Source: a virus. Taken from it: a DNA stretch of 64,000 nucleotides. The notes under the pieces were generated by a model. It made no database searches and was not told the DNA's origin. It worked only from the letters and a program-made list of their open reading frames with translations. The DNA lies in the UHGV virus genome UHGV-1558314; one strand, written 5' to 3'. Shown here one piece after another: positions 1 through 64,000 of this stretch (within the stretch, counting starts at the first letter, position 1; the number at the start of each line of letters is the position of its first letter). The translations under genes and the position numbers were made by a program.

Positions 1-643
1 TCCACTCCCATCTACCAAGGTCAAGATGCGCCTCGATGTATGTAAAGTGTTCAGACTTACGACATTTGCTGACTTTTGCATCATCATGTCGACCCATATT
101 GTCATACCAGCAAATTTCAAGTTTTTTGCCATCTTTTGCTGTGATGACTTTGAATGACTTAGACATCACATTGACAAGTGATGCACCAAGCCCATTAGTG
201 CCAGACAATGCGCCGCGGTCAGCAACAAAATTTGAACCAGACCTCAATGAGCCAAACACCATCTGCGGTATGTACTCATTGTACTCTGGATGCATCACTA
301 CAGGAATACCACCGTTGTCCCATACTGCAAGCTTGCCTGTTTTAGGATTGACTGTGACTGATATGCGATTGACTACTTCTTGTGCATGACTTTGAATGTT
401 ACGTTGACGCTCATCAAAACTGTTATTTATGCACTCATTAAACATTGTGTTCAAGCCAATTGACTGATATGTGTCATAGACACGTCGAATCGGTCTTTCA
501 GCATCTTCATATGGACGATACAACTCACATTCTTGTTCCGCAAGAAATTCAAGCGAACCTATGTACATGCCAGGCTTCAGTAGACAATGCTCGCGCGATG
601 AAAGTTTTTTGAATTTTTCTGTCAGATTGTTTATGTCAGACAT
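1..643 (-). CDS. Type II DNA topoisomerase ATPase subunit (GyrB / T4 gp39-like), 5' complete, 3' end beyond window
   Basis: Hand translation from ATG at 641-643 (minus) gives MSDINNLTEKFKKLSSREHCLLKPGMYIGS...; GHKL motifs seen: PGMYIGS, ECINNSFDE (N box), WDNGGIPV (G1), SGTNGLGASLVNVMS (G2); frame open to position 1; not in ORF track because it runs off the edge. Confidence 0.85.
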   Translation of the reverse strand, partial: MSDINNLTEKFKKLSSREHCLLKPGMYIGSLEFLAEQECELYRPYEDAERPIRRVYDTYQSIGLNTMFNECINNSFDERQRNIQSHAQEVVNRISVTVNPKTGKLAVWDNGGIPVVMHPEYNEYIPQMVFGSLRSGSNFVADRGALSGTNGLGASLVNVMSKSFKVITAKDGKKLEICWYDNMGRHDDAKVSKCRKSEHFTYIEAHLDLGRWEW

Positions 644-673
644 ATCTGTAAATTGAGATGTTTGTATATGTAT

Positions 674-702
674 ATTGTACAACAAGAATGCAAAACTTGC
701 AC
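674..702 (-). promoter_or_regulatory. Sigma70-like promoter (GTGCAA -35 / N17 / TACAAT -10 within GTTGTACAATAT)
   Basis: Plus-strand attgtacaac at 674-683 and ttgcac about 17 nt beyond; about 30 nt upstream of topoisomerase start. Confidence 0.5.
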
Positions 703-830
703 TGAAAATATACACATTTTCACATAACAGCAAGCATAATGCCAAGCACTACTGCAAGACATATCAAACCTATGCCAAGAACAATAAAGTCCAGTATAGA
801 ATACGTGTCATTAGACTGTTTCATAAGTAG

Positions 831-1757
831 TTATCGCAATTGATTCTTTGCAATGAATGCATTGATGTGCTCTGGCTTGCATACAGCACGATAGTAGAGT
901 TCAAATACTCGTTTAGCAGATGGCAATTTGCATGCAGTCAAATCTTTATCTTGCATTACAACACCAGTAATGTACTTAATGTCATGCAGCTCAATGTCTG
1001 AACAATGATGCTTTGCTGCAAACTCAAATGCTTGCTTAACAATTTTTGAGCATTCTGCTGTAGTACATTGCTGAAATGCTGCACAAAACTCTGCATAAGT
1101 GCTGCAGTCATTTTGCAGATGTAATGTAACAGATGATTTCAACATTGCTTCTGTTAAGTACTTTGGCAGCTTGCACAAAAATTTGACATATCTGCACTTG
1201 TCATCTGTCACATGCACATAGCCAGACACTGCAAGCATTCTAACATATCGAACAAGTTCTCTATGCTGTAGCACTGTGCGCAATATGACATTGTTTTGCA
1301 GCAAAATCTCATTGTCAACTGTGCAGTTAAGTGGCAATGTATTGTATGCTACTTTAAGATATGATAGCTTCGTTAATTGTTGTAAGCCATCATAGCCAAC
1401 AAAATCTGCTGGCACAATCAGTGGCAGACTGGCAACAACTTGTCGATTATTTCTGTCAACAATTGTGATTGCTGGGTTTTGCAAGTCAAGCACAGATTTT
1501 GAGCAAAACACTTGCATTGTGTCTTGAACTATGACAAATCCGAAGTTCTTGCACAATTGCATATTGCATGTACGAGCTTCTGCTGCGCTAATTGTTGCAA
1601 TGGGCAATCGTTTGTCGCTACACACATGCATTGGAGTTGGCCATATTGGGTCTGCTCTCAATACAAACACGTGTTTATTGCGGTCATATATTGCAGCAAA
1701 ATCTGCAAGATTGCTGATGTATCTTAAAGTAGTGTTACAAATCCCATTCATATGCAT
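831..1757 (-). CDS. Hypothetical Cys-rich protein (start uncertain; ORF track extends to 1973)
   Basis: Long minus ORF; first ATG compatible with upstream gene stop at 1735 is at 1755-1757 (MHMNGICN...); no recognised motif. Confidence 0.5.
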   Translation of the reverse strand: MHMNGICNTTLRYISNLADFAAIYDRNKHVFVLRADPIWPTPMHVCSDKRLPIATISAAEARTCNMQLCKNFGFVIVQDTMQVFCSKSVLDLQNPAITIVDRNNRQVVASLPLIVPADFVGYDGLQQLTKLSYLKVAYNTLPLNCTVDNEILLQNNVILRTVLQHRELVRYVRMLAVSGYVHVTDDKCRYVKFLCKLPKYLTEAMLKSSVTLHLQNDCSTYAEFCAAFQQCTTAECSKIVKQAFEFAAKHHCSDIELHDIKYITGVVMQDKDLTACKLPSAKRVFELYYRAVCKPEHINAFIAKNQLR

Positions 1758-2568
1758 TGTCTTGTACAGGTCCGCTAATTTGAACATCGAGGCCAAAGCG
1801 CTCAAGATAGCCATCGCAGAAATCAAGCCCATATTTGTTGCACTGTCTGAATGCATACTGGAACTTATCCAAGATTGCCCATAGATAAGGCTTTGAGCCT
1901 TCTGTGGGATATCCACCCTTTCTGTAATGCCACCAGCGCATGATATCATGAAACTCCCAATCTTCTGCTTCACATTCTACTGTAAAGCAGTCATGATATT
2001 TTGCCATCTGAGGCCAGAGTTCAGTATTGATGCGTTGACGAGTTGCTGCGCAGTCATCAAGCAACTCAAGAAACTCTTCAGGCGCATCAATCATGGGCAG
2101 ATTTGCTTCATTGACATCGATTTCTGCATCATTCGACAGCAGCTTTGTGATACGACCATTGTGCTCCGCGATGTCCTCGTAGACTTTTTTGCGTGTTGCA
2201 TCCATAGTCGCAGTCCACTTCGTGCCCTCTTCAATTTTCGGAAGTTGCTTGTCTTTGTTTTCGTTCCATTCAGGTGACTGGTCGAATATCGCCTTGCGAC
2301 GAATGTCTACAAGCTCCAAAAAGAAGGGCTTCGTCAACATAACAGCGTCACCCAGAATTTCTTTTGCTTGTTCAAAGCCCTCAATTTTGATTGAGTCTGC
2401 TGCAGCACAAATCTGCTCCTGAATTTTGTCTGCAGCTTCAAGAATGATGCGAGCTTTTGTTTTGATGTCATAAGATGCAGAATGTAAGCCAAGCTGCTCT
2501 GCGATTTCTACGGAATTTTGAAGACGAGCCTGCATGGCTTCTTCATTGTTCTTCTTTCCTCGTGCCAT
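1735..2568 (-). CDS. Hypothetical protein (277 aa)
   Basis: ORF track 1735..2568, ATG start MARGKKNNEE; acidic, Cys/His-containing C-terminal half; no recognised motif. Confidence 0.6.
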   Translation of the reverse strand: MARGKKNNEEAMQARLQNSVEIAEQLGLHSASYDIKTKARIILEAADKIQEQICAAADSIKIEGFEQAKEILGDAVMLTKPFFLELVDIRRKAIFDQSPEWNENKDKQLPKIEEGTKWTATMDATRKKVYEDIAEHNGRITKLLSNDAEIDVNEANLPMIDAPEEFLELLDDCAATRQRINTELWPQMAKYHDCFTVECEAEDWEFHDIMRWWHYRKGGYPTEGSKPYLWAILDKFQYAFRQCNKYGLDFCDGYLERFGLDVQISGPVQDNAYEWDL

Positions 2569-2843
2569 AATATTGTTGTTTTGCTATATGAGACTTGTTA
2601 TGACTTCAAGCACATGTTCTTTTGAATAGCACTTATCAAACTTATGCTTGAAGTCAATTAGTGACTCAAGCTTTGTTAAGTACCATTGATTGTCATACTT
2701 GAACCAGACTCGAGCATTTGCCGAACATATTGCATGCATTGCAGCATTCTGGTCTTCTTCAGGATTACGTCACTTAGACCCAAAGTAATATTGCAATGTA
2801 ATGCCACATTTATGAATTTCGTGCAATTTCATTTTTATGCTTA

Positions 2844-3098
2844 CTAAAATGTTAACTGTAATGACTTGATATTGACGCATTCAATTTTTAACATGACAAG
2901 CTTATCATGTGCAGCCATTGCGTCATATTTGATGTTTGCAATTTCAAGCTTCTGTGCAATTTTGTATGCAGAGACGCCATCAGTAGATATGCAGATACAG
3001 TTGCCAATGACTACATTTGCTGCATCTGTTATGTTAACTTTGCATGCATTATCATTGTTATCAATGACTTCTATGCATTTGATTGAGCTAAAGTCCAT
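2844..3098 (-). CDS. Hypothetical small protein (84 aa)
   Basis: ORF track only; no motif. Confidence 0.35.
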   Translation of the reverse strand: MDFSSIKCIEVIDNNDNACKVNITDAANVVIGNCICISTDGVSAYKIAQKLEIANIKYDAMAAHDKLVMLKIECVNIKSLQLTF

Positions 3099-3111
3099 AT
3101 TGCGAATGCTT

Positions 3112-3342
3112 TTATTGTGCTGATTTTGCTACATTTGCATATACCATGCCATGACAGCATGGGCATGTCCAATATGCTTCGGGTTCTTCATATGCAGGAC
3201 CTGGTATAGGATTGCCAAGCGTCATGTGTAAATCAGAAGCTTCGATTTCTATAATAGAATTGCACATATAGCAGACCTTTCTGCCAAGTCGTTTATCTAT
3301 TTGTTGCGTAGGTGCTTTGTAGTTGTTTTCAATGATTTTCAT
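3112..3342 (-). CDS. Small zinc-ribbon-like protein (76 aa)
   Basis: CYMC ... CPCCH four-Cys pattern; preceded by AT-rich late-type promoter and AACCTCTAC leader motif. Confidence 0.5.
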   Translation of the reverse strand: MKIIENNYKAPTQQIDKRLGRKVCYMCNSIIEIEASDLHMTLGNPIPGPAYEEPEAYWTCPCCHGMVYANVAKSAQ

Positions 3343-3420
3343 AGATGTAGAGGTTTAGTATATTTGATAGTATATTATTTATAGATATATAATACTACAC
3401 ACTTGCAGATTTTGCACTTA
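3343..3420 (-). promoter_or_regulatory. Late-type AT-rich promoter (TATAAATA-like) with AACCTCTAC leader element
   Basis: Gene-sense reads ...CTATAAATAATATACTATCAAATATACTAAACCTCTACATCT-ATG. Confidence 0.35.
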
Positions 3421-3574
3421 GTTGATAAATAATTTGTAAACATTTTCACAAACTTTTAACAGCTCTTTCGCTTATGAAAACTACTCAACTCTGGTTTGAA
3501 CGCCAGCAGTCAATCGCGGGTGGGCTCTTCGTGCTCCTATCACTACTATTGATGTCAGACTGTATGACTATGAT

Positions 3575-4225
3575 ATGCCGACAAAGGCATACACGACTGG
3601 GACTCATAGCATCGTAGTATACTATGATGGCGGAATTGTTGCAAATGGCAACACACAAAATGGGCGTTGGTACTCATCTCGACTTCAGCTTCAGCAATCA
3701 AAGGGCGCAGTTATCACTATAGCATTGCAAGATGCAAGCATTAGCGGCGTTGGTTGTGCTACTGTGTCATTTTACGCAGATGATGCAAAGATACAAAATG
3801 GCACTATGCATGTCAAACTATATTGTCGTACACAATATGAGTTTGTATGGCCACAAGCATACATGACTCAGTATGTGAATGATTTAATGTATGCTGTTTA
3901 TGTAGAGCCAAGTGACGTAAGATTTAATACAAGAGCTTTTGTCAATTGTTGCGGTTGTGGTCAAGCATTGACTGACAACTTTAATGGAGAACTCTGGGAT
4001 AATGGCTATTCAATTGAAGACACTGACATTATGCAAGCTGACGCAGACGAATGGTGGCCAATGATTAGTAATGCCTATGCAGAATTTCCATACACTGTCA
4101 TAGCATCAAACATTCCGGAAGAGTCTATGGCATCTGGACTTGCAGCTTTTCTGCAAAGTGCTGGTGTTGGCAGTGTTTTCTATGTACAAGCATTGCAGCT
4201 TGGTGAACTTGTAAGTTCATTTTAG
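3575..4225 (+). CDS. Hypothetical protein (216 aa), plus-strand island
   Basis: ORF track; followed by bidirectional terminator; short upstream ORF from ATG 3474 with hydrophobic segment overlaps its start in another frame. Confidence 0.5.
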   Translation: MPTKAYTTGTHSIVVYYDGGIVANGNTQNGRWYSSRLQLQQSKGAVITIALQDASISGVGCATVSFYADDAKIQNGTMHVKLYCRTQYEFVWPQAYMTQYVNDLMYAVYVEPSDVRFNTRAFVNCCGCGQALTDNFNGELWDNGYSIEDTDIMQADADEWWPMISNAYAEFPYTVIASNIPEESMASGLAAFLQSAGVGSVFYVQALQLGELVSSF

Positions 4226-4240
4226 ACTGTAGCATGATAC

Positions 4241-4282
4241 AAAAAGAAAGCCGAACTGAATTTCAGTTCGGCTTTCTTTTTT
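4241..4282. terminator. Bidirectional rho-independent terminator
   Basis: A5 - gaaagccgaactg / cagttcggctttc stem (13 bp) - T6 between convergent genes ending 4225 (+) and 4301 (-). Confidence 0.75.
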
Positions 4283-4300
4283 GCATACGCTTATGCTATG

Positions 4301-7300
4301 TTAGAACAGAGCAATGATGTTGTCAACAAACATAAAGCACTTTTGCAGCAATTCAGCTGTCGGCGTCATCTCATATGCTTTGCCATCATACATAAATCGC
4401 ACAGTGACAATGGGTGACACTTCGTCTTTGAATGCAAGCACAGGAACATCTACACCTGCAGTCAATTGCACTTCAACATCCTTGTCAGCTGCTACATCTT
4501 TAGCAATCACTGCAATATCTTGACAACGACCAGCAGCTACTGCATATCTAACGTTTGTCAATGTAGCAGACATGTCAGCAAGAGCTTGCATGATTTGCTG
4601 TTGAGTAAATTGCTCAACCGACTTCTTTGCAGCCTTGACAGCTTCGATATCTTGCGTATTTGCAAGAATCAATGCTACCACTGCAGGGTCAGAAGTAGTC
4701 CACCAACGACCATCAATTGCAAGCCACAGTCGATTGCCATTGACGTCAATTGCATATGCATATTGAGTGTTTGGCGCCAATGTGACTTTTCGAGTGTTCT
4801 TTAAGAACTCTGCTGCATCAGGTGCTGCAACAATGTTCTTGACAAATGACGGCAGCATTTCAGCTTCAAATGTTTGTGTAGCTTCAAAGACACCGCCACG
4901 TGCATCGTCATCAATTCTGCCTGCAAAGCGTTTGCAGATTTGAATGATTGTAGCCATGCCTACTGTTGGAACGACTTGACGTTTCATTGCAGGCATTTGC
5001 AGAGGCATTGTATCTTGCGCAATGTACAATGATGTCGCATCAACAGTGTCAAGTACTCGTGCAATGTCTGCAGTATCAACAATTACAAACCAGTCGCCAT
5101 CATGGCAGACAATGAGTTGCTTGCTGTCATTTGCATATGTCAGCAATACTGCAATGTCATTTTTGATTGAGATTGCAGGAATCCATGCTTGTTGCAGAGG
5201 TAAGTCAAGATTTGGTGTGCCGCATGGATAAAGCGCAGATGGCTGCATAATTGAGCGGCAATCAAAACCTATTGAACTTACAAGCTGCAGAACTTCGCCA
5301 CGAATGCAAGCATTACTTTGATTCTGTGTCATGTCATATGCAAGCCAACTGCAAATTGCTTTGATTGATGACACTGGAAATGCTACGCCAATTGTGCTGT
5401 ATGCAATCTTGCCGTCTGCTGACAATGACTCATCAACTGCAATGCCAGCATCATTGAACAATGACATATCAATTGAACAATGGAATTCGCCACCAGGCAT
5501 TGGACCTGCAGCAATGCCATAGCCATGACCAAGTGACAGCCATTCTTTCATTGCATCTGAATTGTATGACGAGAACTTGTACAGCACATATGACTTATGC
5601 GGGTCACTAACTGACTTGCGAATCTCCATCTTGGCGCCTGCTTTCTTTGCAATTGCTTTAATGTTATCGGCATGCTTTTTTGCCTCAGACTTGTCAAATT
5701 TGCCTTCATCAAGTTGAGCAATCTTGCCAAGCGCATAAGCAGTCCATGCAATTAACAATTGATTCAGTGCACCAACTTCTGACCACGACTTTTCTGCAAA
5801 CCATGAGCCAAGACCAGATTTGTCAAGGGTTTCTTTGCGTTCAGCTTTTGTTGTGCTGTCCCACCACTTGCCAGTCGCAGGCAATACAATGTCTTTGATT
5901 TGCTCCTTACGAAGCTCATTGACACCAATTTTGCCCTCATGAACATGCGCATTTGCATGATATGCTCTAAGAGCAGCCAACGCAGCATCATATGAGTCAT
6001 AGTCTTGCGGCCAGAATTCCCCATTCTTGCCAATGATGCCCCATACACCCTTTGACTTTTCTTGGATGACAGAGTCTTTGTCACCGGCAGCTTCATTGAC
6101 AAATGCCGTGTTAAGATATGCAATGACATGCTGAAGCTCTTTGTCGTCTGCAGACTCATTGACGTTCTTAGCGTAATCACCAAGAATTGATTCAACTTTG
6201 CCACGCAAATTGCTTGGCATATCATCAAGGTCAAGATTGCCGTACTTCGTAACTTCTGGTTGAGACAATCCAAGCAATTTCAACACCTTATCGCGGTACT
6301 TATTTGCAAGCTTCTTCCAAATCCAGCGGAATGTTACAGCGCCAATCAAGAATTTGATGAGGCCCTCATCAAGTACATGTTGTTCACGCAAATATGCTGT
6401 AATGCATGAACGTTGACCATCAGTCAAGTCAACCCACATTTTATCAAGCAATATTGAATCTGGGTTGCTTGCAATGCCAGCGCCGCTGCGGTTGTACACA
6501 TTCATTCTGTCAATTGCTGGTGTTGCGTCATTGTCCCACCAAGCTTGTGCATATGAACATCCAGCAGGATTTGAGATTGCTTCATTAATGTACATGACAT
6601 TGAAGATTTCGCAAAGACGCTTGCGACATTCAGGTGACATAACTTGCCATTGTGTTGCAATTTTGTCTTCTGACCACTGCAACAGCATGTCTGCAAATTC
6701 TTTACCTGCGCATTGCTCAACTGCACCATGTTTCGAACGCCAATAATTGTCAGGCTCAATTTGTGCAATTGCATGAACAAATGAAGTCAGATTGTATGAC
6801 GCAGATTCGCAAATGCAATGCTGTTCAATGTAGCTACGAACAGCAAGTGCAGTGTCTTCCGGCAAGTTGCTATATGGTGACTCATAGATGTTTGCTTGCT
6901 GATTGAGCATATGTGGAGCAACTTCTGCAATGATTTGTTTGCGAACATTCAATGGCCATGCATTCCATGAAGATTCTACAGATTCATCAAGATGCATGCC
7001 AATTGCATCCATAACTGCATCAGCATCTTTGCCCGACAGTTCGTCAAACAATTTGTCTACTACTGCATAATCATATCGCAAATTTGGCTGAGCCTTTGCA
7101 AGAGCGTCCATCATTGCTTTGCGTTCTTGTTTTGACGCATTATTCCATGTGCCAGCATACAATTCTGCTGTCGCGCTTTCACAGACAATATCTGCAGCAG
7201 CATATGCTTGCTTCATAATGTCCATGAAGATTGACTTCATTTTTGGATGCATCACATGATACTTTTCATTGTAGATGTCAAGTACGCCATAAACATCTTT

Positions 7301-7507
7301 CAATGGTCGAATGCTTTCTGATGAGCCGAATGATGGCTTCAAAATTGAATTGCATACACGTTCAACGGTGCCACGCATAAACTTGACATCACTTCGCTTG
7401 TCACTGATAGACATAAATGCATCAATGACAGACTTGATGTTGTCATCTGCAGCTTCATTGACAAAGCCTACTGGTCGACCGCCAAACTTGTTTGTTTGTG
7501 TTGTCAT
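4301..7507 (-). CDS. Large hypothetical protein (1068 aa) with FVNE motifs; possibly a protease-processed virion protein
   Basis: Long ORF, ATG start MTTQTNKF; contains RPVGFVNEAADD near N-terminus and TAFVNEAAGD internally; no catalytic motif recognised. Confidence 0.8.
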   Translation of the reverse strand: MTTQTNKFGGRPVGFVNEAADDNIKSVIDAFMSISDKRSDVKFMRGTVERVCNSILKPSFGSSESIRPLKDVYGVLDIYNEKYHVMHPKMKSIFMDIMKQAYAAADIVCESATAELYAGTWNNASKQERKAMMDALAKAQPNLRYDYAVVDKLFDELSGKDADAVMDAIGMHLDESVESSWNAWPLNVRKQIIAEVAPHMLNQQANIYESPYSNLPEDTALAVRSYIEQHCICESASYNLTSFVHAIAQIEPDNYWRSKHGAVEQCAGKEFADMLLQWSEDKIATQWQVMSPECRKRLCEIFNVMYINEAISNPAGCSYAQAWWDNDATPAIDRMNVYNRSGAGIASNPDSILLDKMWVDLTDGQRSCITAYLREQHVLDEGLIKFLIGAVTFRWIWKKLANKYRDKVLKLLGLSQPEVTKYGNLDLDDMPSNLRGKVESILGDYAKNVNESADDKELQHVIAYLNTAFVNEAAGDKDSVIQEKSKGVWGIIGKNGEFWPQDYDSYDAALAALRAYHANAHVHEGKIGVNELRKEQIKDIVLPATGKWWDSTTKAERKETLDKSGLGSWFAEKSWSEVGALNQLLIAWTAYALGKIAQLDEGKFDKSEAKKHADNIKAIAKKAGAKMEIRKSVSDPHKSYVLYKFSSYNSDAMKEWLSLGHGYGIAAGPMPGGEFHCSIDMSLFNDAGIAVDESLSADGKIAYSTIGVAFPVSSIKAICSWLAYDMTQNQSNACIRGEVLQLVSSIGFDCRSIMQPSALYPCGTPNLDLPLQQAWIPAISIKNDIAVLLTYANDSKQLIVCHDGDWFVIVDTADIARVLDTVDATSLYIAQDTMPLQMPAMKRQVVPTVGMATIIQICKRFAGRIDDDARGGVFEATQTFEAEMLPSFVKNIVAAPDAAEFLKNTRKVTLAPNTQYAYAIDVNGNRLWLAIDGRWWTTSDPAVVALILANTQDIEAVKAAKKSVEQFTQQQIMQALADMSATLTNVRYAVAAGRCQDIAVIAKDVAADKDVEVQLTAGVDVPVLAFKDEVSPIVTVRFMYDGKAYEMTPTAELLQKCFMFVDNIIALF

Positions 7508-7567
7508 ATATCAACTATTTTGATTGTCAATCAATTGATTTGTTTGTTATATGTATGCAACAATGCA

Positions 7568-7601
7568 AAATGAACCTGCAAATTTCTTCGCAGGTTCATT
7601 T
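7568..7601 (-). terminator. Hairpin terminator downstream of RNR gene
   Basis: aaatgaacctgc / gcaggttcattt 12-bp stem, 10-nt loop. Confidence 0.6.
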
Positions 7602-7619
7602 TGAGTGTGTCATGCAACA

Positions 7620-10600
7620 TCAATTGCATGCTGAATGTCCGCAGTTGGTGCATCGAACACAGCCGTCAAACTTGACCATGTCACCACCGCATTCAGGGCA
7701 CTTTGCATACATTTTTGAGCCATCTTGAATATGCAGTTTCAATGCACGACCAATTGCTTTGCAGAATGTTCCGACAGATGCAAAGCTTTTTGCAGTTTGG
7801 TCGACAATTTCGCCAAGGTCAATACCATTGCGAAGCATCGTTGAGTATAGTCGAGTAATTGTTTGTTGCTCATCTGAACCAAGACGTTCTGATATATTGT
7901 CATAGTGCTGCAAGAATGACAAATTGTCACCAAGCTTGTAGTGCTTCTTATCAGTCTTTGTGATTGTCGTTTGTTCAATGCCTTGCAACTTGTCGAATTC
8001 ATCTTTGTCAAGTTCAAATGCAAAGATTTCATAAGGTCGACCGTCATCACAGCCTACAAGAATACACCACTTGCGCTTATACACTGACACGCAATACACT
8101 GCAGCAGGCAATACTGGTTTTCGTTTTGAGCGATGACCAGATTGCAAGATGTGCGACTTGTCTTTTGACTGCTTGTCATCTTTTACGAGAACACCTGCAC
8201 GTGAGCCGTCTCGATAAATTGTGCAGCCCTTGCAGCCAGATTTCCATGCAGTCATATAAATTTCACGAACGAGTTCTTTTGTTGCAGAGTTTGGAATGTT
8301 GACCGTTACAGAAATTGACGAGTCAATGTATTTTTGCAATGCACCTTGCAGTTTCACCTTGCCAATCCAGTCAACATCTTCAGTAGTTGCCTTGTAGTAT
8401 GGTGATTGAACAAGCAACTCATCAATGACTGCTTGTGGAGCATTTGATAGCCAAGCTTTGATACGAGACATTTCTGCTTCTGACCATTCAATGCCAGTAT
8501 CTTTGACAAGAGTAAATTTGCCATCGCCAAGCTGCAATCGTTTACAAATCCACTGCATCAATGGGTAGTGAACTACAGCATATTCAATGAACTTGTCACC
8601 AGTAGTCTCATCAATGAAGTTGATGTCAGCTTCATTATCAACTGCAGTAGGCTTGCGACGACGTTTATGCAGCGGCATAAAGACAGGTTCAATGCCAGAC
8701 GTTGTCTGAGTCATCAAAGCTGTAGTGCCTGTTGGCGCAATTGTGGTCGTGTTAATGTTTCGACGGCCAAATTGCTGATAAGTTTTGATATGCTCATCAT
8801 CAATCGGTTCAGATAGCATACGCTGTACGAACTTTGACTGCACATCTGTGTCATAGTCGAATATTGCAAATGCGCCACGAATCTTTGCTAAGTCAATCGA
8901 TGCTTCATAAGTAGCCTTTACAAGCCATTGTTGCATAGTGACTGCGAAGTCAATTGACTCTTGTGAACCATAGCGCAAGCCAAGCATTGCCATTGCATCG
9001 CCAAGTGCAAGGAAGCCCATGCCATATCTACGAGTATTTGTCAATTTGTCATAGACTTTGTGCCACAAGTCAAGTTCAGTCTTTTTGATGTCAAAGTCTT
9101 CTTTGTCTGACTGTACCTTTGCAATGATTCGTTGCACTGCTTCAATTTCAAGCTGTACAAGGTCATCCATGATGACTGCACAATCATACGTGTCTTTATA
9201 GAATGTCTCAAAGTCAAATGACGCATCAGCAGTCCAAGGATTAAGCACGTATGCAGTCAAATTGCGATGTGACAAAATGCAGCTTGCATATGCTGCAAGA
9301 GGTTGTTCACCACAATTTAATGTATTGACTACTTGCTTGTCATTGACTGCAATAAAGAAATTGTGGAAGTCTTCTACTGTACCATTGTACACATCTGCTT
9401 TGTTCATGTGACGTGTTGCAACGACTTTGACAATTGTATCACCAGTAGTGTCAATGTCTGCATATTTGCTGCAGCCACCTAATGCTGCACAAGCTTCACA
9501 GCAATATGACTGTTCACGATTGTCATAAGAGATTTCGAATTCTTTACCACAGCACTCGCATTGTTTGATAACTGTATTTCGTTCTGTTTTTACAAGCTCA
9601 TCAGTCTTCAATGCAATTGATAGCTTATCTGCGCTTGGCATATCAATTGCCCACAACGTGTCATTTGTCGCAAGGTCAATTGCATACTTGAAATCACCAT
9701 TAGCAAGTCTGAACTCATGATTTGCTGTGCAATTGATGACATGACCATCATCAAGCACAATCTGAATGATTTGTGCATTGTGTGCAGTCAATCTTGGTCG
9801 ACGCATTGTACGCACAACAAGCTTGCCATTAGCGTCAAGACAATACACTGGAATGTCTTCGCCGTTATCAGCAAGCTCTTTGAATGTCTTCAAGCCTGAG
9901 CCATCAGCAACAAGCACTTTTGTGTCACCAGTGAAGCATGGATTTGTTGAGCGCTCTTCATACATTTTGCCGTATGCTTTCGAGTTCGACTCTTCCATAA
10001 TGCGGTCCCAAAAGAATACACCAGGTTCTGCAGATGCCCATACATTATCAACAATTTTGTCAAACAATGCTTTTGCATCTGATGTCTTATGCAGCTCTTG
10101 ACCATTAGAGCCACGCCAAACATGCTCAAACTGTTGTTCTGCAAGCACTGCACGCATAAATGCATCAGTAAGCTTGATGGAAATGTTTGCGCATGTGATT
10201 TTCGTCAAGTCCTTTTTTGCATCAATGAACTTATCTGCATCAGGATGCTCAATTGACAATGACAACATCAATGCGCCACGCCTGCCATTTTGTGCAACTT
10301 CTTTTGTCGATGTTGAAAAACGTTCCATAAATGACACTACACCAGACGTCGTAACAGCACTGTTATGCACTTCTACGCCTTCTGGACGAATATGTGACAA
10401 ATCATGGCCGACACCACCACGACGTTTCATCAACTGAACTTGTTCTTCATCTATTTTGAAGATGCCGCCATATGAGTCTGCATCATTGCCTATTACATAG
10501 CAATTTGACATTGATGTGTAACCGCCAAGACCAATACCAGCCATTGGAGAACCACCAAGTACAAATCGCTTAAATGGCTCAAGCAAATATGCAAGTCGCT

Positions 10601-10841
10601 CTTTTGACAATACACGTTTGCCTGTCTGTTCTTCAAATTGTGATTCTATACGGTCAAATTCATTGACCCAGCGTTCATGCATATCAGACAATGAGTGTTC
10701 ATACAGATTGTCTTTGTCATGATGCAAGTATTTTGACATGCATATGTCAGCAGCCATTGAGTCGCCTGTAAATTCATGTGTCAGTGTAGTGTGCACTTCA
10801 GCATATTCAGGCGACCCAATTTGAATAGGACGTTTTGTCAT
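7620..10841 (-). CDS. nrdJ: Class II (adenosylcobalamin-type) ribonucleotide reductase with mini-intein and C-terminal zinc ribbon
   Basis: Motif STNP-[insert]-CGEQPL reconstitutes the NPCGEQ active-site loop; C-terminal CPECGG...CVRCTNCGH; ORF-track start at 10901 is TTG inside the promoter, true ATG (MTKRPIQ) at 10839-10841. Confidence 0.9.
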   Translation of the reverse strand: MTKRPIQIGSPEYAEVHTTLTHEFTGDSMAADICMSKYLHHDKDNLYEHSLSDMHERWVNEFDRIESQFEEQTGKRVLSKERLAYLLEPFKRFVLGGSPMAGIGLGGYTSMSNCYVIGNDADSYGGIFKIDEEQVQLMKRRGGVGHDLSHIRPEGVEVHNSAVTTSGVVSFMERFSTSTKEVAQNGRRGALMLSLSIEHPDADKFIDAKKDLTKITCANISIKLTDAFMRAVLAEQQFEHVWRGSNGQELHKTSDAKALFDKIVDNVWASAEPGVFFWDRIMEESNSKAYGKMYEERSTNPCFTGDTKVLVADGSGLKTFKELADNGEDIPVYCLDANGKLVVRTMRRPRLTAHNAQIIQIVLDDGHVINCTANHEFRLANGDFKYAIDLATNDTLWAIDMPSADKLSIALKTDELVKTERNTVIKQCECCGKEFEISYDNREQSYCCEACAALGGCSKYADIDTTGDTIVKVVATRHMNKADVYNGTVEDFHNFFIAVNDKQVVNTLNCGEQPLAAYASCILSHRNLTAYVLNPWTADASFDFETFYKDTYDCAVIMDDLVQLEIEAVQRIIAKVQSDKEDFDIKKTELDLWHKVYDKLTNTRRYGMGFLALGDAMAMLGLRYGSQESIDFAVTMQQWLVKATYEASIDLAKIRGAFAIFDYDTDVQSKFVQRMLSEPIDDEHIKTYQQFGRRNINTTTIAPTGTTALMTQTTSGIEPVFMPLHKRRRKPTAVDNEADINFIDETTGDKFIEYAVVHYPLMQWICKRLQLGDGKFTLVKDTGIEWSEAEMSRIKAWLSNAPQAVIDELLVQSPYYKATTEDVDWIGKVKLQGALQKYIDSSISVTVNIPNSATKELVREIYMTAWKSGCKGCTIYRDGSRAGVLVKDDKQSKDKSHILQSGHRSKRKPVLPAAVYCVSVYKRKWCILVGCDDGRPYEIFAFELDKDEFDKLQGIEQTTITKTDKKHYKLGDNLSFLQHYDNISERLGSDEQQTITRLYSTMLRNGIDLGEIVDQTAKSFASVGTFCKAIGRALKLHIQDGSKMYAKCPECGGDMVKFDGCVRCTNCGHSACN
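9315..9938 (-). other. Mini-intein (about 208 aa) inserted at the RNR catalytic cysteine
   Basis: Starts CFTGDTKVL, block F-like VYNGTVEDFHNFFIAVN, ends ...VVNTLN followed by +1 Cys; Cys-rich insert KQCECCGKEFEISYDNREQSYCCEAC; no LAGLIDADG domain seen. Confidence 0.7.
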
Positions 10842-10882
10842 TGTAACAGTGCATTTAAGTGTTTTAACAGTTTTATGTATAA

Positions 10883-10911
10883 ATTGTACAACAATGGGCA
10901 AAATTTTGCAT
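10883..10911 (-). promoter_or_regulatory. Sigma70-like promoter (ATGCAA-N17-TACAAT) for RNR
   Basis: Plus attgtacaac at 10883-10892, ttgcat at 10906-10911. Confidence 0.5.
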
Positions 10912-10958
10912 CAACTCAAAACAGCCAAGCAATGAATTGCTTGGCTGTTTTGAGTTGA
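10911..10958. terminator. 48-bp perfect palindrome (22-bp stem, 4-nt loop); terminator or protein-binding site
   Basis: tcaactcaaaacagccaagcaa tgaa ttgcttggctgttttgagttga. Confidence 0.65.
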
Positions 10959-10969
10959 TGCGCACCTGC

Positions 10970-11128
10970 TATTTTACTTGAACAGCTTCTGCAAGAATGA
11001 AACTGCAATCTACTACATCATCTTCTTCGCATTTAGAATTGAAGTACTGCTGAGCATCCTTGGCATTGTCAAATGCTTCATACCATCGATGGTCAATGTA
11101 GTCTACTAATACAAGATAGTGTTTCATA
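10970..11128 (-). CDS. Hypothetical small protein (52 aa)
   Basis: Hand-translated MKHYLVLVDYIDHRWYEAFDNAKDAQQYFNSKCEEDDVVDAVFILAEAVQVK; below ORF-track size cutoff. Confidence 0.3.
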
Positions 11129-11149
11129 GTTAGTTGCAGTTAGTTGTAG

Positions 11150-11605
11150 TTATTGTGCTTTGCCAGTATAATAAGTGATTGCGTCAATGTAAGGCTGTTC
11201 TTTAGACATTAGCCAATCAATGCCAAATACTGTATCTTGGCGAAATCTTCGTTGTGCAATCATTTGAACTTCTATAGGCATATCTACGTCCTTGCCAAAT
11301 CTTATTGTATTTGCAAGTTCTGTGATTGCATATCTGAGAATTTTATCAGTGCTCATTGTTAATGTACTTTCCGGCAATTGCCAGTAGCGTTCTTGGAATG
11401 CTCGATTTGCTGAGTAAGTCCAAAGTTCAAGTCTTGCATTTCTGCAATCATATGAAACAATCAGACTTAATCCTTTTGTCCAGCAATGTGCTATCTTAAT
11501 GATAGGGTTGTTGTCATTGATTGATGACATTGCTTGCAGTTTTTCGAAATCTTTAACATATCTGTTATCATTCGAAAGCTGTTCCATTATTTCACCGTAA
11601 GTCAT
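11150..11605 (-). CDS. Hypothetical protein (151 aa), late-promoter class
   Basis: ORF track; AACCTCTACTACA immediately 5' of ATG. Confidence 0.6.
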   Translation of the reverse strand: MTYGEIMEQLSNDNRYVKDFEKLQAMSSINDNNPIIKIAHCWTKGLSLIVSYDCRNARLELWTYSANRAFQERYWQLPESTLTMSTDKILRYAITELANTIRFGKDVDMPIEVQMIAQRRFRQDTVFGIDWLMSKEQPYIDAITYYTGKAQ

Positions 11606-11780
11606 TGTAGTAGAGGTTAAAATATATTAATATATAATAATTATACTACAAAGTTGCCAGATTTGCACCAGAATGTATAACAAGTTCACACAAAATTACA
11701 AACAAAAACAAGCAGACTGCAATTACAGCCTGCTTGCACCAAAACAGAAAAAGATGATAACTTAACCCAAAAACCTAACT

Positions 11781-13322
11781 TTATCTACTTACAGAATCTC
11801 GCATTGAAATCATAACTTGCTCTTGAATTGACATAGGTATGATGTTGAAGTCTGACACTTCAGCAACGTCATCAACATCAAGTGCTCTTAATGTGTCTGT
11901 GTTACAGCAAGTCACTATGATTGACTTGCGAACATACTCATCAGCAACATTCCACAACAGCTGACAAATTGCTCGATTGTCAAGACAAATTTCATTGACT
12001 GTGCGGACAAGGCTGTACCATGCAGTCACATTATTGCGCTTCAGAGTTTCAAGCATATATCGTGCAAGCCCAAAACCTGCTACATATGACCCAGTCTGCT
12101 TATTGAATGACTCAATTGCGTATGCATCAAACAATGCTTCTGTCATCAAGGGCATTGCAGCGGTCATTCGGTAGTATCGATAGTCAACACATACAATCAA
12201 CCAGTTAACATATGAATTGACTGCGTATGCATGCGCTTTGAACCCAAGGTCATTCAAGATTTTGCAGATGGCATTGTAAGTCGATTCATCAGCATTGCCA
12301 AAGTTTGCAAGCAGCTTAACTTTAAGAATGTCTTCACCAATTGCATTTCTTGTAGCAGTGAATGATGGTATGCATGCAAAGCTTCTTTTGCAGATGTCTG
12401 TGATAAGTTGCTGTGCATCATTCACAAGCTGTCTTGCAGCCTCAGCACGCTTTTCAGACTGTGCTTGATATTTTGGCCGCAACTGTGATGAGCCAGTTGC
12501 AGCACCATATCGCATAGCAGCTTGCCAGTCCTTGAGATTATTTTGCAATTCACGAACATAGTCTGCAGCGACCATTGCAGATGGAGTTCTTTGCTGTTCG
12601 ATGAGTTTGTTGATGTTTGCAAGCACATCTGATGCAAACATATCTTTTGGTTTGACTTTCGCAATTTCAGCAAGCACTGCAGGTACACGAGCAATGCCAC
12701 GAGGCTCATTTGAAACTACTACTGCATAATCTACAAGTGCCTCACATACAAGCTGTTCATCGACAAAGTACTCAGGATTCTGCACAGCGTCTTCAACAAC
12801 TGCAATCAATGTTGCTATACGATTGCCGTCAGGCTTATTGCCAAACAGCTCAATGTACAACATATCTGCTTGTTGGTCTGTCATTGAACCTGCAATGTCA
12901 ATTGACTTTGCCAGCTTATTAAGCAGTTCAGCTTGCTTACTCGACAATCTGACTTTGTATGATGACTCTACAGCTTCTTTGACTGCTTTGAGTTTTCTAT
13001 CAATGTCAAGACTACTTTCATTGACATTCATACCAACAATGCCAGCAGCGTCAGTGTTAAATTGCTCAACAGTTTCTGCTGCAGTTATTGGCGATGACAC
13101 AATAGATTGTTTTGCATTTGCTGCAAGCTGATTGAGTCGAGTGACTGCTTCAGAATCTTGCGCAACTGCAAGATATCTTACGCACAGCTCATCAATCTGT
13201 GAAAGATAACTTTGGGTCATGTTTATCGAAAAATTGTTGTTTCTTGACGAATAGCTGTTGGATGCAATTTGCAGAAACACTTCGACATTTCTAAGTTCCG
13301 ATGATGACAACAATGTTTCCAT
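11781..13322 (-). CDS. Hypothetical protein (513 aa) with one VNE site; possible virion component
   Basis: ORF track; GMNVNESSLD motif. Confidence 0.7.
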   Translation of the reverse strand: METLLSSSELRNVEVFLQIASNSYSSRNNNFSINMTQSYLSQIDELCVRYLAVAQDSEAVTRLNQLAANAKQSIVSSPITAAETVEQFNTDAAGIVGMNVNESSLDIDRKLKAVKEAVESSYKVRLSSKQAELLNKLAKSIDIAGSMTDQQADMLYIELFGNKPDGNRIATLIAVVEDAVQNPEYFVDEQLVCEALVDYAVVVSNEPRGIARVPAVLAEIAKVKPKDMFASDVLANINKLIEQQRTPSAMVAADYVRELQNNLKDWQAAMRYGAATGSSQLRPKYQAQSEKRAEAARQLVNDAQQLITDICKRSFACIPSFTATRNAIGEDILKVKLLANFGNADESTYNAICKILNDLGFKAHAYAVNSYVNWLIVCVDYRYYRMTAAMPLMTEALFDAYAIESFNKQTGSYVAGFGLARYMLETLKRNNVTAWYSLVRTVNEICLDNRAICQLLWNVADEYVRKSIIVTCCNTDTLRALDVDDVAEVSDFNIIPMSIQEQVMISMRDSVSR

Positions 13323-13334
13323 GTGATATGTATT

Positions 13335-13850
13335 TTAGCCTGCAAACTCATTGATTTTTAGGTCATTTGTCGTAACTGCAAAGCAATCAATGTGCAGCCA
13401 TGTGACGTCTTTTTCTATACGACAACGATGCGGCAATTCATCTGCATGTTCTTTAATGAGCTTTCGCATTTCTGCAGCAGTCATATCTGCAGACTGACAA
13501 TCAATTGCTGCACCATTACAATGTGCACTCAAATAAAGCTTGTTTGCAAGTGTCTTGTCTTTTGGGATTTGACAGATATTGCATCGTAAGCCACGTTGAC
13601 TCATTGTGCCGCCTTTAGCCCAATTATTGACACATAACGGCACTTTCAGCACAAATTTGCGTAATGCAAGCAGCAAGTCAAGCAGTTCTCTGTCAAGAAA
13701 CTGCCAAGAATTATCGCCAAACTTGTCATAGCAATGTTTGCATACAAGTTCTTTTATGCTGAAATATTGCTTAAGCTCTGCAATGACAGAGTCTCTTGAA
13801 GCACTTGCAATATCTGCAATGTTAGCTATGCTGTTGTTGCTGTTGTTCAT
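13335..13850 (-). CDS. Peptidase M15-type endolysin (L-alanyl-D-glutamate peptidase-like)
   Basis: Zn-ligand motifs LSAHCNGAAIDC (SxHxxGxAxD) and TWLHIDC; start set at ATG 13848-13850, overlapping holin-like ORF by 29 nt. Confidence 0.7.
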   Translation of the reverse strand: MNNSNNSIANIADIASASRDSVIAELKQYFSIKELVCKHCYDKFGDNSWQFLDRELLDLLLALRKFVLKVPLCVNNWAKGGTMSQRGLRCNICQIPKDKTLANKLYLSAHCNGAAIDCQSADMTAAEMRKLIKEHADELPHRCRIEKDVTWLHIDCFAVTTNDLKINEFAG

Positions 13851-14133
13851 GTTGTCTATCAAGTTCTTTGCATTTGCACTCATTTCGTTCACCCATGACT
13901 TTTGTAATGCCCGCAGTTGCAAACATGCCTGCGACTGCGCCAATTATGCCTGCAACTGCGCCAAGTTGCTCAGTTGTTTTGCCAGTTGCTACGACTTCCC
14001 ATATGATAGCAAAACAAACAACGAGCAATATAAAGATGCCTATAAAAGTCACAGCTACAACAAAAAATGATTTGACTGACACACCAGTGTCATTCGTCAC
14101 TAAGTTGCGCATTGTAAATTTGTTGTTATTCAT
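13822..14133 (-). CDS. Holin-like small membrane protein (2 TM helices, charged C-terminus)
   Basis: FFVVAVTFIGIFILLVVCFAIIW and LGAVAGIIGAVAGMFATAGI hydrophobic segments; directly upstream of endolysin. Confidence 0.55.
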   Translation of the reverse strand: MNNNKFTMRNLVTNDTGVSVKSFFVVAVTFIGIFILLVVCFAIIWEVVATGKTTEQLGAVAGIIGAVAGMFATAGITKVMGERNECKCKELDRQHEQQQQQHS

Positions 14134-14146
14134 ATGGATGGCGAAC

Positions 14147-14173
14147 TGTACACATTGTACACATTGTACACAC
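14147..14173. repeat. Tandem 9-bp repeat TGTACACAT x3 (three -10-like TACAAT units on minus strand)
   Basis: tgtacacat tgtacacat tgtacacac, 14-40 nt upstream of holin-like start. Confidence 0.7.
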
Positions 14174-14234
14174 TTATATTGTATGTGTTTGTATATGTAT
14201 TTTAACAGGCATTAGCAAACAATACAAAAATGCA

Positions 14235-14276
14235 AAATGAAAGTGGCTCAGATGTATATCTGAGCCACTTTCATTT
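14235..14276 (-). terminator. Hairpin terminator (19-bp perfect stem)
   Basis: aaatgaaagtggctcagat gtat atctgagccactttcattt. Confidence 0.65.
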
Positions 14277-14293
14277 GTCATATGAGTTGTCTA

Positions 14294-15949
14294 TTATGCA
14301 AGCAATGTTTGCAGCATGTAGCAGCCTTTTGCATATGCGACAATTGCTTTTGCAGGATTGTTCTTGATGTATGCAGGCAACTTGAGCCAAATCAGTGCTA
14401 CAAGAACTTTCTGTCGCAGCGTTAAATCAAGTTCATCAATGTTGTAGCCAATGACTTTTGCTCTGACATCGCCATCAACATAATCGAATTGCTGATATGC
14501 TGACTGATTGAATGCATCATAGCCAGACAAGCCATATGCAAACTTTGCAATGTCATAATCGATGTCACCAGTCATCTTGACGTCACCAAAGTAGCCTCTT
14601 GGGTCAATGAACATGCATTTTGATGAATCTGCACTGAACATTGTATTTGACGTATTCGGGTCACCATGAATGAATGACCAATTTTCGCATGCATAGTCAA
14701 TTGAATCTTCTTGTGACAAGAAGAATCTTAACTTGCTCATCAGTTCATCGAATGGCATCAATGCAATACCATTGAATGATTTGATGCCTGCTACAAGTGA
14801 CTTGACTTCAGCATATCTTGCAATAGTAGTCTCAATGTACTCTTTGCGCATTGCGTCAATCATTTGCTGTCTGCTAACTGGCCAAATCTCGTCATTGTCA
14901 AGATTACTTGCATGCAATTCATTGATTGACTGTTTGAATGTTGTCATGCAGCCACGAGCAATTGCAGCATATCTACGCTCAATATCAACTTTGTTGAGGA
15001 ACTGATGTACAGTCACTCCGTTAATTTTCGACATTTTGATGAAGTCTTCACCAGTTTCAAATATCGATGGAATGACTGTCGATTCTGCATTCATAGCATG
15101 ACGATACCATTCTTGTTCTTTCTGAATGAGTGCCAAACCACGAGCATTTGTAGCAGATTTCGTAACAATATCGCCATCAATGCTAATGCTATTGAAATAC
15201 CGCACTTCATTATCACGTGCAGCCTTGACTGCTTCACTGACAAATGCTCCGCGTTCGCCATATGAATGACAGCCAGCAATTTCATATCTGTCTACAAATG
15301 TAACGTTGGTCATTAAATCAGCAAAATCAGCATTGTTATCATTATGCTGCATATCAATGACATTGTTATGAAACGCTGCAGGTACATAATATGCGCCAAC
15401 AATGCCACTATGATATGTAGACTCATACAAATGGTCGAGCACATATGCTTCTGCATCTGCATAAGACCCTACTTTGTAGAATGCATCAGTAGGAATGAGA
15501 TGCAGTCTGCAATCAATGTCATTTGACGTGCAACAAGTTATGCAGCCATTTTTGAATTCTGCAAACGGCAATTCAATATCGCCAAGCCACACATCAGACC
15601 AATGATAGAATACATTGCAATCACCAATGTTGTTAGCAACAAACATTGCTACATCTGCGCATGCTTTTGCTGAGCCATCAGCTTTGTCATGCACAATAGT
15701 TGATAACTTGATATCTGGTGCAAATGCTGCAGCATGTTCATGAATCATTGCTACATGAGTGTCATTTGCACATGCAACAATGACTTCATCAAACTGTCGA
15801 GCATAGGATGTCAAAATCTTTGCAAGCACTGTTTGTTTGCCTGCATTTACAAGAGTTTTAGGGATGTAATTGTTGCCGGTCATTGTTGACATGCGAGTGC
15901 CCAACCCACATGCAATGATTGCTAACACATTTGGATATTGATGAGACAT
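14294..15949 (-). CDS. Bifunctional sugar-phosphate nucleotidyltransferase / APH-family kinase
   Basis: N-terminal VLAIIACGLGTRMSTMTGNNYIPKTLVNAGKQ (NTP-transferase G-loop); C-terminal FIHGDPNTSN and CMFIDPRG (APH/choline-kinase Brenner motifs); ATG at 15947-15949. Confidence 0.8.
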   Translation of the reverse strand: MSHQYPNVLAIIACGLGTRMSTMTGNNYIPKTLVNAGKQTVLAKILTSYARQFDEVIVACANDTHVAMIHEHAAAFAPDIKLSTIVHDKADGSAKACADVAMFVANNIGDCNVFYHWSDVWLGDIELPFAEFKNGCITCCTSNDIDCRLHLIPTDAFYKVGSYADAEAYVLDHLYESTYHSGIVGAYYVPAAFHNNVIDMQHNDNNADFADLMTNVTFVDRYEIAGCHSYGERGAFVSEAVKAARDNEVRYFNSISIDGDIVTKSATNARGLALIQKEQEWYRHAMNAESTVIPSIFETGEDFIKMSKINGVTVHQFLNKVDIERRYAAIARGCMTTFKQSINELHASNLDNDEIWPVSRQQMIDAMRKEYIETTIARYAEVKSLVAGIKSFNGIALMPFDELMSKLRFFLSQEDSIDYACENWSFIHGDPNTSNTMFSADSSKCMFIDPRGYFGDVKMTGDIDYDIAKFAYGLSGYDAFNQSAYQQFDYVDGDVRAKVIGYNIDELDLTLRQKVLVALIWLKLPAYIKNNPAKAIVAYAKGCYMLQTLLA

Positions 15950-15971
15950 TGTGTAGTATTGTTTATATGAA

Positions 15972-16000
15972 TATTGTACAATATGCATTGCTATTTTGCA
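15972..16000 (-). promoter_or_regulatory. Sigma70-like promoter (TTGCAA-N17-TACAAT)
   Basis: Plus attgtacaat at 15972-15981, ttgcaa at 15995-16000. Confidence 0.55.
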
Positions 16001-16248
16001 AGATGACAATGCTTACGCCATACTGCAATTTCAACATCTGTAGCAAAATCAAAGTGCAAGCCATGCAATTGTTTCATGTCATATTGACGTCTTGCAATAT
16101 ACTTATTGCCAACTCGCTCAACAACAGAACCAATTTCTACTACATTTTTAGAATGTCGTGGCTCATGTAATGGCACTCTGAATATGTATCTGCCATCTAA
16201 TGTTGACATTATGTCACCATTGTCAATTATGCCTGTTTGCCTGCTCAT
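15991..16248 (-). CDS. Hypothetical small protein (85 aa)
   Basis: ORF track only. Confidence 0.4.
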   Translation of the reverse strand: MSRQTGIIDNGDIMSTLDGRYIFRVPLHEPRHSKNVVEIGSVVERVGNKYIARRQYDMKQLHGLHFDFATDVEIAVWRKHCHLAK

Positions 16249-16263
16249 TGTTAAAGCATCAAG

Positions 16264-16938
16264 TTATTTTTGAATGTCTACAAGTTCTGCTGCAATTCTA
16301 TCATATGCTAGCATGTGCTTAATTGCGTCATCAAGCAGCTTGTTAAATTCAAGATACTGCTGCAGCACTTTGTCATTCTGCAATGACTGCTCAAGCGCAG
16401 CATAATCACCTGCAAACGGGCGATTCATTGACAGGCCAAAGTTCTTCGCACATTTAGCATAAAATGCATTGTACTCTGCAGCATCAATTGGTGTCGCGTC
16501 ATGAGCTTTAAGCGCACTTTCACTGAGCAACGGGATGGTTTGCTTTCTGCAACGAGTAAACTCGTCTTTGTCAACATACAACACAGAACAACGAACGACA
16601 TTGTCTTCTGCATTCATACCACCTGTCAACAAATCCATTTCCCAATCGAAGCAAATGTTGTAGATGTACAGCATCACAGTTCGATGCTTGTTATCAACAA
16701 ACTTCCAATATCGAGACTTTTTGCAGATAGCTTTGATATGCTGCAAGTCATGCATAAACTTATCATGCGATATCGCATCAAAGCGAGGCAATGATTTGTT
16801 GTCAATGAATGTGTTTGCTGCATCTGCACAACGTTTGAATTCTGCTTGATGCATATTCAGCTCTTCTATGCGCTTTGCTACAAGCGCTTCATATTCTGCT
16901 TTTGCAAGAGCAAGTCTTGCTTCATACAAACTTTGCAT
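16264..16938 (-). CDS. Hypothetical protein (224 aa)
   Basis: ORF track; no motif. Confidence 0.6.
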   Translation of the reverse strand: MQSLYEARLALAKAEYEALVAKRIEELNMHQAEFKRCADAANTFIDNKSLPRFDAISHDKFMHDLQHIKAICKKSRYWKFVDNKHRTVMLYIYNICFDWEMDLLTGGMNAEDNVVRCSVLYVDKDEFTRCRKQTIPLLSESALKAHDATPIDAAEYNAFYAKCAKNFGLSMNRPFAGDYAALEQSLQNDKVLQQYLEFNKLLDDAIKHMLAYDRIAAELVDIQK

Positions 16939-16963
16939 ATTTGTGTATGTTTATGAGTTTCTG

Positions 16964-17420
16964 TTAAAATTTGCCATCTGCTACTTGAAAACATTGATAG
17001 CCAAGCTCTCGCCATTTAGCGACCATGGAATCGCGGTCTTCAAGCACAAATGCAATTTGTTGCAGTTCGTCTTCAGACAATGTTTCTACAAGCAATTCAG
17101 GTTTGACAAGCGTATCATGACGTTTATCACCATCTTTTCGCATAAGAATTTGCGGATTGACGATTCTGCCATCTGTATGCTGTGCAAGCCAAACTTCTGT
17201 CATCTGTCTGCAGCTTTCACGACGACCTGTGCAGAATATGATTCTGTAGCCAACTTGCTGCAAATCGCAAAGCAAGTCAAGCACAGTCATAATAGGCTTG
17301 TCTTCATAACAGTGTGCATAAAATGCATCCCCAATCTTTGTTTGATTGTTGAAGATATTTTAGACGGTCGCCAACTTTTGAAATTGTTCCGTCAATGTCG
17401 CATATGATGATATTTGCCAT
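16964..17420 (-). CDS. HAD-superfamily phosphatase interrupted by an apparent frameshift (two ORF fragments)
   Basis: N-fragment from ATG 17418-17420: MANIIICDIDGTISKVGDRLKYLQQSNKDWG... (DxDGT motif I); C-fragment 16964-17290 has IIFCTGRRE, RKDGDKR, EDRD; frames differ, shift localises to C4 run at 17329-17332. Confidence 0.6.
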
Positions 17421-17439
17421 GATATGTATGCTTATGAAA

Positions 17440-17463
17440 GGAAGAGCTCAATTGAGCTCTTCC
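17440..17463 (-). terminator. Palindromic hairpin ggaagagctcaattgagctcttcc
   Basis: 24-nt perfect palindrome downstream of gene 17495..18367. Confidence 0.5.
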
Positions 17464-17494
17464 TGATAGTCAACTTGATAAACCTCTACGAAAA

Positions 17495-18367
17495 TCAAGC
17501 CTGACTACTTTTGTTGATTACGAGATACTTGTATCGTTCTTTGATTGTGATGTTCTTTGATTTTGCTGCCTCGAGTTCTTTACGTTCCTTGGAGGAATAG
17601 TTGAACTTGATGTAGTCGGAGAACAATTCGGGCTTATCTGCTACTTCATTGTTCTTGACTTCTTTTACAAGAGTTTGCTGAAACTCATTGATTGTAGTGA
17701 AACCAAGGAATGACTGGAACTTGTTAAGCGGAAACAACTTATCTGTGTTGTCCTCGAATGTCGGGAATTCGTCGGAATACGTAATTTCGATTTGGTCTAC
17801 GAAATATCTAAGTTTTTCCCAAGGTTCCTTGCCAATGAGGAGAATGTTCTGATGGTCAAGTTTTTCCTCGAACATTTCCAGGAGGCATTCGTATGATTTT
17901 ACGAGACGAACTCCAGGATATGTAATTGATGCAATTGAACGAGGTTTGTGAGTTGTCTTGACTTCTTTATTGTACGTTTCCTCATCAATGCAATAGATGT
18001 ATCGCTTGACCTTGTCGTATTCTTTCGGAAGATAGTTGTTGTCAAGGAATTGCTTGTCAACTACAATGAAACTGAAAGGATAGAGTTCATTGAATCGTTG
18101 ACGAAGCTGTTCTGTTGCAAGGAAGAAATGCGAGCCATCTTTTGCTGCAAATTCCATATTTGAATTGCATCCTGCATATGCAATGTATCTGTTTCGCTTC
18201 CATTTAAGGAATCGACTTACCAGATTCTTTTCGAAGATATCCTTGTATTTGAAGTTAGTGTCCCAGTACTCCTTAACAATTCCATCTTGCATTTTTCTTG
18301 ACAATTTTGAATTGTCTACCGGCCTATCAGTAAAAACTGAAGGTTTGTTTGCATTGTATAATCCCAT
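17495..18367 (-). CDS. Hypothetical Lys-rich protein (290 aa), late-promoter class
   Basis: ATG at 18365-18367 (MGLYNANKPSVF) preceded by AACCTCTACTACA; ORF-track N-terminal extension crosses the promoter. Confidence 0.7.
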   Translation of the reverse strand: MGLYNANKPSVFTDRPVDNSKLSRKMQDGIVKEYWDTNFKYKDIFEKNLVSRFLKWKRNRYIAYAGCNSNMEFAAKDGSHFFLATEQLRQRFNELYPFSFIVVDKQFLDNNYLPKEYDKVKRYIYCIDEETYNKEVKTTHKPRSIASITYPGVRLVKSYECLLEMFEEKLDHQNILLIGKEPWEKLRYFVDQIEITYSDEFPTFEDNTDKLFPLNKFQSFLGFTTINEFQQTLVKEVKNNEVADKPELFSDYIKFNYSSKERKELEAAKSKNITIKERYKYLVINKSSQA

Positions 18368-18461
18368 TGTAGTAGAGGTTTTTGTTAAATTTATTATATA
18401 TGTATATATTACAACGACAGTGCAAAATTTGCACTGTCGTAGCATAAAAGTTTACACATTT

Positions 18462-18806
18462 TTACAAATATGAGTACAGTTTGTTCATAACTCGTTCAAT
18501 TGCAAATTCAACACCATATTGCAACAACTGTTCAGTGCTAAATGTCTTTGCTGCATGTGCATGCGCAACAATATGCTTTGTCTGTGCATATAATATCCAA
18601 GTATCAGTTGGCCTGTCATAAGTTACTGTCAGTCTACATGTTTGCAACACAAACTCTTGACTAAAGTATTCTCTTCGCCAAAACTCTGGTTCTGCAATAT
18701 GCAAATCAAGCCAAGCAAACTCAAACAGAATTTGTTTAAGTTGACGTTGATGCTTACGTTCAGCACGATATGAGTTGCTGAATAGCCATTTAATGATGTT
18801 CATCAT
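18462..18806 (-). CDS. Hypothetical protein (about 114 aa)
   Basis: ATGA start/stop overlap with upstream SIS gene. Confidence 0.5.
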   Translation of the reverse strand: MMNIIKWLFSNSYRAERKHQRQLKQILFEFAWLDLHIAEPEFWRREYFSQEFVLQTCRLTVTYDRPTDTWILYAQTKHIVAHAHAAKTFSTEQLLQYGVEFAIERVMNKLYSYL

Positions 18807-19519
18807 TTGCAATCATTATGCTGAGTATGAATTGCGTTGCCCTGTGAATCCAAGCGAATCGCAGTTTGCATTGCGACTTCAGATTGTGTTTGTTCTGCTT
18901 GACGAGCTCTTTGAAGTCCACCTCCAGGGTGACATGTGTAAAATCTATCAAAGTCAGTGCCAAGCTGTTCAGCAACAGACAACATGATGTTATCACCAAT
19001 GAGCTGAGATGCTAGCAGAGAATTCGTCGGAATTCGTGGATTGCGTGAGTCCTCGTCAATTGCTGGCAATGATACAAGCAAGTCTGCCCAAGCATTCATA
19101 TCAGTGACCTTGCCACCAGCAAAGTTAATGCCGATGATTTGGCAATTCGGTGCAAGCAATTCACGATGTTCACGAAGATATGTCATTGCAGTTGCAAGTT
19201 CAGATGTGTTGCCTGTTTTGCTGAATGCTACAATAACATCATTGTTTCGAATCATACCAAAGTCACCATGCATTGCATGTACTGCATCAAAGAACGCAGC
19301 ATCAAGTGAAATTGAATAGCATGTTGCAGCAAGTTTTTCACAGCAATGCACATTTTTGCCAATGCCAGTGAACAATACTTTGCCATCAGACTTCAATGCA
19401 TTTGCAATAATGTCTGCTGCAATGCCAAGAACATCATATTGCGCATCTGAAATGTTGTTGTGCCATGCTACAAGCGACTCGACTGATGCAGCAATGCCTT
19501 TGTGTACAAGTGTTTTCAT
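18803..19519 (-). CDS. SIS-domain sugar-phosphate isomerase (arabinose-5-phosphate isomerase KpsF/GutQ-like, no CBS domains)
   Basis: GKVLFTGIGKN...KLAATCYSISLDAAFFDAVHAMHGDFGMI...DVIVAFSKTGNTSEL matches the KpsF/KdsD SIS signature. Confidence 0.8.
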   Translation of the reverse strand: MKTLVHKGIAASVESLVAWHNNISDAQYDVLGIAADIIANALKSDGKVLFTGIGKNVHCCEKLAATCYSISLDAAFFDAVHAMHGDFGMIRNNDVIVAFSKTGNTSELATAMTYLREHRELLAPNCQIIGINFAGGKVTDMNAWADLLVSLPAIDEDSRNPRIPTNSLLASQLIGDNIMLSVAEQLGTDFDRFYTCHPGGGLQRARQAEQTQSEVAMQTAIRLDSQGNAIHTQHNDCK

Positions 19520-19537
19520 TTTGTGATGTTTGAAGGT

Positions 19538-20221
19538 TCAAAGAAACTTGAGTTTTGACAGCATTTCAGTGTCTTGTTCTGTGTTGATGCCAAGCTCTTG
19601 CATGACATCAAGCAACGCAGACCATAATTGCTCATATGATTGCCCACCCCCATTCATGACAACTGCATCAACGAACAACTCGTCGATGTGCTGCTCACTT
19701 GAATGATTGATGTTTTGCATGACATCATCATTAACAATCTTTATGAGTTTGAAGCCTCTTGAGCGCAATGCGGTCGCTTCATTTGGATATCGACAGTCAC
19801 CAACACAAATGAGAGCTTCATTATGACAGTTGTCAAGTCGATACAACAAACTATTGACAAAGAAGTCTTCACCATACAGTTTCTTGAGCACATCTGAAAC
19901 ATCAAGATGCACATTGCGAATCGATGAACCTGCAAACTCTACAAAGTGTTTTTGTTTGAATGCATTGTTATGCAAGTCTTGCAAATTGTAGCCCAGTGTA
20001 CTTGCAATAAATGCTTTCAGTGGCTTTGCAAAGCACTCATATGCAAGATTGCAGCCACATGACCAGTATGGATTTGCTTCAATTTGCTGCAAAGTTGATG
20101 TGTAAATGCTATCAATTACAGTGAACTTGCATTTAGTCATGACTCGAATCATCGCCCAAGCCAAATCTTTGCCTACGCCTGCATGACCAACAAGCGCAAT
20201 TTTTGTTATGTCATCATTCAT
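19538..20221 (-). CDS. P-loop kinase, deoxynucleoside monophosphate kinase-like
   Basis: Walker A-like IALVGHAGVGKD at N-terminus; size and position resemble T4 gp1-type dNMP kinases; function tentative. Confidence 0.6.
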   Translation of the reverse strand: MNDDITKIALVGHAGVGKDLAWAMIRVMTKCKFTVIDSIYTSTLQQIEANPYWSCGCNLAYECFAKPLKAFIASTLGYNLQDLHNNAFKQKHFVEFAGSSIRNVHLDVSDVLKKLYGEDFFVNSLLYRLDNCHNEALICVGDCRYPNEATALRSRGFKLIKIVNDDVMQNINHSSEQHIDELFVDAVVMNGGGQSYEQLWSALLDVMQELGINTEQDTEMLSKLKFL

Positions 20222-20603
20222 TGCACCACTGTTTAAGAGTCACAAAATTGTTGAAGTCTGCATAAAAGTCATCGCCACCGTTAAGCATTGCGACATTCTC
20301 AAGTTCATTGAGAATGATTTGCTTATCAATGACTATTGCAAGAGCGTCAAAGTCTTCTTTTGATTGCAAATCAAGTAGCACAGGATGACCTTTGAGTCTT
20401 GTAGTTAATGTTGTTGGCAGTCTATGCACAGACTTCTTTTTCTTTGACTGCGTAGGATGTTTTGAGCGCTTTCTTGTAGCAGTCAGCTGAATATCATAGT
20501 CAATTTCAAGCAAACCTGCATCTTGCATTACAAAGTTGAGATTGACATACACAGGATGCTTTTGCTGAATGTCTATGAATTCTTGTAATTTGTCGTTTAT
20601 CAT
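20214..20603 (-). CDS. Hypothetical protein (129 aa)
   Basis: ATG at 20601-20603 (MINDKLQEF) downstream of promoter; ORF-track start crosses hairpin and promoter. Confidence 0.5.
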   Translation of the reverse strand: MINDKLQEFIDIQQKHPVYVNLNFVMQDAGLLEIDYDIQLTATRKRSKHPTQSKKKKSVHRLPTTLTTRLKGHPVLLDLQSKEDFDALAIVIDKQIILNELENVAMLNGGDDFYADFNNFVTLKQWCNE

Positions 20604-20626
20604 TTGAAATGCATTTGTATATGATA

Positions 20627-20655
20627 ATTGTACCACGTATGCATCAACTTTGCAC
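20627..20655 (-). promoter_or_regulatory. Sigma70-like promoter (-10 TACAAT)
   Basis: Plus attgtacca at 20627 and tttgcac at 20649-20655. Confidence 0.45.
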
Positions 20656-20661
20656 ACAAAA

Positions 20662-20689
20662 CAAGACCAACTCAATTGAGCTGGTCTTG
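20662..20689 (-). terminator. Hairpin with GCTCAATTGAGC-like core
   Basis: caagacca actcaattgagc tggtcttg, one mismatch. Confidence 0.5.
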
Positions 20690-20707
20690 CGGTCATATGT
20701 AGACTTC

Positions 20708-21265
20708 TTAAAATTTGGATAGACTCGTAGTTGAATCAATGCGCAAAGAATCTGCTATAGGTGCGCAATCATCAATTGGGCGACTTGCAGGCTTAACTTT
20801 GAGCATGTACATTCTGCAGTTGCCAATATCTATAAGGGAACCAGAACGTGTCATATAATCACAACCCAAAATGCCAACAACTTCATGACCAAGTGCTTTG
20901 CTAAGCTGAACTAAAATAGGCGAAATGTCGTCAATAAACATGTCCAGCTGTACAGAACCATTTGCGATAGTAATGTCTGCATCTATTGCATGAGATACTT
21001 GAAGAGCTCCTGTGACATATGATAGTCGCTTAACTGAACGCTCTTTGCCAACCATGTCATGAGTTGCAACAAATGTGCTGTCAATCAATGACAATGATGC
21101 GCCAGTGTCAAGCAAAAGCCATGTGTCGACACCATTGACATTTGCATGCACAAATGGCAGGCTCTTCAAAACAATCGGTGACTGTGATTGCTGCAATGCT
21201 TCATTACACATTGTCAGCGTCATAATCGCAAGTAGCGATATAAGAAACAATTTGAATGTTTTCAT
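20708..21265 (-). CDS. Retropepsin-like aspartic protease with signal peptide / possible lipobox
   Basis: N-terminal MKTFKLFLISLLAIMTLTMC; active-site LLDTGAS; GILGCDYM downstream. Confidence 0.75.
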   Translation of the reverse strand: MKTFKLFLISLLAIMTLTMCNEALQQSQSPIVLKSLPFVHANVNGVDTWLLLDTGASLSLIDSTFVATHDMVGKERSVKRLSYVTGALQVSHAIDADITIANGSVQLDMFIDDISPILVQLSKALGHEVVGILGCDYMTRSGSLIDIGNCRMYMLKVKPASRPIDDCAPIADSLRIDSTTSLSKF

Positions 21266-21269
21266 AAGG

Positions 21270-23222
21270 CTACTCTGCTTTTGTTGCTTGCATCAGTTCA
21301 GCAAAGCTTACAGTGTAAGCATCTTCACCAACAGTCACATATGCTGCATCAACATTGGAGTCATTGCCTGTGTATGTAACCAAGGTGCCTGCAGGAATTT
21401 CTACACCGTCAATTGTTCGCATCGAATTGACAAGCTTATATGTCTTGTTGTCTTCGAAGTTCTCATTGACATATGCGGCAGCAATCATTGTTGAACGCTT
21501 ACGAGATGCAGACTCATTGACAAAGCTTGCGCCAACAAGTTCTGACAGCTTCTTCTTTGTTGCTGCAGAACACTTGTCATATGCAATGTCAATTGCAAGG
21601 TCTACATCGCCAAGTTCCTTTGCAATGAGTTCATCAATCTGAGACAGCTTCTTGTCATCTTTGACAGCGACAAAATTCATTGCAAACTTGCGAGCGTTGT
21701 CTGACAATGATTCATCAATGTTCCACTGTTTCATCAATGTCTGCTTCAGTACCTTGTCAAGTTCCGACCAGTCCTTATCTGCAAGAGTAGTTGCATCAAA
21801 GTCTTCATTGCTGAACTGCTTCAGCACTTTGACTTTGTCATCATGTGACAATGCTGACCACTTGTTTGCAGCGTCTTCAGCAGATTCAAGCAGAGGCTTG
21901 ATTGCATCTTTGAGTTCTTGCGGCCAAGTTTCAGGCGCTTTGAGCAGCATCTCAGATGAGTTGTACTTAAGCATGTCGGTCATGATTGCAAGCTTAACAT
22001 TGTTAGCTTTCTCCTCAGGTGACAGAGCTTTGAACTTTTCAGCCCAGTCTTCAGATTCAGTCACGATTGATACTGGCTTTGCAAAACCAGCGACAAAGAC
22101 AAGCTTATACATGATGTTCGTCATGAATGAACAAACTGCATCAATATCAGACTGAGTTGCTGCAGATTGAGCATCACGAATGTTAAGCAATGCTTGACGA
22201 AGAGACATAATGCCTACAACAGGGTCAGACCATGTCAATACAACTGAACTATCGATTGTGATGCCCTTGTCAAATCGCATATTTTCTGCAATGCGGTCAG
22301 CAAGTTCAGGCAGTTCAGTGTAGTACTGCTCAAGTGCTGCATGTGTAGCAGGAATAGAAACTTTTGCAGCATCAAATGGGTTATTGATGTGCATAACATG
22401 TGCAGTTTGAATTGACTGCATCAGCATCGACACTACTGCAGATTCTATTGCAACATCATCTGCAGCAGCTTCATCAAGATTTGCAATTTTTAGCAATGCC
22501 TTTTTGTCTGCATCTGACAATCGCAGCCAAATGTATTCCCATTGACTGTTTGCATCATAGCCACGGTCAGTAGCAAACTTGGTGAGTTCTGCAGATTTCT
22601 TTGCTGCGTCATCGTCATCAAGCCAATCCAAGAATGCTTTCAGTTTGTCGTCAAATGCTTCATTGACAAATGACGCCATCGCATTTTGCAACAAATATTG
22701 ATGGTCTCGTACTGGTGACTCAACAATTTCAAAGCCTTCAAGAGACTTTGGCGAGTCAGTTGCTGAACCAGCTTCAAGACACTTCTTTGATGCATTGTCA
22801 ATGACAAACCACATCTTTTGTGCTTTGAGTGCAATGTAAGTCTTGTCTTTTGATTGCTGAACAGTCATGTTGTCAAGAGCCAATGCACTGATTGGCAAAT
22901 TCTTGACTGCTGACTTGTCAAGTGCTTCATTGACTGCTACATTGTCATCACTCATTAACTGAGTATTTGCAGCAAATGTTGCAGAATCAATGCTAAGCTC
23001 TTTGCCATCGGGCATAGCGAACTTAACTGCATCTGCAACATCAAGCACTTGCACCATGGTGCCTGCTTCGACTTTGTCGTCACCAACAGCGAACTCAGTT
23101 ACAACCTGATATGCTTTGTTAGCTTCAACAGTCTCAACAGACTCCATAATGAACTTTGCTGTGCTGCAAGAGATTTTGTGCTTTTTCATGTTCATGTATG
23201 AATTTGAGTGTTTGTTGTTCAT
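21270..23222 (-). CDS. Acidic 650-aa protein with several xVNE sites; candidate scaffold/internal head protein
   Basis: ASFVNEAFDD, ASFVNESASR, AAYVNENFED, VAVNEALDK. Confidence 0.75.
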   Translation of the reverse strand: MNNKHSNSYMNMKKHKISCSTAKFIMESVETVEANKAYQVVTEFAVGDDKVEAGTMVQVLDVADAVKFAMPDGKELSIDSATFAANTQLMSDDNVAVNEALDKSAVKNLPISALALDNMTVQQSKDKTYIALKAQKMWFVIDNASKKCLEAGSATDSPKSLEGFEIVESPVRDHQYLLQNAMASFVNEAFDDKLKAFLDWLDDDDAAKKSAELTKFATDRGYDANSQWEYIWLRLSDADKKALLKIANLDEAAADDVAIESAVVSMLMQSIQTAHVMHINNPFDAAKVSIPATHAALEQYYTELPELADRIAENMRFDKGITIDSSVVLTWSDPVVGIMSLRQALLNIRDAQSAATQSDIDAVCSFMTNIMYKLVFVAGFAKPVSIVTESEDWAEKFKALSPEEKANNVKLAIMTDMLKYNSSEMLLKAPETWPQELKDAIKPLLESAEDAANKWSALSHDDKVKVLKQFSNEDFDATTLADKDWSELDKVLKQTLMKQWNIDESLSDNARKFAMNFVAVKDDKKLSQIDELIAKELGDVDLAIDIAYDKCSAATKKKLSELVGASFVNESASRKRSTMIAAAYVNENFEDNKTYKLVNSMRTIDGVEIPAGTLVTYTGNDSNVDAAYVTVGEDAYTVSFAELMQATKAE

Positions 23223-23268
23223 ATGATATGATATATATCAAGTGCAGCAATTGAACAGATTGCAAAAA

Positions 23269-23298
23269 CAATGCTCAGACTGTAAAGTCTGAGCATTG
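23269..23298 (-). terminator. Hairpin (12-bp stem)
   Basis: caatgctcagac tgtaaa gtctgagcattg. Confidence 0.55.
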
Positions 23299-23339
23299 AA
23301 CGACTAAATTGTGCATCTTCCACAATGATATAGAATCAT

Positions 23340-23470
23340 TGTTAATATTGTATTGATATTGTACAACATGCATTGCATATTTGCAATGATACAACATGCA
23401 AAATGCGCTTGCACTTTGATGCAAAGTGCTGCGTATACAACATGCATCGCGTATTCGCATTTGATGCAAT
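23340..23470 (-). repeat. Cluster of three tandem promoter-like repeat units (TTGCAN-N17-GTTGTA[CT]AAT variants)
   Basis: attgtacaacatgcattgcatatttgcaatg / atacaacatgcaaaatgcgcttgcac / gtatacaacatgcatcgcgtattcgcatttgatgc; related copies at 24515-24590 and 48250-48360. Confidence 0.55.
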
Positions 23471-23474
23471 GTCA

Positions 23475-24494
23475 CTATTGCTTATGCCAGCCATATGATG
23501 CCTGACCAGCATCATACACTTCTACAAAACCATGGTCGTACATAAAATCTTCATTACGAGTGCCCTTGCCCCCATTAGTACCAAGAATACGGTCTGCACC
23601 ATGCATAAGCAGCATATTATTTGTGATATGTTGCTTTGTCAGCATATTGAACCAATGTTTGCTATATGACAAGCCAAGACCATCAAAGCCCAGCTTTGTG
23701 TACACGCCACCATCAAACTTGCTCAAATCACAATACGACAACACAGATTCAGGGTCATATGTCTTGATAAAGTGCTTGAATATGCGTTCGGCGCCACCTA
23801 CGACTTTTGTTGCTGCACAAAGACGCAGTAGTTCATACTGATATCGCTTATTGTATCGTGGACGACCAAATGTCATAAGCTGATGTATGACATAGCCGCC
23901 AAGCAATTCAAGTGGATGGCCTTCAATCAACGCAAGATTGATAAAATTGCCTGAGCACTTGCCTTGCAAATGATGTTCAATCAAAAATTGATTTGCAGTA
24001 TACTTGTCAATTTCAACAACTTTAAGCTTGCGAGCATATACAATCTTTGATTTGTCTACGATTTGATGCTTGATGTGATTGATAACTTTCTTGGCGTCAT
24101 CCCAATCCCACACATGAATGCAATGAAAGCCTGCAGCTTTTGCAATGTCTGTTTTCTTTGCATGAATATCACAAGGCAAATGCGAATCTTTTGCAGCATG
24201 CATAAATAGATGCTCAAATGAATGCGTGCTATTATGTGAAAATGTGGGATTGATGTTGATGACGATGTTGTCATGTCTAAAATCGAAGACTTCATCACCA
24301 ATAACAAAGTTGCGCTCAAAATCTATACCGACATGTTTGAGTAATACTTGATGCCACACATCTTTATAGGCTGATTCAAGATTGCTTAGCTCATCACAGT
24401 TTGCAATATTTTTGTAACGTTGAATAGCAGCATCAAAGTCAAGATTGACTTCAGCGTAGTCTGCATTTTTATCGTAGTGAAATTTTGAGCTCAT
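23475..24494 (-). CDS. Homing-endonuclease-like protein, family paralog 1 (Vsr/DUF559-like nuclease motif)
   Basis: IVININPTFSHNSTHSF ... GFHCIHVWDWDD and C-terminal VEVYDAGQ shared with paralogs; ATG at 24492-24494. Confidence 0.75.
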   Translation of the reverse strand: MSSKFHYDKNADYAEVNLDFDAAIQRYKNIANCDELSNLESAYKDVWHQVLLKHVGIDFERNFVIGDEVFDFRHDNIVININPTFSHNSTHSFEHLFMHAAKDSHLPCDIHAKKTDIAKAAGFHCIHVWDWDDAKKVINHIKHQIVDKSKIVYARKLKVVEIDKYTANQFLIEHHLQGKCSGNFINLALIEGHPLELLGGYVIHQLMTFGRPRYNKRYQYELLRLCAATKVVGGAERIFKHFIKTYDPESVLSYCDLSKFDGGVYTKLGFDGLGLSYSKHWFNMLTKQHITNNMLLMHGADRILGTNGGKGTRNEDFMYDHGFVEVYDAGQASYGWHKQ

Positions 24495-24515
24495 GTGTAT
24501 AATTTGTATGAGATT

Positions 24516-24544
24516 ATTGTACAACATGCAAATGCATGTTGCAT
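24516..24544 (-). promoter_or_regulatory. Sigma70-like promoter (ATGCAA-N17-TACAAT)
   Basis: Plus attgtacaac at 24516-24525, ttgcat at 24539-24544. Confidence 0.5.
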
Positions 24545-24598
24545 TTGATGCAAAGTACTGCGTACACAACATAAAGTACAAGTTTGCTTTTGACAGAC

Positions 24599-25621
24599 TT
24601 ACTTTGTATTGCTACGCGTCATTGTTAAATGACCGCAATCATACACATCAACTTCTGTTTTGCCAAGCATGCATGTATGACAATTTATTTTGAAATCTAC
24701 TGCAGTGTAGTCAGGATAGTTTAGCGGAGATTCTTTTGACAAATCAATTTCAATTGTGTCAGTAGTTTTAAGTTGTTCAGTGCCTGCAATGATATCTGCA
24801 ATGAGATTGATAACATCTTCTTGTGAATCCCAGTCAAACACAGTTATGCAACGATAGCCTGCATCAAGCGCAAGTTTTGTTTTGTTGTAATGGTATTGCG
24901 CATCAAGTGGCTCATTTTTGTCAGACAATTTTGTTGCATATCGAAACCCAAGCGTGCTGTTATGCGATACGGTAGGATTGATTTCTACAAGCAATTTATG
25001 TGTGCCATCAATATCATATGACAAATCATATGAATAACGTTGAATTCTAACTGCGTCAAGCTGCATGTCAATGTGTAAATGACGCAATATTATTGCATGC
25101 CAATGCTTGTTGATGCCCGATATTATATTTGCAGCTTCCATGCATTTTGGATGCATTACAAAATACGGCACGCCAAAGCGTTCTTGTATTGTTTTGTATG
25201 CTTTTGCATTAGAATCTTTACCATAAATGCTGCCATAACGCTTAAGCTTTGTAGCAATCAACTTGTCTATGTCACCCATAGCATTGCCAAAGCGCTCAAT
25301 CTTATGCTGTTTAATGGCATCTTTGTCGCCAAACATATGACCATATCGAGACATCTTTGTTGCTTTGACTGCATTGATGTTGCAACCTGCACCATATCGA
25401 GCATGCATAGTTTGCATGCGTTTAGCAATGTGCTCTTGTGATTGCTTAATTTGTTCGGTGCCAAATTTGCGCAAATTATTGATACGCTTAGTAACATCTT
25501 GTTTAATGACTGAATGCGTGGTTGTTCGCTTGCCAAGTCTTACACATTCTGTAGTTTTGAGCAATGTATCTCGTTCAAACTCAATTTGTGCAATTCGTGC
25601 AACAATTTCTTTAGATGTCAT
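24599..25621 (-). CDS. Homing-endonuclease-like protein, paralog 2 (tandem K/R-Y/F-G repeats + Vsr-like nuclease motif)
   Basis: Repeats ...MSRYGHMFGD...IERFGNAMGD...LKRYGSIYGKD...; LLVEINPTVSHNSTLGF ... GYRCITVFDWD ... VDVYDCGH; ATG at 25619-25621. Confidence 0.75.
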   Translation of the reverse strand: MTSKEIVARIAQIEFERDTLLKTTECVRLGKRTTTHSVIKQDVTKRINNLRKFGTEQIKQSQEHIAKRMQTMHARYGAGCNINAVKATKMSRYGHMFGDKDAIKQHKIERFGNAMGDIDKLIATKLKRYGSIYGKDSNAKAYKTIQERFGVPYFVMHPKCMEAANIISGINKHWHAIILRHLHIDMQLDAVRIQRYSYDLSYDIDGTHKLLVEINPTVSHNSTLGFRYATKLSDKNEPLDAQYHYNKTKLALDAGYRCITVFDWDSQEDVINLIADIIAGTEQLKTTDTIEIDLSKESPLNYPDYTAVDFKINCHTCMLGKTEVDVYDCGHLTMTRSNTK

Positions 25622-25640
25622 TTTTAATAGCATATTGATA

Positions 25641-25670
25641 ATTATACAACATACAAATGAGTTTTGCATT
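25641..25670 (-). promoter_or_regulatory. Sigma70-like promoter (-10 TATAAT variant)
   Basis: Plus attatacaac at 25641-25650, ttgcat at 25665-25670. Confidence 0.4.
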
Positions 25671-25700
25671 TTTGATGTAGCAATTGCTTGCACAGTTTGC

Positions 25701-25737
25701 AAAAAAGAACCGCTTGCAATCTAATTGCAAGCGGTTC
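25701..25737 (-). terminator. Rho-independent terminator (14-bp stem + U tract on minus strand)
   Basis: aaaaaa gaaccgcttgcaat cta attgcaagcggttc. Confidence 0.7.
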
Positions 25738-25966
25738 AATGAATACGTTTGTCAGAAACTGTCAATGGTGCAATCGCTTGAAGAGTTAACTGAACAACTT
25801 GTTGATGCGATTGCTGCATTGGTGACTACCAAGCAGCCCATTGAACATTGGATTCGACATCAACGTCTTTGTGGTTGTTGTTGAACTCCCCAAGCCAGCA
25901 AGTATCATTTAGCAAGTTTCCAAACTTAACGTACTTGTCGTTCCCCGGCTTGGGTGGTGCAGGTTG

Positions 25967-27682
25967 TCAAATCCAGCCGTAGTCGCTGTGGATAGCGAAG
26001 GTGAGGTAAGCCAACTCGGGATACATACCCGTCTCCGCGAGAGCGTAATCCGACTCAATCAGCAACTTTGGCGCTGCTGTTCCTTCGGCTGTTAATTCCA
26101 CACTTGATGCAAGGTCATATGGCATGAATACACATCCCTGGTTGACATTCTCTACGTCAACACCGTCAGCAGTCTTGTTCGTACGAAGAACGAGAACAGT
26201 GTTGTCGTTCAGCGGCTGCTTAGGATTGCAATAGATTTTAATGCCAGCAAGGTCACCTGCGTAATACAGGTTTTTGTTGTCCTGTACCAGCGTATTGTCA
26301 AGAGCTGCAACAAAGTTTTTCTGAGCCTTAATTGCAACCAAGGCAATCGTATTGACCACAGCAGCATCACCAGCACCGAAACGCGACAGGTTGCCAATGA
26401 TTGCCGAAGCAGCCAGGATACGCGTTGCGATACGAGCCTGACGGGTAATCTGGTTCTCAGCCGAGCTGTTCGATTCAGCGTTCGGAACCATGCCGAATTC
26501 AGCCGTACGGTCTACACCCATCTTGTCGACAAATGCAGGAGCTTGGAATTCCGAGAATGCCTTGGCAGTCGAACCAGCGTAGCCAATGTACAAGTTCAGG
26601 TTGTAGCCCTGAGCAGCCAACAGCTGAGCATGTGTCGTAACACCAAGTGCACGCATGCGCTTCAGACCATTGTCATTGATTGACTGCGTGATTTCATTCT
26701 GCATTGCATTCTTGATGATTGCAACTGCATCCAAACCGCGAGCACGGAGGTCCTTAACCTGGCGACGAGTCAGAGCGCCCCAAGTCTGGTACGTCTTAAC
26801 TTCGATAGCCTTTGAGAAGGTGCGGAGCTCCAGCATGTTCGGGTTGCCAGCCTCAGCCTCAGAACGAGACATTGGGTTGCCGTCAAGGTCATCCATTGCA
26901 GCGAAGCCGTGGATGTGTTCGTCACCAGCCGAAACCAGGTCGAACATAACCTCAGTCATACCAGTCAGCAAGTCAGTTACAGCACCTGCAGCGTCAACCG
27001 AGTAGATTTTCGATGCAGCCATTGCAACATCAGCCAACGACTTGTCAGGAGCAACAGTCATTGCGCCACCTGCGCCTACAGTGTACACGCCCTCATTGCG
27101 AACTACGAGGTAGCCTGCAACACGCGATACCTGTACAAACGTTACTTTGGCAGCAAGCTCACCAGCAGCTGAACCGCCGATGTACAGAACTTGACCCTTC
27201 TTGAGGCCACGAACCATTGTCTGCGAAGCAACATTGTACAGTTCCTTCCACTTGATGAGGAAGTAGCGAGGACCCTTGGCAACATTCAGCTTGCCGCCAC
27301 CATACACGTAGTCTACATAGTCCAGCTGAACCAGCGGGCTGTAAACAGGAATGGTCGGGAGCAGGTCGAACAGAATCGTGTTGGCTGCGATGTTCATGTT
27401 CAGAGCCAGAACATTGGCAGCTACATCGATTGAACCACGCTTACGCGACGGGTCATGGAACTGTGCTTGCGTGCCTGGGTCAGCAGGGAAAGCGACCGGA
27501 CCTACGCCATTGAGATTCTGCGAATACGTCGACTCAAACGACTCGTTCATATACTGAACGTTCTGAGCGATTGATGCGAGCAGATACTTCTTAGCGGGCG
27601 AGAGCTTGGAGTCAAACGACTCATCAAGAACAGGGCCCCACTTTTTCAGCAATGCATCAATCTGTGTACGTTTTGCGTTCAT
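25967..27682 (-). CDS. Putative major capsid protein (571 aa) with N-terminal propeptide cleavage motif
   Basis: Markedly GC-richer codon usage than neighbours; N-terminal ...NVQYMNE/SFEST matches the recurrent xNE motif; late-type promoter upstream; family assignment not verified. Confidence 0.7.
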   Translation of the reverse strand: MNAKRTQIDALLKKWGPVLDESFDSKLSPAKKYLLASIAQNVQYMNESFESTYSQNLNGVGPVAFPADPGTQAQFHDPSRKRGSIDVAANVLALNMNIAANTILFDLLPTIPVYSPLVQLDYVDYVYGGGKLNVAKGPRYFLIKWKELYNVASQTMVRGLKKGQVLYIGGSAAGELAAKVTFVQVSRVAGYLVVRNEGVYTVGAGGAMTVAPDKSLADVAMAASKIYSVDAAGAVTDLLTGMTEVMFDLVSAGDEHIHGFAAMDDLDGNPMSRSEAEAGNPNMLELRTFSKAIEVKTYQTWGALTRRQVKDLRARGLDAVAIIKNAMQNEITQSINDNGLKRMRALGVTTHAQLLAAQGYNLNLYIGYAGSTAKAFSEFQAPAFVDKMGVDRTAEFGMVPNAESNSSAENQITRQARIATRILAASAIIGNLSRFGAGDAAVVNTIALVAIKAQKNFVAALDNTLVQDNKNLYYAGDLAGIKIYCNPKQPLNDNTVLVLRTNKTADGVDVENVNQGCVFMPYDLASSVELTAEGTAAPKLLIESDYALAETGMYPELAYLTFAIHSDYGWI

Positions 27683-27770
27683 GATTGAATTTGTTTGTTA
27701 TTGAAAGTGAAACATATATTTCTGTATAATATGTATAGAACTACTGATATTGATTGAATTGTGAAAATGG

Positions 27771-29060
27771 TCATTTTTCAATCTTTTTGAGCAATGCATG
27801 ACCGCAATCATAGACTTCGACGAAGCCTGAAGCAATCAATGAGTCAACATCTATAGAAGACGTTCGTATAATATGTTCGTGTGTCTTGATATTGTATAGA
27901 TGACACTGAACCCATGTTTTGACGACTTCATAATTTGGATACAATCGAGGGTCTTCTTTTGACAAATCAAGTTCTATGACATCATCAGTTTTGAGCTGCT
28001 CAGTTTTGTTTATGACATCTCTAATGTGCAGCAACATATCATATCTACAATCCCAGTCAAATATTGTTATACATCGATAGCCATTGCGTGCTGCAACATC
28101 TGTTTTGAATTTGTGAGCATACGCAGGTTTGGCGTCATTATCAACAGAATGCCCAGTTATGTAACCAAAGCCCTTTGTTGCATTGTGTGTAACAGTTGGA
28201 TTGATTTCAATTACAACAGCATCTTTTCGCAAATCATATAACAAGTTCTCAATAGGATGCTCAGTAACAAAATCAAGATTGCAAGAATGTTTCAAATCCC
28301 ATTGCCACGACATATTGATGTTTGATGTCAACCTTGCAGATGCTTGCGGCAATTGCAATGCATGTTCTACACCATAGCGTTCACGTAATGTTGCATGAGC
28401 CCTTTGCATATTTTGCATTGCGGGACCCCAATGCTCAAATTTTGTAGCATTTATCTTTGCAATTTTGTCTGGTAGCTTATTTGTACTATCTACACCATAT
28501 TTAATAAGACAACTGATGCGAATATTGTATTGTCGTTTTATTCGAGAATGTGACGTAGCACATCTACTAAATCGTTCAAATGGTGTTGATGCAATCAATG
28601 CATCTCGTTCTGACTCAAGAGCTTTGACATGTTCAAGCACTTCTGCTGGTACATTATCATAGTCAATCACATATTGCTGACGTGGTTGCGTTACATGAGT
28701 TTTGCCGTGTGTCTTAAGCTTATTGATTTGTATGCTATACTTTCTGCGTATATGTGGATGTCTTGATGCATCAGATTGCGCAATTTCATGCTCTCGTTGC
28801 TCTTCAAGTTTAGCTATTTGCTCAACAATAGCTGGTTCAATGTCTGGTTTGTCTGATATGACTATGTTTTTAAGCTCATCAAGACGCTTGTTGAGATATT
28901 TGACACGTCTTGTATATGTTATCTTTGCAACTTGATGGTTTGTATGATGCTTGCCTACTTGCTGTTCTGGTTGATTCAGCGTGTCATCAAGGCGTTGCTT
29001 AGCGAGCTCAAATTCATTATCAAGCCATGCTTTATGCGCATCAAATTCATCTTGTGTCAT
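27771..29060 (-). CDS. Homing-endonuclease-like protein, paralog 3
   Basis: VVIEINPTVTHNATKGFGY ... GYRCITIFDWDCRYD ... VEVYDCGHALL. Confidence 0.75.
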   Translation of the reverse strand: MTQDEFDAHKAWLDNEFELAKQRLDDTLNQPEQQVGKHHTNHQVAKITYTRRVKYLNKRLDELKNIVISDKPDIEPAIVEQIAKLEEQREHEIAQSDASRHPHIRRKYSIQINKLKTHGKTHVTQPRQQYVIDYDNVPAEVLEHVKALESERDALIASTPFERFSRCATSHSRIKRQYNIRISCLIKYGVDSTNKLPDKIAKINATKFEHWGPAMQNMQRAHATLRERYGVEHALQLPQASARLTSNINMSWQWDLKHSCNLDFVTEHPIENLLYDLRKDAVVIEINPTVTHNATKGFGYITGHSVDNDAKPAYAHKFKTDVAARNGYRCITIFDWDCRYDMLLHIRDVINKTEQLKTDDVIELDLSKEDPRLYPNYEVVKTWVQCHLYNIKTHEHIIRTSSIDVDSLIASGFVEVYDCGHALLKKIEK

Positions 29061-29125
29061 ATGTGTGTGTAGTGCTTGTTAATCATGTTATATATCATAT
29101 GACAAATTACTACTTTGCATATAAC

Positions 29126-29159
29126 AAAAAAGAAGCCAAGTCGTTTTGACTTGGCTTCA
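29126..29159 (-). terminator. Rho-independent terminator
   Basis: aaaaaa gaagccaagt cgttttg acttggcttc. Confidence 0.6.
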
Positions 29160-29189
29160 AATTATTCTAACTTATTGATAGTTAATAAG

Positions 29190-29765
29190 TTAAAATTGAG
29201 AACCTACGACACGTGGCACTGCAAGTTCGCTGGTAAGAACGGCTTGACAAGTGTAAATGTCGTCACTATTCTTGTCATGTGAATCGACTGCGCTGATAGG
29301 ACCCTTAGGGAATCCATTCTTGTACGACGTTACTCTCCAGGCTGTTCCAACCTGATTATTTTCAACGAGAATCCAAGAACCCACATAGTTTTTCTTGAGA
29401 CCCATGGCTCCCGTGAGAGGATTCCTGCGTTTCGCATTCCAACTTTGGAATGCATTGTAAATCACAGGGTCATTGGTGTCTGGTCCATGCAAGTTCAGAT
29501 TCATTGTGATAGTCAGGTTGTGAATGTTGCTGACTGTCAATGCTGAGAACTGACGAGACTGATTTTGCGCAACTTTTTGTGAAACCACATCAGGCGCATT
29601 GTCAAGTGTGCCCAAACCTGAAATTGACTGAATTTGCTCATCAATTGTATCTGGAATCACAACGCCTGCAGGTGGCATAAGTGTGAGCTCGAACAATGAA
29701 CTGAACACGGGTTCAGCATATTCGGCAGTCACTTCGCTGTTTTTGATATGCGGTAACTTCGGCAT
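29190..29765 (-). CDS. Hypothetical protein (191 aa); possible tail tube protein
   Basis: Size and position near sheath-like gene; weak FELTLMPPAGVV resemblance to gp19-type tubes; tentative. Confidence 0.55.
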   Translation of the reverse strand: MPKLPHIKNSEVTAEYAEPVFSSLFELTLMPPAGVVIPDTIDEQIQSISGLGTLDNAPDVVSQKVAQNQSRQFSALTVSNIHNLTITMNLNLHGPDTNDPVIYNAFQSWNAKRRNPLTGAMGLKKNYVGSWILVENNQVGTAWRVTSYKNGFPKGPISAVDSHDKNSDDIYTCQAVLTSELAVPRVVGSQF

Positions 29766-29806
29766 GATTGTAATGTGTTATTAAATTGTTCTTGTTTTGT
29801 TATGCG

Positions 29807-30556
29807 TCATCGTACAGTGAATGACTTATCATCATCTTCTGTAGTAGTCGGGTCATCAATTACATCGTGGCCAATGCCTGACTCTGGTTCTGGTTCTGGT
29901 TCCGGTTCCGGTTCCGGTTCTGGTTCTGGTTCCGGTTCTGGTTCCGGTTCTGGTTCCGGTTCTGGTTCCGGTTCTGGTTCCGGTTCTGGTTCAGGTTCTG
30001 GTTCCGGTTCCGGTTCTGGTTCTGGTTCCGGTTCTGGTTCCGGCTTGGGCTCTGGCTTGGGCTCTGGCTTGGGCTTCGATGAATAATCAAACATCTTATG
30101 AATCCATTTGCACCACCATTTGCGACATACATGTGTGCCATCATGATAATACGCTTGCAGCTCCATTGGAATTGCATGATATGCTTTGTCATGTGACATA
30201 CCTTTGAATACTCGCAAGTACACATAGCACAAGCAATATGCAATGTAGTACATAAGCGGTGATGCAAGCAGCCACCACCAGCTAAGCACATTGCATGCTG
30301 CAAGCACAATAAGTACAAGCAACGTCGCAAGTGTTACGAAGATGAATTGCTTTGCATGCACAGCTTCATGCTTCAATGTCTCAGAATATCTACTAAGTGT
30401 GTCATCATATGACTTATCACTTCTTATGAAGCACATTGCACACAACGACATTGCATAATAATGTGAAAATGGAATGTATGGCTGGTCGATGACAAGCATT
30501 GGTCCAGCAAACCACAGTCGCCACTGAGATTTCTTTGGCAGTGTTGCAGTTTTCAT
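29807..30556 (-). CDS. HExxH-motif membrane protein with C-terminal (KPEP)/(PE)n repeat tract
   Basis: [10 protein letters not shown] followed by hydrophobic helices; C-terminal about 60-aa PE repeat encoded by the hexanucleotide SSR. Confidence 0.7.
29884..30074. repeat. Hexanucleotide microsatellite (GGTTCY)n about 30 units plus (GGCTTGGGCTCT)n
   Basis: Direct reading of ggttctggttccggttcc...; encodes (PE)n on minus strand. Confidence 0.9.
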
Positions 30557-30619
30557 AAAATGATGTTTATTGTTGATGATGAAGACTGAAGAGCTTTGGC
30601 TCTTCAGTCTATCAATTTG

Positions 30620-33457
30620 CTACTCTGCAGATGCGCCTTGCAGTGACAATGTTGTACGATGTACACCAATTCGAATGCCTTGAGCATTGATAATTTCAGT
30701 GTCAAGTACAATGAATCCGCGAGCAATCGTTTCATCATCATTGTTGCTGCTATCACAGACATTCGTGTACGAAACTGCGCCACCGGCTGCAACGATGCCA
30801 TCCATGAAATTGTCTGCTTTAGTCTTAACCTGCAAACGAACATTTGCAGTGTTTCGCTTGTACTGGGCAGACTTCAAGTATGGCTCGATGTTGTCAGCGA
30901 CGTAGATGAGCAACTCGAGATTTTCGATGTAGCTGAATGCGCTGGTGTAAGCTACTTGTGCAGAACGAGATGTCAGCATTGTGATGACGCCTTGGTCTGA
31001 ACGAGCAAGCATATTCCAACCTGCAGGTTCAAGGTCATCCATATCAGACCCTTCACCTTGTGAGACAATCATGTCAATGTCGGTTACGCCAACACCAGAC
31101 AGTGGCCACTCATCACCAGCAACGACGTCAAAGACATGCTTGCCTGCTTCTATATGCTTTCTCATGAAGACATTCGACAAGATACCTGTTGCAGGAATCG
31201 TCATATCATCAATGCCATCATTGTAGCGAACATTGGCTACATATGTGATGAACGGTGCGCCATCAGTTTGACCTGCGAAGCTGAACAACTTGCTGTATGG
31301 TTTATCGGTGTTACCACCTGCAGCACAGTACTTAGACTCAATTGGGTCACCTGCATTGTCCTTGAAGTACGGGTCAGTTGAGCGGAACAAGTCATACTTG
31401 GTTGGCAGAGCAGAGAATGCGATTGCACGTTTTGAATCATTGCAAATCTTTGCAAACTCGTACTTTTGATTTGCTGCAATGTATGTCTTGAATGGGTCAA
31501 CTACGTAACGCCATTGACATTGATTGTGGTCCATCAAGCTACGATAAACGCCGCCTGAAATGAGAGCTTGCAGTACTTCTGTCTGACGTGCAGATGTGCC
31601 ATCAACAAATTGAGTTGCACGAAGAGCTACGCCATGCAGATATGCGCCCTTGAAGAACTTAACTTGGTCAACAAGCTTCGTCAATGACCAAACAGACGCC
31701 TGCGAGGCGTACTTCATCATTGAGCCATCTGCAAGTTCAAATTCGCCTTCAGCACCCGCAGCTTTGTATGCCAATGCACCAGTGAATTGATATTCAATCA
31801 ACACTTTGTTTTCTGCAAATGCATCGTAGACATTCTTCTTCTCAAGTGGCGACAAATCAGCTTCAGTGATTGTGATTGGCATGCCACCATACTTGAGCGG
31901 CTTATCCAACGGCAGACCATTAGAATCATATTCAACAAGGTCACCACCATATGAAATTGTCTCACCTGCAGCTCTTGCTTTACGAGCTTTCGTTGATGAA
32001 GTTTCTACATCTGCAGACTCTTCGCCGCCAATTGTGACTGTTGAGCCTTGCGGATAGATGAAGTTGCCCTTTGCATCCTGAGGGAATGCAACCTTTGCAC
32101 CTGATTCGTCAATGTACATTGGAATGCCGTCTTCCTTGCCAATGACAGGAACTGCGCGATATTCAGCTACAACTGCGCGACTTGTGCAGCGTACTGGTGA
32201 ACCATCAGCGCCAATGAAGATGTCGCCAAGTGAAATTGGCAACACTGGTGCAACAAATGAAGTCTTTGAAGCTTCACCTGGCTGCACAAATGGAACCATC
32301 ACATTAACAAACTCAGATGACACGAAGTCCTTGAGCTGTTCTTTTGTGATTGCGACATCTGTTGCTGTTGGCGTGCAGTCAATCTTTTCAGGATTGATGT
32401 CAGTTGACGGACGAGCCATGCCAAGATATTGATGTGTAGCATCATCAGCAAACAATGGACCCGCAGCTTCATCTACAGAAATGTAGTTCGAACCAAAGAT
32501 GTCCACTGCACGTTGGAAACGAGCGTCTTCAATGTCATTTGAATTGTAGAACTCGTCAACCTTGTCAGGGTCAATCTTACACATGATACCTGTCGTGTCT
32601 GACACTGCATTCACAGCAGTTTCCAATGACAGTTTGTTGCCATTGATATCAAGCAAGTCAGGAATCAATGAGCCAGATACACGACCCATGTAGCCAGATG
32701 CTGCAAGCTTTGACAGTGCCTCAGGACCATACATGCCATCAACTTGTGCACGGATGCCATCCTTTGTGAAGTACTTGCCATATACAGTCGAACCTGCAAG
32801 TGATTCATAGTTCGTCAGTTTTTCAGAGAAAAACCAAACATCAACCATATAGTCTGACACAAGGTCATTGCAGTTCACGCCGGGTACATACATTGATGGG
32901 AAGCGGTCTTGAACTGACTTGATGTCATAATCATAGCCAGTCAATGTTGTCGGCGTAATGAAGATTGTTGCAGACTTGTTTGTAAGTGTTGAGAAGTTGA
33001 GCAGCTGTACGGGGTCAGCGCCAACAGCATTGAGCAGATTCAATGGCTCAGCTTTCCAGAAGTTTGATGTATCATAGACATCCTTAAATGGAACGTCTAC
33101 AGGTGAGCCATCTTCTCCTGAGCTGTTTGCAGCAAAAGTCACTCGTGACAACACATCGCTATCATTGAATGAGCGCAAGTTCAACACAAGAATTGGGCTT
33201 GTTGCAAGCATTTGCTCTGCAATGAGACCAGCGAAACAGCCGGCACGCTCCAAACGCTTGTCACGTTGACCGAAAATTTCATGCAGCTGGTCTGCATCTT
33301 CAACAAGCACGGCGCGATTGACCGGACCGTTCTTCCACTGGCCTGGCAGCAATCGAAGTGTTTGAGCGGGCAGTGAGTCAAGGTGACTTGCGTCAATGAA
33401 CAGACGATATGTCCCGACTGACTTGAACCGTTCAAATAAAGAAGTGTTATTTGCCAT
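30620..33457 (-). CDS. Putative tail sheath protein (946 aa)
   Basis: N-terminal GQWKNGPVNRAVLVEDADQLHEIFG resembles sheath motif; ATG at 33455-33457 (MANNTSLF); late-type promoter; tentative. Confidence 0.65.
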   Translation of the reverse strand: MANNTSLFERFKSVGTYRLFIDASHLDSLPAQTLRLLPGQWKNGPVNRAVLVEDADQLHEIFGQRDKRLERAGCFAGLIAEQMLATSPILVLNLRSFNDSDVLSRVTFAANSSGEDGSPVDVPFKDVYDTSNFWKAEPLNLLNAVGADPVQLLNFSTLTNKSATIFITPTTLTGYDYDIKSVQDRFPSMYVPGVNCNDLVSDYMVDVWFFSEKLTNYESLAGSTVYGKYFTKDGIRAQVDGMYGPEALSKLAASGYMGRVSGSLIPDLLDINGNKLSLETAVNAVSDTTGIMCKIDPDKVDEFYNSNDIEDARFQRAVDIFGSNYISVDEAAGPLFADDATHQYLGMARPSTDINPEKIDCTPTATDVAITKEQLKDFVSSEFVNVMVPFVQPGEASKTSFVAPVLPISLGDIFIGADGSPVRCTSRAVVAEYRAVPVIGKEDGIPMYIDESGAKVAFPQDAKGNFIYPQGSTVTIGGEESADVETSSTKARKARAAGETISYGGDLVEYDSNGLPLDKPLKYGGMPITITEADLSPLEKKNVYDAFAENKVLIEYQFTGALAYKAAGAEGEFELADGSMMKYASQASVWSLTKLVDQVKFFKGAYLHGVALRATQFVDGTSARQTEVLQALISGGVYRSLMDHNQCQWRYVVDPFKTYIAANQKYEFAKICNDSKRAIAFSALPTKYDLFRSTDPYFKDNAGDPIESKYCAAGGNTDKPYSKLFSFAGQTDGAPFITYVANVRYNDGIDDMTIPATGILSNVFMRKHIEAGKHVFDVVAGDEWPLSGVGVTDIDMIVSQGEGSDMDDLEPAGWNMLARSDQGVITMLTSRSAQVAYTSAFSYIENLELLIYVADNIEPYLKSAQYKRNTANVRLQVKTKADNFMDGIVAAGGAVSYTNVCDSSNNDDETIARGFIVLDTEIINAQGIRIGVHRTTLSLQGASAE

Positions 33458-33560
33458 GTTCGTTATCGTATTTGTAAATTGTGAAATGTTGCTTTGTTTG
33501 ATTATAACTTGATATATGTATGTATATGATGACATCAAACATGTTGTTGACCAAAATCAA

Positions 33561-33588
33561 AAAGACCAGCTCAATTGAGCTGGTCTTT
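33561..33588 (-). terminator. Palindromic hairpin aaagaccagctcaattgagctggtcttt
   Basis: 28-nt perfect palindrome with GCTCAATTGAGC core. Confidence 0.6.
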
Positions 33589-33611
33589 CAAATGCTGTTT
33601 AACTATCATCA

Positions 33612-36600
33612 TTAGCCACGAATCAAGTCAACCAAGCGTTGCTGTTCAGGAGTCAATGACGACTTTCCACTGCCATCAACGTTTTCGTTAACGAAACCGA
33701 CTGGCTGCTTAGTCGAATATGACTTGATTGCAGCCCAGTTACGTGAACGATAGAATGCTGCGACATCTGACTCATTTACGAAAGTGCGAACTGCTGCCTG
33801 AGTAGCAATCAATGACTTCTGTTCAGGAGTCAAGCTTTCATAAATGTACTTGTATGCTGTTGGCATGTGCTTCAGATACAATGGCGTATGGTCAATTGGC
33901 TGCAGATTCTCATCCAAGACTGCCACACCTGCAGCATCATAGCGAGTTGCAAGCTGCTTTGTTTGACGACGCAATGCAGCAATTTCATGCTTGATGTTTG
34001 TCAAGCATTCATCTGTTGCTTGCGCGCCAAGATATGTGCGAAGCATATCAGACAGCATCTTCTGATTTGCGTCAGTCAAATCACCTGCGACTTCGATGCC
34101 AGTCAGCTGGTCATCCTTACTGATGACTACAGAAATTGTAGAGCCATCACGCTCAACTGTGCGGAAGTCAAAGTCATCATATGACTTATCCTTAAGAACA
34201 GCTTCACGAATATTGTCATCTACGCCTTCATTGACCATGCTCATGCATTCCTCAACATCTACGTCAAGTCCAAGCTCTTCTGCAGTTTCAGCAATCTTTT
34301 CTGCAAGTTGAGCTTTGTTTTCAACTTTGTCGAGGTCTGCTGCATCTGATACAGCATCGACAAGTTCATCTGCCTGTGCACGAGTAATCGTTGAAGCATC
34401 AACAAGGCCATCAATGATTTGCTCTACATCTGCAGGCGTCGGCTTATTGTCTTCTGTAGCTTCATTGATAAACTTAGCAGTCTTTGGCTTGTAGCTAAGC
34501 TTGCCCTCATTAACCATCTCATCCTGCAATTGTGCAGCGATGTATGCAATCAGCAATGACTTGTTGGCTTCAAGTTCATCGACTGCTTCAGCAGACTTTT
34601 GAGCTTTGATGAGTTCATCGTAAGCTGCTGCAACTTTGTCATCCATCGTAGACTTGTCAGGGTCAATGTTTTTGATGCATGTCTTGACAATGTCATCCTG
34701 ATAGAACTTGTCAATGATTGACTTGTCAGTGTCAGAGTACGTTGCATACAGCTTGTCAGCAACAATTGACTCATTGACAATCTTGCCAGGCTCAGATGCA
34801 GGAACAAGAGTCCACTTACCATCAACTTCTGCAACAATGCCTGATGTCGATTCACCATAAGTGACTGTCAGACGAGTACCAGCTTCATTGTTATCAATTG
34901 TGTTGACGACTGCTTCGAATTCATTGCCATCTGCATCATAGATTTTGATGTTGTCACCGACAGCAGCTTCATCTACTGGTGCTTCGAAGAACTCTTTGAC
35001 AAAGTTCTGAACATCAACGGGCAGACTGTCATATGGCTGTGATGCATAGTACTCTGAGTCAGCGTCAAGGTAGTTCTTTGACAGCAGCCAAGTTTTTCGA
35101 GCAGCAACATCTGCAGCATTCCAAGCATCGACTGACTCATCGCAGTCATCAACAAGTGCAAGATACTCAGGGTCTTTCTTGTCATCAAAACGAAGAGTAA
35201 ACTTTTGCTCGGGCTTGCCAGCAGGCCAAACTTCGACTTCAATTTTTGTAGTGCCTGCAACATTTTTGACTGCGCCTACAACAATCTTGTCGCCTTTGTT
35301 GATGCCATTAGACATGTCGTATGGTGCTTCAATAGATTCATCTGTCGACTGTGCTCGAATTGCAGCTGCAATAGCGTTACGAGATTCATTGTCAAACATC
35401 TCCCATGTAGCATTTGCAGCATCTTCTACGCCAATCTTGTCTTTGCCAATCTGCTCAATTAACTGATTGCGGTCAGCTACTGAAGCATTGTACCACCAGT
35501 CTGCTGCAGGGTCAGAAGCTTCATCAAGCGCTTTGACAGTTTCATATCGACCGTCATACAGCATGTACTTATCACCTTCTTTGATGGCTACAGACTCCTT
35601 GCCATTGTACTTGAATGACACTTTGTCTTCATTGAAGCCAGTCAATTCAGCTGTGATTTTGTCACCGTTCTTGTCATAAACTTCGACAGTTTGTGCTTCA
35701 TCAATGTTCAAGTGCTTCTTGAGTGCATCTACAAGTTCTTTGCCAAGTGCATCTTCATTGTCATGAGCATGTTGGAAGCAATCTTCATCTGACTTATCAG
35801 GCTGAACAGCTTTCAATGCTGTGGCACGATTGAGCATTGACATTGTGCCCCAGATTGATACGAAGCTTTTGCCCTCATTGTCTTGTGCTTTGGCTTCGTC
35901 AATTGCATCAATGTCTTTCTCAAGCATTGCATGATGAGCAATGTCGATGCCAGCCCATTTCGTCTTTGCATTATATGGCAAACCAATATGCTTCGACAAA
36001 ATTGACTGACGCTGGTCATCTGTGAATGAATCCCAAGCTTCGCCAAGTGTTGCATGCTTTGCTTCATCAGCAGCAAATTCAGCTTCAATCTTGAGTTTGT
36101 GGTCCTTGTCAATCAGTTGCCACTTGGCATTTGGACGATAAAACTCAGACAATGACAGCTTGTCAAGAATGACTTTGCGTTCGTCATCTGACAATTCGTC
36201 CCACTTGTTGTCAGCAGATTCATCGATGTTGACGAGTTCTTTCTCAATGAGATTCTTGTCAAGCATTGCATCAATGATTGGCTGCTGGGCTTCTGCTGGA
36301 ATGTCTTTGAACGACTTAATTGCAATGACAGCGTCTTTGTCATCAACTTTAGCAGCTTCAACAATTTCTGTCTTCACTTCATCAGTCAAAGCGCCCCAAG
36401 CAGCATCGAGATAATCAAAGTTGAGAGCTTCATCACATTCAACAATGCCATACTGCTTTGCAATGTCATTGTGCTTGTCAAGATTGCTGTCGAGTTCAGC
36501 TTCAATTGCTGCTTTGATGTCATCAATTGACTTATCTTCAACTTCAAACTCAAGAGCTTTTGCAAATTCAGTCAATGCTGCATCATCAAGCTTGCTAATG

Positions 36601-37562
36601 TCATAAGGCTTAGCATCTTCATTTGTGAAGTCAATGCCAAGCAAAGACATTGCTTGTTTTTTGTTTTCTTCTGAGAGTGCATCGAATGCAGTTGCAAGAC
36701 CGACATCGGTATAGTCACACCCAACTTCGTCAAGCAATGCTTCGACTTTCTGGATGTTTTCTACACCAACTTCATTAGCATCAGCATTGTTGTATGCCTC
36801 AATAAAACGTGATTGGTTTGTCATGGTAGTGAAATCTTCTATTGATTCGTTTATGAGTTGCTGTTTGAGTGCATCCAATGATGCTGAGCCAATCAATGCA
36901 TCAGGGAATAGCTTCTGCAACATGCCTGTACGTGCAAGCTCAATCAATTGGAGCATCAATGAGTTTGGCGAGTCTTCGTCATCTACAGATTCACAAATGA
37001 GAGTGTCTTTTGATTCATTAACTGAACCGACAAGATTGAACTCTGCTTCAGGAAATGACGGCTCGCATACTAAATCGTATGTAATCAACTTTAGTAGAGT
37101 CGTTGCACCTGTAGTAGGATTAACTATACCAAGAGCTCGACTTGATACAAACAATGGTGAGCCTGCAGCCACAACTGCCCATGCAATACGACCTGCTGGC
37201 GTATCAAGAATAGTAATCCAGCCTTCAAATCGTTGCTTATCAGGATTCCATTCAATACTGTCAATGCGGTGTGATACATTCCCATACTTCACAGTACGTC
37301 GCTTAACATGCTCAAGCTCGCCAAATAGACGCTTAGCTTTGATTGCTGATTGCAATGTTTGTACTTGCGCAAAATAATTTTCGAAATTGTATGTTCGACC
37401 ATTACGATTACGCTCGCCAATAGTTGCATATGTACCGAACAATCTACCAAGCGCGCCACTTGGCACATGTTCATCTACAGCTTCAGCAACAAATTGACAA
37501 TCCTGGCGGCTTTCTATAATAAGCTGCGCAGGCTTGCCTTTGTATGTTATTGGTTTTGCCAT
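33612..37562 (-). CDS. Prohead protease (T4 gp21 / S77-like) fused to a long acidic scaffold/internal-protein-like region (1316 aa)
   Basis: N-terminal NGRTYNFENY ... LFGELEHVKRR ... SHRIDSIEW ... ILDTPAGRIAWAVVAAGSPLFVSSRALG ... YDLVCEPSFP; downstream GSVNE, LINESIED, MSMVNEG, KFINEA, KIVNES, TFVNES, GFVNEN. Confidence 0.8.
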   Translation of the reverse strand: MAKPITYKGKPAQLIIESRQDCQFVAEAVDEHVPSGALGRLFGTYATIGERNRNGRTYNFENYFAQVQTLQSAIKAKRLFGELEHVKRRTVKYGNVSHRIDSIEWNPDKQRFEGWITILDTPAGRIAWAVVAAGSPLFVSSRALGIVNPTTGATTLLKLITYDLVCEPSFPEAEFNLVGSVNESKDTLICESVDDEDSPNSLMLQLIELARTGMLQKLFPDALIGSASLDALKQQLINESIEDFTTMTNQSRFIEAYNNADANEVGVENIQKVEALLDEVGCDYTDVGLATAFDALSEENKKQAMSLLGIDFTNEDAKPYDISKLDDAALTEFAKALEFEVEDKSIDDIKAAIEAELDSNLDKHNDIAKQYGIVECDEALNFDYLDAAWGALTDEVKTEIVEAAKVDDKDAVIAIKSFKDIPAEAQQPIIDAMLDKNLIEKELVNIDESADNKWDELSDDERKVILDKLSLSEFYRPNAKWQLIDKDHKLKIEAEFAADEAKHATLGEAWDSFTDDQRQSILSKHIGLPYNAKTKWAGIDIAHHAMLEKDIDAIDEAKAQDNEGKSFVSIWGTMSMLNRATALKAVQPDKSDEDCFQHAHDNEDALGKELVDALKKHLNIDEAQTVEVYDKNGDKITAELTGFNEDKVSFKYNGKESVAIKEGDKYMLYDGRYETVKALDEASDPAADWWYNASVADRNQLIEQIGKDKIGVEDAANATWEMFDNESRNAIAAAIRAQSTDESIEAPYDMSNGINKGDKIVVGAVKNVAGTTKIEVEVWPAGKPEQKFTLRFDDKKDPEYLALVDDCDESVDAWNAADVAARKTWLLSKNYLDADSEYYASQPYDSLPVDVQNFVKEFFEAPVDEAAVGDNIKIYDADGNEFEAVVNTIDNNEAGTRLTVTYGESTSGIVAEVDGKWTLVPASEPGKIVNESIVADKLYATYSDTDKSIIDKFYQDDIVKTCIKNIDPDKSTMDDKVAAAYDELIKAQKSAEAVDELEANKSLLIAYIAAQLQDEMVNEGKLSYKPKTAKFINEATEDNKPTPADVEQIIDGLVDASTITRAQADELVDAVSDAADLDKVENKAQLAEKIAETAEELGLDVDVEECMSMVNEGVDDNIREAVLKDKSYDDFDFRTVERDGSTISVVISKDDQLTGIEVAGDLTDANQKMLSDMLRTYLGAQATDECLTNIKHEIAALRRQTKQLATRYDAAGVAVLDENLQPIDHTPLYLKHMPTAYKYIYESLTPEQKSLIATQAAVRTFVNESDVAAFYRSRNWAAIKSYSTKQPVGFVNENVDGSGKSSLTPEQQRLVDLIRG

Positions 37563-37707
37563 ATTGTTAAATGTGTTATTTGAAAGTTTGCAACATTTTT
37601 GTTGTTATTGATTATATATGCAAGGCAGACTTGTGTGTTGAAAAATTGCAAATTTTCAGTAATTTGTACATACATAAAATACAAAACCATCCAAATCAAT
37701 TCATTGT
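37563..37707. promoter_or_regulatory. Divergent promoter region between minus protease gene and plus RuvC-like gene
   Basis: AT-rich, contains atatatgcaagg (late-like, minus) and taatttgtacatacataaaat (plus). Confidence 0.35.
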
Positions 37708-38376
37708 ATGTCAACAAACAATCATGGCAAGCTCAGATTACTTGAGCTCAAAGAAGCACAGCCATATGATACACTCAAAATTGGCATCGACGTATCAGTA
37801 GATGCTACTGGCATGTGCATGATATTTGGCAAGACTGTCGCATTGTTCAAATTTACACCACATTTGCCGCCAGAAGATGACAGTTCAGATGATGTGAACT
37901 TTGTGCAGTTCAACAAAATCTATCTGCAAACATCATCTTCTGCAAGAGAACGCTCAAAAATGCATACTCGACATACGCTTGCAAATAAGATTGTTGATGC
38001 TATTGACATGTTCATGCAGGAAATCTGGCCGAACAGTCCAGCAAACATTCAAATTGTCACAGAAGGGTCTGCATATGGCTATGCTGCGCATAACTCTAAC
38101 AGCTTAGTTGAACTTGCTGAATTTAGAAGCGTGATTTTAGAAAGAGTCTATCATCGTTGGCCTCTTGGTACACATCTAAGTCTTGATGTCATTGCGCCAA
38201 AATCATTGAAGAAACACGCGACTGGTGATGGCAAAGCAGACAAACTAAAGATGATTGAAGCTGCAATCGCTAAGTTGACACGCATTCATTGGGCAGGCAA
38301 AATTGACGATGAATGTGACGCATTGCATCTTTGTATGTATGAGCCATTAAGCAATCCTGAACCACGACTTTGGTGA
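37708..38376 (+). CDS. RuvC-like Holliday junction resolvase
   Basis: LKIGIDVSVDATGM (first Asp), VTEGSAYGY (Glu), DDECDALHLCMYE (Asp/His). Confidence 0.8.
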   Translation: MSTNNHGKLRLLELKEAQPYDTLKIGIDVSVDATGMCMIFGKTVALFKFTPHLPPEDDSSDDVNFVQFNKIYLQTSSSARERSKMHTRHTLANKIVDAIDMFMQEIWPNSPANIQIVTEGSAYGYAAHNSNSLVELAEFRSVILERVYHRWPLGTHLSLDVIAPKSLKKHATGDGKADKLKMIEAAIAKLTRIHWAGKIDDECDALHLCMYEPLSNPEPRLW

Positions 38377-38497
38377 CATTACATCATACAACATAAGTTT
38401 CATTTCAAAAACTCAATTCATATGCAAATCCCTCGTAACTGGGGGAGGGGCACAACAAGCCCTCCAAAGCAAGTCAAAGATTCTTGCAAAAGTTGAC

Positions 38498-38773
38498 GTG
38501 TATTTAATGCCAAGCGCAAACATTGACACGCTTATCAAACAAGGCTTTAAGTACATTGTGTATCGCAACACTAATACAATGTCAGCGTATCAATACACGA
38601 ATAGAATGTTTGCTGATTCGTCAACAATGGCAATGCTAACATTGACAGACGTTGAAATTGGCGACATGCATTCGTTTGGCTTGCATAACACAACAAATAA
38701 TACAACAAAGCCTATGCAAATGCGTCAAGTAACAATTACACCAACCTCCACTGTTGTAACTGTGCAATGGTGA
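38498..38773 (+). CDS. Hypothetical small protein (91 aa)
   Basis: ORF track; followed by hairpin terminator. Confidence 0.4.
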   Translation: MYLMPSANIDTLIKQGFKYIVYRNTNTMSAYQYTNRMFADSSTMAMLTLTDVEIGDMHSFGLHNTTNNTTKPMQMRQVTITPTSTVVTVQW

Positions 38774-38794
38774 GCGCTCATTAGCATATGCATC

Positions 38795-38829
38795 AAAAAA
38801 ACTCCGACAGAATTGTTCTGTCGGAGTTT
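38795..38829 (+). terminator. Hairpin terminator ending the plus-strand island
   Basis: aaactccgacag aattgtt ctgtcggagttt. Confidence 0.6.
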
Positions 38830-39111
38830 GCTGTTGTTATAAACAGTTATCTTAACAACACTGTTATCTCAAAATGTTTTGCAATCTACTGCATGATTCA
38901 ATTTTGTGTGGCACTGTCATCAGATGTTGCAAAGTCAACTTCACCAGTAGACTTTACTGCAGACTTAAATGCATTCAAGCCGCATGTAACAATGCAGATA
39001 ACTACAATTTTTAATGCCAAACAGCTTATAAACTGTTACGACACCATTGTCAATCTTGCGGTTATACGTAATTATTTTCTTAAAAAGTGCATGCTTCGTT
39101 TTCATATGTCA

Positions 39112-40908
39112 TTAGCTTTGTGATGTTTTGGCAGGTTCATCATCAATAGGCTCATCATCAACTGACTCATCATCACCTGTATCAATGCCAGAAGCCGCAG
39201 CAAGTGAAACATCATTAGCGACGCCTTGCTGTTCAAGTTGTTGTTGAGCTTGTTTTGTTTGAATTGCGACAAGTCTTGCAGCTTCCATTGCAAGCTTAAG
39301 ATTCTCTTGAAGTTCGATATCAAGCTGTTCAGCATTAGCTTGCATGTCTTCTTTGCTTAAGCCAAGGTACTTGTTGATAAGCCAATTGCTCGAGAAGAAC
39401 GGGCGTTCAGTGTCAGACATGTTAAGTGAACGAACAAGTGAACTGCGAATATCTTCGATTGTATGTATACGCTTCTGAAGCAATGTGAGCTCCATTTGCG
39501 TTTGGAAGTGATTGTATCGATTGAACTTAAGTTTTAGTGCATTCAACACATCATTGTCACCAATGTAGTTATTGTTTTTGATGCACATCAAAACATACAC
39601 AGGCTTCAATATGATTGCAACGCCAAATCTACGCATCAAAGCTGAAATGAAGATAGCAAAGCGCCGCTCATCACGTTGAATTGACTCTTCAGAAACATTC
39701 CACATGCCACCGCCGTCATCGAATCTGCTTAGAGGCAGCTTTGACAAGCGTTGCAAGTTATTGCGGAAATATGTGACTGCTGAAGTGTCAGATAAGTCAG
39801 GCATGCCTGTGCCAATTGTTTGAATGTTGGGTTTGCCTGCATTAGTATCAGCCAGCCAAAATTCGCTATTGAAGGGCACAGATGCTTCACCGTTAACTTG
39901 GAGTTCGCCGGTTTGATTGTCGAATTCAATTTTTTCGTGGTACTTATTCATTGCTTTACGCAATGTTTCCTGTGCAGCAGCTTTCAGTTTACCGCCAGTA
40001 GGAATTGTGATAAGTGAACGAAAACGAGCAGCTGTCGTAGCATATGCAATGCGGCTTCGCTCCAAAATTCTAAGTAAGTTAAACGCACGAACAAGACGCT
40101 CAAAGTATGACATAGACCCAACCATGTCATCATTCCACTGCAAATATGCTACTTGCGAATCAAGCAAGTTGATTTTTTCTGAATTATTAGACACAAATGC
40201 TGGTGCTTTAACATCAAACATTGTATGTGTCTTAAACATATCTTGTTGAGACTTATCATACTGCCAGAAGAACATGTCGCCCTTCTTCATAGGTGTCAAT
40301 GCAAACGCGTTCAACTTTCTGATGCCAACAACATCAGTTGGCTCATCTGCATTATCAAACACAATCTCATAGCCAAGTCTACCTCGTACAAGATATTCAC
40401 GCAACAATGCTTTGACATCTTGTTTACGAGGTTCTGAGTTCAACCCATTGAATGCATACATCAAATAGACTTGCTTGAATGCATCCATAAAGTCATCTTT
40501 GATTGTCTGCTTTGTTGCGTCATCTATCTCAAGTTTATCGATGTCGCAAAAATCAGGCTCGCAAAAGAAATTGCTATCAGAATTGAACACGATGCACTCA
40601 TCAATCATGCGGTCAAGAATGTCATCGAGTTCCGGTTCTGCACTTAAGATGTCATATTTTTTGGCTCGAAGATAACTTGTCAATCCAAAAAGATTCTTTT
40701 TAGGTGACTCTTTCTGATTGAACACGTCATCAGTAGACAACACAACAACTTCTTGGTCATTGATGTTATGCTCACCTGTATATGCTGCTTTCTCCAAATC
40801 TGCATCAGACCCAGACTTGTGCACGTTCAATTGCTGCAATGGGCTGTCTTTTGGAATTGAGCGCAATGCATCAGTCCCCAGATATGTTCGTTTGGTCTTT
40901 TTAGCCAT
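39112..40908 (-). CDS. Hypothetical protein (598 aa) with acidic C-terminus; possible portal protein
   Basis: Size and acidic C-terminal tail DDESVDDEPIDDEP; no Walker A, so not terminase; function tentative. Confidence 0.65.
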   Translation of the reverse strand: MAKKTKRTYLGTDALRSIPKDSPLQQLNVHKSGSDADLEKAAYTGEHNINDQEVVVLSTDDVFNQKESPKKNLFGLTSYLRAKKYDILSAEPELDDILDRMIDECIVFNSDSNFFCEPDFCDIDKLEIDDATKQTIKDDFMDAFKQVYLMYAFNGLNSEPRKQDVKALLREYLVRGRLGYEIVFDNADEPTDVVGIRKLNAFALTPMKKGDMFFWQYDKSQQDMFKTHTMFDVKAPAFVSNNSEKINLLDSQVAYLQWNDDMVGSMSYFERLVRAFNLLRILERSRIAYATTAARFRSLITIPTGGKLKAAAQETLRKAMNKYHEKIEFDNQTGELQVNGEASVPFNSEFWLADTNAGKPNIQTIGTGMPDLSDTSAVTYFRNNLQRLSKLPLSRFDDGGGMWNVSEESIQRDERRFAIFISALMRRFGVAIILKPVYVLMCIKNNNYIGDNDVLNALKLKFNRYNHFQTQMELTLLQKRIHTIEDIRSSLVRSLNMSDTERPFFSSNWLINKYLGLSKEDMQANAEQLDIELQENLKLAMEAARLVAIQTKQAQQQLEQQGVANDVSLAAASGIDTGDDESVDDEPIDDEPAKTSQS

Positions 40909-41053
40909 TTTTGTATTGCTTTGAATATCTATACACGTCTTGTCAATTTGACATGACCGCAGTCATCTGCAATTATTTAGTAGTGTGTATATGCGTAATT
41001 TGCGTTGCAATTTGTAGTCAAATCACGAACTTCATATGTTGTAGCAGACTCAT

Positions 41054-42172
41054 TCATAGTAATGATGCTTGTAAAATGTCTATAATGTGCTCATCAGTTT
41101 CACATAAATCTGTATCACTTATTATGCAATATGCAGACAATTCAGTAGATGCATTAACATATGCAGTCATTGCAGCAGCTTTTGCTATGACTATATCATC
41201 ATGCAGCCATTTAGCAGGCTTTATTTCAACAACAATTTGCGCGTTATTAAAATGCACAACAAAATCCGCGATATATACATGTGTAGCACTATTGAACACA
41301 TACTTACACCTTGCAGTTTCTATTGAATAGTGTAACTTATTGCGTTCACAAAAGTGTATAAATTTGCGTTCATTGTTTGAACGAAACGACGCTTTAGCTG
41401 ATAAACAGTATTTTGCAGTTTGAACATAGCCTCTCATGCAGTTCATAAATGGCTGCAATGACATTATGTCTCGACCATTTAACAATGCTCTATGCTGTGC
41501 TTCTGCACGTCTACGTTTAACTTCTGGTTTAGCATCTGTAATTTTGCGAGTAGCACGTATACGTTCTTTAACACCAGGTCGAGCCATGATTGCTTTTGCA
41601 GAAGCACTTCGATGCGCATGTGTTTCAGGCCTTGCGTTAGCAATTAGCATCCCATGCAATTGAGTGTCTTTAACTTCTTGACGCTGCATTGCTATTCGAG
41701 TGCTCTGTGAAATCTTTTGCCTAACTGCAGGATTTGACATTGCACGTTTTGCGCGTTCTGACGCCTTTACACGTAGTTCTGTATTATTTGCATACATGGC
41801 ACGTTGAGTATTACTAATTTTGGTGCCAATGCGTTGTTTATATTCTGCATCTGCAAAGTATTTTGCATTTCTGCATGCATGACTGCAAACATCGCCGTCA
41901 CCATAGCCACGTGTTACACACCACCATGTTAATTGCTTGCCACATATAGAACATGTTGGGATATCTGAGTCATCTTTAATTTCACATAGATATTTGTCAT
42001 ACCATTGCTTCAATGAATAGCCTACAATAGGTTCAGCCTTTCTACTAAAATACGTGCTAAATATCCATGTATCAAGTTCAGGCACGTATAACTGAAACTT
42101 TGTACGTGTTATTTGCTTAACAAATTTGTCCCAATTCTTAGCGGCATTGCGCTTAGCGTCTTCAGCAGTCAT
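41054..42172 (-). CDS. Zinc-finger / tandem-repeat DNA-binding protein with C-terminal PD-(D/E)xK nuclease domain (homing-endonuclease-like)
   Basis: CSICGK...CSHAC; four to five about 17-aa repeats (KISNTQRAM, KASERAKRAM, KISQSTRIAM, SASAKAIMA); YIADFVV...QIVVEIKP. Confidence 0.7.
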   Translation of the reverse strand: MTAEDAKRNAAKNWDKFVKQITRTKFQLYVPELDTWIFSTYFSRKAEPIVGYSLKQWYDKYLCEIKDDSDIPTCSICGKQLTWWCVTRGYGDGDVCSHACRNAKYFADAEYKQRIGTKISNTQRAMYANNTELRVKASERAKRAMSNPAVRQKISQSTRIAMQRQEVKDTQLHGMLIANARPETHAHRSASAKAIMARPGVKERIRATRKITDAKPEVKRRRAEAQHRALLNGRDIMSLQPFMNCMRGYVQTAKYCLSAKASFRSNNERKFIHFCERNKLHYSIETARCKYVFNSATHVYIADFVVHFNNAQIVVEIKPAKWLHDDIVIAKAAAMTAYVNASTELSAYCIISDTDLCETDEHIIDILQASLL

Positions 42173-42179
42173 TAGAGCA

Positions 42180-42926
42180 TCAAATCATTCTGTTATCACT
42201 AACTGCAAAGTTGATATTGTTGTCTTTCAGATATTGCATGTACATTGCAAATACTTGTTCTGCTGTCATTTTGTTGTACTTTGATGATGGTATGAAAATT
42301 GCTTTCGACCAGTTCTCATAAGTTATTTCAATCAAACCTGTAATGCGTTCTGGAATGTATTCACGAAATGCAAACGCGCCGCCATATGGCTGTACAATTG
42401 GCGCGATTTTGTGCCAATCAACAAACACAGGTGTTTGTTCTGTTCTATAAAGCTCGCCTTTATATTTTGATGCAAATGCTCTAAAAATTGCTTCTGCAAT
42501 CACAAAGCGAACTTCAAGTGGCACAAAGTGTAAGCTTAAGCCAACAGAACGCCATTCACCAGATTGTGTGTAAAAGCCGCCCATACAAAAACATAGGGGC
42601 GTTTCGTCCCACACTGCAAGCCAATCTTTTGTTTTAGGGTCACTGTATACAAACATATACAGCTTCCCAGGCTCCATGTACTTTCTGCGAATCTGCACAT
42701 CAGGATTCGTAGCATATGATTTGAACCATGCAGCAGCTTCTCTACCACCGTTTGGCATTTTGTACCACGGATTGCTTCGAATTTCTTTGCCAAGGTCATA
42801 TTGACCAGACTTTACCAAACGATTGAATAATCGTTGTGCTGCAGTCAATATTGAACGTCCTACTGACTTCGCTTTGTCAATAAAAGACGTTTTTGCTTGT
42901 GTATCTAATGAATTAAACTTTGCCAT
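42180..42926 (-). CDS. Hypothetical protein (248 aa)
   Basis: ORF track; no motif. Confidence 0.65.
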   Translation of the reverse strand: MAKFNSLDTQAKTSFIDKAKSVGRSILTAAQRLFNRLVKSGQYDLGKEIRSNPWYKMPNGGREAAAWFKSYATNPDVQIRRKYMEPGKLYMFVYSDPKTKDWLAVWDETPLCFCMGGFYTQSGEWRSVGLSLHFVPLEVRFVIAEAIFRAFASKYKGELYRTEQTPVFVDWHKIAPIVQPYGGAFAFREYIPERITGLIEITYENWSKAIFIPSSKYNKMTAEQVFAMYMQYLKDNNINFAVSDNRMI

Positions 42927-43073
42927 ATCATCATCGTTTCGGCTTTGTGACTACGTGCCAAGCATTGCATTCTTGACACCACACAGCTCTCTTTGTTTGT
43001 TTAGCATTTAGCACTGCTTGCTTAGCTACTTCTGCATTTGCAGCAATCTTATCATAGCATTTCTTTGTGCAAC

Positions 43074-43523
43074 TCATTTGAAGAATCGTTCAGTTATGAT
43101 TTTGAACTTAACATTTTGTTGTTTGCAATATGCAATTGCGGCATTCCACTTTGCGACATTTTTGCAATATGTTTCTTTCGCATAATTTGACGCAGACCGA
43201 CTTGGGCATTGCGTTTCATGCCATGGTTTCACCTCAACGACATATGTAGAATCTGCGGTTTTGAACAAAAAGTCGGGCCAATATGTGTGCGTTACGCCAT
43301 CAAGCTCATATGCAATTGGCAGTGTCTCAGATGACCAAGCAAGAACCTTTGAACTCATATCGCAAAGCTTGCAAAATCTGAATTCAAGTGAACTGCGGTA
43401 TATGATTGTCTTGTCTGTCGCGTCTTTGCCTTTGTACTTATCTGGGTTCATGCATCTGTAGTAGCCTTGCTTGTAGGGCCCTGATTTGTTTGGCTTAAGT
43501 TGCTTAATGTTCATTGCAGTCAC
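43074..43523 (-). CDS. PD-(D/E)xK-family nuclease (149 aa)
   Basis: YWPDFLF ... YVVEVKP (PD ... ExK) core. Confidence 0.7.
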   Translation of the reverse strand: MTAMNIKQLKPNKSGPYKQGYYRCMNPDKYKGKDATDKTIIYRSSLEFRFCKLCDMSSKVLAWSSETLPIAYELDGVTHTYWPDFLFKTADSTYVVEVKPWHETQCPSRSASNYAKETYCKNVAKWNAAIAYCKQQNVKFKIITERFFK

Positions 43524-43765
43524 TCATTGTCAGGTTTGACGTCTTTGCAGCCAAACTTATGCACAGCGTATTCAAGACCAAGTTGTTGCAATTCTGCAAA
43601 TGTCTTATCTTGCACATATTCTTTTGGAAATCTGCCATGCCATTTACCTATCATAGGCGCACATTCTGAACACATTCGAGGCATATTCTGTAAACGTGCA
43701 GACCAATAATAGCCAAGCGCAGTGTTTTCAATTGCGCCACACTTTTCACATACAAATAAAGGCAT
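43520..43765 (-). CDS. Small zinc-ribbon protein
   Basis: CEKCG ... CSECAP; ATG at 43763-43765 just downstream of upstream gene stop. Confidence 0.5.
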   Translation of the reverse strand: MPLFVCEKCGAIENTALGYYWSARLQNMPRMCSECAPMIGKWHGRFPKEYVQDKTFAELQQLGLEYAVHKFGCKDVKPDNE

Positions 43766-43769
43766 AATA

Positions 43770-45149
43770 TTAGCTATTAACTTCCCACATATTGTCAATA
43801 TCAAGTACAGGCCACATTCTACGTTGAAGCTCAACTGTTTGTGACAGTTTGCCTGACTTTGTGTAGTTCCATTTCAATGCAGTGCTTATGTATTTGCCGC
43901 TCAATCGCAAATTCTTTGCATTTTGAGATACACTTGGCTGTCGCTTTGGCGAATCTGTAGCCTTTTCATCAGGTTTTGTTGGCTCTTCAAGCTTGTTCTT
44001 GATTGACCATATCTCAACGTTTAGTGTTTTGAATGCATATAGCTGGTTCAGTGTTCGTTGTAATGTGCATGACAAAATTACTCTATCAAGCATGCCTTGA
44101 GACCAATCATACATTGCAGCAGCTTCATAAAAATGCTCATGCACATTTGAGTGGTCTGGGTCTCGTTTAGCAAGTTGAATTGCAGTTTGCTCTGTATAAT
44201 CTGCAAAAGTGTCCCAAATCTTATCTGTAGATTCTTGTTTGATGACAGGCTGAGACGTCTGCACATTTATGCTTTGTTCACCCAAATTATGCTGCATTGA
44301 CACAACATTGACTGCCGATGGCCTACGCATAGACGCTGAATTGTATGTCATGCCATATTTTGTGAATCTTGACATCCAATTTTCACCATTGACATTGTTA
44401 TTCAAGATGAGCTTTTGCGGCTTTGGCAATTCTTTGCCATCAATGTTGTCAATTGTTATTGTGTCATCAAGCGGAGTCTCTTCCATTTCTGCAAACACAT
44501 CAACAATCGTCAAACGATACCAAGGGTCAATGAATGCTTTGACAACTTTGTTTTTGCCAAGCCACATATGTCGTAATACATGACGCCTAATGAAGCTTAG
44601 ATATGTTTCATTGCATTGCAGCCATGTCATTTTGTCATCTGTGCCATCGATATTTGTGACAAGGCCAAGACCTGTATCTTCGCAAATCTTCTTGATGACA
44701 TCAATGCTTGTCATGTCATCAAATGATTGAACCATTGTTTGCTTCAATGCATCATCAACAAACAAATGCGCAGAAATTCGAATGTTGCCATTGTCTTGTT
44801 CTGCATTATCAATCAAAAAGTCAGCTTTGATGACCTTGAATTCTGTGTCAGCAGTATTGCCAATGTAAAGTGTTGCAATGTCGTGTACAAGTGGAAAGTC
44901 ATTGAACATAAAGTTTGCATTGTCATTAAATGACAACTCAAATTGTGGCAAAAAGTCCTTGCCATATGACAGCTCAAAGTACTGAATTGACCCAAAGGGC
45001 ACATTCGTGTTGCACACATACACAAGTGGCACAAGTTTACCTGCAGACTTCAGCACAGATTTTGTCGAGTCTTCATTGACAGGGTCATAATTGACCATTA
45101 TGTCTCGCACTTCATCAATCAAAGTGCCCTTCAGAACTTCTTTGAGCAT
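43770..45149 (-). CDS. Hypothetical protein (459 aa), possibly structural
   Basis: ORF track; no motif. Confidence 0.7.
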   Translation of the reverse strand: MLKEVLKGTLIDEVRDIMVNYDPVNEDSTKSVLKSAGKLVPLVYVCNTNVPFGSIQYFELSYGKDFLPQFELSFNDNANFMFNDFPLVHDIATLYIGNTADTEFKVIKADFLIDNAEQDNGNIRISAHLFVDDALKQTMVQSFDDMTSIDVIKKICEDTGLGLVTNIDGTDDKMTWLQCNETYLSFIRRHVLRHMWLGKNKVVKAFIDPWYRLTIVDVFAEMEETPLDDTITIDNIDGKELPKPQKLILNNNVNGENWMSRFTKYGMTYNSASMRRPSAVNVVSMQHNLGEQSINVQTSQPVIKQESTDKIWDTFADYTEQTAIQLAKRDPDHSNVHEHFYEAAAMYDWSQGMLDRVILSCTLQRTLNQLYAFKTLNVEIWSIKNKLEEPTKPDEKATDSPKRQPSVSQNAKNLRLSGKYISTALKWNYTKSGKLSQTVELQRRMWPVLDIDNMWEVNS

Positions 45150-45150
45150 A

Positions 45151-45639
45151 TCAAAAGATGATTTTGCCTGCTTGCTGATTGATAATTACATGTGATGTGC
45201 TTCGCCTGTTTGCAACAATTGATGCATTTGACGCTTGTGCTTCAACTTTATCAGTTGTAGTTTTGTTGACTGTTTGCGGAACCGTTTTTGCATCTGCATT
45301 CTGCTTGTATGTCAGCACTGTTATGGCATCATATACAGAAGTCTCAGGCACAAGTAAGATGTCATCAGGCTCAAAATCAAAGGGCGATTTGCGATTATTG
45401 AATGTCATCAATTGCTCAATGCCACGTTTATGCGCATACACATATTCAGATAAGCCAATGGGATTTGCTGCATACACAGGATGCACAAGAGCAACGCCAC
45501 CAACGCCTACTGTGTCAAATTGTCTTGATTGTGTAGCTGTTATGCGTTCATCTGAGTGCAATGTAACATTGTCAAGCAATGGCATTGCAATATCATCATA
45601 ATTATCTGTGACCATTGTTGTGATGATGTTTATGTTCAA
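45151..45639 (-). CDS. Hypothetical protein (about 150-162 aa; start uncertain)
   Basis: ORF track; N-terminus overlaps lipoprotein gene end. Confidence 0.55.
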   Translation of the reverse strand: MNINIITTMVTDNYDDIAMPLLDNVTLHSDERITATQSRQFDTVGVGGVALVHPVYAANPIGLSEYVYAHKRGIEQLMTFNNRKSPFDFEPDDILLVPETSVYDAITVLTYKQNADAKTVPQTVNKTTTDKVEAQASNASIVANRRSTSHVIINQQAGKIIF

Positions 45640-45850
45640 TCAAAATGAGTGTGCCTGCTTGCAATTTGAACAACTCTTGCATAACATGCATTTGCAAACC
45701 ATATTGAGTATGATGTTGTCTGTTTGCTTCAATGTCTTTTGCAAGCCATGCTTCTGATTCAGAACTTGTTGTCAAGTAGCATGACAGCGTCATTGTACTG
45801 CAGCCAATGCAACATAGTACACACATAAATGCAACAATGAGCTTTGCCAT
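45602..45850 (-). CDS. Small putative lipoprotein (82 aa)
   Basis: MAKLIVAFMCVLCCIGCS signal/lipobox-like N-terminus; His-rich C-terminus. Confidence 0.5.
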   Translation of the reverse strand: MAKLIVAFMCVLCCIGCSTMTLSCYLTTSSESEAWLAKDIEANRQHHTQYGLQMHVMQELFKLQAGTLILIEHKHHHNNGHR

Positions 45851-45856
45851 GACAAT

Positions 45857-46480
45857 TTACGCTTTGTTGATTTCAGATGGCATTCTGAACTTGATGTCAT
45901 TGTACACAAATGTCAATGTGAATGTCATCACGTTCTGGTCTACACGAGTTTTGTCATATGTGAGTTCAGAAATTGCAGAAAACACGACATCAATGAAGTC
46001 GATGCCAAACAATGGTTTCTTTGCACCACCATATGTTGCTACAAATCTGCAAGGCTGAAAGTAGATAGTTTCACGTTTATCATTAGCGTACACAAACAGC
46101 GACTCCAAGCAACAAAAATAATTGAGCCCACCATTCGTCAATCTGCATGTCACTTGGATTCGCTTATCAAGTGCTTGATGAATTGTTTTGCTGCCCTTAT
46201 GAAACTGTGTAATCGACTTCTTCATGCCGCTGTCATCAAGAACTTTATTGACATTTTGAGTGACAATGGGCATTGATATGCCCATCAATGACACAGACTG
46301 AATTGAATCATGCAACAAGTCATTGATGTCATAAATGATTTGTGTTGGTTGTTGCACAAACACTTTATTGTATGTCTCAGCAATGTCTTGCGGAATCAAA
46401 TCAATTGGCAAGTCAAAGCGAAACTGGTCAGAACGTGTATCGAGAATGAGCATATTTTTGATAATTTGTTTATGTACCAT
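45857..46480 (-). CDS. Hypothetical protein (207 aa)
   Basis: ORF track; no motif. Confidence 0.65.
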   Translation of the reverse strand: MVHKQIIKNMLILDTRSDQFRFDLPIDLIPQDIAETYNKVFVQQPTQIIYDINDLLHDSIQSVSLMGISMPIVTQNVNKVLDDSGMKKSITQFHKGSKTIHQALDKRIQVTCRLTNGGLNYFCCLESLFVYANDKRETIYFQPCRFVATYGGAKKPLFGIDFIDVVFSAISELTYDKTRVDQNVMTFTLTFVYNDIKFRMPSEINKA

Positions 46481-47736
46481 TAACTGTCATACGACCAGTG
46501 ACCACAGTCATACACTGGCACAAATCCAGTGTCAAGCATTTCTTGCTCATTAAAGTCATCATCAAGCAAGTGTTCACCCGATTTTGTATTAACCCAGTGC
46601 TTCTTAATTGTGCATTCATCAACCGCAAAGGGATTAAGTACATTGTCAGTACAGTCAATGAACGCATCATTCAAATGCGCTTCAATGATATGAAGCACAA
46701 TTTCTTGGTCGTGCCAATCAAATATCATGAGTGGCGTGTAGCCACATGCAATTGCAAGTTGTTGCTTCCACCAATGATAGTTTGGCTATTTTGCTTCTGC
46801 AGCATTTCGTTTAAAGCCATACACGCTATTATGAGTATGCGTCGGGTTAACGTCAATTAGCAGATTGCCATAATACAGGTCATATGACGTTATGCCAACA
46901 CCATGTTCAAACTCAAAATGCACACCAAGATGTTCTTCAATGTATGATTGCCACCATCTGTTTGGCGCAGATATGATTTGCCCATTTGCTTGCATACATT
47001 TATTTGTCATGCAAAACCATGGCACACCGTAACGTTCCATACAGGTTTTTGAAATTGCAGCAAGCCATTCATCTTTGTCTCTATGCGGCCATGCATAACC
47101 ATAACGCAGACGGCATGTTTGTTGAGCTTTAGCAACGATTGGCGCTAAACGTTCACCGTATATTTCACGTTTAGTTGCGATGGCTTTGCGTGGATTAGTC
47201 CATCCAGCATCACCCCATCGCTCAAGCTTCGTTTGCTGAGATTTTTCAACAATCAGTTCAAGATTCTCACCATATTTTTGACGACGAGTTTGCATTGCTG
47301 CAACATAATCTGTAATGCATCTATGGCCATACAAACGTTCTTTTGTCGCACATTGAACATCTACTGGACCTTGTGGATAGCCATAGCGTTCCATATTCGT
47401 TTGACGAATATGTGCTTTATCGCCATATGAACTGCCGTAGCGTGCAACTTTAGTGGCAATTGTTTGCTTGATGTTGCCTGCTTTAGAACCATAACGAGCT
47501 TCTTTAGTTGCTACGCATTTTTGTTTGACTTCTGCTCTGTTCCAATTATGCTCAACGCCATGTTTACGAAGATGGCCAATTTTCATGTTGTACACGTTTT
47601 TGATATGACCATGAGATGTCTTACGTGGTGCATATCGTACAAATGGTGTTTCTGCAAGCAACTTATCTCGTTCAGCTTCAAGCTCTTTAATTCGAGCTTC
47701 AAGAGCTTCACCAGTCAAAGGCTCTACATGTTTCAT
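46480..47736 (-). pseudogene. Homing-endonuclease-like paralog 4 interrupted by a single in-frame TAG (46786-46788)
   Basis: ORFs 46786..47736 and 46480..46728 are in the same frame; intervening codons read *PNYHWWKQQLAIACGYTPLMIFDW and align with intact paralogs. Confidence 0.7.
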
Positions 47737-48233
47737 TCGTGTTTGCCAGTTTGAAATAACGAATCAATTGGGATGTGAATACCAGGTTTGGATTGAATGT
47801 TCCATCCGCGCGCCAAACCATTAAGTACGCAGCTCGTAAGGTAAGAAAACGCGTTTTGAGTTACTGTTGGGTCAAACATTTGCCACTTTGACGCCAAAAT
47901 TAGCATGGCTTCTGCTGCGACATCTGCTTGCAAGTCTTTGTCTCTGTAGTATAAACGTCTCTGCACATGTTTGATAAGCAACTCAAACATGTGTATAAGT
48001 TTATCTGACAGCTGCCCAGATACTTTGCATGCGCATATTTCTGCACAAAGTTCTTTGTTGTTAATGTAATAGTTTGATGGCTGACCACGTTTCTTTGTGT
48101 TTGCTGCTTCTTCACGAAGTTGGTCTTCAAGCTGTGTCAACATGTCATCATCTGACACATATTGAATATGCTTATCTTCTGGCAGTTTAGATTCTATTGG
48201 TTGTAAGTTTTGCAGTGGCATAACAGTGAGCAT
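47733..48233 (-). CDS. Late-transcription sigma factor, T4 gp55-like
   Basis: PSNYYINNKEL matches T4 gp55 N-terminal KYNYVNNKEL; QNAFSYLTSCVLNGLARG region similar; ATG at 48231-48233. Confidence 0.7.
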   Translation of the reverse strand: MLTVMPLQNLQPIESKLPEDKHIQYVSDDDMLTQLEDQLREEAANTKKRGQPSNYYINNKELCAEICACKVSGQLSDKLIHMFELLIKHVQRRLYYRDKDLQADVAAEAMLILASKWQMFDPTVTQNAFSYLTSCVLNGLARGWNIQSKPGIHIPIDSLFQTGKHE

Positions 48234-48249
48234 TAAAATTCCTATATAA

Positions 48250-48360
48250 ATTGTACAACATGCAAAATGTTTTTGCACCATTTTGATACAACATGCATTG
48301 CATATTTGCAATGATGCAAAGTACGATGTACACAACATGCATTGCATATTTGCAATCATA
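48250..48360 (-). repeat. Three tandem promoter-like repeat units (about 35-40 bp each)
   Basis: attgtacaacatgcaaaatgtttttgcacc / gatacaacatgcattgcatatttgcaatg / gtacacaacatgcattgcatatttgcaatc. Confidence 0.55.
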
Positions 48361-48390
48361 AAAAAGCTCAGCCAATTACGGCTGAGCTTT
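48357..48390 (-). terminator. Rho-independent terminator
   Basis: aaaaa agctcagcc aattac ggctgagcttt. Confidence 0.6.
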
Positions 48391-48437
48391 CATTGAGATG
48401 CAACTTTTACGTTGACAGCAAACCTAACTATGTTCGG

Positions 48438-49727
48438 TTATTCTTTTGGCAGAAGTTCAGCAATGCGTGACTGCAATTGCTCTTTCTGCTTCAAATAGCT
48501 GTCAAGAATTTGCTGATGAGCTGCATAGCCCTCTGATGTTGGGTCCATACTCTGCATTGTGACTTGAACTGCAGCAATGTCTGATTCGACATTGTTGAGC
48601 ACTGTCTGATATGCGTCGACTTGTGCAGATGCACGAATTGCAGCTTTCATTGCAGTGTCATAATGTTCGCGCCACATTGACTTGATGCATTCGATTTCTG
48701 GTGTGCTTACAGAAATTGACTGCAATGCTGCAATGAGTGCAACAATGCCGCCGTATACTGTAATGACGCCAGACTGAGTGTCAAGCATGTTGAAGTGATT
48801 GCCATCAACTGCGTATACAATGATAGGCGCAGATTGCAGCTTGACTGAATTGTCGAGAACTGCAAGCTTTGTGAACTGCTGCGCTACTGTAATGACTGCA
48901 TTGCAAATTGCCTCTGCAGTCTCAAATTCGCCTGCAACTTGCATGCTAACTTGATTGAGTTGCATATAAGTCTTGACTTTCTCAGCGAATTCAAGTGCAG
49001 TCATAACTTGCGAATCAAGCTCAACTGCATCTTGGCCAACAATGCGAACATGGCCGACAATTGTGTCAGCAAAGAATGCTTCAGTCTTTGGACAATACTG
49101 AACAAGAGACATCGCATCCATCAATGCAACAGATTCTGCAGATGGCTCAGATGCTGTAGCATACAGCAAATTACCATCAGATACAGTGAACCACTTGCCA
49201 ACTACAGGCAGACCCATGATGTCGCCTTCAATAATTGCAAGCACATGCTGGCAATCACCTGTAGCAATGATGTGCTCAGGATTTGCTGCATAGTAGATGT
49301 CTTTTGCCTGCTTAATGAGCGACTTCACCTCAGGGTACATGTCATAATTGTCAAGCACGCCATCAACTGCAATTGCTCGAATGATTGGCTCATCAGTTGA
49401 TGCAACATCTACTGCATCTTCGATTGCTGACGCAGCCCTTTGCATATTTGCAGAGCCATCACTCATCAAATCTTCCATGACAAGTGACGCCTTGAAACCA
49501 AAGCCATCTGCGCCAATTGCTGCTTTCTGTGATTTTGCAAATGCGCGTACAGCAGCATCTTTGCTATTTGCAGCGCTTTCCAAAATCATTGCAGCTTTTC
49601 GAAGAGTCAGACCAGACTTTTTGATTTGTGCAAGTGACTCATTGACAAAGTTTGCACCGCCAAAAGTCAATGCTTTGATGCCTTTGATACCTTGAACAAA
49701 TGCATCAACGTTTACAGTATGTTTCAT
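48438..49727 (-). CDS. Hypothetical protein (429 aa) with N-terminal FVNE site; candidate processed virion protein
   Basis: GGANFVNESLAQ about 27 aa from N-terminus. Confidence 0.75.
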   Translation of the reverse strand: MKHTVNVDAFVQGIKGIKALTFGGANFVNESLAQIKKSGLTLRKAAMILESAANSKDAAVRAFAKSQKAAIGADGFGFKASLVMEDLMSDGSANMQRAASAIEDAVDVASTDEPIIRAIAVDGVLDNYDMYPEVKSLIKQAKDIYYAANPEHIIATGDCQHVLAIIEGDIMGLPVVGKWFTVSDGNLLYATASEPSAESVALMDAMSLVQYCPKTEAFFADTIVGHVRIVGQDAVELDSQVMTALEFAEKVKTYMQLNQVSMQVAGEFETAEAICNAVITVAQQFTKLAVLDNSVKLQSAPIIVYAVDGNHFNMLDTQSGVITVYGGIVALIAALQSISVSTPEIECIKSMWREHYDTAMKAAIRASAQVDAYQTVLNNVESDIAAVQVTMQSMDPTSEGYAAHQQILDSYLKQKEQLQSRIAELLPKE

Positions 49728-49734
49728 AGTCTAC

Positions 49735-51225
49735 TTATGCCTTTTTAGATTTACGCTTTGCAGCAACTACGACTTCTGCTACGATAGCTTCTACAGTAGC
49801 TTCAGTTACAACAGACTTGTCTGCAACTTTTACAAGAGCTGCATGCAACTTGTAGTTGCCGACTTTGCTGAAAATGCACTTGAATTCTGTTGTTGCATTG
49901 TATTCTGCAGGTACTGCAAAACCACTGTCAGGACCCCATACACCACTATCTTCGAATGTCCAAGGCTGACCCTGTGAATCTGTTGCAGTGAATGTCACAT
50001 GACCATCTTCAGGTGCTTCTACAATTTCATATTGCAGCTGAACGCCATCAACACCAGCTGTGCCAACTACTTCAGTTGCAAGTGTTGCATTGATTGCAAC
50101 TTCTGTTGCAGGCTGAATGCTTGCAGGGACATCTACAGAAATCTTGTATTCTGATACTTCAGGCTGAACTGGCTCAGCAACAACTACTGTAGACTCTGTT
50201 TCAACAACTACACTGTCATCAGCAACCTTGGCAAGAACTGCATGCAATTTGTATGTGCCTGCCTTGCTAAAGATTACAGTGAACTTTGTAGTTGCATTGT
50301 ATTCTGCTGGAATGTCAAAGCCTACTGCAGGACCCCATGTGCCATTGTCGACAAACGTGTATTCCTCGCCAGTTGTGTCAGTAGCCTTGAATGTCACATG
50401 GCCATCTTCAGGTGCTTCGTCTACACCATAGCGGAACTGAACTTTGTCAACACCGACATCACCAACAGTCTTCGTTTTGAATGTTGCATCAAGCTCAACT
50501 TCAGTGTTTTCGATGATTGTTTCAGGCGCAGACATTTCAAACTCATACTCAGATACTGTTTGCACAGCTTGTTCAAGTTTGATGTTCTTTGTCTTGTTTG
50601 AAATCATAGTTTCACGACCAGCCTGGCTAACGTAGCCCTCTTTAGACACTTCCCAGACAATTTCTTCGCCTGACAAAACAGTCAACGAATTGCGAACTTC
50701 ACCATTCATCTTGACAACTGCATCTGCAGGTTCTACATTGATTGTCAGTGTAGCTTTGCTGAGCTCAACAAGCTCCACTACTTGAATGACATCATGGTTT
50801 GTGAGCGTGATTGTGCCCTCCTGAGATTCATAGCCCTCTTTCGACACTTCCCACTTAATTGGAATGCCTGCAGGCACATTCTCAAGCATCTTTGTAGCCT
50901 CACCATTGATTTCTACGTGAGCATCTTCAGGCACAGGCTGAATTGTGATGCTGAACTTATCTTTGCCAGGTTCAGGGTCTGGTCCTGGTCCTGGGTCATC
51001 ACCAGTAATTGCAGGGATGATAGTGTTTTCGATGACTTTCTGAGCTTCTGCAGTTGTGCCATAGAATTTGAGCGTTTTCTTGGCTTCTTCTACAGACATT
51101 TTCTCAAGATTGTCTGCAAGATATGTCAGACCAGTGACTGCAGCAATTTTCTGCCGCATTTCTGGGCTAATGACTACACCAGTAGATTTGACTACTGGAG
51201 CAGCTTGTTTTTGTTTCTTTGCCAT
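49735..51225 (-). CDS. Ig-like-repeat protein (about 496 aa); possible capsid decoration protein
   Basis: Two about 110-aa repeats (VSEYEFEMSAPETI...YKLHAVLAKVAD and VSEYKISVDVPASI...YKLHAALVKVAD) plus two shorter repeats; ATG at 51223-51225 (MAKKQKQ). Confidence 0.7.
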   Translation of the reverse strand: MAKKQKQAAPVVKSTGVVISPEMRQKIAAVTGLTYLADNLEKMSVEEAKKTLKFYGTTAEAQKVIENTIIPAITGDDPGPGPDPEPGKDKFSITIQPVPEDAHVEINGEATKMLENVPAGIPIKWEVSKEGYESQEGTITLTNHDVIQVVELVELSKATLTINVEPADAVVKMNGEVRNSLTVLSGEEIVWEVSKEGYVSQAGRETMISNKTKNIKLEQAVQTVSEYEFEMSAPETIIENTEVELDATFKTKTVGDVGVDKVQFRYGVDEAPEDGHVTFKATDTTGEEYTFVDNGTWGPAVGFDIPAEYNATTKFTVIFSKAGTYKLHAVLAKVADDSVVVETESTVVVAEPVQPEVSEYKISVDVPASIQPATEVAINATLATEVVGTAGVDGVQLQYEIVEAPEDGHVTFTATDSQGQPWTFEDSGVWGPDSGFAVPAEYNATTEFKCIFSKVGNYKLHAALVKVADKSVVTEATVEAIVAEVVVAAKRKSKKA

Positions 51226-51315
51226 AAGATATTGTGAATTTGGTTGTTTATTCTTAACAAAATATGTACATACAGATGCAACAGATGATATGTCAGATAC
51301 ACAAAGCTGCATAAA

Positions 51316-51355
51316 ATGACCAGACTTGCAAATAAATTTAAGCAAGTCTGGTCAT
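51316..51355 (-). terminator. Hairpin terminator downstream of polymerase C-part
   Basis: atgaccagacttgc aaataaatttaa gcaagtctggtcat. Confidence 0.6.
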
Positions 51356-51369
51356 CAGTTTTGATTGCA

Positions 51370-52662
51370 CTACAACAATGACGGCACTCGTTGAGTTTCA
51401 AGTGGGTCGCTGACATTGATGCCTGTGTATGCAACAAGTCGTTGTATTGGGCCAAGTACGAGTTTTTCGAACATGAGTCGTTTGTTCATTGGCGGCACAT
51501 CTGGCATATACTTCGGTGTCGGCATTTCGCCTGGTGCAAAGCCAAATGCATCGCAATATTGACGAGAGCCAATTGGGATATTTGACAAATCTGACTTTGC
51601 TCTGTCAACAAAGTAGTAGAACACTCGACCGCCTTCAATCAATGGGTATCGTGTTTCCAATCCATGAGCTTTTACAAGACGATTATGCCAACAACATGCC
51701 CTGTACTGAGGCAGTACACCTTTTGCTAACTGCCATTCGCCATCATAGCTTAACACATAGTCATGATACTTGTTTGCATTGACATATGCACAAAGTTTTT
51801 CCAAGTCTTGCTCAGCTTCAAAGCGTTTCCATAATTTCTGTATGAGCTTTGGATATGTCGCAGAAGTCAATTCACCTCTGAACATTTTTTTGAATGCATA
51901 ATCAAGCATTTGCCTAACAAGCATTGATGAGCCTGTTTGAATAAGTTCGATGCCCTTACCTTGAATATGCTCAGTAGGGTCTTCAAATACTCGACCATCT
52001 ACATATATTTGAGACTTCAAATACTTTTTCTTTTGGGCAAATAATGCAGTATCAGAAATCGTCTCAAGGTCGAACATTAGCACAGAATCTCCATGACGCT
52101 TTGCAAGGTCATTTGCATATGACCTATTGAACAGTTCTTCCATACGATATTTGAATATCGCAAGAATCAAGTCATACCAATTTTTGCCTGTGTAACCAAT
52201 TGACTTAACTGTCGGCTCAAAGTGAATGTACAAAGAGTCTGTGTCAATATACAGCACTTTGTCTTCATAGGGTTCTTGCTTTGGCGACACAGACAAATCA
52301 AAATTGCCTTTCAATTTGGGGTCATTGCGCAGCTTTTCATGCAATTCATAATCACACCACCATTTATTGTTGAGATAGTCATTTGCTACTCGTTCGCCAA
52401 AGTGAATGAAGTTACGCCCTTCTGCAGTAATTGATTCTGCAACTGCCATATTGAAGAAGTGATAGAATCGATTACTTGTCGCACCATAAATACTGTTCCT
52501 TAGTGTTTTGAACGTCACCTGCAATGACGCATGTTTAAGCGACTCTTGTATTGCAAAGCCACGTAATTCAAATAGACGCTCAGTAGACAACTGACTCAAA
52601 TCGCCAGTTAAATCTACTCCATCTATTTCAATTTTTGACATGTCTATCTGAGCTTCTGCCAT
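51370..52662 (-). CDS. Family-B DNA polymerase, C-terminal part (motifs B and C)
   Basis: FKTLRNSIYGA (KxxxNSxYG) and LYIDTDSLYI (DTDS). Confidence 0.9.
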   Translation of the reverse strand: MAEAQIDMSKIEIDGVDLTGDLSQLSTERLFELRGFAIQESLKHASLQVTFKTLRNSIYGATSNRFYHFFNMAVAESITAEGRNFIHFGERVANDYLNNKWWCDYELHEKLRNDPKLKGNFDLSVSPKQEPYEDKVLYIDTDSLYIHFEPTVKSIGYTGKNWYDLILAIFKYRMEELFNRSYANDLAKRHGDSVLMFDLETISDTALFAQKKKYLKSQIYVDGRVFEDPTEHIQGKGIELIQTGSSMLVRQMLDYAFKKMFRGELTSATYPKLIQKLWKRFEAEQDLEKLCAYVNANKYHDYVLSYDGEWQLAKGVLPQYRACCWHNRLVKAHGLETRYPLIEGGRVFYYFVDRAKSDLSNIPIGSRQYCDAFGFAPGEMPTPKYMPDVPPMNKRLMFEKLVLGPIQRLVAYTGINVSDPLETQRVPSLL

Positions 52663-52683
52663 AAGGTATCTTATTTAATTATT

Positions 52684-52712
52684 ATTGTACAACACACATT
52701 GCAATTTTGCAA
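52684..52712 (-). promoter_or_regulatory. Sigma70-like promoter (TTGCAA-N17-TACAAT)
   Basis: Plus attgtacaac at 52684-52693, ttgcaa at 52707-52712. Confidence 0.55.
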
Positions 52713-52726
52713 TATGTGTGTTAAAC

Positions 52727-52762
52727 AAAAATGCAGCAGCAGAACATCTGCTGCTGCATCGG
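52727..52762 (-). terminator. Rho-independent terminator
   Basis: aaacaaaa atgcagcagcag aacat ctgctgctgcat. Confidence 0.6.
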
Positions 52763-52801
52763 CAGGTATCTTCACATGTATTTGAGTTGATTACGATGTG
52801 A

Positions 52802-53629
52802 TTAGAATGGCAGGTCACCATCGTCACCTGCAGCGCCAAATTCAGCTGCAATGTCATATACCAACGTCATTGCGATTCGCAAATCGCGCTTCTTAGACTT
52901 CAGGCGCATGATATCATGACCAGAATTGTTTGTGATGACTGAACATTCAAACTCTTCATTGCCATCAATAAATGACAACATTGATTTGTGAATTGTGATT
53001 GGCGATAAATCAGATGGGTAATTTGCATCAATCACATATTCAAAGTTGTTGTTCTTGGCAATTAGTCCTCGTTCAGTCGTACGAATCTCAATGCCGGGCA
53101 ATTCCTTATCACCAGTATTCAATGAGCCATACGATGACATGATGCCAAAGTGATTTGACGTCAAATCGAGTTTTCTTAGATTTGTTGTGCTGTCAAACAA
53201 CATTGACATATCATTGTCAGACAGCTCAAAGTAGCCAAGTGATGGCATTGAACAAACCTGATTGATTTTGAGCTGATTGTTTGAGATTACAATGAGCTCT
53301 GCAATTGTATCTGTGCCAATTTGTTTGACATAGATTTCAATCATTGCAGATGAGCCAAATGCAGCAAGTACTCGATTGTTAAACTGTGTGCCGTTGTAAA
53401 TGAGCGCCTTGACTGTGACATCTTTGAGCGTCGACTCATAATGCTCACAAATATCAAGAACATTGAGCGTCTGTGATTTTACAAAGCTGCTGTTGCCAGC
53501 ATCAGTTCTGATTCGCTGGTCATTAAGTGAAAAGCTAAGCTTGCCATCGCACTTTAATGATGATGCAAACAATGCTCGCAGCATATCAATGTTTGCATTG
53601 CGTAACGTAATTTTGTTCAAAGTTTCCAT
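52802..53629 (-). CDS. Hypothetical protein (275 aa) with SSB-like acidic C-terminal tail
   Basis: C-terminus ...GAAGDDGDLPF resembles the DDDIPF SSB tail; body not recognisably OB-fold; function unknown. Confidence 0.65.
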   Translation of the reverse strand: METLNKITLRNANIDMLRALFASSLKCDGKLSFSLNDQRIRTDAGNSSFVKSQTLNVLDICEHYESTLKDVTVKALIYNGTQFNNRVLAAFGSSAMIEIYVKQIGTDTIAELIVISNNQLKINQVCSMPSLGYFELSDNDMSMLFDSTTNLRKLDLTSNHFGIMSSYGSLNTGDKELPGIEIRTTERGLIAKNNNFEYVIDANYPSDLSPITIHKSMLSFIDGNEEFECSVITNNSGHDIMRLKSKKRDLRIAMTLVYDIAAEFGAAGDDGDLPF

Positions 53630-53697
53630 CTTGTATCTATGTTGTTGATTTTCAATTTAATATATTGAACAACATTTGTTGACATTTTGCAACATTG

Positions 53698-54072
53698 TCA
53701 TCGATTGTCGCCTGACCCATGCAGTACGCCTCGTAATTTTCGAGACTGTAGTTTCTGAATGTTAAGCTGACAAATGTCAGTTAAGCTGTAGCCCAAATCA
53801 TGTGCAAGAGTTGCAGCATACCACATGACATCGCTAAGCTCTTTTGCGATTTCCTTGCGAATGTCTTCATTGTCAAAATCACCATTCTTGTCTCGAATGA
53901 CTTTTTTGACTTTGTCTGCAACTTCGCCTGCTTCACCCGTCAAGCCAAGCGTTGGATAGACAATTGCAGCTGATTTAGGATACACTGCGCTATCAAGTGC
54001 AGCAGTCTGATATTCATCAATGGTTGAAATACAAGTGTGGTCAATTACACCATGTTCATCTCGTTTAAGCAT
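53698..54072 (-). CDS. mazG: MazG-like nucleotide pyrophosphohydrolase
   Basis: LTGEAGEVADKVKK ... KELSDVMWYAATLAHDLGYSL. Confidence 0.75.
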   Translation of the reverse strand: MLKRDEHGVIDHTCISTIDEYQTAALDSAVYPKSAAIVYPTLGLTGEAGEVADKVKKVIRDKNGDFDNEDIRKEIAKELSDVMWYAATLAHDLGYSLTDICQLNIQKLQSRKLRGVLHGSGDNR

Positions 54073-54073
54073 A

Positions 54074-54565
54074 TCATTTACGTTTTTGTTTGACTCTTAA
54101 TCGTTTTTGCATAAATGCTCTTGTAGCTTCACCAAAAGCCATCTCGTCTCGTTCGCCACCACAAAGCTTTGCAAGCTTATTGAATGTGTCTTGGTCAATC
54201 ATTGTGTACGTTGAGTTGTTGACCACATGCAATGCAAACTGAATCAGCGGTGCGCCTGGCTGCAAGCAGAACGGCTCTTTGCCCGCATTGTACACTGCAA
54301 GATGAATCTCGCCATGATAGTCTGAATCTACAAACTCACTTGTTTTGATGATAAGATGATTTCGTGAAATGCCCGACTTATTGTAGGCAATCAATGCATG
54401 ACAGGCAGGCACAAGTGCTTTGATGCCAGATGGAATTGCAATGCCCTCACCAGGTTGCAGCATTGTTTGCACAAAATCATTGGGTATGCAAAAGTCCCAT
54501 GCGCCAGATTCTGCTGTTGACTTAAAAGGACTTTCTACATTTCTGCATTTTGCAAAGAATAACAT
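54074..54565 (-). CDS. dUTPase / dCTP deaminase superfamily protein
   Basis: GAWDFC (motif 1-like), IAIPSGIKAL, VDSDYHGEI (motif 3), PGAPLIQFAL (motif 4-like). Confidence 0.75.
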   Translation of the reverse strand: MLFFAKCRNVESPFKSTAESGAWDFCIPNDFVQTMLQPGEGIAIPSGIKALVPACHALIAYNKSGISRNHLIIKTSEFVDSDYHGEIHLAVYNAGKEPFCLQPGAPLIQFALHVVNNSTYTMIDQDTFNKLAKLCGGERDEMAFGEATRAFMQKRLRVKQKRK

Positions 54566-54588
54566 ATTAAGTATGTGTTTGTATGTTG

Positions 54589-54939
54589 TTAGTACATTTC
54601 TCGTTTAACAAGAGCTTTGCGTTTTGAGCGTAACCCTGCCCTATTACGTAATTCTACTGACCAATCACGAATCATTTGCCATGCAATCCCACCACGTTGA
54701 ATACCACCGTGCTTGAACATTTCATTGCAAATACCTTGAATAAACACCGCATCAGACTTTGTCAATGCGTCAACAATTTGACCATGGTTGTCTTCTGTCT
54801 TGACATCATTACAGAGCTTAAGTTCATCTACTGAAAGTTCGCCAAGCAGCTCATAGTAGTATATGAGAGCTTTGCGTGCGGCAATTGCTTTTCTTGAATT
54901 GCCAGAATAAGACAAAGTTACATGTTTGCTCATATTCAA
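54589..54939 (-). CDS. Hypothetical protein (116 aa)
   Basis: ORF track; no motif. Confidence 0.55.
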   Translation of the reverse strand: MNMSKHVTLSYSGNSRKAIAARKALIYYYELLGELSVDELKLCNDVKTEDNHGQIVDALTKSDAVFIQGICNEMFKHGGIQRGGIAWQMIRDWSVELRNRAGLRSKRKALVKREMY

Positions 54940-54959
54940 TTATTGTTATTATATGTTGA

Positions 54960-54988
54960 TATTGTACAACATGTGTTAACTTTTTGCA
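54960..54988 (-). promoter_or_regulatory. Sigma70-like promoter (ATGCAA-N17-TACAAT)
   Basis: Plus attgtacaac at 54960-54969, ttgcat at 54983-54988. Confidence 0.5.
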
Positions 54989-56175
54989 TGACCACAATCA
55001 TACACCGCAACATAGCCAGCATCAATCATCTCTTGCTCATCTTGTCCGCAATCTTCAATATGTTCTTTTGTCTTCAAATGACACCAGTGTTTGCGAATTG
55101 TTGACTTGTCATCTGACAATTGCGGATTGAGTGCGAAGTCAGTTGAGTCTACTGGTTCACCTGCAAGATGCTTTCTAATGACATCAATGACAACATCAAA
55201 TGGCATCCAGTCAAACACTGTAATGCAAGTGTAGCTGTGTTTGATAGCAAGTTGTGTTTTGTTAAAATGGTTGTCATATGGTCGTTGCCAATTATGATTT
55301 GCATTGAACACAATATTTGCAAAACTACGCGTGCTATTATGAGAAATAGTTGGGTTAAGTTCAATTAGCAACTTATGCGATTTGCAAACAATGTCATATG
55401 ACAATGACGTGTTCTCAAATGTAAATTCTTGCTCAAAATGCACATCAAGGTTATCAAATAGCATGTTAAGCCTTGTGCATATTTTTGTATTGTGTGCAGA
55501 CTTTGCTTTAGATTTTGCTCTGCATTGAGGCAATTGGCATGGCCACACTACACCATGACGTGACAATGTTGTTGCACGAATTGCGTCAAGATTCGTTGAT
55601 GGATTGCCATATCGAGCTATTCGAGTTTGCCTTGCTTTGTCTATATTGCCTGGGCCTGCATTGCCCCATCGCTGCAACTTTGTTTGTCGAGCTTGTTCAT
55701 GATTGCTGTAATATGGGTCTCCATATCGTTCAAGCTTTGTTTGCTTTAACTTACTCATGTCGCCAAGCCCATTGCCATACTTAGCACGCTTTGTTTCTAT
55801 GCCTTTCTTTAGATTGCCTCGTTTGTTGCCATATTTTGCAATGTTGTGTGCATTACGTTTTTCAATGTCACCAAACCCATTGCCATATCGTGCAAATTTT
55901 GTTGCTTGCGCTTTTTCAAAATTGACTGCTAATGTGCCATAACGAGCATACTTAGTTGCTTTGCCCTTATCAACGACTTCTTTACGATGCAATGCAGCTT
56001 CAACACCATATTTTCGCAAATTTGTAATTTTTGCATTGTATCGTCGTCTAATTGTTGCATGAGTGTTGTTACGAGACCCTGTTCTGACATATTCAGTTGC
56101 AGCAAGTTCAGCATCACGTAACTGCTCAAGTTCTGCAATTCGTTGTTCAAGTTCAGCGCCTACAAGTGGTTTCAT
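54976..56175 (-). CDS. Homing-endonuclease-like protein, paralog 5, between the two polymerase ORFs
   Basis: Seven about 17-aa repeats with (K/R)YG core; LLIELNPTISHNSTRSF ... SYTCITVFDW ... VAVYDCGH. Confidence 0.75.
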   Translation of the reverse strand: MKPLVGAELEQRIAELEQLRDAELAATEYVRTGSRNNTHATIRRRYNAKITNLRKYGVEAALHRKEVVDKGKATKYARYGTLAVNFEKAQATKFARYGNGFGDIEKRNAHNIAKYGNKRGNLKKGIETKRAKYGNGLGDMSKLKQTKLERYGDPYYSNHEQARQTKLQRWGNAGPGNIDKARQTRIARYGNPSTNLDAIRATTLSRHGVVWPCQLPQCRAKSKAKSAHNTKICTRLNMLFDNLDVHFEQEFTFENTSLSYDIVCKSHKLLIELNPTISHNSTRSFANIVFNANHNWQRPYDNHFNKTQLAIKHSYTCITVFDWMPFDVVIDVIRKHLAGEPVDSTDFALNPQLSDDKSTIRKHWCHLKTKEHIEDCGQDEQEMIDAGYVAVYDCGHAKS

Positions 56176-56183
56176 GTGTTGTT

Positions 56184-57689
56184 TTACAATTTGATTGCGC
56201 CTCTACGAGCAAGCTCTTCTTCAATCAATCGAACATGATTGTTAGAATACCAGAACTGAATTTTTTTGTGATAATTACGCTTGTCTCCAAGTTCTTCCTG
56301 TACTGCTTTGTACATGCTTTTTTCATGATTGTCATACAAGCAGTCATTAACGGACACAAAGTACTCTGGCAATGACTTGTAATGCGCAATTTCATCAGGA
56401 TTTGTCAGACGTCTGATAAAGTTATCCGGTGATACATTGCATGATTTCATTGAACTTGGATAGAGTGAATTTGCATCAACACAAACAACTTTATGAGCCC
56501 AATGGTTAAATGGTTGCTTCACAAAGCCACCTTCAAATGCATGCACAACATTTTCTGGACCGCCTTGAGCACATACGACTTTGCCACCATATTTGTTGTA
56601 CAAATATGTCATCATGACGCCCTCAGATTGCTTAACTGGGCCTTGACAGTGGTTCATATCAATGTTTGACACATTTGACAAGCCCATCACATTTGATATC
56701 AAGTCAGTTTTTGCAGCAATCATCGCATTGACCATCGTATCGACAGCATTATATGCAATGAACGTGCATGGATGATACAAATACAGCTCTTTAAGTGTAC
56801 AATCATAGGGCAGCTTACCTACACCGAACATACGATGTGCAATATAGTCAAGTCGCAATGACTCTTTTTGCCACACTGAATAGTCGTATGTGTCCATGAG
56901 CTGCATGTAGTCATCAATGTACTTGTGATATGGCATACCATTGCCCCAGACAGTTCTGCCAACTGGAGATGCCAATGCTAAATCAATATTGTGCATTGCG
57001 CATCGATTTTTGACATAGATGTTGTCGAAGCCATTGATGTTCCAGCCTGTCAATGCAGGAATGTTTTTGAAGAGCTTAGTCACCCAAAAATGCAACAATT
57101 CATGCTCATTTGCATGTTGAAAGATTTTGACAGTTGGATGTTCTTTCAAATACGCAGCAAAGCAATGTTGACCCATGTACTCTTGAATGATGCCATTGAC
57201 AAACTCAAATGCATCATCCAGTGTTGGGTTTTGTTTGCCACAGCTTTTGCGCAAATCATCATCATTCAACAAGTCAACAGTAGTCTGAATGACACAATTG
57301 CATTGTTCATCGCATGTACTTATTGCATTAATGGGCATTTCAGCTTTGTCAGGCTTTGGAAAGCCATTGCCAATTTCAGTCTCAATATCGTAAAAGTATA
57401 ACTTTGGTCTACGATAAGCAAACAATTCAACTTTGTCAGCTTCAGGCAATTCAAATAAGAATTGCAGCAAGTCAAATTGATTGAATCGTTTTGCTGTGAC
57501 TCGAGTCACAGGCAATTTGCGCCAATCTTGAATATCTGCATATTGCGGCTCTACATGGTCTGATATTTGCCATACTGGAAATTGATATGGCTGTTCACAG
57601 ACTGGGTATGTTTTGATGTCAATGCCACCTTGCTCATTAACGTATGAAACTTCAATGCCATGTGACAAATATGCTACGTCGACAATCAT
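56184..57689 (-). CDS. Family-B DNA polymerase, N-terminal part (3'-5' exonuclease motifs + polymerase motif A)
   Basis: LYFYDIETE (Exo I), NINGFDNIYV (Exo II), YNAVDTMV (Exo III), VCVDANSLYPSS (motif A); ATG at 57687-57689. Confidence 0.9.
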   Translation of the reverse strand: MIVDVAYLSHGIEVSYVNEQGGIDIKTYPVCEQPYQFPVWQISDHVEPQYADIQDWRKLPVTRVTAKRFNQFDLLQFLFELPEADKVELFAYRRPKLYFYDIETEIGNGFPKPDKAEMPINAISTCDEQCNCVIQTTVDLLNDDDLRKSCGKQNPTLDDAFEFVNGIIQEYMGQHCFAAYLKEHPTVKIFQHANEHELLHFWVTKLFKNIPALTGWNINGFDNIYVKNRCAMHNIDLALASPVGRTVWGNGMPYHKYIDDYMQLMDTYDYSVWQKESLRLDYIAHRMFGVGKLPYDCTLKELYLYHPCTFIAYNAVDTMVNAMIAAKTDLISNVMGLSNVSNIDMNHCQGPVKQSEGVMMTYLYNKYGGKVVCAQGGPENVVHAFEGGFVKQPFNHWAHKVVCVDANSLYPSSMKSCNVSPDNFIRRLTNPDEIAHYKSLPEYFVSVNDCLYDNHEKSMYKAVQEELGDKRNYHKKIQFWYSNNHVRLIEEELARRGAIKL

Positions 57690-57700
57690 ATTATTATCTT

Positions 57701-58111
57701 TTAGAATAGAGATATTGTACAACAATTTGATTCAGGTTGCCATTCTACAATATGCGCATCAAAGTGTTTGTTAAGCCAATGTGCAAGTATGTGTCTATGA
57801 CAAAATGCAGATGGTCTGCACCAACATAACAATACAATGTCTCGTTCGCCTGCAAAAATCTTTATGCGATGCAGCATCAAACTTATCTGTGACAATGCAG
57901 CGTCAAGTTTTGCTGCATATTGCTCTGCATATTGTGCATTGTCAAGCAAGCCTGCTTTATGCAAACGAACAAGTGACATGTAATCAGGCATGACGTCAGT
58001 CCATGTAAAATCTGCTATGAAGCCCTTAGGCTTTGTTGCAGACACTTGAACAAGAAATGCGTTATCAGGCAGATGCCTGCATGCATAATATGAAGTCAAG
58101 ATTCTTGTCAT
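57701..58111 (-). CDS. Hypothetical protein (136 aa), DUF488-like
   Basis: DIVLLCWCRPSAFCHRHILAHWL resembles the conserved DUF488 core; tentative. Confidence 0.55.
   Translation of the reverse strand: MTRILTSYYACRHLPDNAFLVQVSATKPKGFIADFTWTDVMPDYMSLVRLHKAGLLDNAQYAEQYAAKLDAALSQISLMLHRIKIFAGERDIVLLCWCRPSAFCHRHILAHWLNKHFDAHIVEWQPESNCCTISLF
57714..57742 (-). promoter_or_regulatory. Sigma70-like promoter (-10 TACAAT) for polymerase N-part
   Basis: Plus attgtacaac at 57714-57723; -35-like ttgcca at 57737-57742. Confidence 0.45.
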
Positions 58112-59031
58112 TCTACAGTAATTGTTGCAAGTTTGTTAATTGGCTGTATGAACACATCAAAGCTTTTAACAGTGCCAAACGCATTTCGTTTAACTGCATA
58201 TAACATTGTAGTGTTCACATCATGCTTTGCATAGCGAGTTTCAATGACTTGACTGATGTAGCCTTTTGAATCTCGAATGTATTCTATGCTTGTAGCAATT
58301 TTGTTTGCTTTGATAGAGTTTACTGTAATCAATGCGCCATTCTGACCATATGCATATTGCATTGTTGCTGTAGATGGCTTTGCAGCATTCACACTTAACT
58401 GCTGAATGACTTGCATTTTGCGACCATGCGAATCATAGTAATATGTGAATGTGCATGGAAACTTGCCAACCAAACTGTTCAAATGACGCAACTGCTCATA
58501 ATGATAGCTGAACTGCACTACACTACTATTAGATTCACAAATGCTGCTTGGTCTGTAGTAGCCATTGAAGCACCCATACTGAATTGTGTATGTTTCAAAA
58601 TGACCTCTACGATACAAACTAAGCAAACTAAGCATAGTCGTAGCCTCATCAACATGCAAGAACTTAATGTCTGCGCATGCATTGCTCTTGGCATAATCAG
58701 CTGCATTCCACTTATCAACGACTTTCCAAGAGTAGCATTTGATGCTTTGATTGCGCTCATTGACAAAGTGTATGCCATTTGACTGCACCTTTACAATGTC
58801 ATAGCAATTCAAATGACCATTACTGTCAATGAATTTTTGCAGCCAGTTTAAGGCCATAATATTTGTTGCAAATGTCTGTGCAAATGCAATTTGACCATCT
58901 GCAAATGCTGCTGTGTATGTCTTGTTCTTATCGTAGATTGGCAATGTTGCATCTGCATATGATGCTGCTACAAACGCATAGCCAATCACATTATTCTCAG
59001 AACTTAAATTAGAATGTCTCAACTGTTCCAT
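58108..59031 (-). CDS. Hypothetical protein (307 aa)
   Basis: ORF track; no motif. Confidence 0.65.
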   Translation of the reverse strand: MEQLRHSNLSSENNVIGYAFVAASYADATLPIYDKNKTYTAAFADGQIAFAQTFATNIMALNWLQKFIDSNGHLNCYDIVKVQSNGIHFVNERNQSIKCYSWKVVDKWNAADYAKSNACADIKFLHVDEATTMLSLLSLYRRGHFETYTIQYGCFNGYYRPSSICESNSSVVQFSYHYEQLRHLNSLVGKFPCTFTYYYDSHGRKMQVIQQLSVNAAKPSTATMQYAYGQNGALITVNSIKANKIATSIEYIRDSKGYISQVIETRYAKHDVNTTMLYAVKRNAFGTVKSFDVFIQPINKLATITVE

Positions 59032-59240
59032 GTGCCATTACGCTTACGACGTTCAATTTCTGCCTCAACGTCATCAATGTCATGATTTATTTGAGCAAGA
59101 CGAATGTCATTGTCATACTCTTTAAGTAGCTGTTCAAACAAATCTTCTTTGAACTGCTTCAAACGTTCATTTGAAAATGCTCTTACGTTCATATCAAAGT
59201 CTACATTCTTTTTCAAGTTTCTTGTCATTGATGACAACAT
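59019..59240 (-). CDS. Hypothetical small protein (73 aa)
   Basis: ORF track only. Confidence 0.4.
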   Translation of the reverse strand: MLSSMTRNLKKNVDFDMNVRAFSNERLKQFKEDLFEQLLKEYDNDIRLAQINHDIDDVEAEIERRKRNGTWNS

Positions 59241-59763
59241 TCAACAAATAGTTGACATGTTTGCATGAATGACGATACATAAAGCCTGGGCAATCACAAT
59301 ACGCTTGCATTGATTCAGGATATAACACAAGTACATGTGAATTGCCTCGTGAGCCAAAGACTTTGTACTTGACCGGTACTGTCGGCAAGCCAATCAAATT
59401 ATTGACGTCTTGTGAATGTCTGATGTTATGCAGCTGTTTAAGTGAAACCCAGTGTTCTGCGGCTTCAGTAGCAGACATCAAATTAATGCCAAATGCTTGT
59501 TTATATTGCTGTTTGCAAAACAACTGCCATTTGTGTGCATATACAGAGTTCTTTTGCAGTATCTCTTTATGCAACAAATACTCTTCAATATATCTTGGTT
59601 GCCAACGAGTCGACCATGACGCAAATTCAGGCACAAACTGAATGTCTTCAAGAGTTGTGCCTGCTGGTACAGAATGCCAAGCATCACCTGTACATGCATA
59701 AGTGCCTGTTGTTGTTACAATTATTGCCGGATTACATTTGCCAATGATTTGAATCTTGTCCAT
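59194..59763 (-). CDS. SWIM zinc-finger protein (189 aa)
   Basis: CDCPGFMYRHSCKHV (CxC...CxH). Confidence 0.65.
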   Translation of the reverse strand: MDKIQIIGKCNPAIIVTTTGTYACTGDAWHSVPAGTTLEDIQFVPEFASWSTRWQPRYIEEYLLHKEILQKNSVYAHKWQLFCKQQYKQAFGINLMSATEAAEHWVSLKQLHNIRHSQDVNNLIGLPTVPVKYKVFGSRGNSHVLVLYPESMQAYCDCPGFMYRHSCKHVNYLLNVVINDKKLEKECRL

Positions 59764-59806
59764 CTTATTTATGATTTGATGTCTTGTATTTATATTATAT
59801 GTTGAT

Positions 59807-59834
59807 ATTGTACAACGCTAAGTGTCATTTTGCA
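59807..59834 (-). promoter_or_regulatory. Sigma70-like promoter (GTGCAA-N16-TACAAT)
   Basis: Plus attgtacaac at 59807-59816, ttgcac at 59829-59834. Confidence 0.5.
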
Positions 59835-59975
59835 CTGTCGTCACCAATTGTTATTGATGGTGTTGCAAACAATGCAAGCAAACACCAACCACTTTTAGTA
59901 ACTGCACAAGCAACTGCTATTGCAGCAAAGAAGCTTGCATAAATGATTGCTGCAGCAAGCCAACTTGTTTTATCG

Positions 59976-60266
59976 CTATATTTGTTGTTCGATGAGTTCT
60001 CCATTGATAATGTCTTTTCTGATGTAAACGCCCTTTAATGTTGGATGCTGCTGTACAAACGTCATGTGACCAATAACATGCACTTTGTGATTTTTAGGCA
60101 GTACAATGCCATGCTCAAATATAGCATGAGTATCTGTAAATTGCAACAGTTTCACCGGTGCTGTAATACAATTGACAAAGTACAACTTGCCAACTTGCGC
60201 ATCTGCTGCTTTGATTTTGTCTTTCATTGTTATGCAATTTGAGTACTGGCGTATTTTACAAGCCAT
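59976..60266 (-). CDS. Hypothetical protein (96 aa)
   Basis: ORF track. Confidence 0.5.
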   Translation of the reverse strand: MACKIRQYSNCITMKDKIKAADAQVGKLYFVNCITAPVKLLQFTDTHAIFEHGIVLPKNHKVHVIGHMTFVQQHPTLKGVYIRKDIINGELIEQQI

Positions 60267-60508
60267 GCATACACATCATAGTGAAAAATCTTCACATAAT
60301 GCGGCATGCTAAAGCATTCACCACAACTGCAATGCGCATCAATGTTGCCTGTAATAACGTTGTATGTTAGCCGAACAATTTCATATGACTCAGAGCCCAT
60401 TTGACAATGCTGCTTAATGTCAATTGTTCTGCCAAATCGTTTGCGAAACCATATAACAAGTTGTGCATACAAATCATCAATGTTTGATGTCATTGAGCAG
60501 TCTTTCAT
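60230..60508 (-). CDS. Hypothetical protein (92 aa), Cys/His-containing
   Basis: ORF track; HCSCGEC motif. Confidence 0.45.
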   Translation of the reverse strand: MKDCSMTSNIDDLYAQLVIWFRKRFGRTIDIKQHCQMGSESYEIVRLTYNVITGNIDAHCSCGECFSMPHYVKIFHYDVYAWLVKYASTQIA

Positions 60509-60532
60509 ATGCGTAAGGATAGTCGGGATTTG

Positions 60533-60979
60533 TCAGCAAACGCTTAATAAACTGTTGAGCTCAAATTTGCTGTCAAATGATTGAACTGCAGGCCTGCCAA
60601 CAAATTTGAGATATTTGATTGCTTCTTTAGCAAATTTGCCTGCAGAATTACTGTCAAGCATTATGTATGATGTCAAAGTGTCAATCATAAAAATGCTTCG
60701 CCAACTTGGTGCGCCACAAATGACTTCTACTGCATTCCTGTTAGGAATGCGTCGTACACGTACATTAAGAATGGTCATCAAGTCATTCCAAGATGCGTCT
60801 CTGCATGTACATGGCTGCAAATTCCACTGACGTGTCATATGACACCAATATAGAATTGTGTTTGCAGGCAATTCTGCTCGTTCAGCTTTGCTAAGCTTAT
60901 GGCCATCTGCTGCATAGACAGCTTGTCTGCTAATCTGAACAGAGCTAAGCTTGCCTCGTTTGTGTGTAACTGCTACCAT
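60533..60979 (-). CDS. Hypothetical protein (148 aa)
   Basis: ORF track. Confidence 0.55.
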   Translation of the reverse strand: MVAVTHKRGKLSSVQISRQAVYAADGHKLSKAERAELPANTILYWCHMTRQWNLQPCTCRDASWNDLMTILNVRVRRIPNRNAVEVICGAPSWRSIFMIDTLTSYIMLDSNSAGKFAKEAIKYLKFVGRPAVQSFDSKFELNSLLSVC

Positions 60980-61371
60980 GTCTTTGCATAGTTAATGAGC
61001 TGCTTAACATCAAAGAATGCAGGATTGTCGTACGTAGACTTGCTGTAGTCAAAGATGACACAAATGTTGTTGCCAAGCAATCTGCAGTTGCCATAGATTT
61101 TTGCAATCTTTGTGTTACGTTTCTTGTCAACGCAAATATTGATTGCTTGTACTTTCATGACATCAAGCCACTGACCAGTGTATTCATTCTGAACTGCAGA
61201 TGGTTCACAAGTTGGCAATGCAAGCACATATGTCTTACCACTGTCAAGTCGTTCAATGACTTCACCATGATATTGAGGTTCAAGAATGTTGACGCCATTG
61301 ACATCAGGATTTGCTGTTCGTAATGCAACTTTCAATTCTTCTGTAGTTGCGTTGTAATTTATTCTGTACAT
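60973..61371 (-). CDS. Hypothetical protein (about 132 aa)
   Basis: ATG at 61369-61371 (MYRINYNATTEELK); ORF-track extension overlaps upstream membrane protein gene. Confidence 0.5.
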   Translation of the reverse strand: MYRINYNATTEELKVALRTANPDVNGVNILEPQYHGEVIERLDSGKTYVLALPTCEPSAVQNEYTGQWLDVMKVQAINICVDKKRNTKIAKIYGNCRLLGNNICVIFDYSKSTYDNPAFFDVKQLINYAKTW

Positions 61372-61387
61372 ATCTATTGATATTTTG

Positions 61388-61618
61388 TTATTCGAAATCC
61401 GTGTCATCTGCATTTTCATTAGGGTCATAGATAAGCCATACAAATGCTGCACAGCCAAGTATGAATAAGCCTCCGCCAATGATTGTAGTGAAGATTGAGC
61501 CAATGTAGTGTTTTACAATATCGCCAAGCGGATTCAGTGTTTCGTAACCCATCATAAATGCGACAAATACAACTATTATTGCTGCTATTGCTTTGTTTGT
61601 CGTGTTTCGTTTTATCAT
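61388..61618 (-). CDS. Small membrane protein (2 TM helices)
   Basis: AIAAIIVVFVAFMMG and IIGGGLFILGCAAFVWLI; ATG at 61616-61618 preceded by AAAACCTCTACAA. Confidence 0.5.
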   Translation of the reverse strand: MIKRNTTNKAIAAIIVVFVAFMMGYETLNPLGDIVKHYIGSIFTTIIGGGLFILGCAAFVWLIYDPNENADDTDFE

Positions 61619-61741
61619 TATTGTAGAGGTTTTAGTGTTCTGTATATTATGTTCGAATATATGGGGGCATATATTATATATAGATATATTACAACACACA
61701 AATCATTTTTGCACACTTTTATAAACCAAAATTTCACAAAA

Positions 61742-62050
61742 ATGCAAACACAAGAAGTTTTAACGGATGTCATTGACATGTCACAATCAGCTCGCAATTA
61801 TGCGCTTGGCACTGTATGTGACGCAGAAGAGCATGAAGATGCTGTTGACGCAGTTATCGAAGATTACATGCAAGGCGCAAGAGAAATGTACGTCAAGTTG
61901 ACTACATTTGTCAATGTCAATGATGCAGTGCCTACAAATAACTACCCAGTCATTGCAAAGCTTGCAAATGATTCATATGCAATTGCAACATTTGAAAATG
62001 ACATGTGGTCAGTTGACCATATTGTTGCGTGGCGCAAGTTGCACATTTAA
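61742..62050 (+). CDS. Hypothetical acidic protein (102 aa), plus-strand island
   Basis: ATG at 61742 (MQTQEVLTDVIDMSQ); followed by bidirectional terminator. Confidence 0.45.
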   Translation: MQTQEVLTDVIDMSQSARNYALGTVCDAEEHEDAVDAVIEDYMQGAREMYVKLTTFVNVNDAVPTNNYPVIAKLANDSYAIATFENDMWSVDHIVAWRKLHI

Positions 62051-62064
62051 GATTACAGCACAAC

Positions 62065-62095
62065 AAAAAAGTCCGAGCAATGCTCGGACTTTTTT
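62065..62095. terminator. Bidirectional rho-independent terminator
   Basis: aaaaaagtccgagc aat gctcggactttttt. Confidence 0.75.
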
Positions 62096-62111
62096 GTTGT
62101 GCACTGATTGT

Positions 62112-63995
62112 CTATCGAACAATCGATGTAATTGATGCTACTGGTATCGTACCAATGATTGATGTAGTTGAGCGGAAGTCTGCATAGACTTTAATGTCAA
62201 ATGTGAACTCCTTGCCACCAATGTAGCATATGAAATTCATTGTTTTTGTGTATGACAACTTGTTTTGTTGAGTATTGCTGTCAATGTCAGATGAACCAAC
62301 TGCATCAGTCATACGAGCCTGGAACAACAATGGTATCAGCAATGCATTGTTTTCACCAGGCTTAACTACATAAGCTGCAGAATCAGTACTATTCGAAACT
62401 TGCATTTGATTGACTGTTGTCGGATTCAACAGCAAGAATGCGCCACGACTATTTGCGCCGACTGCATAGACGTCGTTGTCTGTGAATGCGCATTTAGGTG
62501 CGTTTTCTGCAGTAAGTTCAAGTGGCAGAATCTGCTGATACTTTGACTTAATAACAGAATTGAACTTAGCAAGTTCTGCAAATGCAGCAGTCAATGCTGC
62601 TTTTGTTTGTTCATTCTTATTTGCTGAGTATGCAATCCATGCAGGATGCTGAACAGACAGCAGATTATATGCGTCTGGTGATACTGTCGACTTCAATGCA
62701 ATCGCTTCATAATCATCGTCATTCTTATGAACAAATTTGCGATTTGCTGCTTGTGCAGAAGTGTCAATGTTTTGTGTTTCTACAGTAGACGATGATGGTG
62801 TTTCTGCAGCAATGTACAGCTTTTCTGTGCCTGTTACGTTTTTCAAACCAGCATACAATGCTTGTCCCATGTATTGACGAGTGCCATACGGCGCCAAGAT
62901 GTCATTGCTGTCATATGCATCGCTGTTAAGCACTACAGGCACATCATAGACATCTGCAAAATCTTGTAGCTTGTCTGTAATATGCTGTGACAAGTCACCA
63001 TGATATCGTGGGTACAATGAAATGTTTTCTGCACCAATGTTGTAGAACTTCAGCCAATATTGTCGAGTAAGCACTTTACCATAGTTGTCTGCTGAAGTGA
63101 TGTCAAACTTATCTGCATAAGTGCCAGCAAACAAAACATTGCTTGAGCCATTCAGAATTTCTGTTTGATTGCCTTCGTCATCTATGATTGCAACTCGAAG
63201 CATCGAGCCTTGATTCAGAATGATGTCTTTGAGCTGCGCGACTTCATTGCTAAGTGACAACAGTTTTTCGTATGTCGTCACTTTTGCAAGCTCTGATGTA
63301 AAGAAGCCTGATGCGATGTTTTGAGCATTGTGAGCATAGTAGATGTTGTTTTCTGAGAATGCATCTGCAATATGCTTGATAAGACCTTTGTTCTCAAGCA
63401 TATTTTCAAGAGCTACATTTTGCTTATCAATTGCAAGTTCATCTTTAAGTGTGACAAACATTGCAGAAGCTGCAAGACTTTCTGGGAATTGAATGCTAAC
63501 AATATTCGACCACTCAGATTCATTGAGTACATTTGGATAGCCTGCTTCGCCAATCGCTTTAACACGGAACTGAACAATCTCATTAGCAGAAATTGGAATT
63601 TCAAGCTGATTGCATGAGATTGCATCAATGGATTCTGAATTGATTGGTTCCCATTGAATGCTACCATCGACAATGATTTTGCGACGAAGTGGCGTAAATA
63701 CTTCATTCCATGTGCTAAATGCTGCTGTCGTAATTGTGCCTGCTGCGTTTTCGATGTCAAATGTGTCTGCCTTTGCTACTGTGCCATTCAATGATGCATA
63801 TCTGTACTGCACCTTGAATTGCACAATGTTTTGTGCTGCAGTAAACCTACTGATTGCAGGGTCTTGTACCGGTAAGAAGCCTCGAACTCTGAACTTTGGA
63901 TTGTACAATGCGTCATATGCAGCACCATTGATATTCAGCATCTCATCAATGATATTTGTGAGTGTTTGCAGTCGTTCTGCTCTTTGCTGAGTCAA
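62112..63995 (-). CDS. Hypothetical large protein (627 aa), probably structural
   Basis: Long ORF with ATG start MTQQRAERLQ; no catalytic motif; NVLNESEW motif. Confidence 0.8.
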   Translation of the reverse strand: MTQQRAERLQTLTNIIDEMLNINGAAYDALYNPKFRVRGFLPVQDPAISRFTAAQNIVQFKVQYRYASLNGTVAKADTFDIENAAGTITTAAFSTWNEVFTPLRRKIIVDGSIQWEPINSESIDAISCNQLEIPISANEIVQFRVKAIGEAGYPNVLNESEWSNIVSIQFPESLAASAMFVTLKDELAIDKQNVALENMLENKGLIKHIADAFSENNIYYAHNAQNIASGFFTSELAKVTTYEKLLSLSNEVAQLKDIILNQGSMLRVAIIDDEGNQTEILNGSSNVLFAGTYADKFDITSADNYGKVLTRQYWLKFYNIGAENISLYPRYHGDLSQHITDKLQDFADVYDVPVVLNSDAYDSNDILAPYGTRQYMGQALYAGLKNVTGTEKLYIAAETPSSSTVETQNIDTSAQAANRKFVHKNDDDYEAIALKSTVSPDAYNLLSVQHPAWIAYSANKNEQTKAALTAAFAELAKFNSVIKSKYQQILPLELTAENAPKCAFTDNDVYAVGANSRGAFLLLNPTTVNQMQVSNSTDSAAYVVKPGENNALLIPLLFQARMTDAVGSSDIDSNTQQNKLSYTKTMNFICYIGGKEFTFDIKVYADFRSTTSIIGTIPVASITSIVR

Positions 63996-64000
63996 TGTAA

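What the first reader, a model, noticed from the sequence alone, without database searches (positions are those of the whole stretch)
2569..2843. 275-nt stretch without any ORF of 60 codons or more
Gene density elsewhere is high. This interval contains only 20-25-codon ORF remnants on the minus strand and could hold a decayed gene, a small RNA or a regulatory region.
Basis: seen in the sequence. Interest (0 to 1): 0.25.

Follow-up and report, generated by a model that had tools for sequence, protein, structure and literature searches.

The report
Small phage gene broken by stop codon
The apparently empty 275-base gap is a small, conserved phage gene of unknown function that in this strain carries a single premature stop codon (TGG to TGA), an ordinary recent gene knockout, not a hidden RNA or regulatory element.

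Summary
The gap is real: no ORF of 60 codons or more overlaps 2569-2843. It is not empty. On the minus strand one frame runs from ATG 2832 to TAG 2586-2584 (82 codons), with one in-frame TGA at 2772-2770 (codon 21). It sits 11 nt after the upstream gene and 15 nt before the downstream one. Close relatives (93-96% DNA identity) have the same gene uninterrupted: TGG (Trp) in two contigs and TTG (Leu) in a third. Two 41%-identical homologs of 80-83 aa exist, one in the same position. dN/dS is 0.04-0.12 for the divergent pairs, so the frame encodes a protein. On the window's own lineage the ORF has only two changes: one synonymous, plus TGG>TGA. The stop is therefore young. Two assemblies made with different assemblers carry it. 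Recoding is not supported: TGA ends 25 of 66 genes, relatives lack the stop, there is no SECIS-like fold, and no UCA-anticodon tRNA was found in the 46% of the genome examined. No Rfam hit or promoter/terminator signal supports an RNA or regulatory reading. The protein is a rare ORFan with a confident predicted alpha/beta fold but no functional relative. Verdict: an ordinary strain-specific nonsense allele. Low interest.

The parts
2584..2832 (-). Interrupted gene: 82 sense-codon positions plus the TAG stop (2586-2584). It encodes MKLHEIHKCGITLQYYFGSK*RNPEEDQNAAMHAICSANARVWFKYDNQWYLTKLESLIDFKHKFDKCYSKEHVLEVITSLI.
   Evidence: Translation. Uninterrupted orthologs at 93-98% protein identity. dN/dS 0.04-0.12 for the divergent pairs.
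2770..2772 (-). In-frame opal codon TGA at codon 21, followed by C. Orthologs have TGG (Trp) twice and TTG (Leu) once. Distant homologs have Asp or Asn.
2773..2832 (-). The first 20 codons (MKLHEIHKCGITLQYYFGSK). This is the only product expected if TGA terminates. In the homolog's model it corresponds to the first beta-hairpin.
2587..2769 (-). 61 codons downstream of the TGA, still free of further stops or frameshifts and identical in protein to the inferred ancestor.
2737..2739 (-). First in-frame start codon after the TGA (Met32). This is the only candidate for re-initiation and would give a 51-aa fragment lacking the conserved N-terminal third.
   Evidence: ORF 2584-2739, 51 aa, ATG; conserved columns.
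2833..2843 (-). 11-nt spacer between the stop of the upstream 84-aa gene (TAG 2846-2844) and ATG 2832. Relatives have a 2-nt indel here, which breaks the frame of the alternative upstream ATG at 2880 and so supports 2832 as the start.
2569..2583 (-). 15-nt spacer between the TAG stop of the small gene and the ATG (2568) of the downstream 277-aa gene.
1735..2568 (-). Downstream neighbour, 277 aa, no family assignment. It is 79% identical in locus L009, where it again directly follows a homolog of the small gene.
2844..3098 (-). Upstream neighbour, 84 aa, no family assignment. It is not conserved in L009.

Best explanation
The interval holds a genuine protein-coding gene for an 82-residue accessory protein of unknown function, specific to this phage clade. 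It lies in a tightly packed minus-strand gene string next to the topoisomerase and ribonucleotide reductase genes of a roughly 175-kb PAU/Chryseobacterium-phage-like myovirus, probably with a Bacteroidota host. In this strain codon 21, ancestrally TGG (Trp), has changed by one G>A transition to TGA. The genome uses TGA as an ordinary terminator, so translation should stop after 20 residues. The conserved remainder is then not made, or is made only at trace level. This would be a very recent loss-of-function allele of a dispensable, fast-evolving gene. Shown: the single frame, the stop, the intact orthologs, purifying selection in the family, the youth of the change, and ordinary TGA use as a stop. 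Inferred: that termination is efficient, that the gene is dispensable, and what the protein does. My guess for function is a small early protein that binds a host or phage partner, from its size, location and rapid divergence only.
For: One frame with a single TGA. Orthologs are uninterrupted: L001 TGG, L005 TGG, L002/P0001 TTG. Distant full-length homologs P0002 (83 aa) and P0003 (80 aa) exist, and P0002 sits directly upstream of a 79%-identical copy of the 277-aa neighbour. dN/dS is 0.04-0.12 for all pairs but the closest (0.45, from 3 differences), and 17 of 24 differences to L002 are at third positions. Only two window-specific changes occur in the ORF: a synonymous C9 TGC>TGT and W21 TGG>TGA. 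The TGA is present in ENA contig ERZ27260853:k119_42272 and in an independently assembled Logan contig of run ERR1136818, both 100% identical here. TGA terminates 25 of 66 tiled genes, 10 of them as TGA-C, and structural genes are intact under the standard code. The AlphaFold model of the homolog is confident (pLDDT 84.8) and places position 21 in the loop after the first beta-hairpin, so a stop there removes about three quarters of the fold.
Against: No expression or read-level data exist, so termination efficiency and allele frequency are unknown. The absence of any further decay downstream of the stop fits a very young pseudogene but also fits continued selection on a read-through product. 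The two assemblies carrying TGA may derive from the same sample. The function of the protein is unassigned: no Pfam, PHROG, PADLOC or PDB relative.
Confidence: 0.75

Rival explanations
1. Leaky opal: the TGA is partly read through by near-cognate tRNA-Trp. This would restore the ancestral Trp, so the allele would be a low-expression hypomorph and not a null. Natural UGA read-through by tRNA-Trp, as in the Qbeta A1 protein, is established knowledge cited from memory and was not tested here.
For: TGG>TGA is the one nonsense change whose usual misreading restores the original residue. No additional damage lies downstream of the stop. Position 21 tolerates W, L, D and N in the family and lies in a loop, so any inserted residue would probably do.
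Against: The stop is absent from every relative, so read-through is not a conserved feature. The TGA-C context is shared by 10 of 25 ordinary TGA terminators in the window, so it does not mark a special site. There is no stable structure downstream (z = -0.48). The lack of further decay is explained just as well by the youth of the mutation.
Confidence: 0.12
2. Sequencing or consensus artefact, or a minority variant: the phage population actually carries TGG and the A was called wrongly or comes from a subpopulation.
For: It is a single-base difference from the closest relatives. The assemblies that share it are 100% identical over at least 16 kb and may derive from the same reads.
Against: Two different assemblers (a MEGAHIT-style ENA contig and Logan) give the same base. 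The site is not in a homopolymer or repeat. A 175-kb contig implies good coverage (inference).
Confidence: 0.08
3. Genetic-code change or dedicated decoding: TGA is read as Trp (code 4), Gly (code 25) or selenocysteine, or is suppressed by a phage-encoded opal suppressor tRNA, as in stop-codon-recoded gut phages.
For: The capsid is distantly related to Bacteroidota jumbo phages and Lak megaphages, a group in which recoding occurs (recoding from memory). A tRNA cluster with a tRNA-Sec-shaped gene lies about 5 kb outside the window.
Against: TGA ends 25 of 66 genes, and capsid, portal, protease, polymerase and RNR genes are all open under the standard code. No other gene in the window is interrupted in this way. 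Homologs have W, L, D or N at the site, never Cys. There is no SECIS-like hairpin. The Sec-shaped tRNA has anticodon UGA, which reads the Ser codon UCA and not the stop. The six other tRNAs are Gln, Pro, Leu, Glu, Thr and Gly.
Confidence: 0.02
4. The interval is a non-coding functional element, either a small RNA or a regulatory region, as the first reader also proposed.
For: No ORF of 60 codons or more.
Against: The substitution pattern is that of a protein-coding frame. Intact protein homologs exist. Rfam gives nothing above chance. There is no promoter or terminator enrichment, and spacers to both neighbours are only 11 and 15 nt.
Confidence: 0.02

Closest known systems
Unnamed ORFan family of 79-83-aa myovirus proteins (P0001, P0002, P0003; BFVD model A0A8S5QF73 from Myoviridae sp. 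ctn8H20)
   Same: Full-length sequence homology at 41-93% identity. Shared invariant residues I6, K8, I11, Y15, G18, N23-P24, V42-W43-F44, Y46, N48, W50-Y51, S57, F61-K62, K67, Y69 and E72. Position directly upstream of the 277-aa gene in L001, L005 and L009. Predicted fold matched at TM 0.74-0.78.
   Different: The window's copy has a premature TGA at codon 21. No family member has any annotation or known function.
Nonsense (opal) pseudogenes and strain-specific loss of accessory genes in variable regions of large phage genomes
   Same: A single-base change in a small, fast-evolving gene, with close relatives intact and core genes around it unaffected.
   Different: The event is so recent that nothing but the stop itself marks the gene as decayed.
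Programmed UGA read-through (Qbeta A1 type) and stop-codon-recoded phages (TGA>Trp)
   Same: An in-frame TGA at a position that is Trp in relatives.
   Different: The stop is not conserved, TGA is a normal terminator across the genome, and neither a suppressor tRNA nor a stimulatory structure was found.

Membership tests
80-83-aa phage ORFan family (P0001/P0002/P0003) | Full-length sequence similarity | tested here: met
   P0001 E 4e-46 at 93% identity. P0002 and P0003 at 41% identity over residues 1-78. The profile search recovers all three at E below 1e-33.
80-83-aa phage ORFan family (P0001/P0002/P0003) | Uninterrupted reading frame of about 80 codons | tested here: not met
   TGA at codon 21 in the window. 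All other members are intact.
80-83-aa phage ORFan family (P0001/P0002/P0003) | Conserved position directly upstream of the 277-aa gene | tested here: met
   Seen in the window, L001, L005 and L009. Not seen in L010, where the downstream gene is unrelated.
Stop-codon-recoded phage (TGA read as an amino acid) | TGA frequent inside genes and avoided as a terminator | tested here: not met
   TGA ends 25 of 66 genes. Long ORFs cover about 94% of the minus strand under table 11. No other TGA-interrupted gene was found.
Stop-codon-recoded phage (TGA read as an amino acid) | Phage-encoded suppressor tRNA with anticodon UCA | tested here: inconclusive
   None found in the window or in 16 kb of flanks, which include the tRNA cluster. 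Only about 80 of 175 kb of the genome could be examined.
Bacterial selenoprotein gene | SECIS hairpin immediately downstream of the UGA | tested here: not met
   The fold of 2790-2700 is no better than shuffles, z = -0.48.
Bacterial selenoprotein gene | Cys (or Sec) at the aligned position in homologs | tested here: not met
   Homologs have W, W, L, D and N.
Programmed read-through gene (Qbeta A1 type) | The stop codon is conserved among relatives, with coding constraint continuing beyond it | tested here: not met
   Constraint continues beyond the site, but the stop occurs only in this strain.
Any Rfam RNA family | Score at or above the family gathering threshold | tested here: not met
   The only match is mir-651 at 23.3 bits against 106, E 0.074.

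The most novel reading that the evidence does not exclude
The opal codon is not a dead end but a selected attenuator. Low-level read-through by tRNA-Trp would restore the ancestral residue and supply a trace dose of a small early protein that is costly at full dose in this strain's host. That would make it a natural example of expression tuning by a sense-to-leaky-stop switch in a Bacteroidota phage.
Probability: 0.04. Interest if true: 0.35.

Novelty: new member of a known kind. Interest (0 to 1): 0.1.

Why it matters
It matters little beyond annotation. The interval should be annotated as a nonsense-interrupted copy of a small conserved phage gene, not as intergenic or RNA-coding sequence. 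The case also shows that an ORF-free gap in a dense phage genome should first be checked for a single in-frame stop against close relatives. The small protein family itself is rare, phage-restricted and unannotated, with a confidently predicted fold that has no solved relative. The natural knockout suggests it is dispensable, at least in some hosts.

Tried and rejected
- **DNA search of GenBank phages** with the locus (blastn) and with the protein (tblastn) gave no match.
- **IMG/VR, JGI metagenome and GTDB genome scans** gave only one relative each or none.
- **PHROGs, Pfam, PADLOC and PDB sequence searches** of the small protein found nothing above threshold. The Pfam hits SEO_C, DUF7274 and TRAF6_Z2 are all below cutoff.
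- **Single-sequence AlphaFold of P0001** was useless, pLDDT 45. P0001 also carries a foreign 28-aa tail.
- **The selenocysteine idea**, raised by the tRNA-Sec-like hit, was rejected once the anticodon was read as UGA (Ser).
- **A literature search for the sample accessions** found nothing.
- **Walking the rest of the genome for tRNAs** was judged not worth the remaining collection scans.

Full report
**Observation.**
The ORF listing shows no ORF of 60 aa or more overlapping 2569-2843. The interval is bounded exactly by two minus-strand genes: 1735-2568 (277 aa) and 2844-3098 (84 aa). That strand has a 51-aa ATG ORF (2584-2739), a 43-aa ORF and a 36-aa ORF. Reading the minus strand from ATG 2832 gives one continuous frame down to TAG 2586-2584, 82 codons long, broken only by TGA at 2772-2770 at codon 21. 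The frame starts 11 nt after the stop of the upstream gene and ends 15 nt before the start of the downstream gene. This is the same tight packing seen across the rest of the window. The gap is one of about nine gaps of 120 nt or more in the window.

**Is it a gene?**
A search of 5.8 billion proteins returned one close homolog, P0001, at 93% identity and covering the whole frame without interruption. Three related contigs were retrieved:
- L001 = IMGVR_UViG_3300045988_152288, 174.6 kb, about 96% DNA identity.
- L005 = OGNF01013694.1, about 95%.
- L002 = an ENA contig, about 93.5%.

All three carry the gene in the same place and uninterrupted. Codon 21 is TGG (Trp) in L001 and L005 and TTG (Leu) in L002.

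Nei-Gojobori counts give dN/dS of 0.04-0.12 for every pair except the closest one, window versus L001. That pair gives 0.45 but rests on only three differences. Differences are concentrated at third codon positions, for example 17 of 24 between the window and L002. An exhaustive HMMER search of 1.8 billion representatives added two full-length homologs at 41% identity, P0002 (83 aa) and P0003 (80 aa). P0002 lies directly upstream of a 79%-identical copy of the 277-aa neighbour. The interval therefore holds a real, selected protein-coding gene in this phage clade.

A 2-nt indel just upstream of ATG 2832 in the relatives breaks the frame of the alternative start at 2880, which fixes 2832 as the start.

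**What happened in this genome.**
Parsimony makes TGG ancestral for the close clade. TGA is one G>A transition from TGG and two steps from TTG. Across the ORF the window's lineage has only two private changes: a synonymous TGC>TGT at codon 9 and TGG>TGA at codon 21. The rest of the encoded protein equals the inferred ancestor. The stop is therefore very recent.

It is not an artefact of one assembly. ENA contig ERZ27260853:k119_42272 (175,395 bp) matches the window at 100% over the 11.8 kb containing the finding. Elsewhere that contig shows 1 mismatch in 13.5 kb and a net 96-nt length difference from the window. A separately assembled Logan contig of run ERR1136818 matches at 100% over 1,165 bp. 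Both carry the TGA. Whether they represent independent samples could not be established.

**Recoding, suppression and selenocysteine.**
The genome uses TGA as a normal terminator:
- 17 of 45 long minus-strand ORFs and 25 of 66 tiled genes end in TGA. In-frame extensions after these stops are usually short.
- The major capsid, portal, prohead protease, DNA polymerase and RNR genes are open under table 11.
- No other gene in the window is interrupted in this way.
- TGA-C, the context here, is also the context of 10 of 25 genuine TGA stops.
- The 90 nt around and downstream of the stop fold no better than shuffles, z = -0.48.
- Homologs never have Cys at the site.

The window has no tRNA. Fetching 10-kb flanks of the source contig revealed a tRNA cluster about 5 kb beyond the window start, carrying Gln, Pro, Leu(CAA), Glu, Thr and Gly. 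A covariance scan found one more gene there that scored best against the tRNA-Sec model at 41.8 bits, below its gathering score of 47. Its anticodon loop is CU-UGA-AA. The anticodon UGA reads the Ser codon UCA, not the stop. Its 8-bp acceptor stem, 4-bp T stem, long D stem and G discriminator base match the (8/4) tRNA-Ser already described in phage tRNA clusters (PMC5389517). No opal suppressor was found. Only about 46% of the genome was examined.

**RNA or regulatory alternatives.**
Rfam at a permissive threshold gave only a chance-level miRNA hit, 23 bits against a gathering score of 106. Promoter-like and terminator-like sites in 1500-4400 are at shuffle frequency, 11 against 9.4 and 2 against 2.1, and none is placed meaningfully in the interval. 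The coding-type substitution pattern argues directly against these readings.

**What the protein is.**

The small protein diverges much faster than its neighbour, 41% against 79% identity in L009. The region is a DNA-metabolism and early-type module, with topoisomerase subunits, RNR and small ORFs. The natural knockout implies dispensability. From these points I infer, without direct evidence, a small accessory protein that acts by binding a host or phage partner. A stop at codon 21 leaves only the first hairpin. The first in-frame restart codon is Met32, which would omit the conserved N-terminal third.

**Genome context.**
The capsid is 33-37% identical to those of Chryseobacterium phages MA9V-1/2, Sphingomonas phage PAU and Tenacibaculum jumbo phages. 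Only 1 of 66 genes has a Shine-Dalgarno core upstream. Together these suggest a Bacteroidota host (inference).

**Verdict.**
This is a conserved small ORFan gene with a young, strain-specific opal nonsense mutation. The most likely outcome is loss of function (confidence 0.75). A leaky hypomorph (0.12) and a base-calling or minority-variant artefact (0.08) are the realistic rivals. The finding is ordinary and of low interest.

Noticed in passing
L011 16375-16457 (+), on ENA contig k119_42272 about 5.4 kb beyond window position 1: An 83-nt tRNA missed by ARAGORN that scores best against Rfam tRNA-Sec (41.8 bits, gathering score 47). It has an 8-bp acceptor stem, a 4-bp T stem, a 6-7-bp D stem with a 4-nt loop, a long variable arm and a G discriminator, but its anticodon is UGA (Ser). 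It fits the (8/4) tRNA-Ser class already reported from phage tRNA clusters (PMC5389517). No exact copy of its D/anticodon arm exists in IMG/VR.
   Followed up: partly
L011 15842-17028 (outside the window): A tRNA cluster: Gln(TTG), Pro(TGG), Leu(CAA), Glu(TTC), Thr(TGT) and Gly(TCC). A weak permuted-tmRNA-like hit lies at L011 17078-17228 (24.9 bits, E 0.018, below threshold), probably noise.
   Followed up: partly
window 51370-52662 (-) and 56184-57725 (-), with 52802-56175 between them: The family-B DNA polymerase is split into two ORFs. The N-terminal exonuclease part is at 56184-57725 and the C-terminal polymerase part at 51370-52662. About 3.5 kb separates them and carries a homing-endonuclease-like gene (54976-56175), dUTPase (54074-54565), MazG (53698-54072) and others.
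   Followed up: no
window 7620-10901 (-): The ribonucleotide reductase large subunit contains an intein-splicing-domain match at residues 338-517. The match is below the Pfam cutoff, at 29.7 bits against 35.8.
   Followed up: no
window 3343-4240, + strand gene 3575-4225: The only plus-strand gene in this neighbourhood (216 aa) has a weak CorA-like copper-binding match, E 3e-5, just below cutoff. It sits in a variable spot: the segment does not align in L001 and is replaced by about 130-160 nt in L005 and L002. The best sigma-70-like match in the region, TTGATA-18-TATAAT at 3364-3393 (+), lies in the divergent gap upstream of it. It looks like an inserted accessory gene.
   Followed up: partly
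L002 about 1708-1909; P0001 residues 82-110: The related contig L002 switches abruptly to GC-rich sequence after codon 81 of the small gene. The resulting 28-aa tail (RRVMEQAEWQLLPRATELVCRAITEKEN) matches, at 80-87% identity, the C-terminus of several otherwise unrelated proteins that look like bacterial PurN (identification from memory). It is probably a chimeric assembly join, so the 110-aa length of P0001 is not real.
   Followed up: partly
window 23475-24581 (-) and 24599-25702 (-): Two adjacent ORFs of 368 and 367 aa just downstream of the major capsid gene share a domain of about 160 aa (33% identity, E 1e-19). The domain sits at different positions in each (residues 62-204 against 187-342), suggesting tandem paralogs with domain shuffling.
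   Followed up: partly
window 33612-37562 (-): A 1316-aa protein whose only recognisable part is a T4 gp21-like prohead protease domain (Peptidase_S77) at residues 52-173, scoring 26.9 bits against a cutoff of 27. This is far longer than T4 gp21, which is about 212 aa (length from memory).
   Followed up: no
window 831-1973 / 1735-2568 (-): The ORF downstream of the 277-aa gene can start at GTG 1973 (380 aa), which would overlap it by 239 nt. Gene callers in the public records use ATG 1787 (318 aa), a 53-nt overlap.
   Followed up: no
whole window versus ENA contig k119_42272: The window is 100% identical to the ENA contig over window 1-11787. It has 1 mismatch over 50533-64000 and a net 96-nt length difference somewhere in 11788-50532. 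It is therefore either a slightly different assembly of the same phage or a near-identical strain.
   Followed up: partly

What the first reader, a model, noticed from the sequence alone, without database searches (positions are those of the whole stretch)
4301..49727. Recurrent [F/Y/M]-V/M-N-E motif in a subset of large proteins: putative prohead-protease cleavage code
FVNE-type motifs occur about 20 times and are concentrated in a few proteins: 4301..7507 (2), 11781..13322 (1), 21270..23222 (4), the putative capsid protein (YMNE near N-terminus), 33612..37562 (7) and 48438..49727 (1, near N-terminus). The pattern fits the [L/I/V]-x-E rule of T4-type prohead proteases and marks candidate processed head and internal proteins.
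Basis: partly seen in the sequence, partly recalled or inferred. Interest (0 to 1): 0.6.

Follow-up and report, generated by a model that had tools for sequence, protein, structure and literature searches.

The report
Phage head-protease cleavage code (V-N-E)
A short peptide signal, hydrophobic-Asn/Asp-Glu followed by a small residue, marks where this uncultured gut phage's own head-maturation protease most likely cuts its capsid protein, itself and three very large multi-module head proteins; it is a lineage-specific version of the cutting rule known from phage T4.

Summary
VNE occurs 22 times against 4 expected, and [FYM][VM]NE 13 times against 0.6 (0 of 2000 shuffles). The excess exists only when a small residue follows: [VILM]NE[SAGN] 20 vs 3.6, [VILM]NE[other] 12 vs 10.4. 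It is specific to the reading frame, so it acts at protein level.

The 1316-aa protein with the most sites is itself the T4 gp21-type prohead protease. It has an invariant His85/Ser140/Asp163 triad, and its first site (E183) comes directly after the catalytic domain. Sites keep their positions in orthologues at 25-42% identity (capsid protein, protease, DUF5856 protein, 429-aa protein). Related cultured phages (MA9V-2, PAU, pT24) are enriched for the same x-N-E code.

- Asp can replace Asn ([VILM]DE[SAGN] 17 vs 4.8).
- Three proteins (1316, 1068 and 650 aa) look like strings of small modules joined by site-bearing linkers.
- Modules are gained, lost and swapped exactly at the sites.

Verdict: a new variant of a known kind, of moderate interest.

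The parts
33612..37562 (-). 1316-aa prohead protease polyprotein: N-terminal T4 gp21-type serine protease followed by a roughly 1100-aa extension of small modules
   Evidence: phrog_207 head maturation protease 7e-34. Pfam Peptidase_S77 scores 26.9 bits against a cut-off of 27. tblastn of the N-terminus hits 639 phage records. 80 homologues all carry 7-22 [VILMFA]-N-E tripeptides.
37014..37481 (-). Predicted mature protease domain, about aa 28-183, with catalytic His85, Ser140 and Asp163
   Evidence: H85, S140 and D163 are invariant in alignment A3. The A3 profile hits PDB 5JBL (T4 gp21) at E 5.4e-10, with the His and Ser positions aligned. Candidate N-terminal self-cut sites are LIIE17|S and FVAE27|A.
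37011..37025 (-). Site SVNE183|S, the release-type self-cleavage site directly after the protease domain
   Evidence: E183 is invariant in 10 diverse proteases. N182, E183 and S184 are invariant in 29 homologues.
36843..36857 (-). Site LINE239|S
   Evidence: Relatives have LITE|S, LVTE|A or LVCE|A here: P3 and P1 are kept while P2 varies.
36216..36230 (-). Site NIDE448|S
   Evidence: D447 and E448 are invariant in 29 homologues. It sits at the start of a low-confidence linker in the model.
35892..35906 (-). Site AIDE556|A, in the variable middle region
   Evidence: Matches the motif and lies in a pLDDT<50 segment. Conservation is low because the region is a mosaic of cassettes.
35694..35708 (-). 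Site NIDE622|A, the upstream edge of a 55-aa cassette
   Evidence: A cassette at aa 626-680, present in 14 of 23 close relatives, lies between this site and ALDE681|A.
35517..35531 (-). Site ALDE681|A, the downstream edge of the same cassette
   Evidence: E681 is invariant in 29 homologues. It is the only predicted site not in a low-pLDDT segment.
34965..34979 (-). Site PVDE865|A
   Evidence: Matches the motif. It lies in a short 12-residue low-confidence linker, model residues 691-702.
34767..34781 (-). Site IVNE931|S
   Evidence: E931 and S932 are invariant in 29 homologues. P2 is N, T, D or L in relatives.
34503..34517 (-). Site MVNE1019|G
   Evidence: E1019 is invariant; relatives have VNE, ICE or VSE here.
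34458..34472 (-). Site FINE1034|A
   Evidence: E1034 is invariant; relatives have FVNE|A/S or HIDE|A.
34224..34238 (-). Site MVNE1112|G
   Evidence: V1110, N1111 and E1112 are invariant in 29 homologues.
33906..33920 (-). Site VLDE1218|N
   Evidence: D1217 and E1218 are conserved in 97% of homologues.
33768..33782 (-). Site FVNE1264|S
   Evidence: F1261, N1263 and E1264 are invariant in 29 homologues.
33681..33695 (-). Site FVNE1293|N, the last site, 23 aa from the C-terminus (maturation-type site before a conserved tail)
   Evidence: E1293 is invariant. A last hydrophobic-N-E site 20-28 aa before the C-terminus recurs in most other lineages, including MA9V-2, pT24, LR756500 and the P0072 and P0080 groups.
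25967..27682 (-). Major capsid protein (T4 gp23-like), with two predicted cuts in its N-terminal propeptide
   Evidence: Pfam Gp23 4e-11. 36-37% identical to the capsid proteins of MA9V-2 and PAU.
27617..27631 (-). Capsid protein site VLDE21|S
   Evidence: E21 is invariant in five phages: VLDE|S, VIDE|S, FINE|A, KLNE|S and LITE|S.
27539..27553 (-). Capsid protein site YMNE47|S; the predicted mature N-terminus is Ser48
   Evidence: The same position reads YINE|G in the 35% relative L006, FLNE|S in MA9V-2 and NILE|S in pT24.
21270..23222 (-). 650-aa protein of several modules, one of them a DUF5856 domain; a candidate head cargo polyprotein (true start probably Met12)
   Evidence: Pfam DUF5856 and phrog_858 match aa 262-374. 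It has six [VIL][ND]E[SAGN] sites, plus FIME27|S, IVTE389|S and NIDE504|S, which read VNE in relative P0086.
22923..22937 (-). Site AVNE99|A
   Evidence: A96, V97, N98, E99 and A100 are invariant in alignment A1. The L006 orthologue has MLNE|S at the matching place.
22656..22670 (-). Site FVNE188|A, the upstream edge of a 63-aa cassette
   Evidence: Relatives P0084 and P0085 lack exactly the piece between this site and NLDE251|A, and rejoin as FVNE|AA.DD.
22467..22481 (-). Site NLDE251|A, the downstream edge of that cassette and the start of the DUF5856 module
21708..21722 (-). Site NIDE504|S
   Evidence: It reads VNE|S in the 51%-identical relative P0086; E504 and S505 are invariant.
21510..21524 (-). 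Site FVNE570|S
   Evidence: F567, V568 and E570 are invariant; P0086 has FVAE|S.
21459..21473 (-). Site YVNE587|N
   Evidence: Y584, N586, E587 and N588 are invariant. The L006 orthologue has FINE|N.
4301..7507 (-). 1068-aa protein of several modules with no known family; a candidate head cargo polyprotein with an 18-aa N-terminal propeptide
   Evidence: It has eight [VIL][ND]E[SAG] sites. Homologues of individual modules in other phages begin right after a site. One module is shared with a relative's protease polyprotein.
7451..7465 (-). Site FVNE18|A (the N-terminal propeptide is MTTQTNKFGGRPVGFVNE)
   Evidence: Homologue P0088 has FVNE|S at aa 21-24.
6980..6994 (-). Site HLDE175|S
   Evidence: Matches the motif and is followed by a W-helix motif.
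6578..6592 (-). Site YINE309|A
   Evidence: Matches the motif.
6362..6376 (-). Site VLDE381|G, the start of a module at about aa 373-470
   Evidence: Homologous modules carry HLDE|G (P0092, aa 25), HIDE|G (P0094) and NVDE|S/G (P0090, P0091).
6152..6166 (-). Site NVNE451|S
   Evidence: Homologues P0090 and P0091 have SVNE|S at the matching place.
6089..6103 (-). Site FVNE472|A
   Evidence: Homologues P0090 and P0091 have FVNE|S and YVNE|N.
5702..5716 (-). Site QLDE601|G, the upstream edge of a roughly 90-aa module shared with relatives' protease polyproteins
   Evidence: BLASTP of aa 520-697 against P0019 aa 668-854 gives E 9e-25. In P0019 the module is bounded by SIDE|G and VVNE|S.
5426..5440 (-). 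Site AVDE693|S, the downstream edge of that module and the start of the C-terminal module (aa 694-1068)
   Evidence: Homologues of the C-terminal module start right after HVNE|S (P0089, aa 34-37), YINE|A (P0095, aa 6-9) or AIDE|A (P0088).
48438..49727 (-). 429-aa protein of unknown function with a 30-aa N-terminal propeptide; it lies next to a head-fibre gene
   Evidence: Its orthologues are L006 737..2035 and MA9V-2 MA9V2_197. Its neighbour 49735..51345 has a Head_fiber_dimeric domain, 8.5e-22.
49635..49649 (-). Site FVNE30|S
   Evidence: F27, V28, N29 and E30 are invariant in three orthologues that are 25-42% identical overall.
11781..13322 (-). 513-aa protein of unknown function; a weak candidate substrate
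   Evidence: It has a single site and matches no family. No phage homologue was found, and the only other relative is 96% identical, so conservation could not be tested.
13014..13028 (-). Site NVNE102|S (weakly supported)
   Evidence: Matches the motif only.

Best explanation
**What it is.** The motif is the substrate code of the phage's own T4 gp21-type prohead serine protease. The code is a P3 hydrophobic residue (V > I, L, M), P2 Asn or Asp (less often T or C), P1 Glu, with the cut before a small residue (S, A, G or N). An aromatic residue is often at P4 and acidic residues at P3'/P4'.

**How it most likely works.**
1. The protease is made as the N-terminal 183 residues of a 1316-aa precursor and co-assembles inside the prohead. 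This step is inferred from T4 and herpesvirus precedent.
2. Once active, it cuts itself free at E183, and probably also at E17 or E27.
3. It cuts the rest of its own precursor at 13 or more linker sites.
4. It removes the last 23 residues at E1293. This resembles the maturation site of herpesvirus protease-scaffold proteins.
5. It trims 47 residues from the capsid protein (sites E21 and E47).
6. It removes 16-30-residue N-terminal propeptides from the 1068-aa, 650-aa and 429-aa proteins, and cuts the first two into small modules.
7. Some fragments presumably leave the head, acting as scaffold. Others presumably stay as internal proteins.

**Shown here:** the motif statistics, the identity of the protease and its triad, the positional conservation of sites, their location in linkers, and indels and module exchange at the sites.

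**Inferred:** that cutting actually happens, and what becomes of the fragments.
For: 1. **Enrichment with the right dependencies.** [VILM]NE[SAGN] occurs 20 times vs 3.6 expected and [VILM]DE[SAGN] 17 vs 4.8. There is no excess when P1' is not small or when P1 is D or Q. The excess is specific to the reading frame and uses varied codons.
2. **Protease identity.** phrog_207 7e-34; 639 phage gp21-type tblastn hits; profile hit to PDB 5JBL at E 5e-10; invariant H85, S140 and D163, with E183 also invariant.
3. **Conserved sites in the polyprotein.** Among 29 homologues with 36% mean column identity, the P1 Glu is at least 90% conserved at 10 of 14 predicted sites, against 9 of 89 other Glu residues (Fisher p 2.7e-6). 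Where P2 changes, P3 and P1 stay.
4. **Conserved sites in other proteins.** Capsid protein E21 is invariant in five phages, and E47 has equivalents in three. FVNE30 of the 429-aa protein is invariant. Sites in the DUF5856 protein are conserved.
5. **Independent de novo enrichment in relatives.**
   - MA9V-2: INE 19 vs 4.6 and NES 18 vs 4.2; 17 sites in its 1207-aa protease protein; small proteins start MKTFTYFINE|A.
   - PAU: NEA 12 vs 1.5; five small proteins start MK..LYE.KLNE|A/S, and two of these are annotated as internal capsid proteins.
   - pT24 protease-scaffold protein: about 10 x-N-E sites.
   - L006: FVN is the top tripeptide.
6. **Sites lie in linkers.** 13 of 14 sites fall in pLDDT<50 segments, which make up 45% of the AlphaFold2 model (p 2.5e-4).
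7. **Module edges coincide with sites**.
8. **Specificity of N-terminal sites.** Two hydrophobic residues, any residue, Glu, then a small residue, within the first 60 aa, occurs only in five flagged proteins, plus one match at the C-terminal end of a 52-aa ORF.
9. **Precedent.** T4 gp21 cuts after L/I-X-E, and its N-terminus carries LIE-9, a sequence that fits its own cleavage logo. PhiKZ cuts after S/A-X-E. SPN3US cuts after A-X-E, prefers Ser at P1' and cuts its own C-terminus (PMC9026906, PMC10052503, PMC5694885).
Against: - No mature N-terminus or virion proteome exists for this phage or, as far as I could find, for MA9V, PAU or pT24.
- The Pfam S77 score is just under the curated cut-off (26.9 vs 27).
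- Several middle-region sites (E556, E622, E865) are poorly conserved because that region is a mosaic of cassettes.
- A few matching sequences occur in proteins that should never meet the protease, such as two in the tail sheath and one in a DNA-polymerase neighbour. So the motif alone does not prove a cut.
- A more distant relative (LR756500) shows only a weak Asn signal.
- Whether the 1068-, 650-, 429- and 513-aa proteins are in the head at all is inferred only from the motif pattern.
Confidence: 0.85

Rival explanations
1. The motif is mainly a docking or targeting signal that takes proteins into the prohead core by binding scaffold or capsid protein. Only a minority of the sites, for example those in the capsid protein and the protease, are actually cut.
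For: In T4 the capsid targeting sequence and the cleavage site overlap (PMC5694885; PMC9026906). N-terminal copies of the motif sit where a targeting peptide would. SPN3US shows incomplete cleavage at some sites.
Against: Most sites are internal and lie in linkers between modules. The strict need for Glu followed by a small residue is a protease signature rather than a binding-helix signature. Cassette indels end exactly at the Glu.
Confidence: 0.08
2. The motif is a conserved feature of a repeated, paralogous protein module, that is, shared ancestry of duplicated segments, with no role in proteolysis.
For: The three large proteins also share a second recurring 'W-helix' motif: 24 hits vs 2.0 in shuffles, and 12 vs 0.84 in L006. 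Modules are exchanged between them.
Against: The motif also occurs in unrelated contexts: the capsid propeptide, directly after the protease fold, and at the N-terminus of the 429-aa protein. Self-BLAST of the 1316-aa protein finds no internal repeats, and the flanks of the sites are dissimilar. Relatives that lack the W-helix motif (MA9V-2, PAU, pT24) still have the x-N-E code.
Confidence: 0.04
3. The cuts are made by a different enzyme, either the retropepsin-like aspartyl protease encoded at 20708..21265 beside the DUF5856 gene or a host protease.
For: A second phage protease gene exists and is conserved in the same position in the 35% relative L006 (Asp_protease_2 29.4 bits against a cut-off of 24.3; DTG motif).
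Against: It has a lipoprotein-type signal peptide (…LTMC|NE), so it should be exported, away from prohead assembly. No homologue of it was found in the MA9V-2 or PAU regions examined, although both use the same code. To my knowledge retropepsins do not favour Glu at P1, whereas every characterised gp21-type protease cuts after Glu (PMC9026906).
Confidence: 0.02
4. The pattern results from chance, amino-acid composition, or a DNA-level signal such as a binding or restriction-related site GTCAATGA.
For: GTC AAT GAA is the commonest codon triplet at the sites.
Against: 0 of 2000 shuffles reach the observed counts. 22 of 25 coding-strand DNA matches are in frame, and the other strand has 14. Codons vary. 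The excess depends on the next amino acid.
Confidence: 0.01

Closest known systems
Phage T4 gp21 prohead protease (MEROPS S77) and its L/I-X-E cleavage rule, with capsid targeting sequences on internal proteins
   Same: - The protease fold family and catalytic triad are the same.
- The cut is after Glu, with a hydrophobic residue at P3 and a small residue at P1'.
- The capsid protein loses an N-terminal propeptide.
- The protease has candidate self-cut sites at both ends; LIIE17|S here parallels T4 LIE-9 (PMC9026906).
- Relatives PAU and MA9V-2 have small proteins whose 10-14-residue N-terminal leaders end in the motif, like T4 internal proteins.
   Different: - P2 is restricted to Asn or Asp here (37 of the 49 [VILM][NDTC]E[SAGN] sites; N is enriched 3.9-fold and D 2.7-fold). 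In T4, X is any residue.
- The preferred P3 residue is Val rather than Leu or Ile.
- The protease is fused to a roughly 1100-aa extension instead of being a 212-aa protein with separate scaffold and internal-protein genes.
- In the window no separate scaffold gene and no small internal-protein gene with a leader was found.
PhiKZ gp175, 201phi2-1 gp268 and SPN3US gp245 prohead proteases (MEROPS S80) of giant phages
   Same: - Distant homologues of this protease match both the S77 and S80 Pfam models.
- The cut is after Glu, and SPN3US prefers Ser at P1'.
- The protease cuts its own C-terminus.
- Long regions are cut at several sites, and many head proteins are processed (PMC10052503, PMC9026906).
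   Different: Those enzymes need a small residue (S, A or G) at P3. Here P3 is V, I, L or M at all 37 sites counted. Their C-terminal propeptide is short (64 residues in SPN3US) rather than about 1100.
Herpesvirus assemblin-scaffold precursor (HSV-1 UL26; from my own knowledge)
   Same: - An N-terminal serine protease of the same clan is fused to the scaffold.
- A release site lies directly after the protease domain (E183 here).
- A maturation site lies about 25 residues from the C-terminus (E1293, 23 residues from the end here). This recurs across most lineages of the clade at 20-28 residues and is followed by a conserved tail.
   Different: - Herpes enzymes cut Ala|Ser, not Glu|Ser, and have two sites rather than 14 or more.
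- The extension here contains exchangeable folded modules.
- That the tail binds the capsid protein is untested.

Membership tests
T4 gp21-type prohead serine protease (Pfam PF03420 Peptidase_S77; clan with S80 and herpes assemblin) | Significant sequence or profile similarity to the family | tested here: met
   phrog_207 7e-34; 639 phage tblastn hits; profile A3 against PDB 5JBL at E 5.4e-10. The single-sequence Pfam S77 score is borderline (26.9 bits against a cut-off of 27).
T4 gp21-type prohead serine protease (Pfam PF03420 Peptidase_S77; clan with S80 and herpes assemblin) | Catalytic His-Ser-Asp triad | tested here: met
   H85, S140 and D163 are invariant in 10 diverse members. The His and Ser columns align with the mutated catalytic positions of 5JBL.
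T4 gp21-type prohead serine protease (Pfam PF03420 Peptidase_S77; clan with S80 and herpes assemblin) | Gene lies in the head module with the portal and capsid genes | tested here: met
   The portal is at 39112..40908 (phrog_213 5e-55) and the capsid gene at 25967..27682. The order is syntenic with MA9V-2 and PAU.
T4 gp21-type prohead serine protease (Pfam PF03420 Peptidase_S77; clan with S80 and herpes assemblin) | Cuts substrates after Glu at a short motif | not testable with these tools
   The only evidence is indirect: enrichment, conservation and linker location of hydrophobic-[N/D]-E|[SAGN].
T4 L/I-X-E cleavage rule | P3 aliphatic, P1 Glu, any residue at P2 | tested here: inconclusive
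   P3 and P1 fit: 37 of 37 sites have V, I, L or M at P3. P2 is not free: N and D are enriched 3.9- and 2.7-fold, and [VILM][not N/D/T/C]E[SAGN] shows no excess (46 vs 53.6). So this is a narrower rule.
PhiKZ / SPN3US S/A/G-X-E cleavage rule (S80) | Small residue (S, A or G) at P3 | tested here: not met
   P3 is V (20), L (8), I (8) or M (1) at the sites counted.
T4-type capsid targeting sequence on internal proteins | Short N-terminal leader that ends in the protease motif | tested here: met
   The leaders are 18 aa (4301..7507), 16-27 aa (21270..23222) and 30 aa (48438..49727). Relatives have MK..FINE|A and MK..LYE.KLNE|A leaders.
T4-type capsid targeting sequence on internal proteins | Carried by small, separately encoded, hypervariable proteins | tested here: not met
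   In the window the carriers are 429-1316-aa proteins. Variability lies in cassettes inside them.
Protease-scaffold fusion (herpes UL26-like architecture) | Release site after the protease, and a maturation site about 25 aa from the C-terminus with a conserved tail | tested here: met
   E183 is invariant. E1293 is invariant and 23 aa from the end. Tail residues T1304, E1306, Q1307, Q1308, L1310, D1312, I1314 and G1316 are invariant. The same layout is seen in MA9V-2, pT24, LR756500 and other groups.
Protease-scaffold fusion (herpes UL26-like architecture) | The extension acts as the assembly scaffold and its tail binds the capsid protein | not testable with these tools
   No separate scaffold gene was recognised in the window, which is only suggestive.

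The most novel reading that the evidence does not exclude
In this gut-phage lineage, head cargo is encoded as polyproteins. Three large ORFs (1316, 1068 and 650 aa) are strings of small folded modules joined by flexible linkers that carry the protease site. The sites also serve as the joints at which modules are inserted, deleted and moved between carrier proteins, including into the protease's own precursor. The result would be a rapidly changing set of small packaged, possibly injected, proteins. Functionally this would parallel the hypervariable T4 internal proteins that counter host defences, but delivered by a polyprotein strategy not described for tailed phages, as far as I could find.
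Probability: 0.35. Interest if true: 0.72.

Novelty: new variant of a known kind. Interest (0 to 1): 0.55.

Why it matters
- **It makes head maturation in an uncultured phage group testable.** These are roughly 175-180 kb T4-like phages from gut metagenomes, related to phages of Bacteroidota hosts. The code gives a residue-level prediction of the mature capsid N-terminus (Ser48), the mature protease (about aa 28-183) and some 30 cut sites. These can be checked in the cultured relatives MA9V-1/2, PAU and pT24, or in gut metaproteomes.
- **It extends the known range of gp21-family specificities.** T4 uses L/I-X-E, PhiKZ S/A-X-E and SPN3US A-X-E. This lineage reads P2 as well.
- **The specificity bears on host defence.** Bacterial CBASS systems have been reported to sense prohead proteases through cleavable loops that discriminate between phage families (PMC12991175). 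Knowing a lineage's code would tell which host sensor loops could detect it.
- **The polyprotein layout, if confirmed, offers two things.** It suggests a way to load foreign proteins into capsids between two sites. It also gives a route for fast turnover of packaged proteins.

Tried and rejected
- **Identifying the phage.** Near-identity DNA search of 20 kb against 50,697 phage records found no match, so the phage is not a deposited isolate.
- **Protease domain against PDB.** Single-sequence phmmer found nothing. A profile was needed.
- **Homologues of the 1068-aa protein.** The word-indexed search found only a 98% identical copy. The full HMMER scan gave module-level homologues only.
- **Homologues of the 513-aa protein.** tblastn against phages found none, and the viral-contig scan found only a 96% copy. 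Its single site could therefore not be tested.
- **Fold search.** Foldseek of the polyprotein model against viral structures gave no hit with E ≤ 0.001. This is expected for a multi-domain model with low pTM.
- **DUF5856 module.** AlphaFold2 with 7 near-identical sequences gave pLDDT 44, too poor for a fold search. phmmer against PDB found nothing. What this module does remains unknown.
- **Source contig.** An exact look-up of the window's own protease protein was not on record. A 95% relative showed a gut-metagenome origin.
- **More distant relative.** In the 462-kb LR756500 phage the Asn code is weak. The code is therefore specific to this lineage and not general to all homologues.
- **Literature.** Searches for a prior description of this code, or of long protease polyproteins in these phages, found nothing. 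The MA9V papers do not discuss cleavage.
- **Rejected explanations.** A DNA-level motif, internal sequence repeats, and the neighbouring aspartyl protease as the processing enzyme.

Full report
**What the window is.** Almost all genes lie on the minus strand. The window has no near-identical DNA in 50,697 deposited phage genomes.

Its capsid protein (25967..27682) is T4 gp23-like (Pfam Gp23 4e-11). By tblastn it is 33-37% identical to those of Chryseobacterium phages MA9V-1/2, 'Sphingomonas' phage PAU and the Tenacibaculum phages, with weaker hits (26-32%) to Lak-type huge phages.

Gene order matches MA9V-2 and PAU across the portal (39112..40908), DNA end protector, head completion protein, protease, capsid protein and split DNA polymerase.

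Exact or near-exact copies of its proteins occur on contigs of 175-181 kb. Close relatives come from gut metagenomes.

**Checking the observation.** I used a non-overlapping ORF set of 20,366 residues.
- The strict motif [FYM][VM]NE occurs 13 times.
- Within-protein shuffles give 3.95 VNE against 22 observed, 0.59 strict motifs against 13, and 0.16 FVNE against 8. None of 2000 shuffles reaches these counts.
- The five other orderings of V, N and E occur 2-5 times each.

The excess has the dependencies expected of a protease site:

| pattern | observed | expected |
|---|---|---|
| [VILM]NE[SAGN] | 20 | 3.6 |
| [VILM]NE followed by any other residue | 12 | 10.4 |
| same with Asp at P1 | 6 | 4.8 |
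| same with Gln at P1 | 3 | 3.0 |

At the DNA level, GTNAAYGAR occurs 25 times on the coding strand, 22 of them in frame. Codons at the sites vary. Selection therefore acts on the protein.

- Asp at P2 is a second common form: [VILM]DE[SAGN] occurs 17 times against 4.8 expected (z 5.7). Cys is marginal. Other P2 residues show no excess (46 vs 53.6).
- Of 37 [VILM][ND]E[SAGN] sites, 32 lie in the six named proteins, which hold 22% of residues. Of those 32, 28 lie in just three: 33612..37562 (14), 4301..7507 (8) and 21270..23222 (6).
- Outside the six proteins the motif occurs five times, which is about chance level.
- The site logo is P4 F/N/Y, P3 V>L,I, P2 N/D, P1 E, P1' S/A>G,N, with P3' and P4' rich in D and E.

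**The protein with the most sites is the protease.**
- The first roughly 190 residues of the 1316-aa product of 33612..37562 match head maturation proteases (phrog_207 7e-34). They also match 639 phage records by tblastn, including T4-like cyanophages annotated as gp21.
- An alignment of ten diverse members has invariant His85, Ser140 and Asp163. Its profile finds the T4 gp21 crystal structure 5JBL (E 5.4e-10), with the His and Ser columns on the positions mutated in that construct.
- The only other invariant acidic residue near the end of the domain is Glu183, the P1 of the first site, SVNE183|S.
- This is the arrangement known for gp21-family enzymes, which cut off their own C-terminal part (PMC5694885, PMC9026906).
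- Near the N-terminus, LIIE17|S and FVAE27|A parallel the LIE-9 sequence noted in T4 gp21 (PMC9026906).
- More distant homologues match both the S77 (T4) and S80 (PhiKZ) Pfam models.

**Conservation of sites.** Eighty homologues of the 1316-aa protein were found, from 98% down to about 35% identity. All carry 7-22 [VILMFA]-N-E tripeptides.
- In eight divergent members the sites at E183, E1034, E1112, E1264 and E1293 align. At E239, E931 and E1019 the Asn is replaced by T, C, D or L while P3 and Glu persist. Two look-alikes with the wrong P1' (DANE|V, GFNE|D) are not conserved.
- Over 29 homologues (mean column identity 36%), the P1 Glu is at least 90% conserved at 10 of 14 predicted sites, against 9 of 89 other Glu residues (Fisher p 2.7e-6). 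Several of those nine look like further sites (ICE191|S, IYE1242|S).
- The capsid protein has Glu21 invariant in five phages (VLDE|S, VIDE|S, FINE|A, KLNE|S, LITE|S). YMNE47|S is matched by YINE|G, FLNE|S and NILE|S.
- The 429-aa protein keeps F27-V28-N29-E30 unchanged in orthologues that are 25-42% identical overall.
- The DUF5856 protein keeps AVNE99|A, FVNE188, FV.E570|S and Y.NE587|N. Its IVTE389|S and NIDE504|S read VVNE|S and VNE|S in a 51% relative.

**Independent support from relatives.** I ranked tripeptides by excess in each relative, without using the window's motif.
- **MA9V-2:** INE (19 vs 4.6) and NES (18 vs 4.2) rank at the top.
  - Its 1207-aa 'prohead core protein serine protease' has 17 hydrophobic-N-E sites, starting at residue 176.
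  - Its capsid protein has FINE|A and FLNE|S.
  - Two small proteins begin MKNFFSFINE|A and MKTFTYFINE|A.
- **PAU:** NEA (12 vs 1.5) and LNE (15 vs 3.5) are enriched.
  - Five small proteins start MK[TS]..[KQN]LYE.KLNE|[AS]. Two of them were annotated by the depositors as internal capsid proteins.
  - The capsid protein has KLNE|S.
  - These leaders look like T4 capsid targeting sequences (PMC5694885).
- **pT24:** the 527-aa protease-scaffold protein has about ten x-N-E sites.
- **L006, a 35%-identical gut relative:** FVN is the top tripeptide, and the matching capsid, 429-aa and DUF5856 sites are present.
- **LR756500, a 462-kb metagenomic phage:** only a weak Asn signal, although RVNE|A follows its protease domain. 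The P2 preference is therefore a lineage trait.
- I found no paper that describes this code. The MA9V papers do not mention cleavage.

**Architecture of the substrates.** An AlphaFold2 model of residues 170-1316 (29-sequence alignment, mean pLDDT 55) shows small helical or beta modules with pLDDT 75-90, separated by low-confidence stretches.
- 13 of 14 predicted sites fall in the pLDDT<50 segments, which are 45% of residues (p 2.5e-4). Within the internal region the figure is 8 of 9 (p 8e-4). Several short linkers of 12-24 residues contain a site.
- Cutting at the predicted sites would give a 156-residue protease and 14 further pieces of 15-209 residues.

Among 23 close relatives the first 315 and last 500 residues are 97-100% identical and gap-free. 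Residues 315-820 are a mosaic of present or absent cassettes. The cassette edges fall at ..xxE| sites: FANE|G…LDE|S, CDE|A…INE|A, IDE|A…LDE|A and CDE|S…VSE|S.

In the DUF5856 protein, two relatives lack exactly the 63 residues between FVNE188| and LDE251|.

In the 1068-aa protein, homologues of the C-terminal module from other phages begin right after HVNE|S, YINE|A or AIDE|A.

A roughly 90-residue module of the 1068-aa protein (QLDE601|G…AVDE693|S) is found, 40% identical over a 187-column alignment (E 9e-25), inside the protease polyprotein of a close relative. There it is bounded by SIDE|G and VVNE|S. Modules therefore move between carrier proteins, and the sites are the joints.

**C-terminal layout.** The last site lies 23 residues from the end and is followed by an almost invariant tail.
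- A last hydrophobic-N-E site 20-28 residues from the C-terminus recurs in MA9V-2, pT24, LR756500 and other groups. It is usually preceded by an aromatic-x-x-R-N/D-W/L element.
- Together with the site after the protease domain, this mirrors the release and maturation sites of the herpesvirus protease-scaffold precursor (my own knowledge).
- No separate scaffold gene was recognised in the window, so the extension may serve as the scaffold. This is inference.

**Rivals.**
- A DNA motif, composition or chance is excluded.
- Repeat ancestry does not explain sites in unrelated contexts, and self-BLAST finds no internal repeats.
- A second protease gene exists at 20708..21265. It is retropepsin-like, with a DTG motif, and is conserved beside the DUF5856 gene in L006. 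It carries a lipoprotein-type signal peptide, and no homologue was found in the MA9V-2 and PAU regions examined.
- A role in targeting as well as cutting cannot be separated from cleavage by sequence. In T4 the two overlap.

**Comparison with known systems.**
- The enzyme belongs to the gp21 family, and the tested membership features are met.
- The code works like T4's L/I-X-E (PMC9026906) but is narrower at P2.
- It is not the PhiKZ/SPN3US S/A/G-X-E rule, because P3 is aliphatic at all 37 sites.
- What differs most from T4, PhiKZ and SPN3US is how the substrates are packaged: a protease fused to about 1100 residues of cleavable modules, plus two further multi-module proteins, rather than many small genes.

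**Verdict.**
My confidence that this is the prohead protease's cleavage code is 0.85.
- It is a new variant of a known kind.
- Interest is moderate (0.55). The mechanism itself is familiar. The lineage-specific P2 reading, the residue-level predictions for an uncultured gut phage group and its cultured relatives, and the exchangeable-module polyproteins are worth an experiment.

Noticed in passing
window 20708..21265 (-); L006 20160..20672: A retropepsin-like aspartyl protease (Asp_protease_2 29.4 bits against a cut-off of 24.3; LLLDTGAS motif) with a lipoprotein-type signal peptide. It lies directly downstream of the DUF5856 polyprotein gene and is conserved at the same place in a 35%-identical relative. 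An exported second protease in a phage; its function is unknown.
   Followed up: partly
window 33612..37562, 4301..7507 and 21270..23222 (-); L006 10001..14038: A second recurring motif, W-x2-3-[LMF]-[ST]-x2-3-[RK]-x2-h-h, for example WDELSDDERKVIL, WDSFTDDQRQSIL and WNNASKQERKAMM. It often lies 5-12 residues after a cleavage site. It has 24 hits vs 2.0 in shuffles, and 17 of the 24 lie in the three polyproteins. L006 has 12 vs 0.84. It is at chance level in MA9V-2, PAU, pT24 and LR756500. The regex was written after seeing the examples. It may mark a small repeated helical unit or a docking helix.
   Followed up: partly
window 34900..36600 (aa about 315-820 of 33612..37562): A hypervariable middle region. 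In 23 relatives that are otherwise 97-100% identical, the protein length ranges from 1316 to 1575 aa through cassette gain and loss.
   Followed up: yes
window 49735..51345 (-): A 536-aa protein with Head_fiber_dimeric (PF25641, 8.5e-22) and PEGA domains. This is a probable head fibre, like the head-fibre appendages reported for Tenacibaculum jumbo phages (from my own knowledge). It lies next to the predicted substrate 48438..49727.
   Followed up: no
window 51370..52662 and 56184..57725 (-), with 52802..56175 between them: The family B DNA polymerase is split into two ORFs, as in MA9V-2. They are separated by about 3.5 kb that includes a homing-endonuclease-like gene (54976..56175). Further homing-endonuclease-like genes lie at 23475..24581 and 46786..47736.
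   Followed up: no
window 24599..25702, 46786..47736 and 54976..56175 (-): The tripeptide RYG is strongly over-represented (17 vs 1.6). This is explained by a repeated T-K-x-x-RYG unit with 3-5 copies in each of these three proteins; two match a homing-endonuclease family and 24599..25702 matches no family.
   Followed up: partly
window 29807..30556 (-): A 249-aa protein with a hydrophobic N-terminal half and a long (PE)n repeat (PEP occurs 30 times). It sits between the tail sheath and capsid genes. Its function is unknown.
   Followed up: no
window 30620..33538 (-): The tail sheath gene (phrog_34521 3e-113) lies between the protease and capsid genes. In L006 and MA9V-2 the protease and capsid genes are nearly adjacent, so the head module here is interrupted.
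   Followed up: no
window 22056..22469 (-) (aa 252-389 of 21270..23222): The DUF5856 / phrog_858 ('starvation-inducible transcriptional regulator') module would be released as a 138-residue piece between two sites. It is predicted to be helical, but the model is of low confidence and there was no match in PDB, so its fold and role are unresolved.
   Followed up: partly
L003 (PAU) 6031..6696, 11051..11796 and 17994..18735: Five PAU proteins share a near-identical 14-residue leader, MK[TS]..[KQN]LYE.KLNE|[AS]. MKT is the top tripeptide in that region (11 vs 1.0). This looks like a family of T4-style internal proteins and could be tested directly in a cultured phage.
   Followed up: partly

Follow-up and report, generated by a model that had tools for sequence, protein, structure and literature searches.

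The 1068-aa protein encoded at 4301..7507 on the minus strand of the window (the whole stretch of 64,000 nucleotides of viral DNA analysed here, UHGV-1558314) is, judging from its sequence, probably a polyprotein of the head interior which is processed by the prohead protease of an uncultured jumbo myovirus of the PAU/PTm1/MA9V kind. It appears to consist of a short leader, of a long pro-region rich in cleavage sites and of a C-terminal domain which is free of them.

The gene and its surroundings

The list of open reading frames and the translation give 1068 aa and a stop codon at 4301..7507 (118 kDa, pI 5.2), as an earlier note on this DNA had reported; the strand is minus, and a plus-strand reading was rejected because of its many stop codons. 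Copies of the protein are found on a metagenome contig of 87.7 kb (98% identical) and on an IMG/VR contig of 174.6 kb (97% identical). A word-indexed protein search recovered the 98%-identical copy only, while an exhaustive HMMER search recovered 15 distant relatives. Searches of Pfam, PHROGs, NCBIfam and the PDB sequences gave no significant match, which agrees with the earlier remark that no catalytic motif can be recognised, and tblastn against 50,697 phage records gave no match besides MA9V. One match to Cas9_a (16.5 bits, under the cut-off) was dismissed as noise. The AF2 model of the full protein from its single sequence is unusable (pLDDT 37.8).

The gene was described as lying directly downstream of RNR, and this is correct on the minus strand: ORF 7620..10901 is an RNR with an intein (Ribonuc_red_lgC, 1.5e-74), and the gap of 112 nt between the two genes holds, after the RNR stop codon and ahead of the start codon of the target, a perfect hairpin of 13 bp (AAAATGAACCTGC / GCAGGTTCATTTT, 7567..7602, minus strand) with an RNAfold energy of -27.9 kcal/mol. 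A consensus terminator scan did not call this hairpin because its loop is longer than 8 nt. As it is terminator-like, the target is probably a transcription unit of its own, separate from RNR. In a search for a shared late promoter, an exact 13-mer, ATAACAAACAAAT, was seen upstream of the target and of the capsid gene only, with an estimated post-hoc chance of about 0.1; TATACATATWA-like elements are not specific to head genes, and a sigma-70 promoter scan stayed at background level.

The target lies outside the head module, between RNR and a block containing gyrB, and the gene order target, 277-aa protein, gyrB is kept in the related loci L001, L003 and L005. A conserved neighbour of 277/278 aa was considered and holds in two of the loci, L001 and L003. 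In L002, the 278-aa protein next to the homologue P0009 is unrelated to it and is a homologue of MA9V1_182 instead. It is this location which speaks for an early or middle protein of nucleotide or DNA metabolism, absent from the virion, whose h-N-E-S motifs would link modules or have a role unrelated to cleavage by a prohead protease. We regard this as very unlikely: the terminator-like hairpin parts the target from RNR, the same motif stands at conserved positions in the N-terminus of the capsid protein and at the C-terminus of the protease, and the recognised replication and metabolic proteins carry it at background frequency only. Moreover, the genes of head proteins are commonly scattered in jumbo phages.

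The cleavage motif and the prohead protease

Among cultured phages, the closest relatives are MA9V-1/2, PAU and PTm1, all of them jumbo phages. The T4-type head module of the genome includes, besides the genes described below, a portal, a gp2-like DNA end protector and a sheath. The major capsid protein (25967..27682, minus strand) belongs to the gp23 family (Pfam Gp23 at 4e-11) and has 36-37% identity with its counterparts in MA9V and PAU. It has the sites VLDE↓S (aa 21) and YMNE↓S (aa 47), at positions conserved in MA9V-1, PAU and PTm1, where the arrow marks the expected cut; this makes two sites in aa 1-60 when 0.04 are expected, and none in aa 61-571. We took these two sites as the reference substrates which define the motif.

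The prohead protease (33612..37562, minus strand; 1316 aa) combines an S77/gp21-like domain (aa ~10-243) with a scaffold-like extension of ~1070 aa. It matches phrog_207 at 7e-34 and Pfam Peptidase_S77 with 26.9 bits, just below the cut-off of 27 bits, and it is predicted to be the enzyme which cuts the target. Of the motif sites, 14 are in its extension, among them FVNE↓ at 1264 and 1293, and PVGFVNE recurs near its C-terminus. The relative in MA9V, MA9V1_151, has 1347 aa and PTm1 ORF300 is annotated "prohead core scaffolding protein and protease"; in PAU, the protease gp151 and the scaffold gp152 are separate genes. A 650-aa protein with a DUF5856 / Dps-like domain (21270..23222, minus strand) has seven sites, two of which are FVNE, and is probably a further packaged and processed head protein.

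In the proteins of the window, FVNE occurs 8 times when 0.16 occurrences are expected (Poisson p = 1e-11), and it is the third most enriched tetrapeptide, behind a PEPE low-complexity tract. Its recurrence is not due to chance. For the wider motif [LIVM][NDM]E↓[SAGN], the count is 38 and the expectation 10.5, and 29 of these sites belong to three proteins only: 8 to the target, 14 to the C-terminal extension of the protease and 7 to the 650-aa protein. For each of the three, the observed count was reached by 0 of 5000 shuffles of its own composition (for the target, the shuffles give 0.59 sites instead of 8), and the other proteins together have 10 sites against 8.1 expected, which is the background. 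Permuted control motifs showed no enrichment. The motif has three to four residues only, with L, I, V or M and not S or A at P3, and it is from sequence that we infer the specificity of the protease.

Leader and pro-region

The N-terminus of the target is MTTQTNKFGGRPVGFVNE↓AADD. The predicted leader, or propeptide, of 18 aa (7454..7507, minus strand) ends at the first FVNE site (aa 15-18, nt 7454..7465), which is indeed present where the earlier note had placed it. In 8 out of 8 homologues compared, the leader is closed by h-x-E↓[SAG] at 18-27 residues from the methionine, and seven of them start with M..N[KR]FG[GA], of the NKFGG type, the eighth (from L005) having NKTFNA. We predict, by analogy, that this leader acts like a capsid-targeting sequence. 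The removal of an N-terminal propeptide by a head protease, as the note had proposed, is well supported, if indirectly, by the presence of the protease, by the concentration of the motif and by the conserved leader site. The proposal is incomplete in one point: with up to 8-10 predicted cut sites, the protein looks like a polyprotein cut many times and not like one trimmed once.

A similar leader, with FGGANFVNE↓ at aa 22-30, is found in ORF 48438..49727, the gene next to ORF 49735..51345, which has a Head_fiber_dimeric domain. Together with the head fibres of PTm1-type phages, these two adjoining genes could suggest that the target is an external component of the head, such as a decoration protein or one associated with the head fibres, made as a precursor which the protease trims. 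That seems to us highly improbable, since the prohead protease of T4 works inside the prohead on substrates associated with the core (PMC9026906), since several cuts within the chain are what one typically sees in internal proteins, and since no fibre, Ig-like or collagen-like repeats were found in the target.

The pro-region (aa 19-693; 5429..7453, minus strand) is acidic and helical, the helices being of low confidence in a single-sequence AF2 model. Its predicted cleavage sites follow aa 175, 309, 381, 451, 472, (531), 601 and 693, that is 7-8 sites against 0.5-0.6 expected from the shuffles. The site after aa 472 is a second copy of FVNE which the first reading of the sequence had missed (AFVNE/AAGD, aa 469-472, nt 6092..6103). 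The pro-region also carries repeats of the form W-x2-h-[ST]-x3-[KR]-x2-[IL], which it shares weakly with the extension of the protease and with the 650-aa protein; the best nine non-self matches of an HMM of these repeats are all members of the target family or the 650-aa protein, the target itself being matched weakly, with E ~0.1. These 693 N-terminal residues look like a scaffold-like pro-region.

Two modules can be distinguished in it. The first is basic (70 aa, aa 382-451; 6155..6364, minus strand; pI 9.5, net charge +4) and lies between the sites VLDE↓G and NVNE↓S. No other part of the pro-region is as well conserved (phmmer finds P0004-P0008 with 36-42% identity over aa ~358-522), and there is a site ahead of it in 8/8 homologues and after it in 7/8. 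The second is a small domain (aa 473-531, ..VIQEKSKGVWGIIGKNGEFWPQDYDSYDAALAALRAYHAN..; 5915..6091, minus strand) between the second FVNE↓ and GVNE↓, with no match in Pfam. It reappears in other architectures in the homologues P0010-P0016, of which P0010, for instance, joins it to DUF5856. Of the six family members compared, five have an h-x-E↓ site after AYH, as does P0003; the sixth, P0007, has TDE↓S.

Homologues of the target at 22-42% identity thus keep the leader and the sites which flank the modules. At the level of sequence, what is found is what substrates of an S77 protease should display: the protease and a gp23 capsid protein are present, sites are enriched, and their positions are conserved despite the low identity.

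The C-terminal domain

The last site of the target, VDE↓SLSADGK, lies between aa 693 and 694, exactly at the start of the C-terminal domain (aa 694-1068, 375 aa; 4304..5428, minus strand; 40.9 kDa, pI 4.7), within which there is no motif site. The domain begins right after a site in all seven sequences compared. In the forms where it is fused, the junction reads IDE↓ALSEDGK (P0002), VNE↓SLSEDGS (P0003) and FVNE↓SLSNDGK (L005), besides the target. In MA9V-1 and in two metagenomic relatives, the domain is a separate gene behind a leader of 7-8 aa of the type M..YINE↓: MSKNYINE↓ALSTDGK (P0009), MQHYINE↓ALSQNGK (P0017) and MSNYINE↓AMSLNGK (MA9V1_180). The domain of the target aligns to MA9V1_180 with an hhalign probability of 99.9%.

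The AF2 model of the domain, computed from an alignment of six sequences, is of moderate confidence (pLDDT 70.6, pTM 0.41) and displays a mixed alpha/beta fold. The model matched no known fold, and no family match was found. Most likely, going by the sequence features, this domain is the predicted mature product which is kept in the head. The size of the protein had been taken as a hint of an injected effector or of an inner-body protein; this is not the argument to use, because the conserved mature product would be a domain of 375 aa and not a protein of ~1050 aa.

The density of sites and the W-repeats of the target resemble those of the scaffold-like extension of the protease, and in T4 the core proteins gp22, gp67 and gp68 are likewise cleaved into several pieces (PMC9026906). 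Hence the target could be purely morphogenetic, a scaffold or core protein which helps to build or size the large prohead and is then cut up, all pieces, including the C-terminal domain, leaving the head or having no function once assembly is over and nothing being delivered to the host. We consider this rather unlikely. The C-terminal domain is free of sites, compact and alpha/beta in the model, and exists as a stand-alone gene behind a leader of 7-8 aa, a pattern that fits packaged internal proteins better than it fits scaffolds. Besides, P0004 and P0007 share the leader and the modules and differ in their C-terminal regions, which suggests interchangeable cargo.

Proposed processing

For a head-internal polyprotein processed by the protease, we propose the following course. 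The precursor would co-assemble into the prohead core via its leader (NKFGG...FVNE), its scaffold-like pro-region or both. The T4-gp21-type protease (33612..37562) would then cut it after Glu at [LIVM]-[ND]-E↓[SAG]: after aa 18 and 472, both FVNE, probably after aa 381, 451, 531 and 693, and possibly after aa 175, 309 and 601. The leader would be removed and the pro-region of 693 aa reduced to the basic peptide of 70 aa, the mini-domain of 59 aa and several acidic fragments. The C-terminal domain (375 aa, 41 kDa) would be freed and stay in the DNA-filled head, from which it may be ejected into the host. That the protein is cleaved, is located in the head, is targeted there by its leader and is ejected, and what becomes of its fragments, are all things we infer.

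A more far-reaching reading can be put forward tentatively, and taken as a whole it is rather doubtful: the target would represent an undescribed family for cargo delivery in PAU/PTm1/MA9V-like jumbo phages, probably of Bacteroidota, in which the leader of this lineage (NKFGG...F-V-N/M-E↓), the W-repeats, the basic peptide of 70 aa and a mini-domain of ~50 aa (KPNGKWGI...AYHAN) load interchangeable C-terminal cargo, and in which the 375-aa domain has a new fold and, once ejected along with the DNA, acts upon the host.

If the processing proposed here is right, it would give the specificity of the prohead protease in a lineage of jumbo phages that has been little studied, namely L/I/V/M-N/D-E↓S/A, often F/Y-V-N-E. 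It would also provide a sequence rule for spotting head-packaged proteins from the genome alone, by which at least three proteins are flagged in the window besides the capsid protein, and a candidate leader for loading foreign proteins into such capsids, as has been done with the capsid-targeting sequence of T4. The mechanism is textbook biology of T4 and phiKZ, and our proposal therefore extends existing knowledge and does not overturn it; the new part is that such processing would apply to a previously undescribed protein family.

Comparison with known systems

As far as our searches showed, no processing sites are reported in the literature for PAU, PTm1, MA9V or their relatives. The virion proteins of MA9V-1 have been profiled by SDS-PAGE (PMC10537231); our literature search found no virion proteomics for this lineage.

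In T4, gp21 cuts after L/I-X-E; it processes the N-terminus of the capsid protein and itself, turns the core proteins into many fragments and removes the capsid-targeting sequences of 10 aa from the internal proteins (PMC9026906). The target is like T4 IPI, IPII, IPIII and Alt in that it has a short N-terminal leader ending in hydrophobic-X-Glu in a genome with a protease of the gp21 family (Peptidase S77), and its family, like those proteins, has varied cargo domains without sites behind similar leaders. The leaders of 7-8 aa of the stand-alone forms MA9V1_180, P0009 and P0017 are akin to the 10-aa T4 sequence (PMC9026906). The leader NKFGG...FVNE of the target shows no similarity to the T4 capsid-targeting sequence (MKTYQEFIAE type) or to the IP proteins, with no PHROG or Pfam match. 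Unlike in T4, the motif prefers Asn or Asp at P2 and often has Phe or Tyr at P4, and the cargo of the target is placed behind a pro-region of 693 aa with many sites instead of a leader of 10 aa.

Long propeptides with several redundant post-Glu sites are known from the head proteins of phiKZ, 201phi2-1 and SPN3US, processed by gp175 or gp245 (PMC9026906). Many of the inner-body or ejection proteins of phiKZ-like phages are packaged together with the DNA, and some of them are ejected (PMC9026906; PMC10052503). The long pro-part of the target, with several predicted post-Glu sites, is a likeness to these proteins. However, the motif is S/A-X-E there and L/I/V/M-N/D-E here, where the lineage is that of gp23 and PAU/PTm1; neither homology to the paralogues of the gp93/95/97 type of phiKZ, nor the S/A-X-E motif, nor a PHROG match was found for the target.

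The T4 core proteins gp22, gp67 and gp68, which are cleaved into multiple fragments (PMC9026906), as well as PAU gp152 ("scaffolding") and gp154 ("internal capsid protein"), resemble the target in being acidic, helical and multi-fragment, the cuts of the target being predicted ones. The target differs from them by being ~4x larger and by its conserved globular C-terminal domain, and no sequence similarity to them was found. PAU gp152-154 all begin with MKT..LYE↓A, which the target does not, and this lineage therefore uses targeting by a leader and its cleavage.

A further counterpart is in Chryseobacterium phage MA9V-1, whose gp180 is a true homologue of the C-terminal domain of the target. 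There, gp179 (MA9V1_179, 889 aa), directly upstream of gp180, has 17 broad h-x-E↓ matches, mostly h-N-E↓, with no detectable sequence similarity to the pro-region of the target (E = 0.46). The two hypothetical proteins gp179 and gp180 mirror the two parts of the target, as two genes instead of one.

Gene and genomic surroundings

The ORF under study lies on the minus strand (4301..7507) and has the length reported in the earlier note, 3207 nt and 1068 aa; a plus-strand reading of the same interval was ruled out, its frame being riddled with stop codons. The translated protein begins with MTTQTNKFGGRPVGFVNEAADDNIK and does carry, at aa 14-22, the GFVNE/AADD read there before (a slash marks the predicted cut after Glu), while a further copy, AFVNE/AAGD at aa 468-476, had been overlooked. 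The gene is indeed directly downstream of RNR, whose large subunit is encoded on the same strand (7620..10901; Pfam Ribonuc_red_lgC 1.5e-74, phrog_84 1e-92) and has an intein inserted at aa ~338-517 (Intein_splicing); the RNR C-terminus also gives a weak TSCPD-domain match. The 112-nt spacer between the two genes contains a 13-bp perfect hairpin (-27.9 kcal/mol), which suggests that our gene probably forms a transcription unit separate from RNR. This hairpin escaped the consensus terminator scan because of its loop length. Many gaps between minus-strand genes hold a long and perfect GC-containing hairpin with a T-run after it (for example 7567..7602, and those upstream of 7620..10901, 27771..29060, 29807..30556, 30620..33538 and 47733..48359); together they resemble a regular series of intrinsic terminators.

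The gene order from our gene through a 277-aa protein to gyrB is kept in three other contigs: L003, with a 98%-identical copy, L001, with a 33%-identical homologue (P0002), and L005. Our gene therefore stands outside the head module, and of all the contextual evidence this location speaks most strongly against a structural role. In the cultured Chryseobacterium jumbo phage MA9V-1, GlmU-like and KpsF-like genes precede the gp179/gp180 pair, and such genes are also found upstream in the window.

The 13-mer ATAACAAACAAAT occurs exactly twice in the window, at 7538..7550 (-) and 27689..27701 (-), that is, 31-43 nt upstream of the ATG of our gene and 7-19 nt upstream of that of the capsid gene; ATACATAT precedes both copies. 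It may be a late promoter or leader element common to the two genes, with a post-hoc significance estimated at only ~0.1, and we place little weight on it because it was found post hoc.

The window (41% GC, genes nearly all minus-strand) belongs to a large myovirus. Its recognisable genes include those for the gp23-family major capsid protein (25967..27682, minus strand), the tail sheath (30620..33538), the portal (39112..40908), a protein with a head-fibre domain (49735..51345) and a gp2-like DNA end protector. The exonuclease and polymerase parts of the split family-B DNA polymerase are encoded by separate ORFs (51370..52662 and 56184..57725, both minus-strand), which lie about 3.5 kb from each other and flank a homing-endonuclease-like gene. 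No nucleotide-level relative was found in the phage collection searched; the capsid protein shares 33-37% identity with its counterparts in the jumbo phages MA9V-1/2 (Chryseobacterium), PAU (Sphingomonas) and PTm1 (Tenacibaculum), with more remote kinship to huge metagenomic phages.

Possible homing-endonuclease-like paralogues are scattered among the core genes (23475..24581, 24599..25702, 27771..29060, 46480..46728, 46786..47736 and 54976..56175, all minus-strand). RYG motifs are repeated in 24599..25702, 46786..47736 and 54976..56175, a common YDCGH motif ends 24599..25702, 27771..29060, 46480..46728 and 54976..56175, and phrog_3339/559 matches are limited to 23475..24581 (strong) and 46786..47736 (weak).

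Over-representation of a putative cleavage motif

We counted motifs over the 75 non-overlapping ORF products of the window (20,366 aa). FVNE occurs 8 times for 0.16 expected (p = 1e-11), which exceeds chance, and VNE 22 times for 4.05 expected. Only the PEPE/EPEP low-complexity tract places tetrapeptides ahead of FVNE, which ranks third; that (PE)n tract is at aa 172-225 of a 249-aa protein (29807..30556, minus strand) with possible N-terminal membrane segments and weak, sub-threshold Pfam matches. The eight copies are found in our protein (2), a 650-aa protein (2), the extreme C-terminus of the prohead protease (2), the product of 48438..49727 (1) and one further protein (1). One of the protease copies, PVGFVNE, is a heptapeptide identical to that of our leader.

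The broader motif [LIVM][NDM]E[SAGN] is found 38 times for 10.5 expected, and 29 of these sites fall in three proteins: the protease extension (14), our protein (8) and the 650-aa protein (7). Two more are in the capsid protein, at aa 21 and aa 47. When each of the three proteins was shuffled within its own residues, 0/5000 shuffles reached the observed count; the other 17,332 aa stay at background (10 observed, 8.1 expected), and permuted control motifs show no enrichment in the window proteins.

Predicted processing map and conserved modules

Sites are predicted after aa 18, 175, 309, 381, 451, 472, 601 and 693, with looser candidates at 531 (GVNE/L) and 111 (IVCE/S). Cleavage would release a 2-kDa leader (aa 1-18), three acidic pieces (aa 19-381), a basic 8-kDa piece (aa 382-451), an acidic peptide of 21 aa (aa 452-472, pI 4.5), a 6.4-kDa mini-domain (aa 473-531), two near-neutral pieces (aa 532-693, pI 6.5 and 8.0) and a site-free C-terminal domain of 40.9 kDa (aa 694-1068, pI 4.7).

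Searches of our protein against Pfam, PHROGs, NCBIfam and PDB sequences gave no significant match, and tblastn over 50,697 phage records gave nothing at E <= 1e-5. A word-indexed protein search returned the 98%-identical copy as the only relative; an exhaustive HMMER search added 15 more distant proteins, whose matches reveal a modular make-up, and an IMG/VR scan a 902-aa homologue on L005. Four features are conserved among homologues at 22-42% identity. The leader, M..N[KR]FGG.P.., ends in F-V-[NM]-E/[SA], with its site in 8/8 homologues, 18-27 residues from Met. The basic 70-aa module (aa 382-451, pI 9.5) is preceded by an h-D-E/ site in 8/8 and followed by V-[ND]-E/ in 7/8. The mini-domain of about 50 aa, KPNGKWGI...AYHAN (aa 478-526), is followed by a site in family members and also appears in unrelated architectures, for instance with DUF5856 in the metagenomic protein P0010. 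Finally, the C-domain (~375 aa) starts exactly after a site in every homologue: VDE/SLSADGK in our protein, IDE/ALSEDGK in P0002, VNE/SLSEDGS in the relative P0003 and FVNE/SLSNDGK in L005. Mini-domain carriers of another phage group (P0010, P0014, P0016) have many K.FS[ED] repeats (KTFSE/G, KHFSD, KNFSD...), which another prohead protease may recognise as its cleavage motif.

Elsewhere the C-domain stands alone, in the metagenomic proteins P0009 and P0017 and in MA9V-1 gp180 (433 aa; hhalign probability with our C-domain 99.9%), preceded by no more than 7-8 leader residues, M(S)(K)NYINE/ or MQHYINE/. Our protein thus appears to join a scaffold-like pro-region and a cargo domain in one chain. 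Directly upstream of gp180, gp179 (889 aa) has 17 matches to the broad motif h-x-E/, mostly h-N-E/; no sequence similarity to our pro-region was detectable. The pro-region also contains W-x2-h-[ST]-x3-[KR]-x2-[IL] repeats, of which there are seven in the protease/scaffold extension and three in the 650-aa protein. The top nine non-self matches of an HMM derived from those in the protease are all family members or the 650-aa protein; as the E-values are weak (0.09 for our protein), this kinship with the protease extension is only suggestive.

We consider it likely that the protein is packaged into the head and processed by the head protease. The core of the earlier proposal, a propeptide removed from a capsid-packaged protein, is supported; its single N-terminal trim is replaced by a multi-site polyprotein, of which the predicted conserved mature product is the 41-kDa C-terminal domain. 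The large size, formerly taken as a sign of an injected effector or inner-body protein, mainly reflects the scaffold-like pro-region. By analogy, it is plausible that the protein is ejected or forms an inner body.

An AF2 model of the full-length protein from its single sequence was too poor to use (pLDDT 37.8). The C-domain, modelled from a 6-sequence alignment (pLDDT 70.6, pTM 0.41), appears to consist of three alpha/beta sub-domains; three fold searches with this model gave no convincing match, Foldseek reaching TM <= 0.19 against BFVD and TM <= 0.13 against PDB.

Other candidate processed head proteins

Besides its 7 predicted sites, the 650-aa protein (21270..23222, minus strand) contains at aa ~262-374 a DUF5856 / phrog_858 domain that by eye resembles Dps/ferritin; it may be packaged in the head in association with DNA. 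P0010 unites this DUF5856 with our mini-domain. The minus-strand ORF 48438..49727 (429 aa, no family match) adjoins the head-fibre-domain gene, and its leader, ...TFGGANFVNE/SLAQ, resembles our FGG..FVNE, with FVNE at aa 27-30 and a predicted cut after aa 30. On these sequence features its product is a candidate for a further processed head protein.

Prohead protease and comparison with known systems

The prohead protease is of the T4-gp21 type (33612..37562, minus strand, 1316 aa; phrog_207 7e-34, Pfam Peptidase_S77 26.9 bits for a 27-bit cut-off). Its gp21/S77-like domain (aa ~10-243) precedes an acidic extension of ~1070 aa, with 14 predicted self-type sites and the seven repeats in the form W-x2-L-[ST]-x3-[KR]. 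The MA9V-1 protease (1347 aa) has 21 sites of the same type, the PTm1 orthologue (564 aa) is annotated 'prohead core scaffolding protein and protease', and in PAU protease, scaffold and 'internal capsid protein' are separate genes. From these arrangements the extension is best read as a fused scaffold, and the protein is probably a protease-scaffold fusion. Both capsid sites are position-conserved in four phages, the first as VLDE/S (window), FINE/A (MA9V-1), KLNE/S (PAU) and QITE/S (PTm1), the second as YMNE/S, LNE/S, LME/N and INE/S, respectively.

Head-protease processing of packaged proteins is already known biology; in the databases and literature searched, no description was found of this family of proteins, of its leader or of the motif specific to the lineage. 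T4 gp21 cleaves after L/I-X-E, trims the capsid protein N-terminus, fragments core proteins, cleaves itself and removes 10-residue capsid-targeting sequences from internal proteins, while phiKZ-type proteases cleave after S/A-X-E in propeptides with redundant sites (PMC9026906). The placement of motifs in the window proteins reproduces this pattern. In PAU, a T4-like capsid-targeting leader, MKT[LI]xxLYE/A, opens the products of three adjacent genes (L008 4237..5821), namely gp152 (scaffolding), gp153 and gp154 (internal capsid protein), and the stand-alone C-domain relatives share with T4 internal proteins the architecture of a cargo behind a minimal leader.
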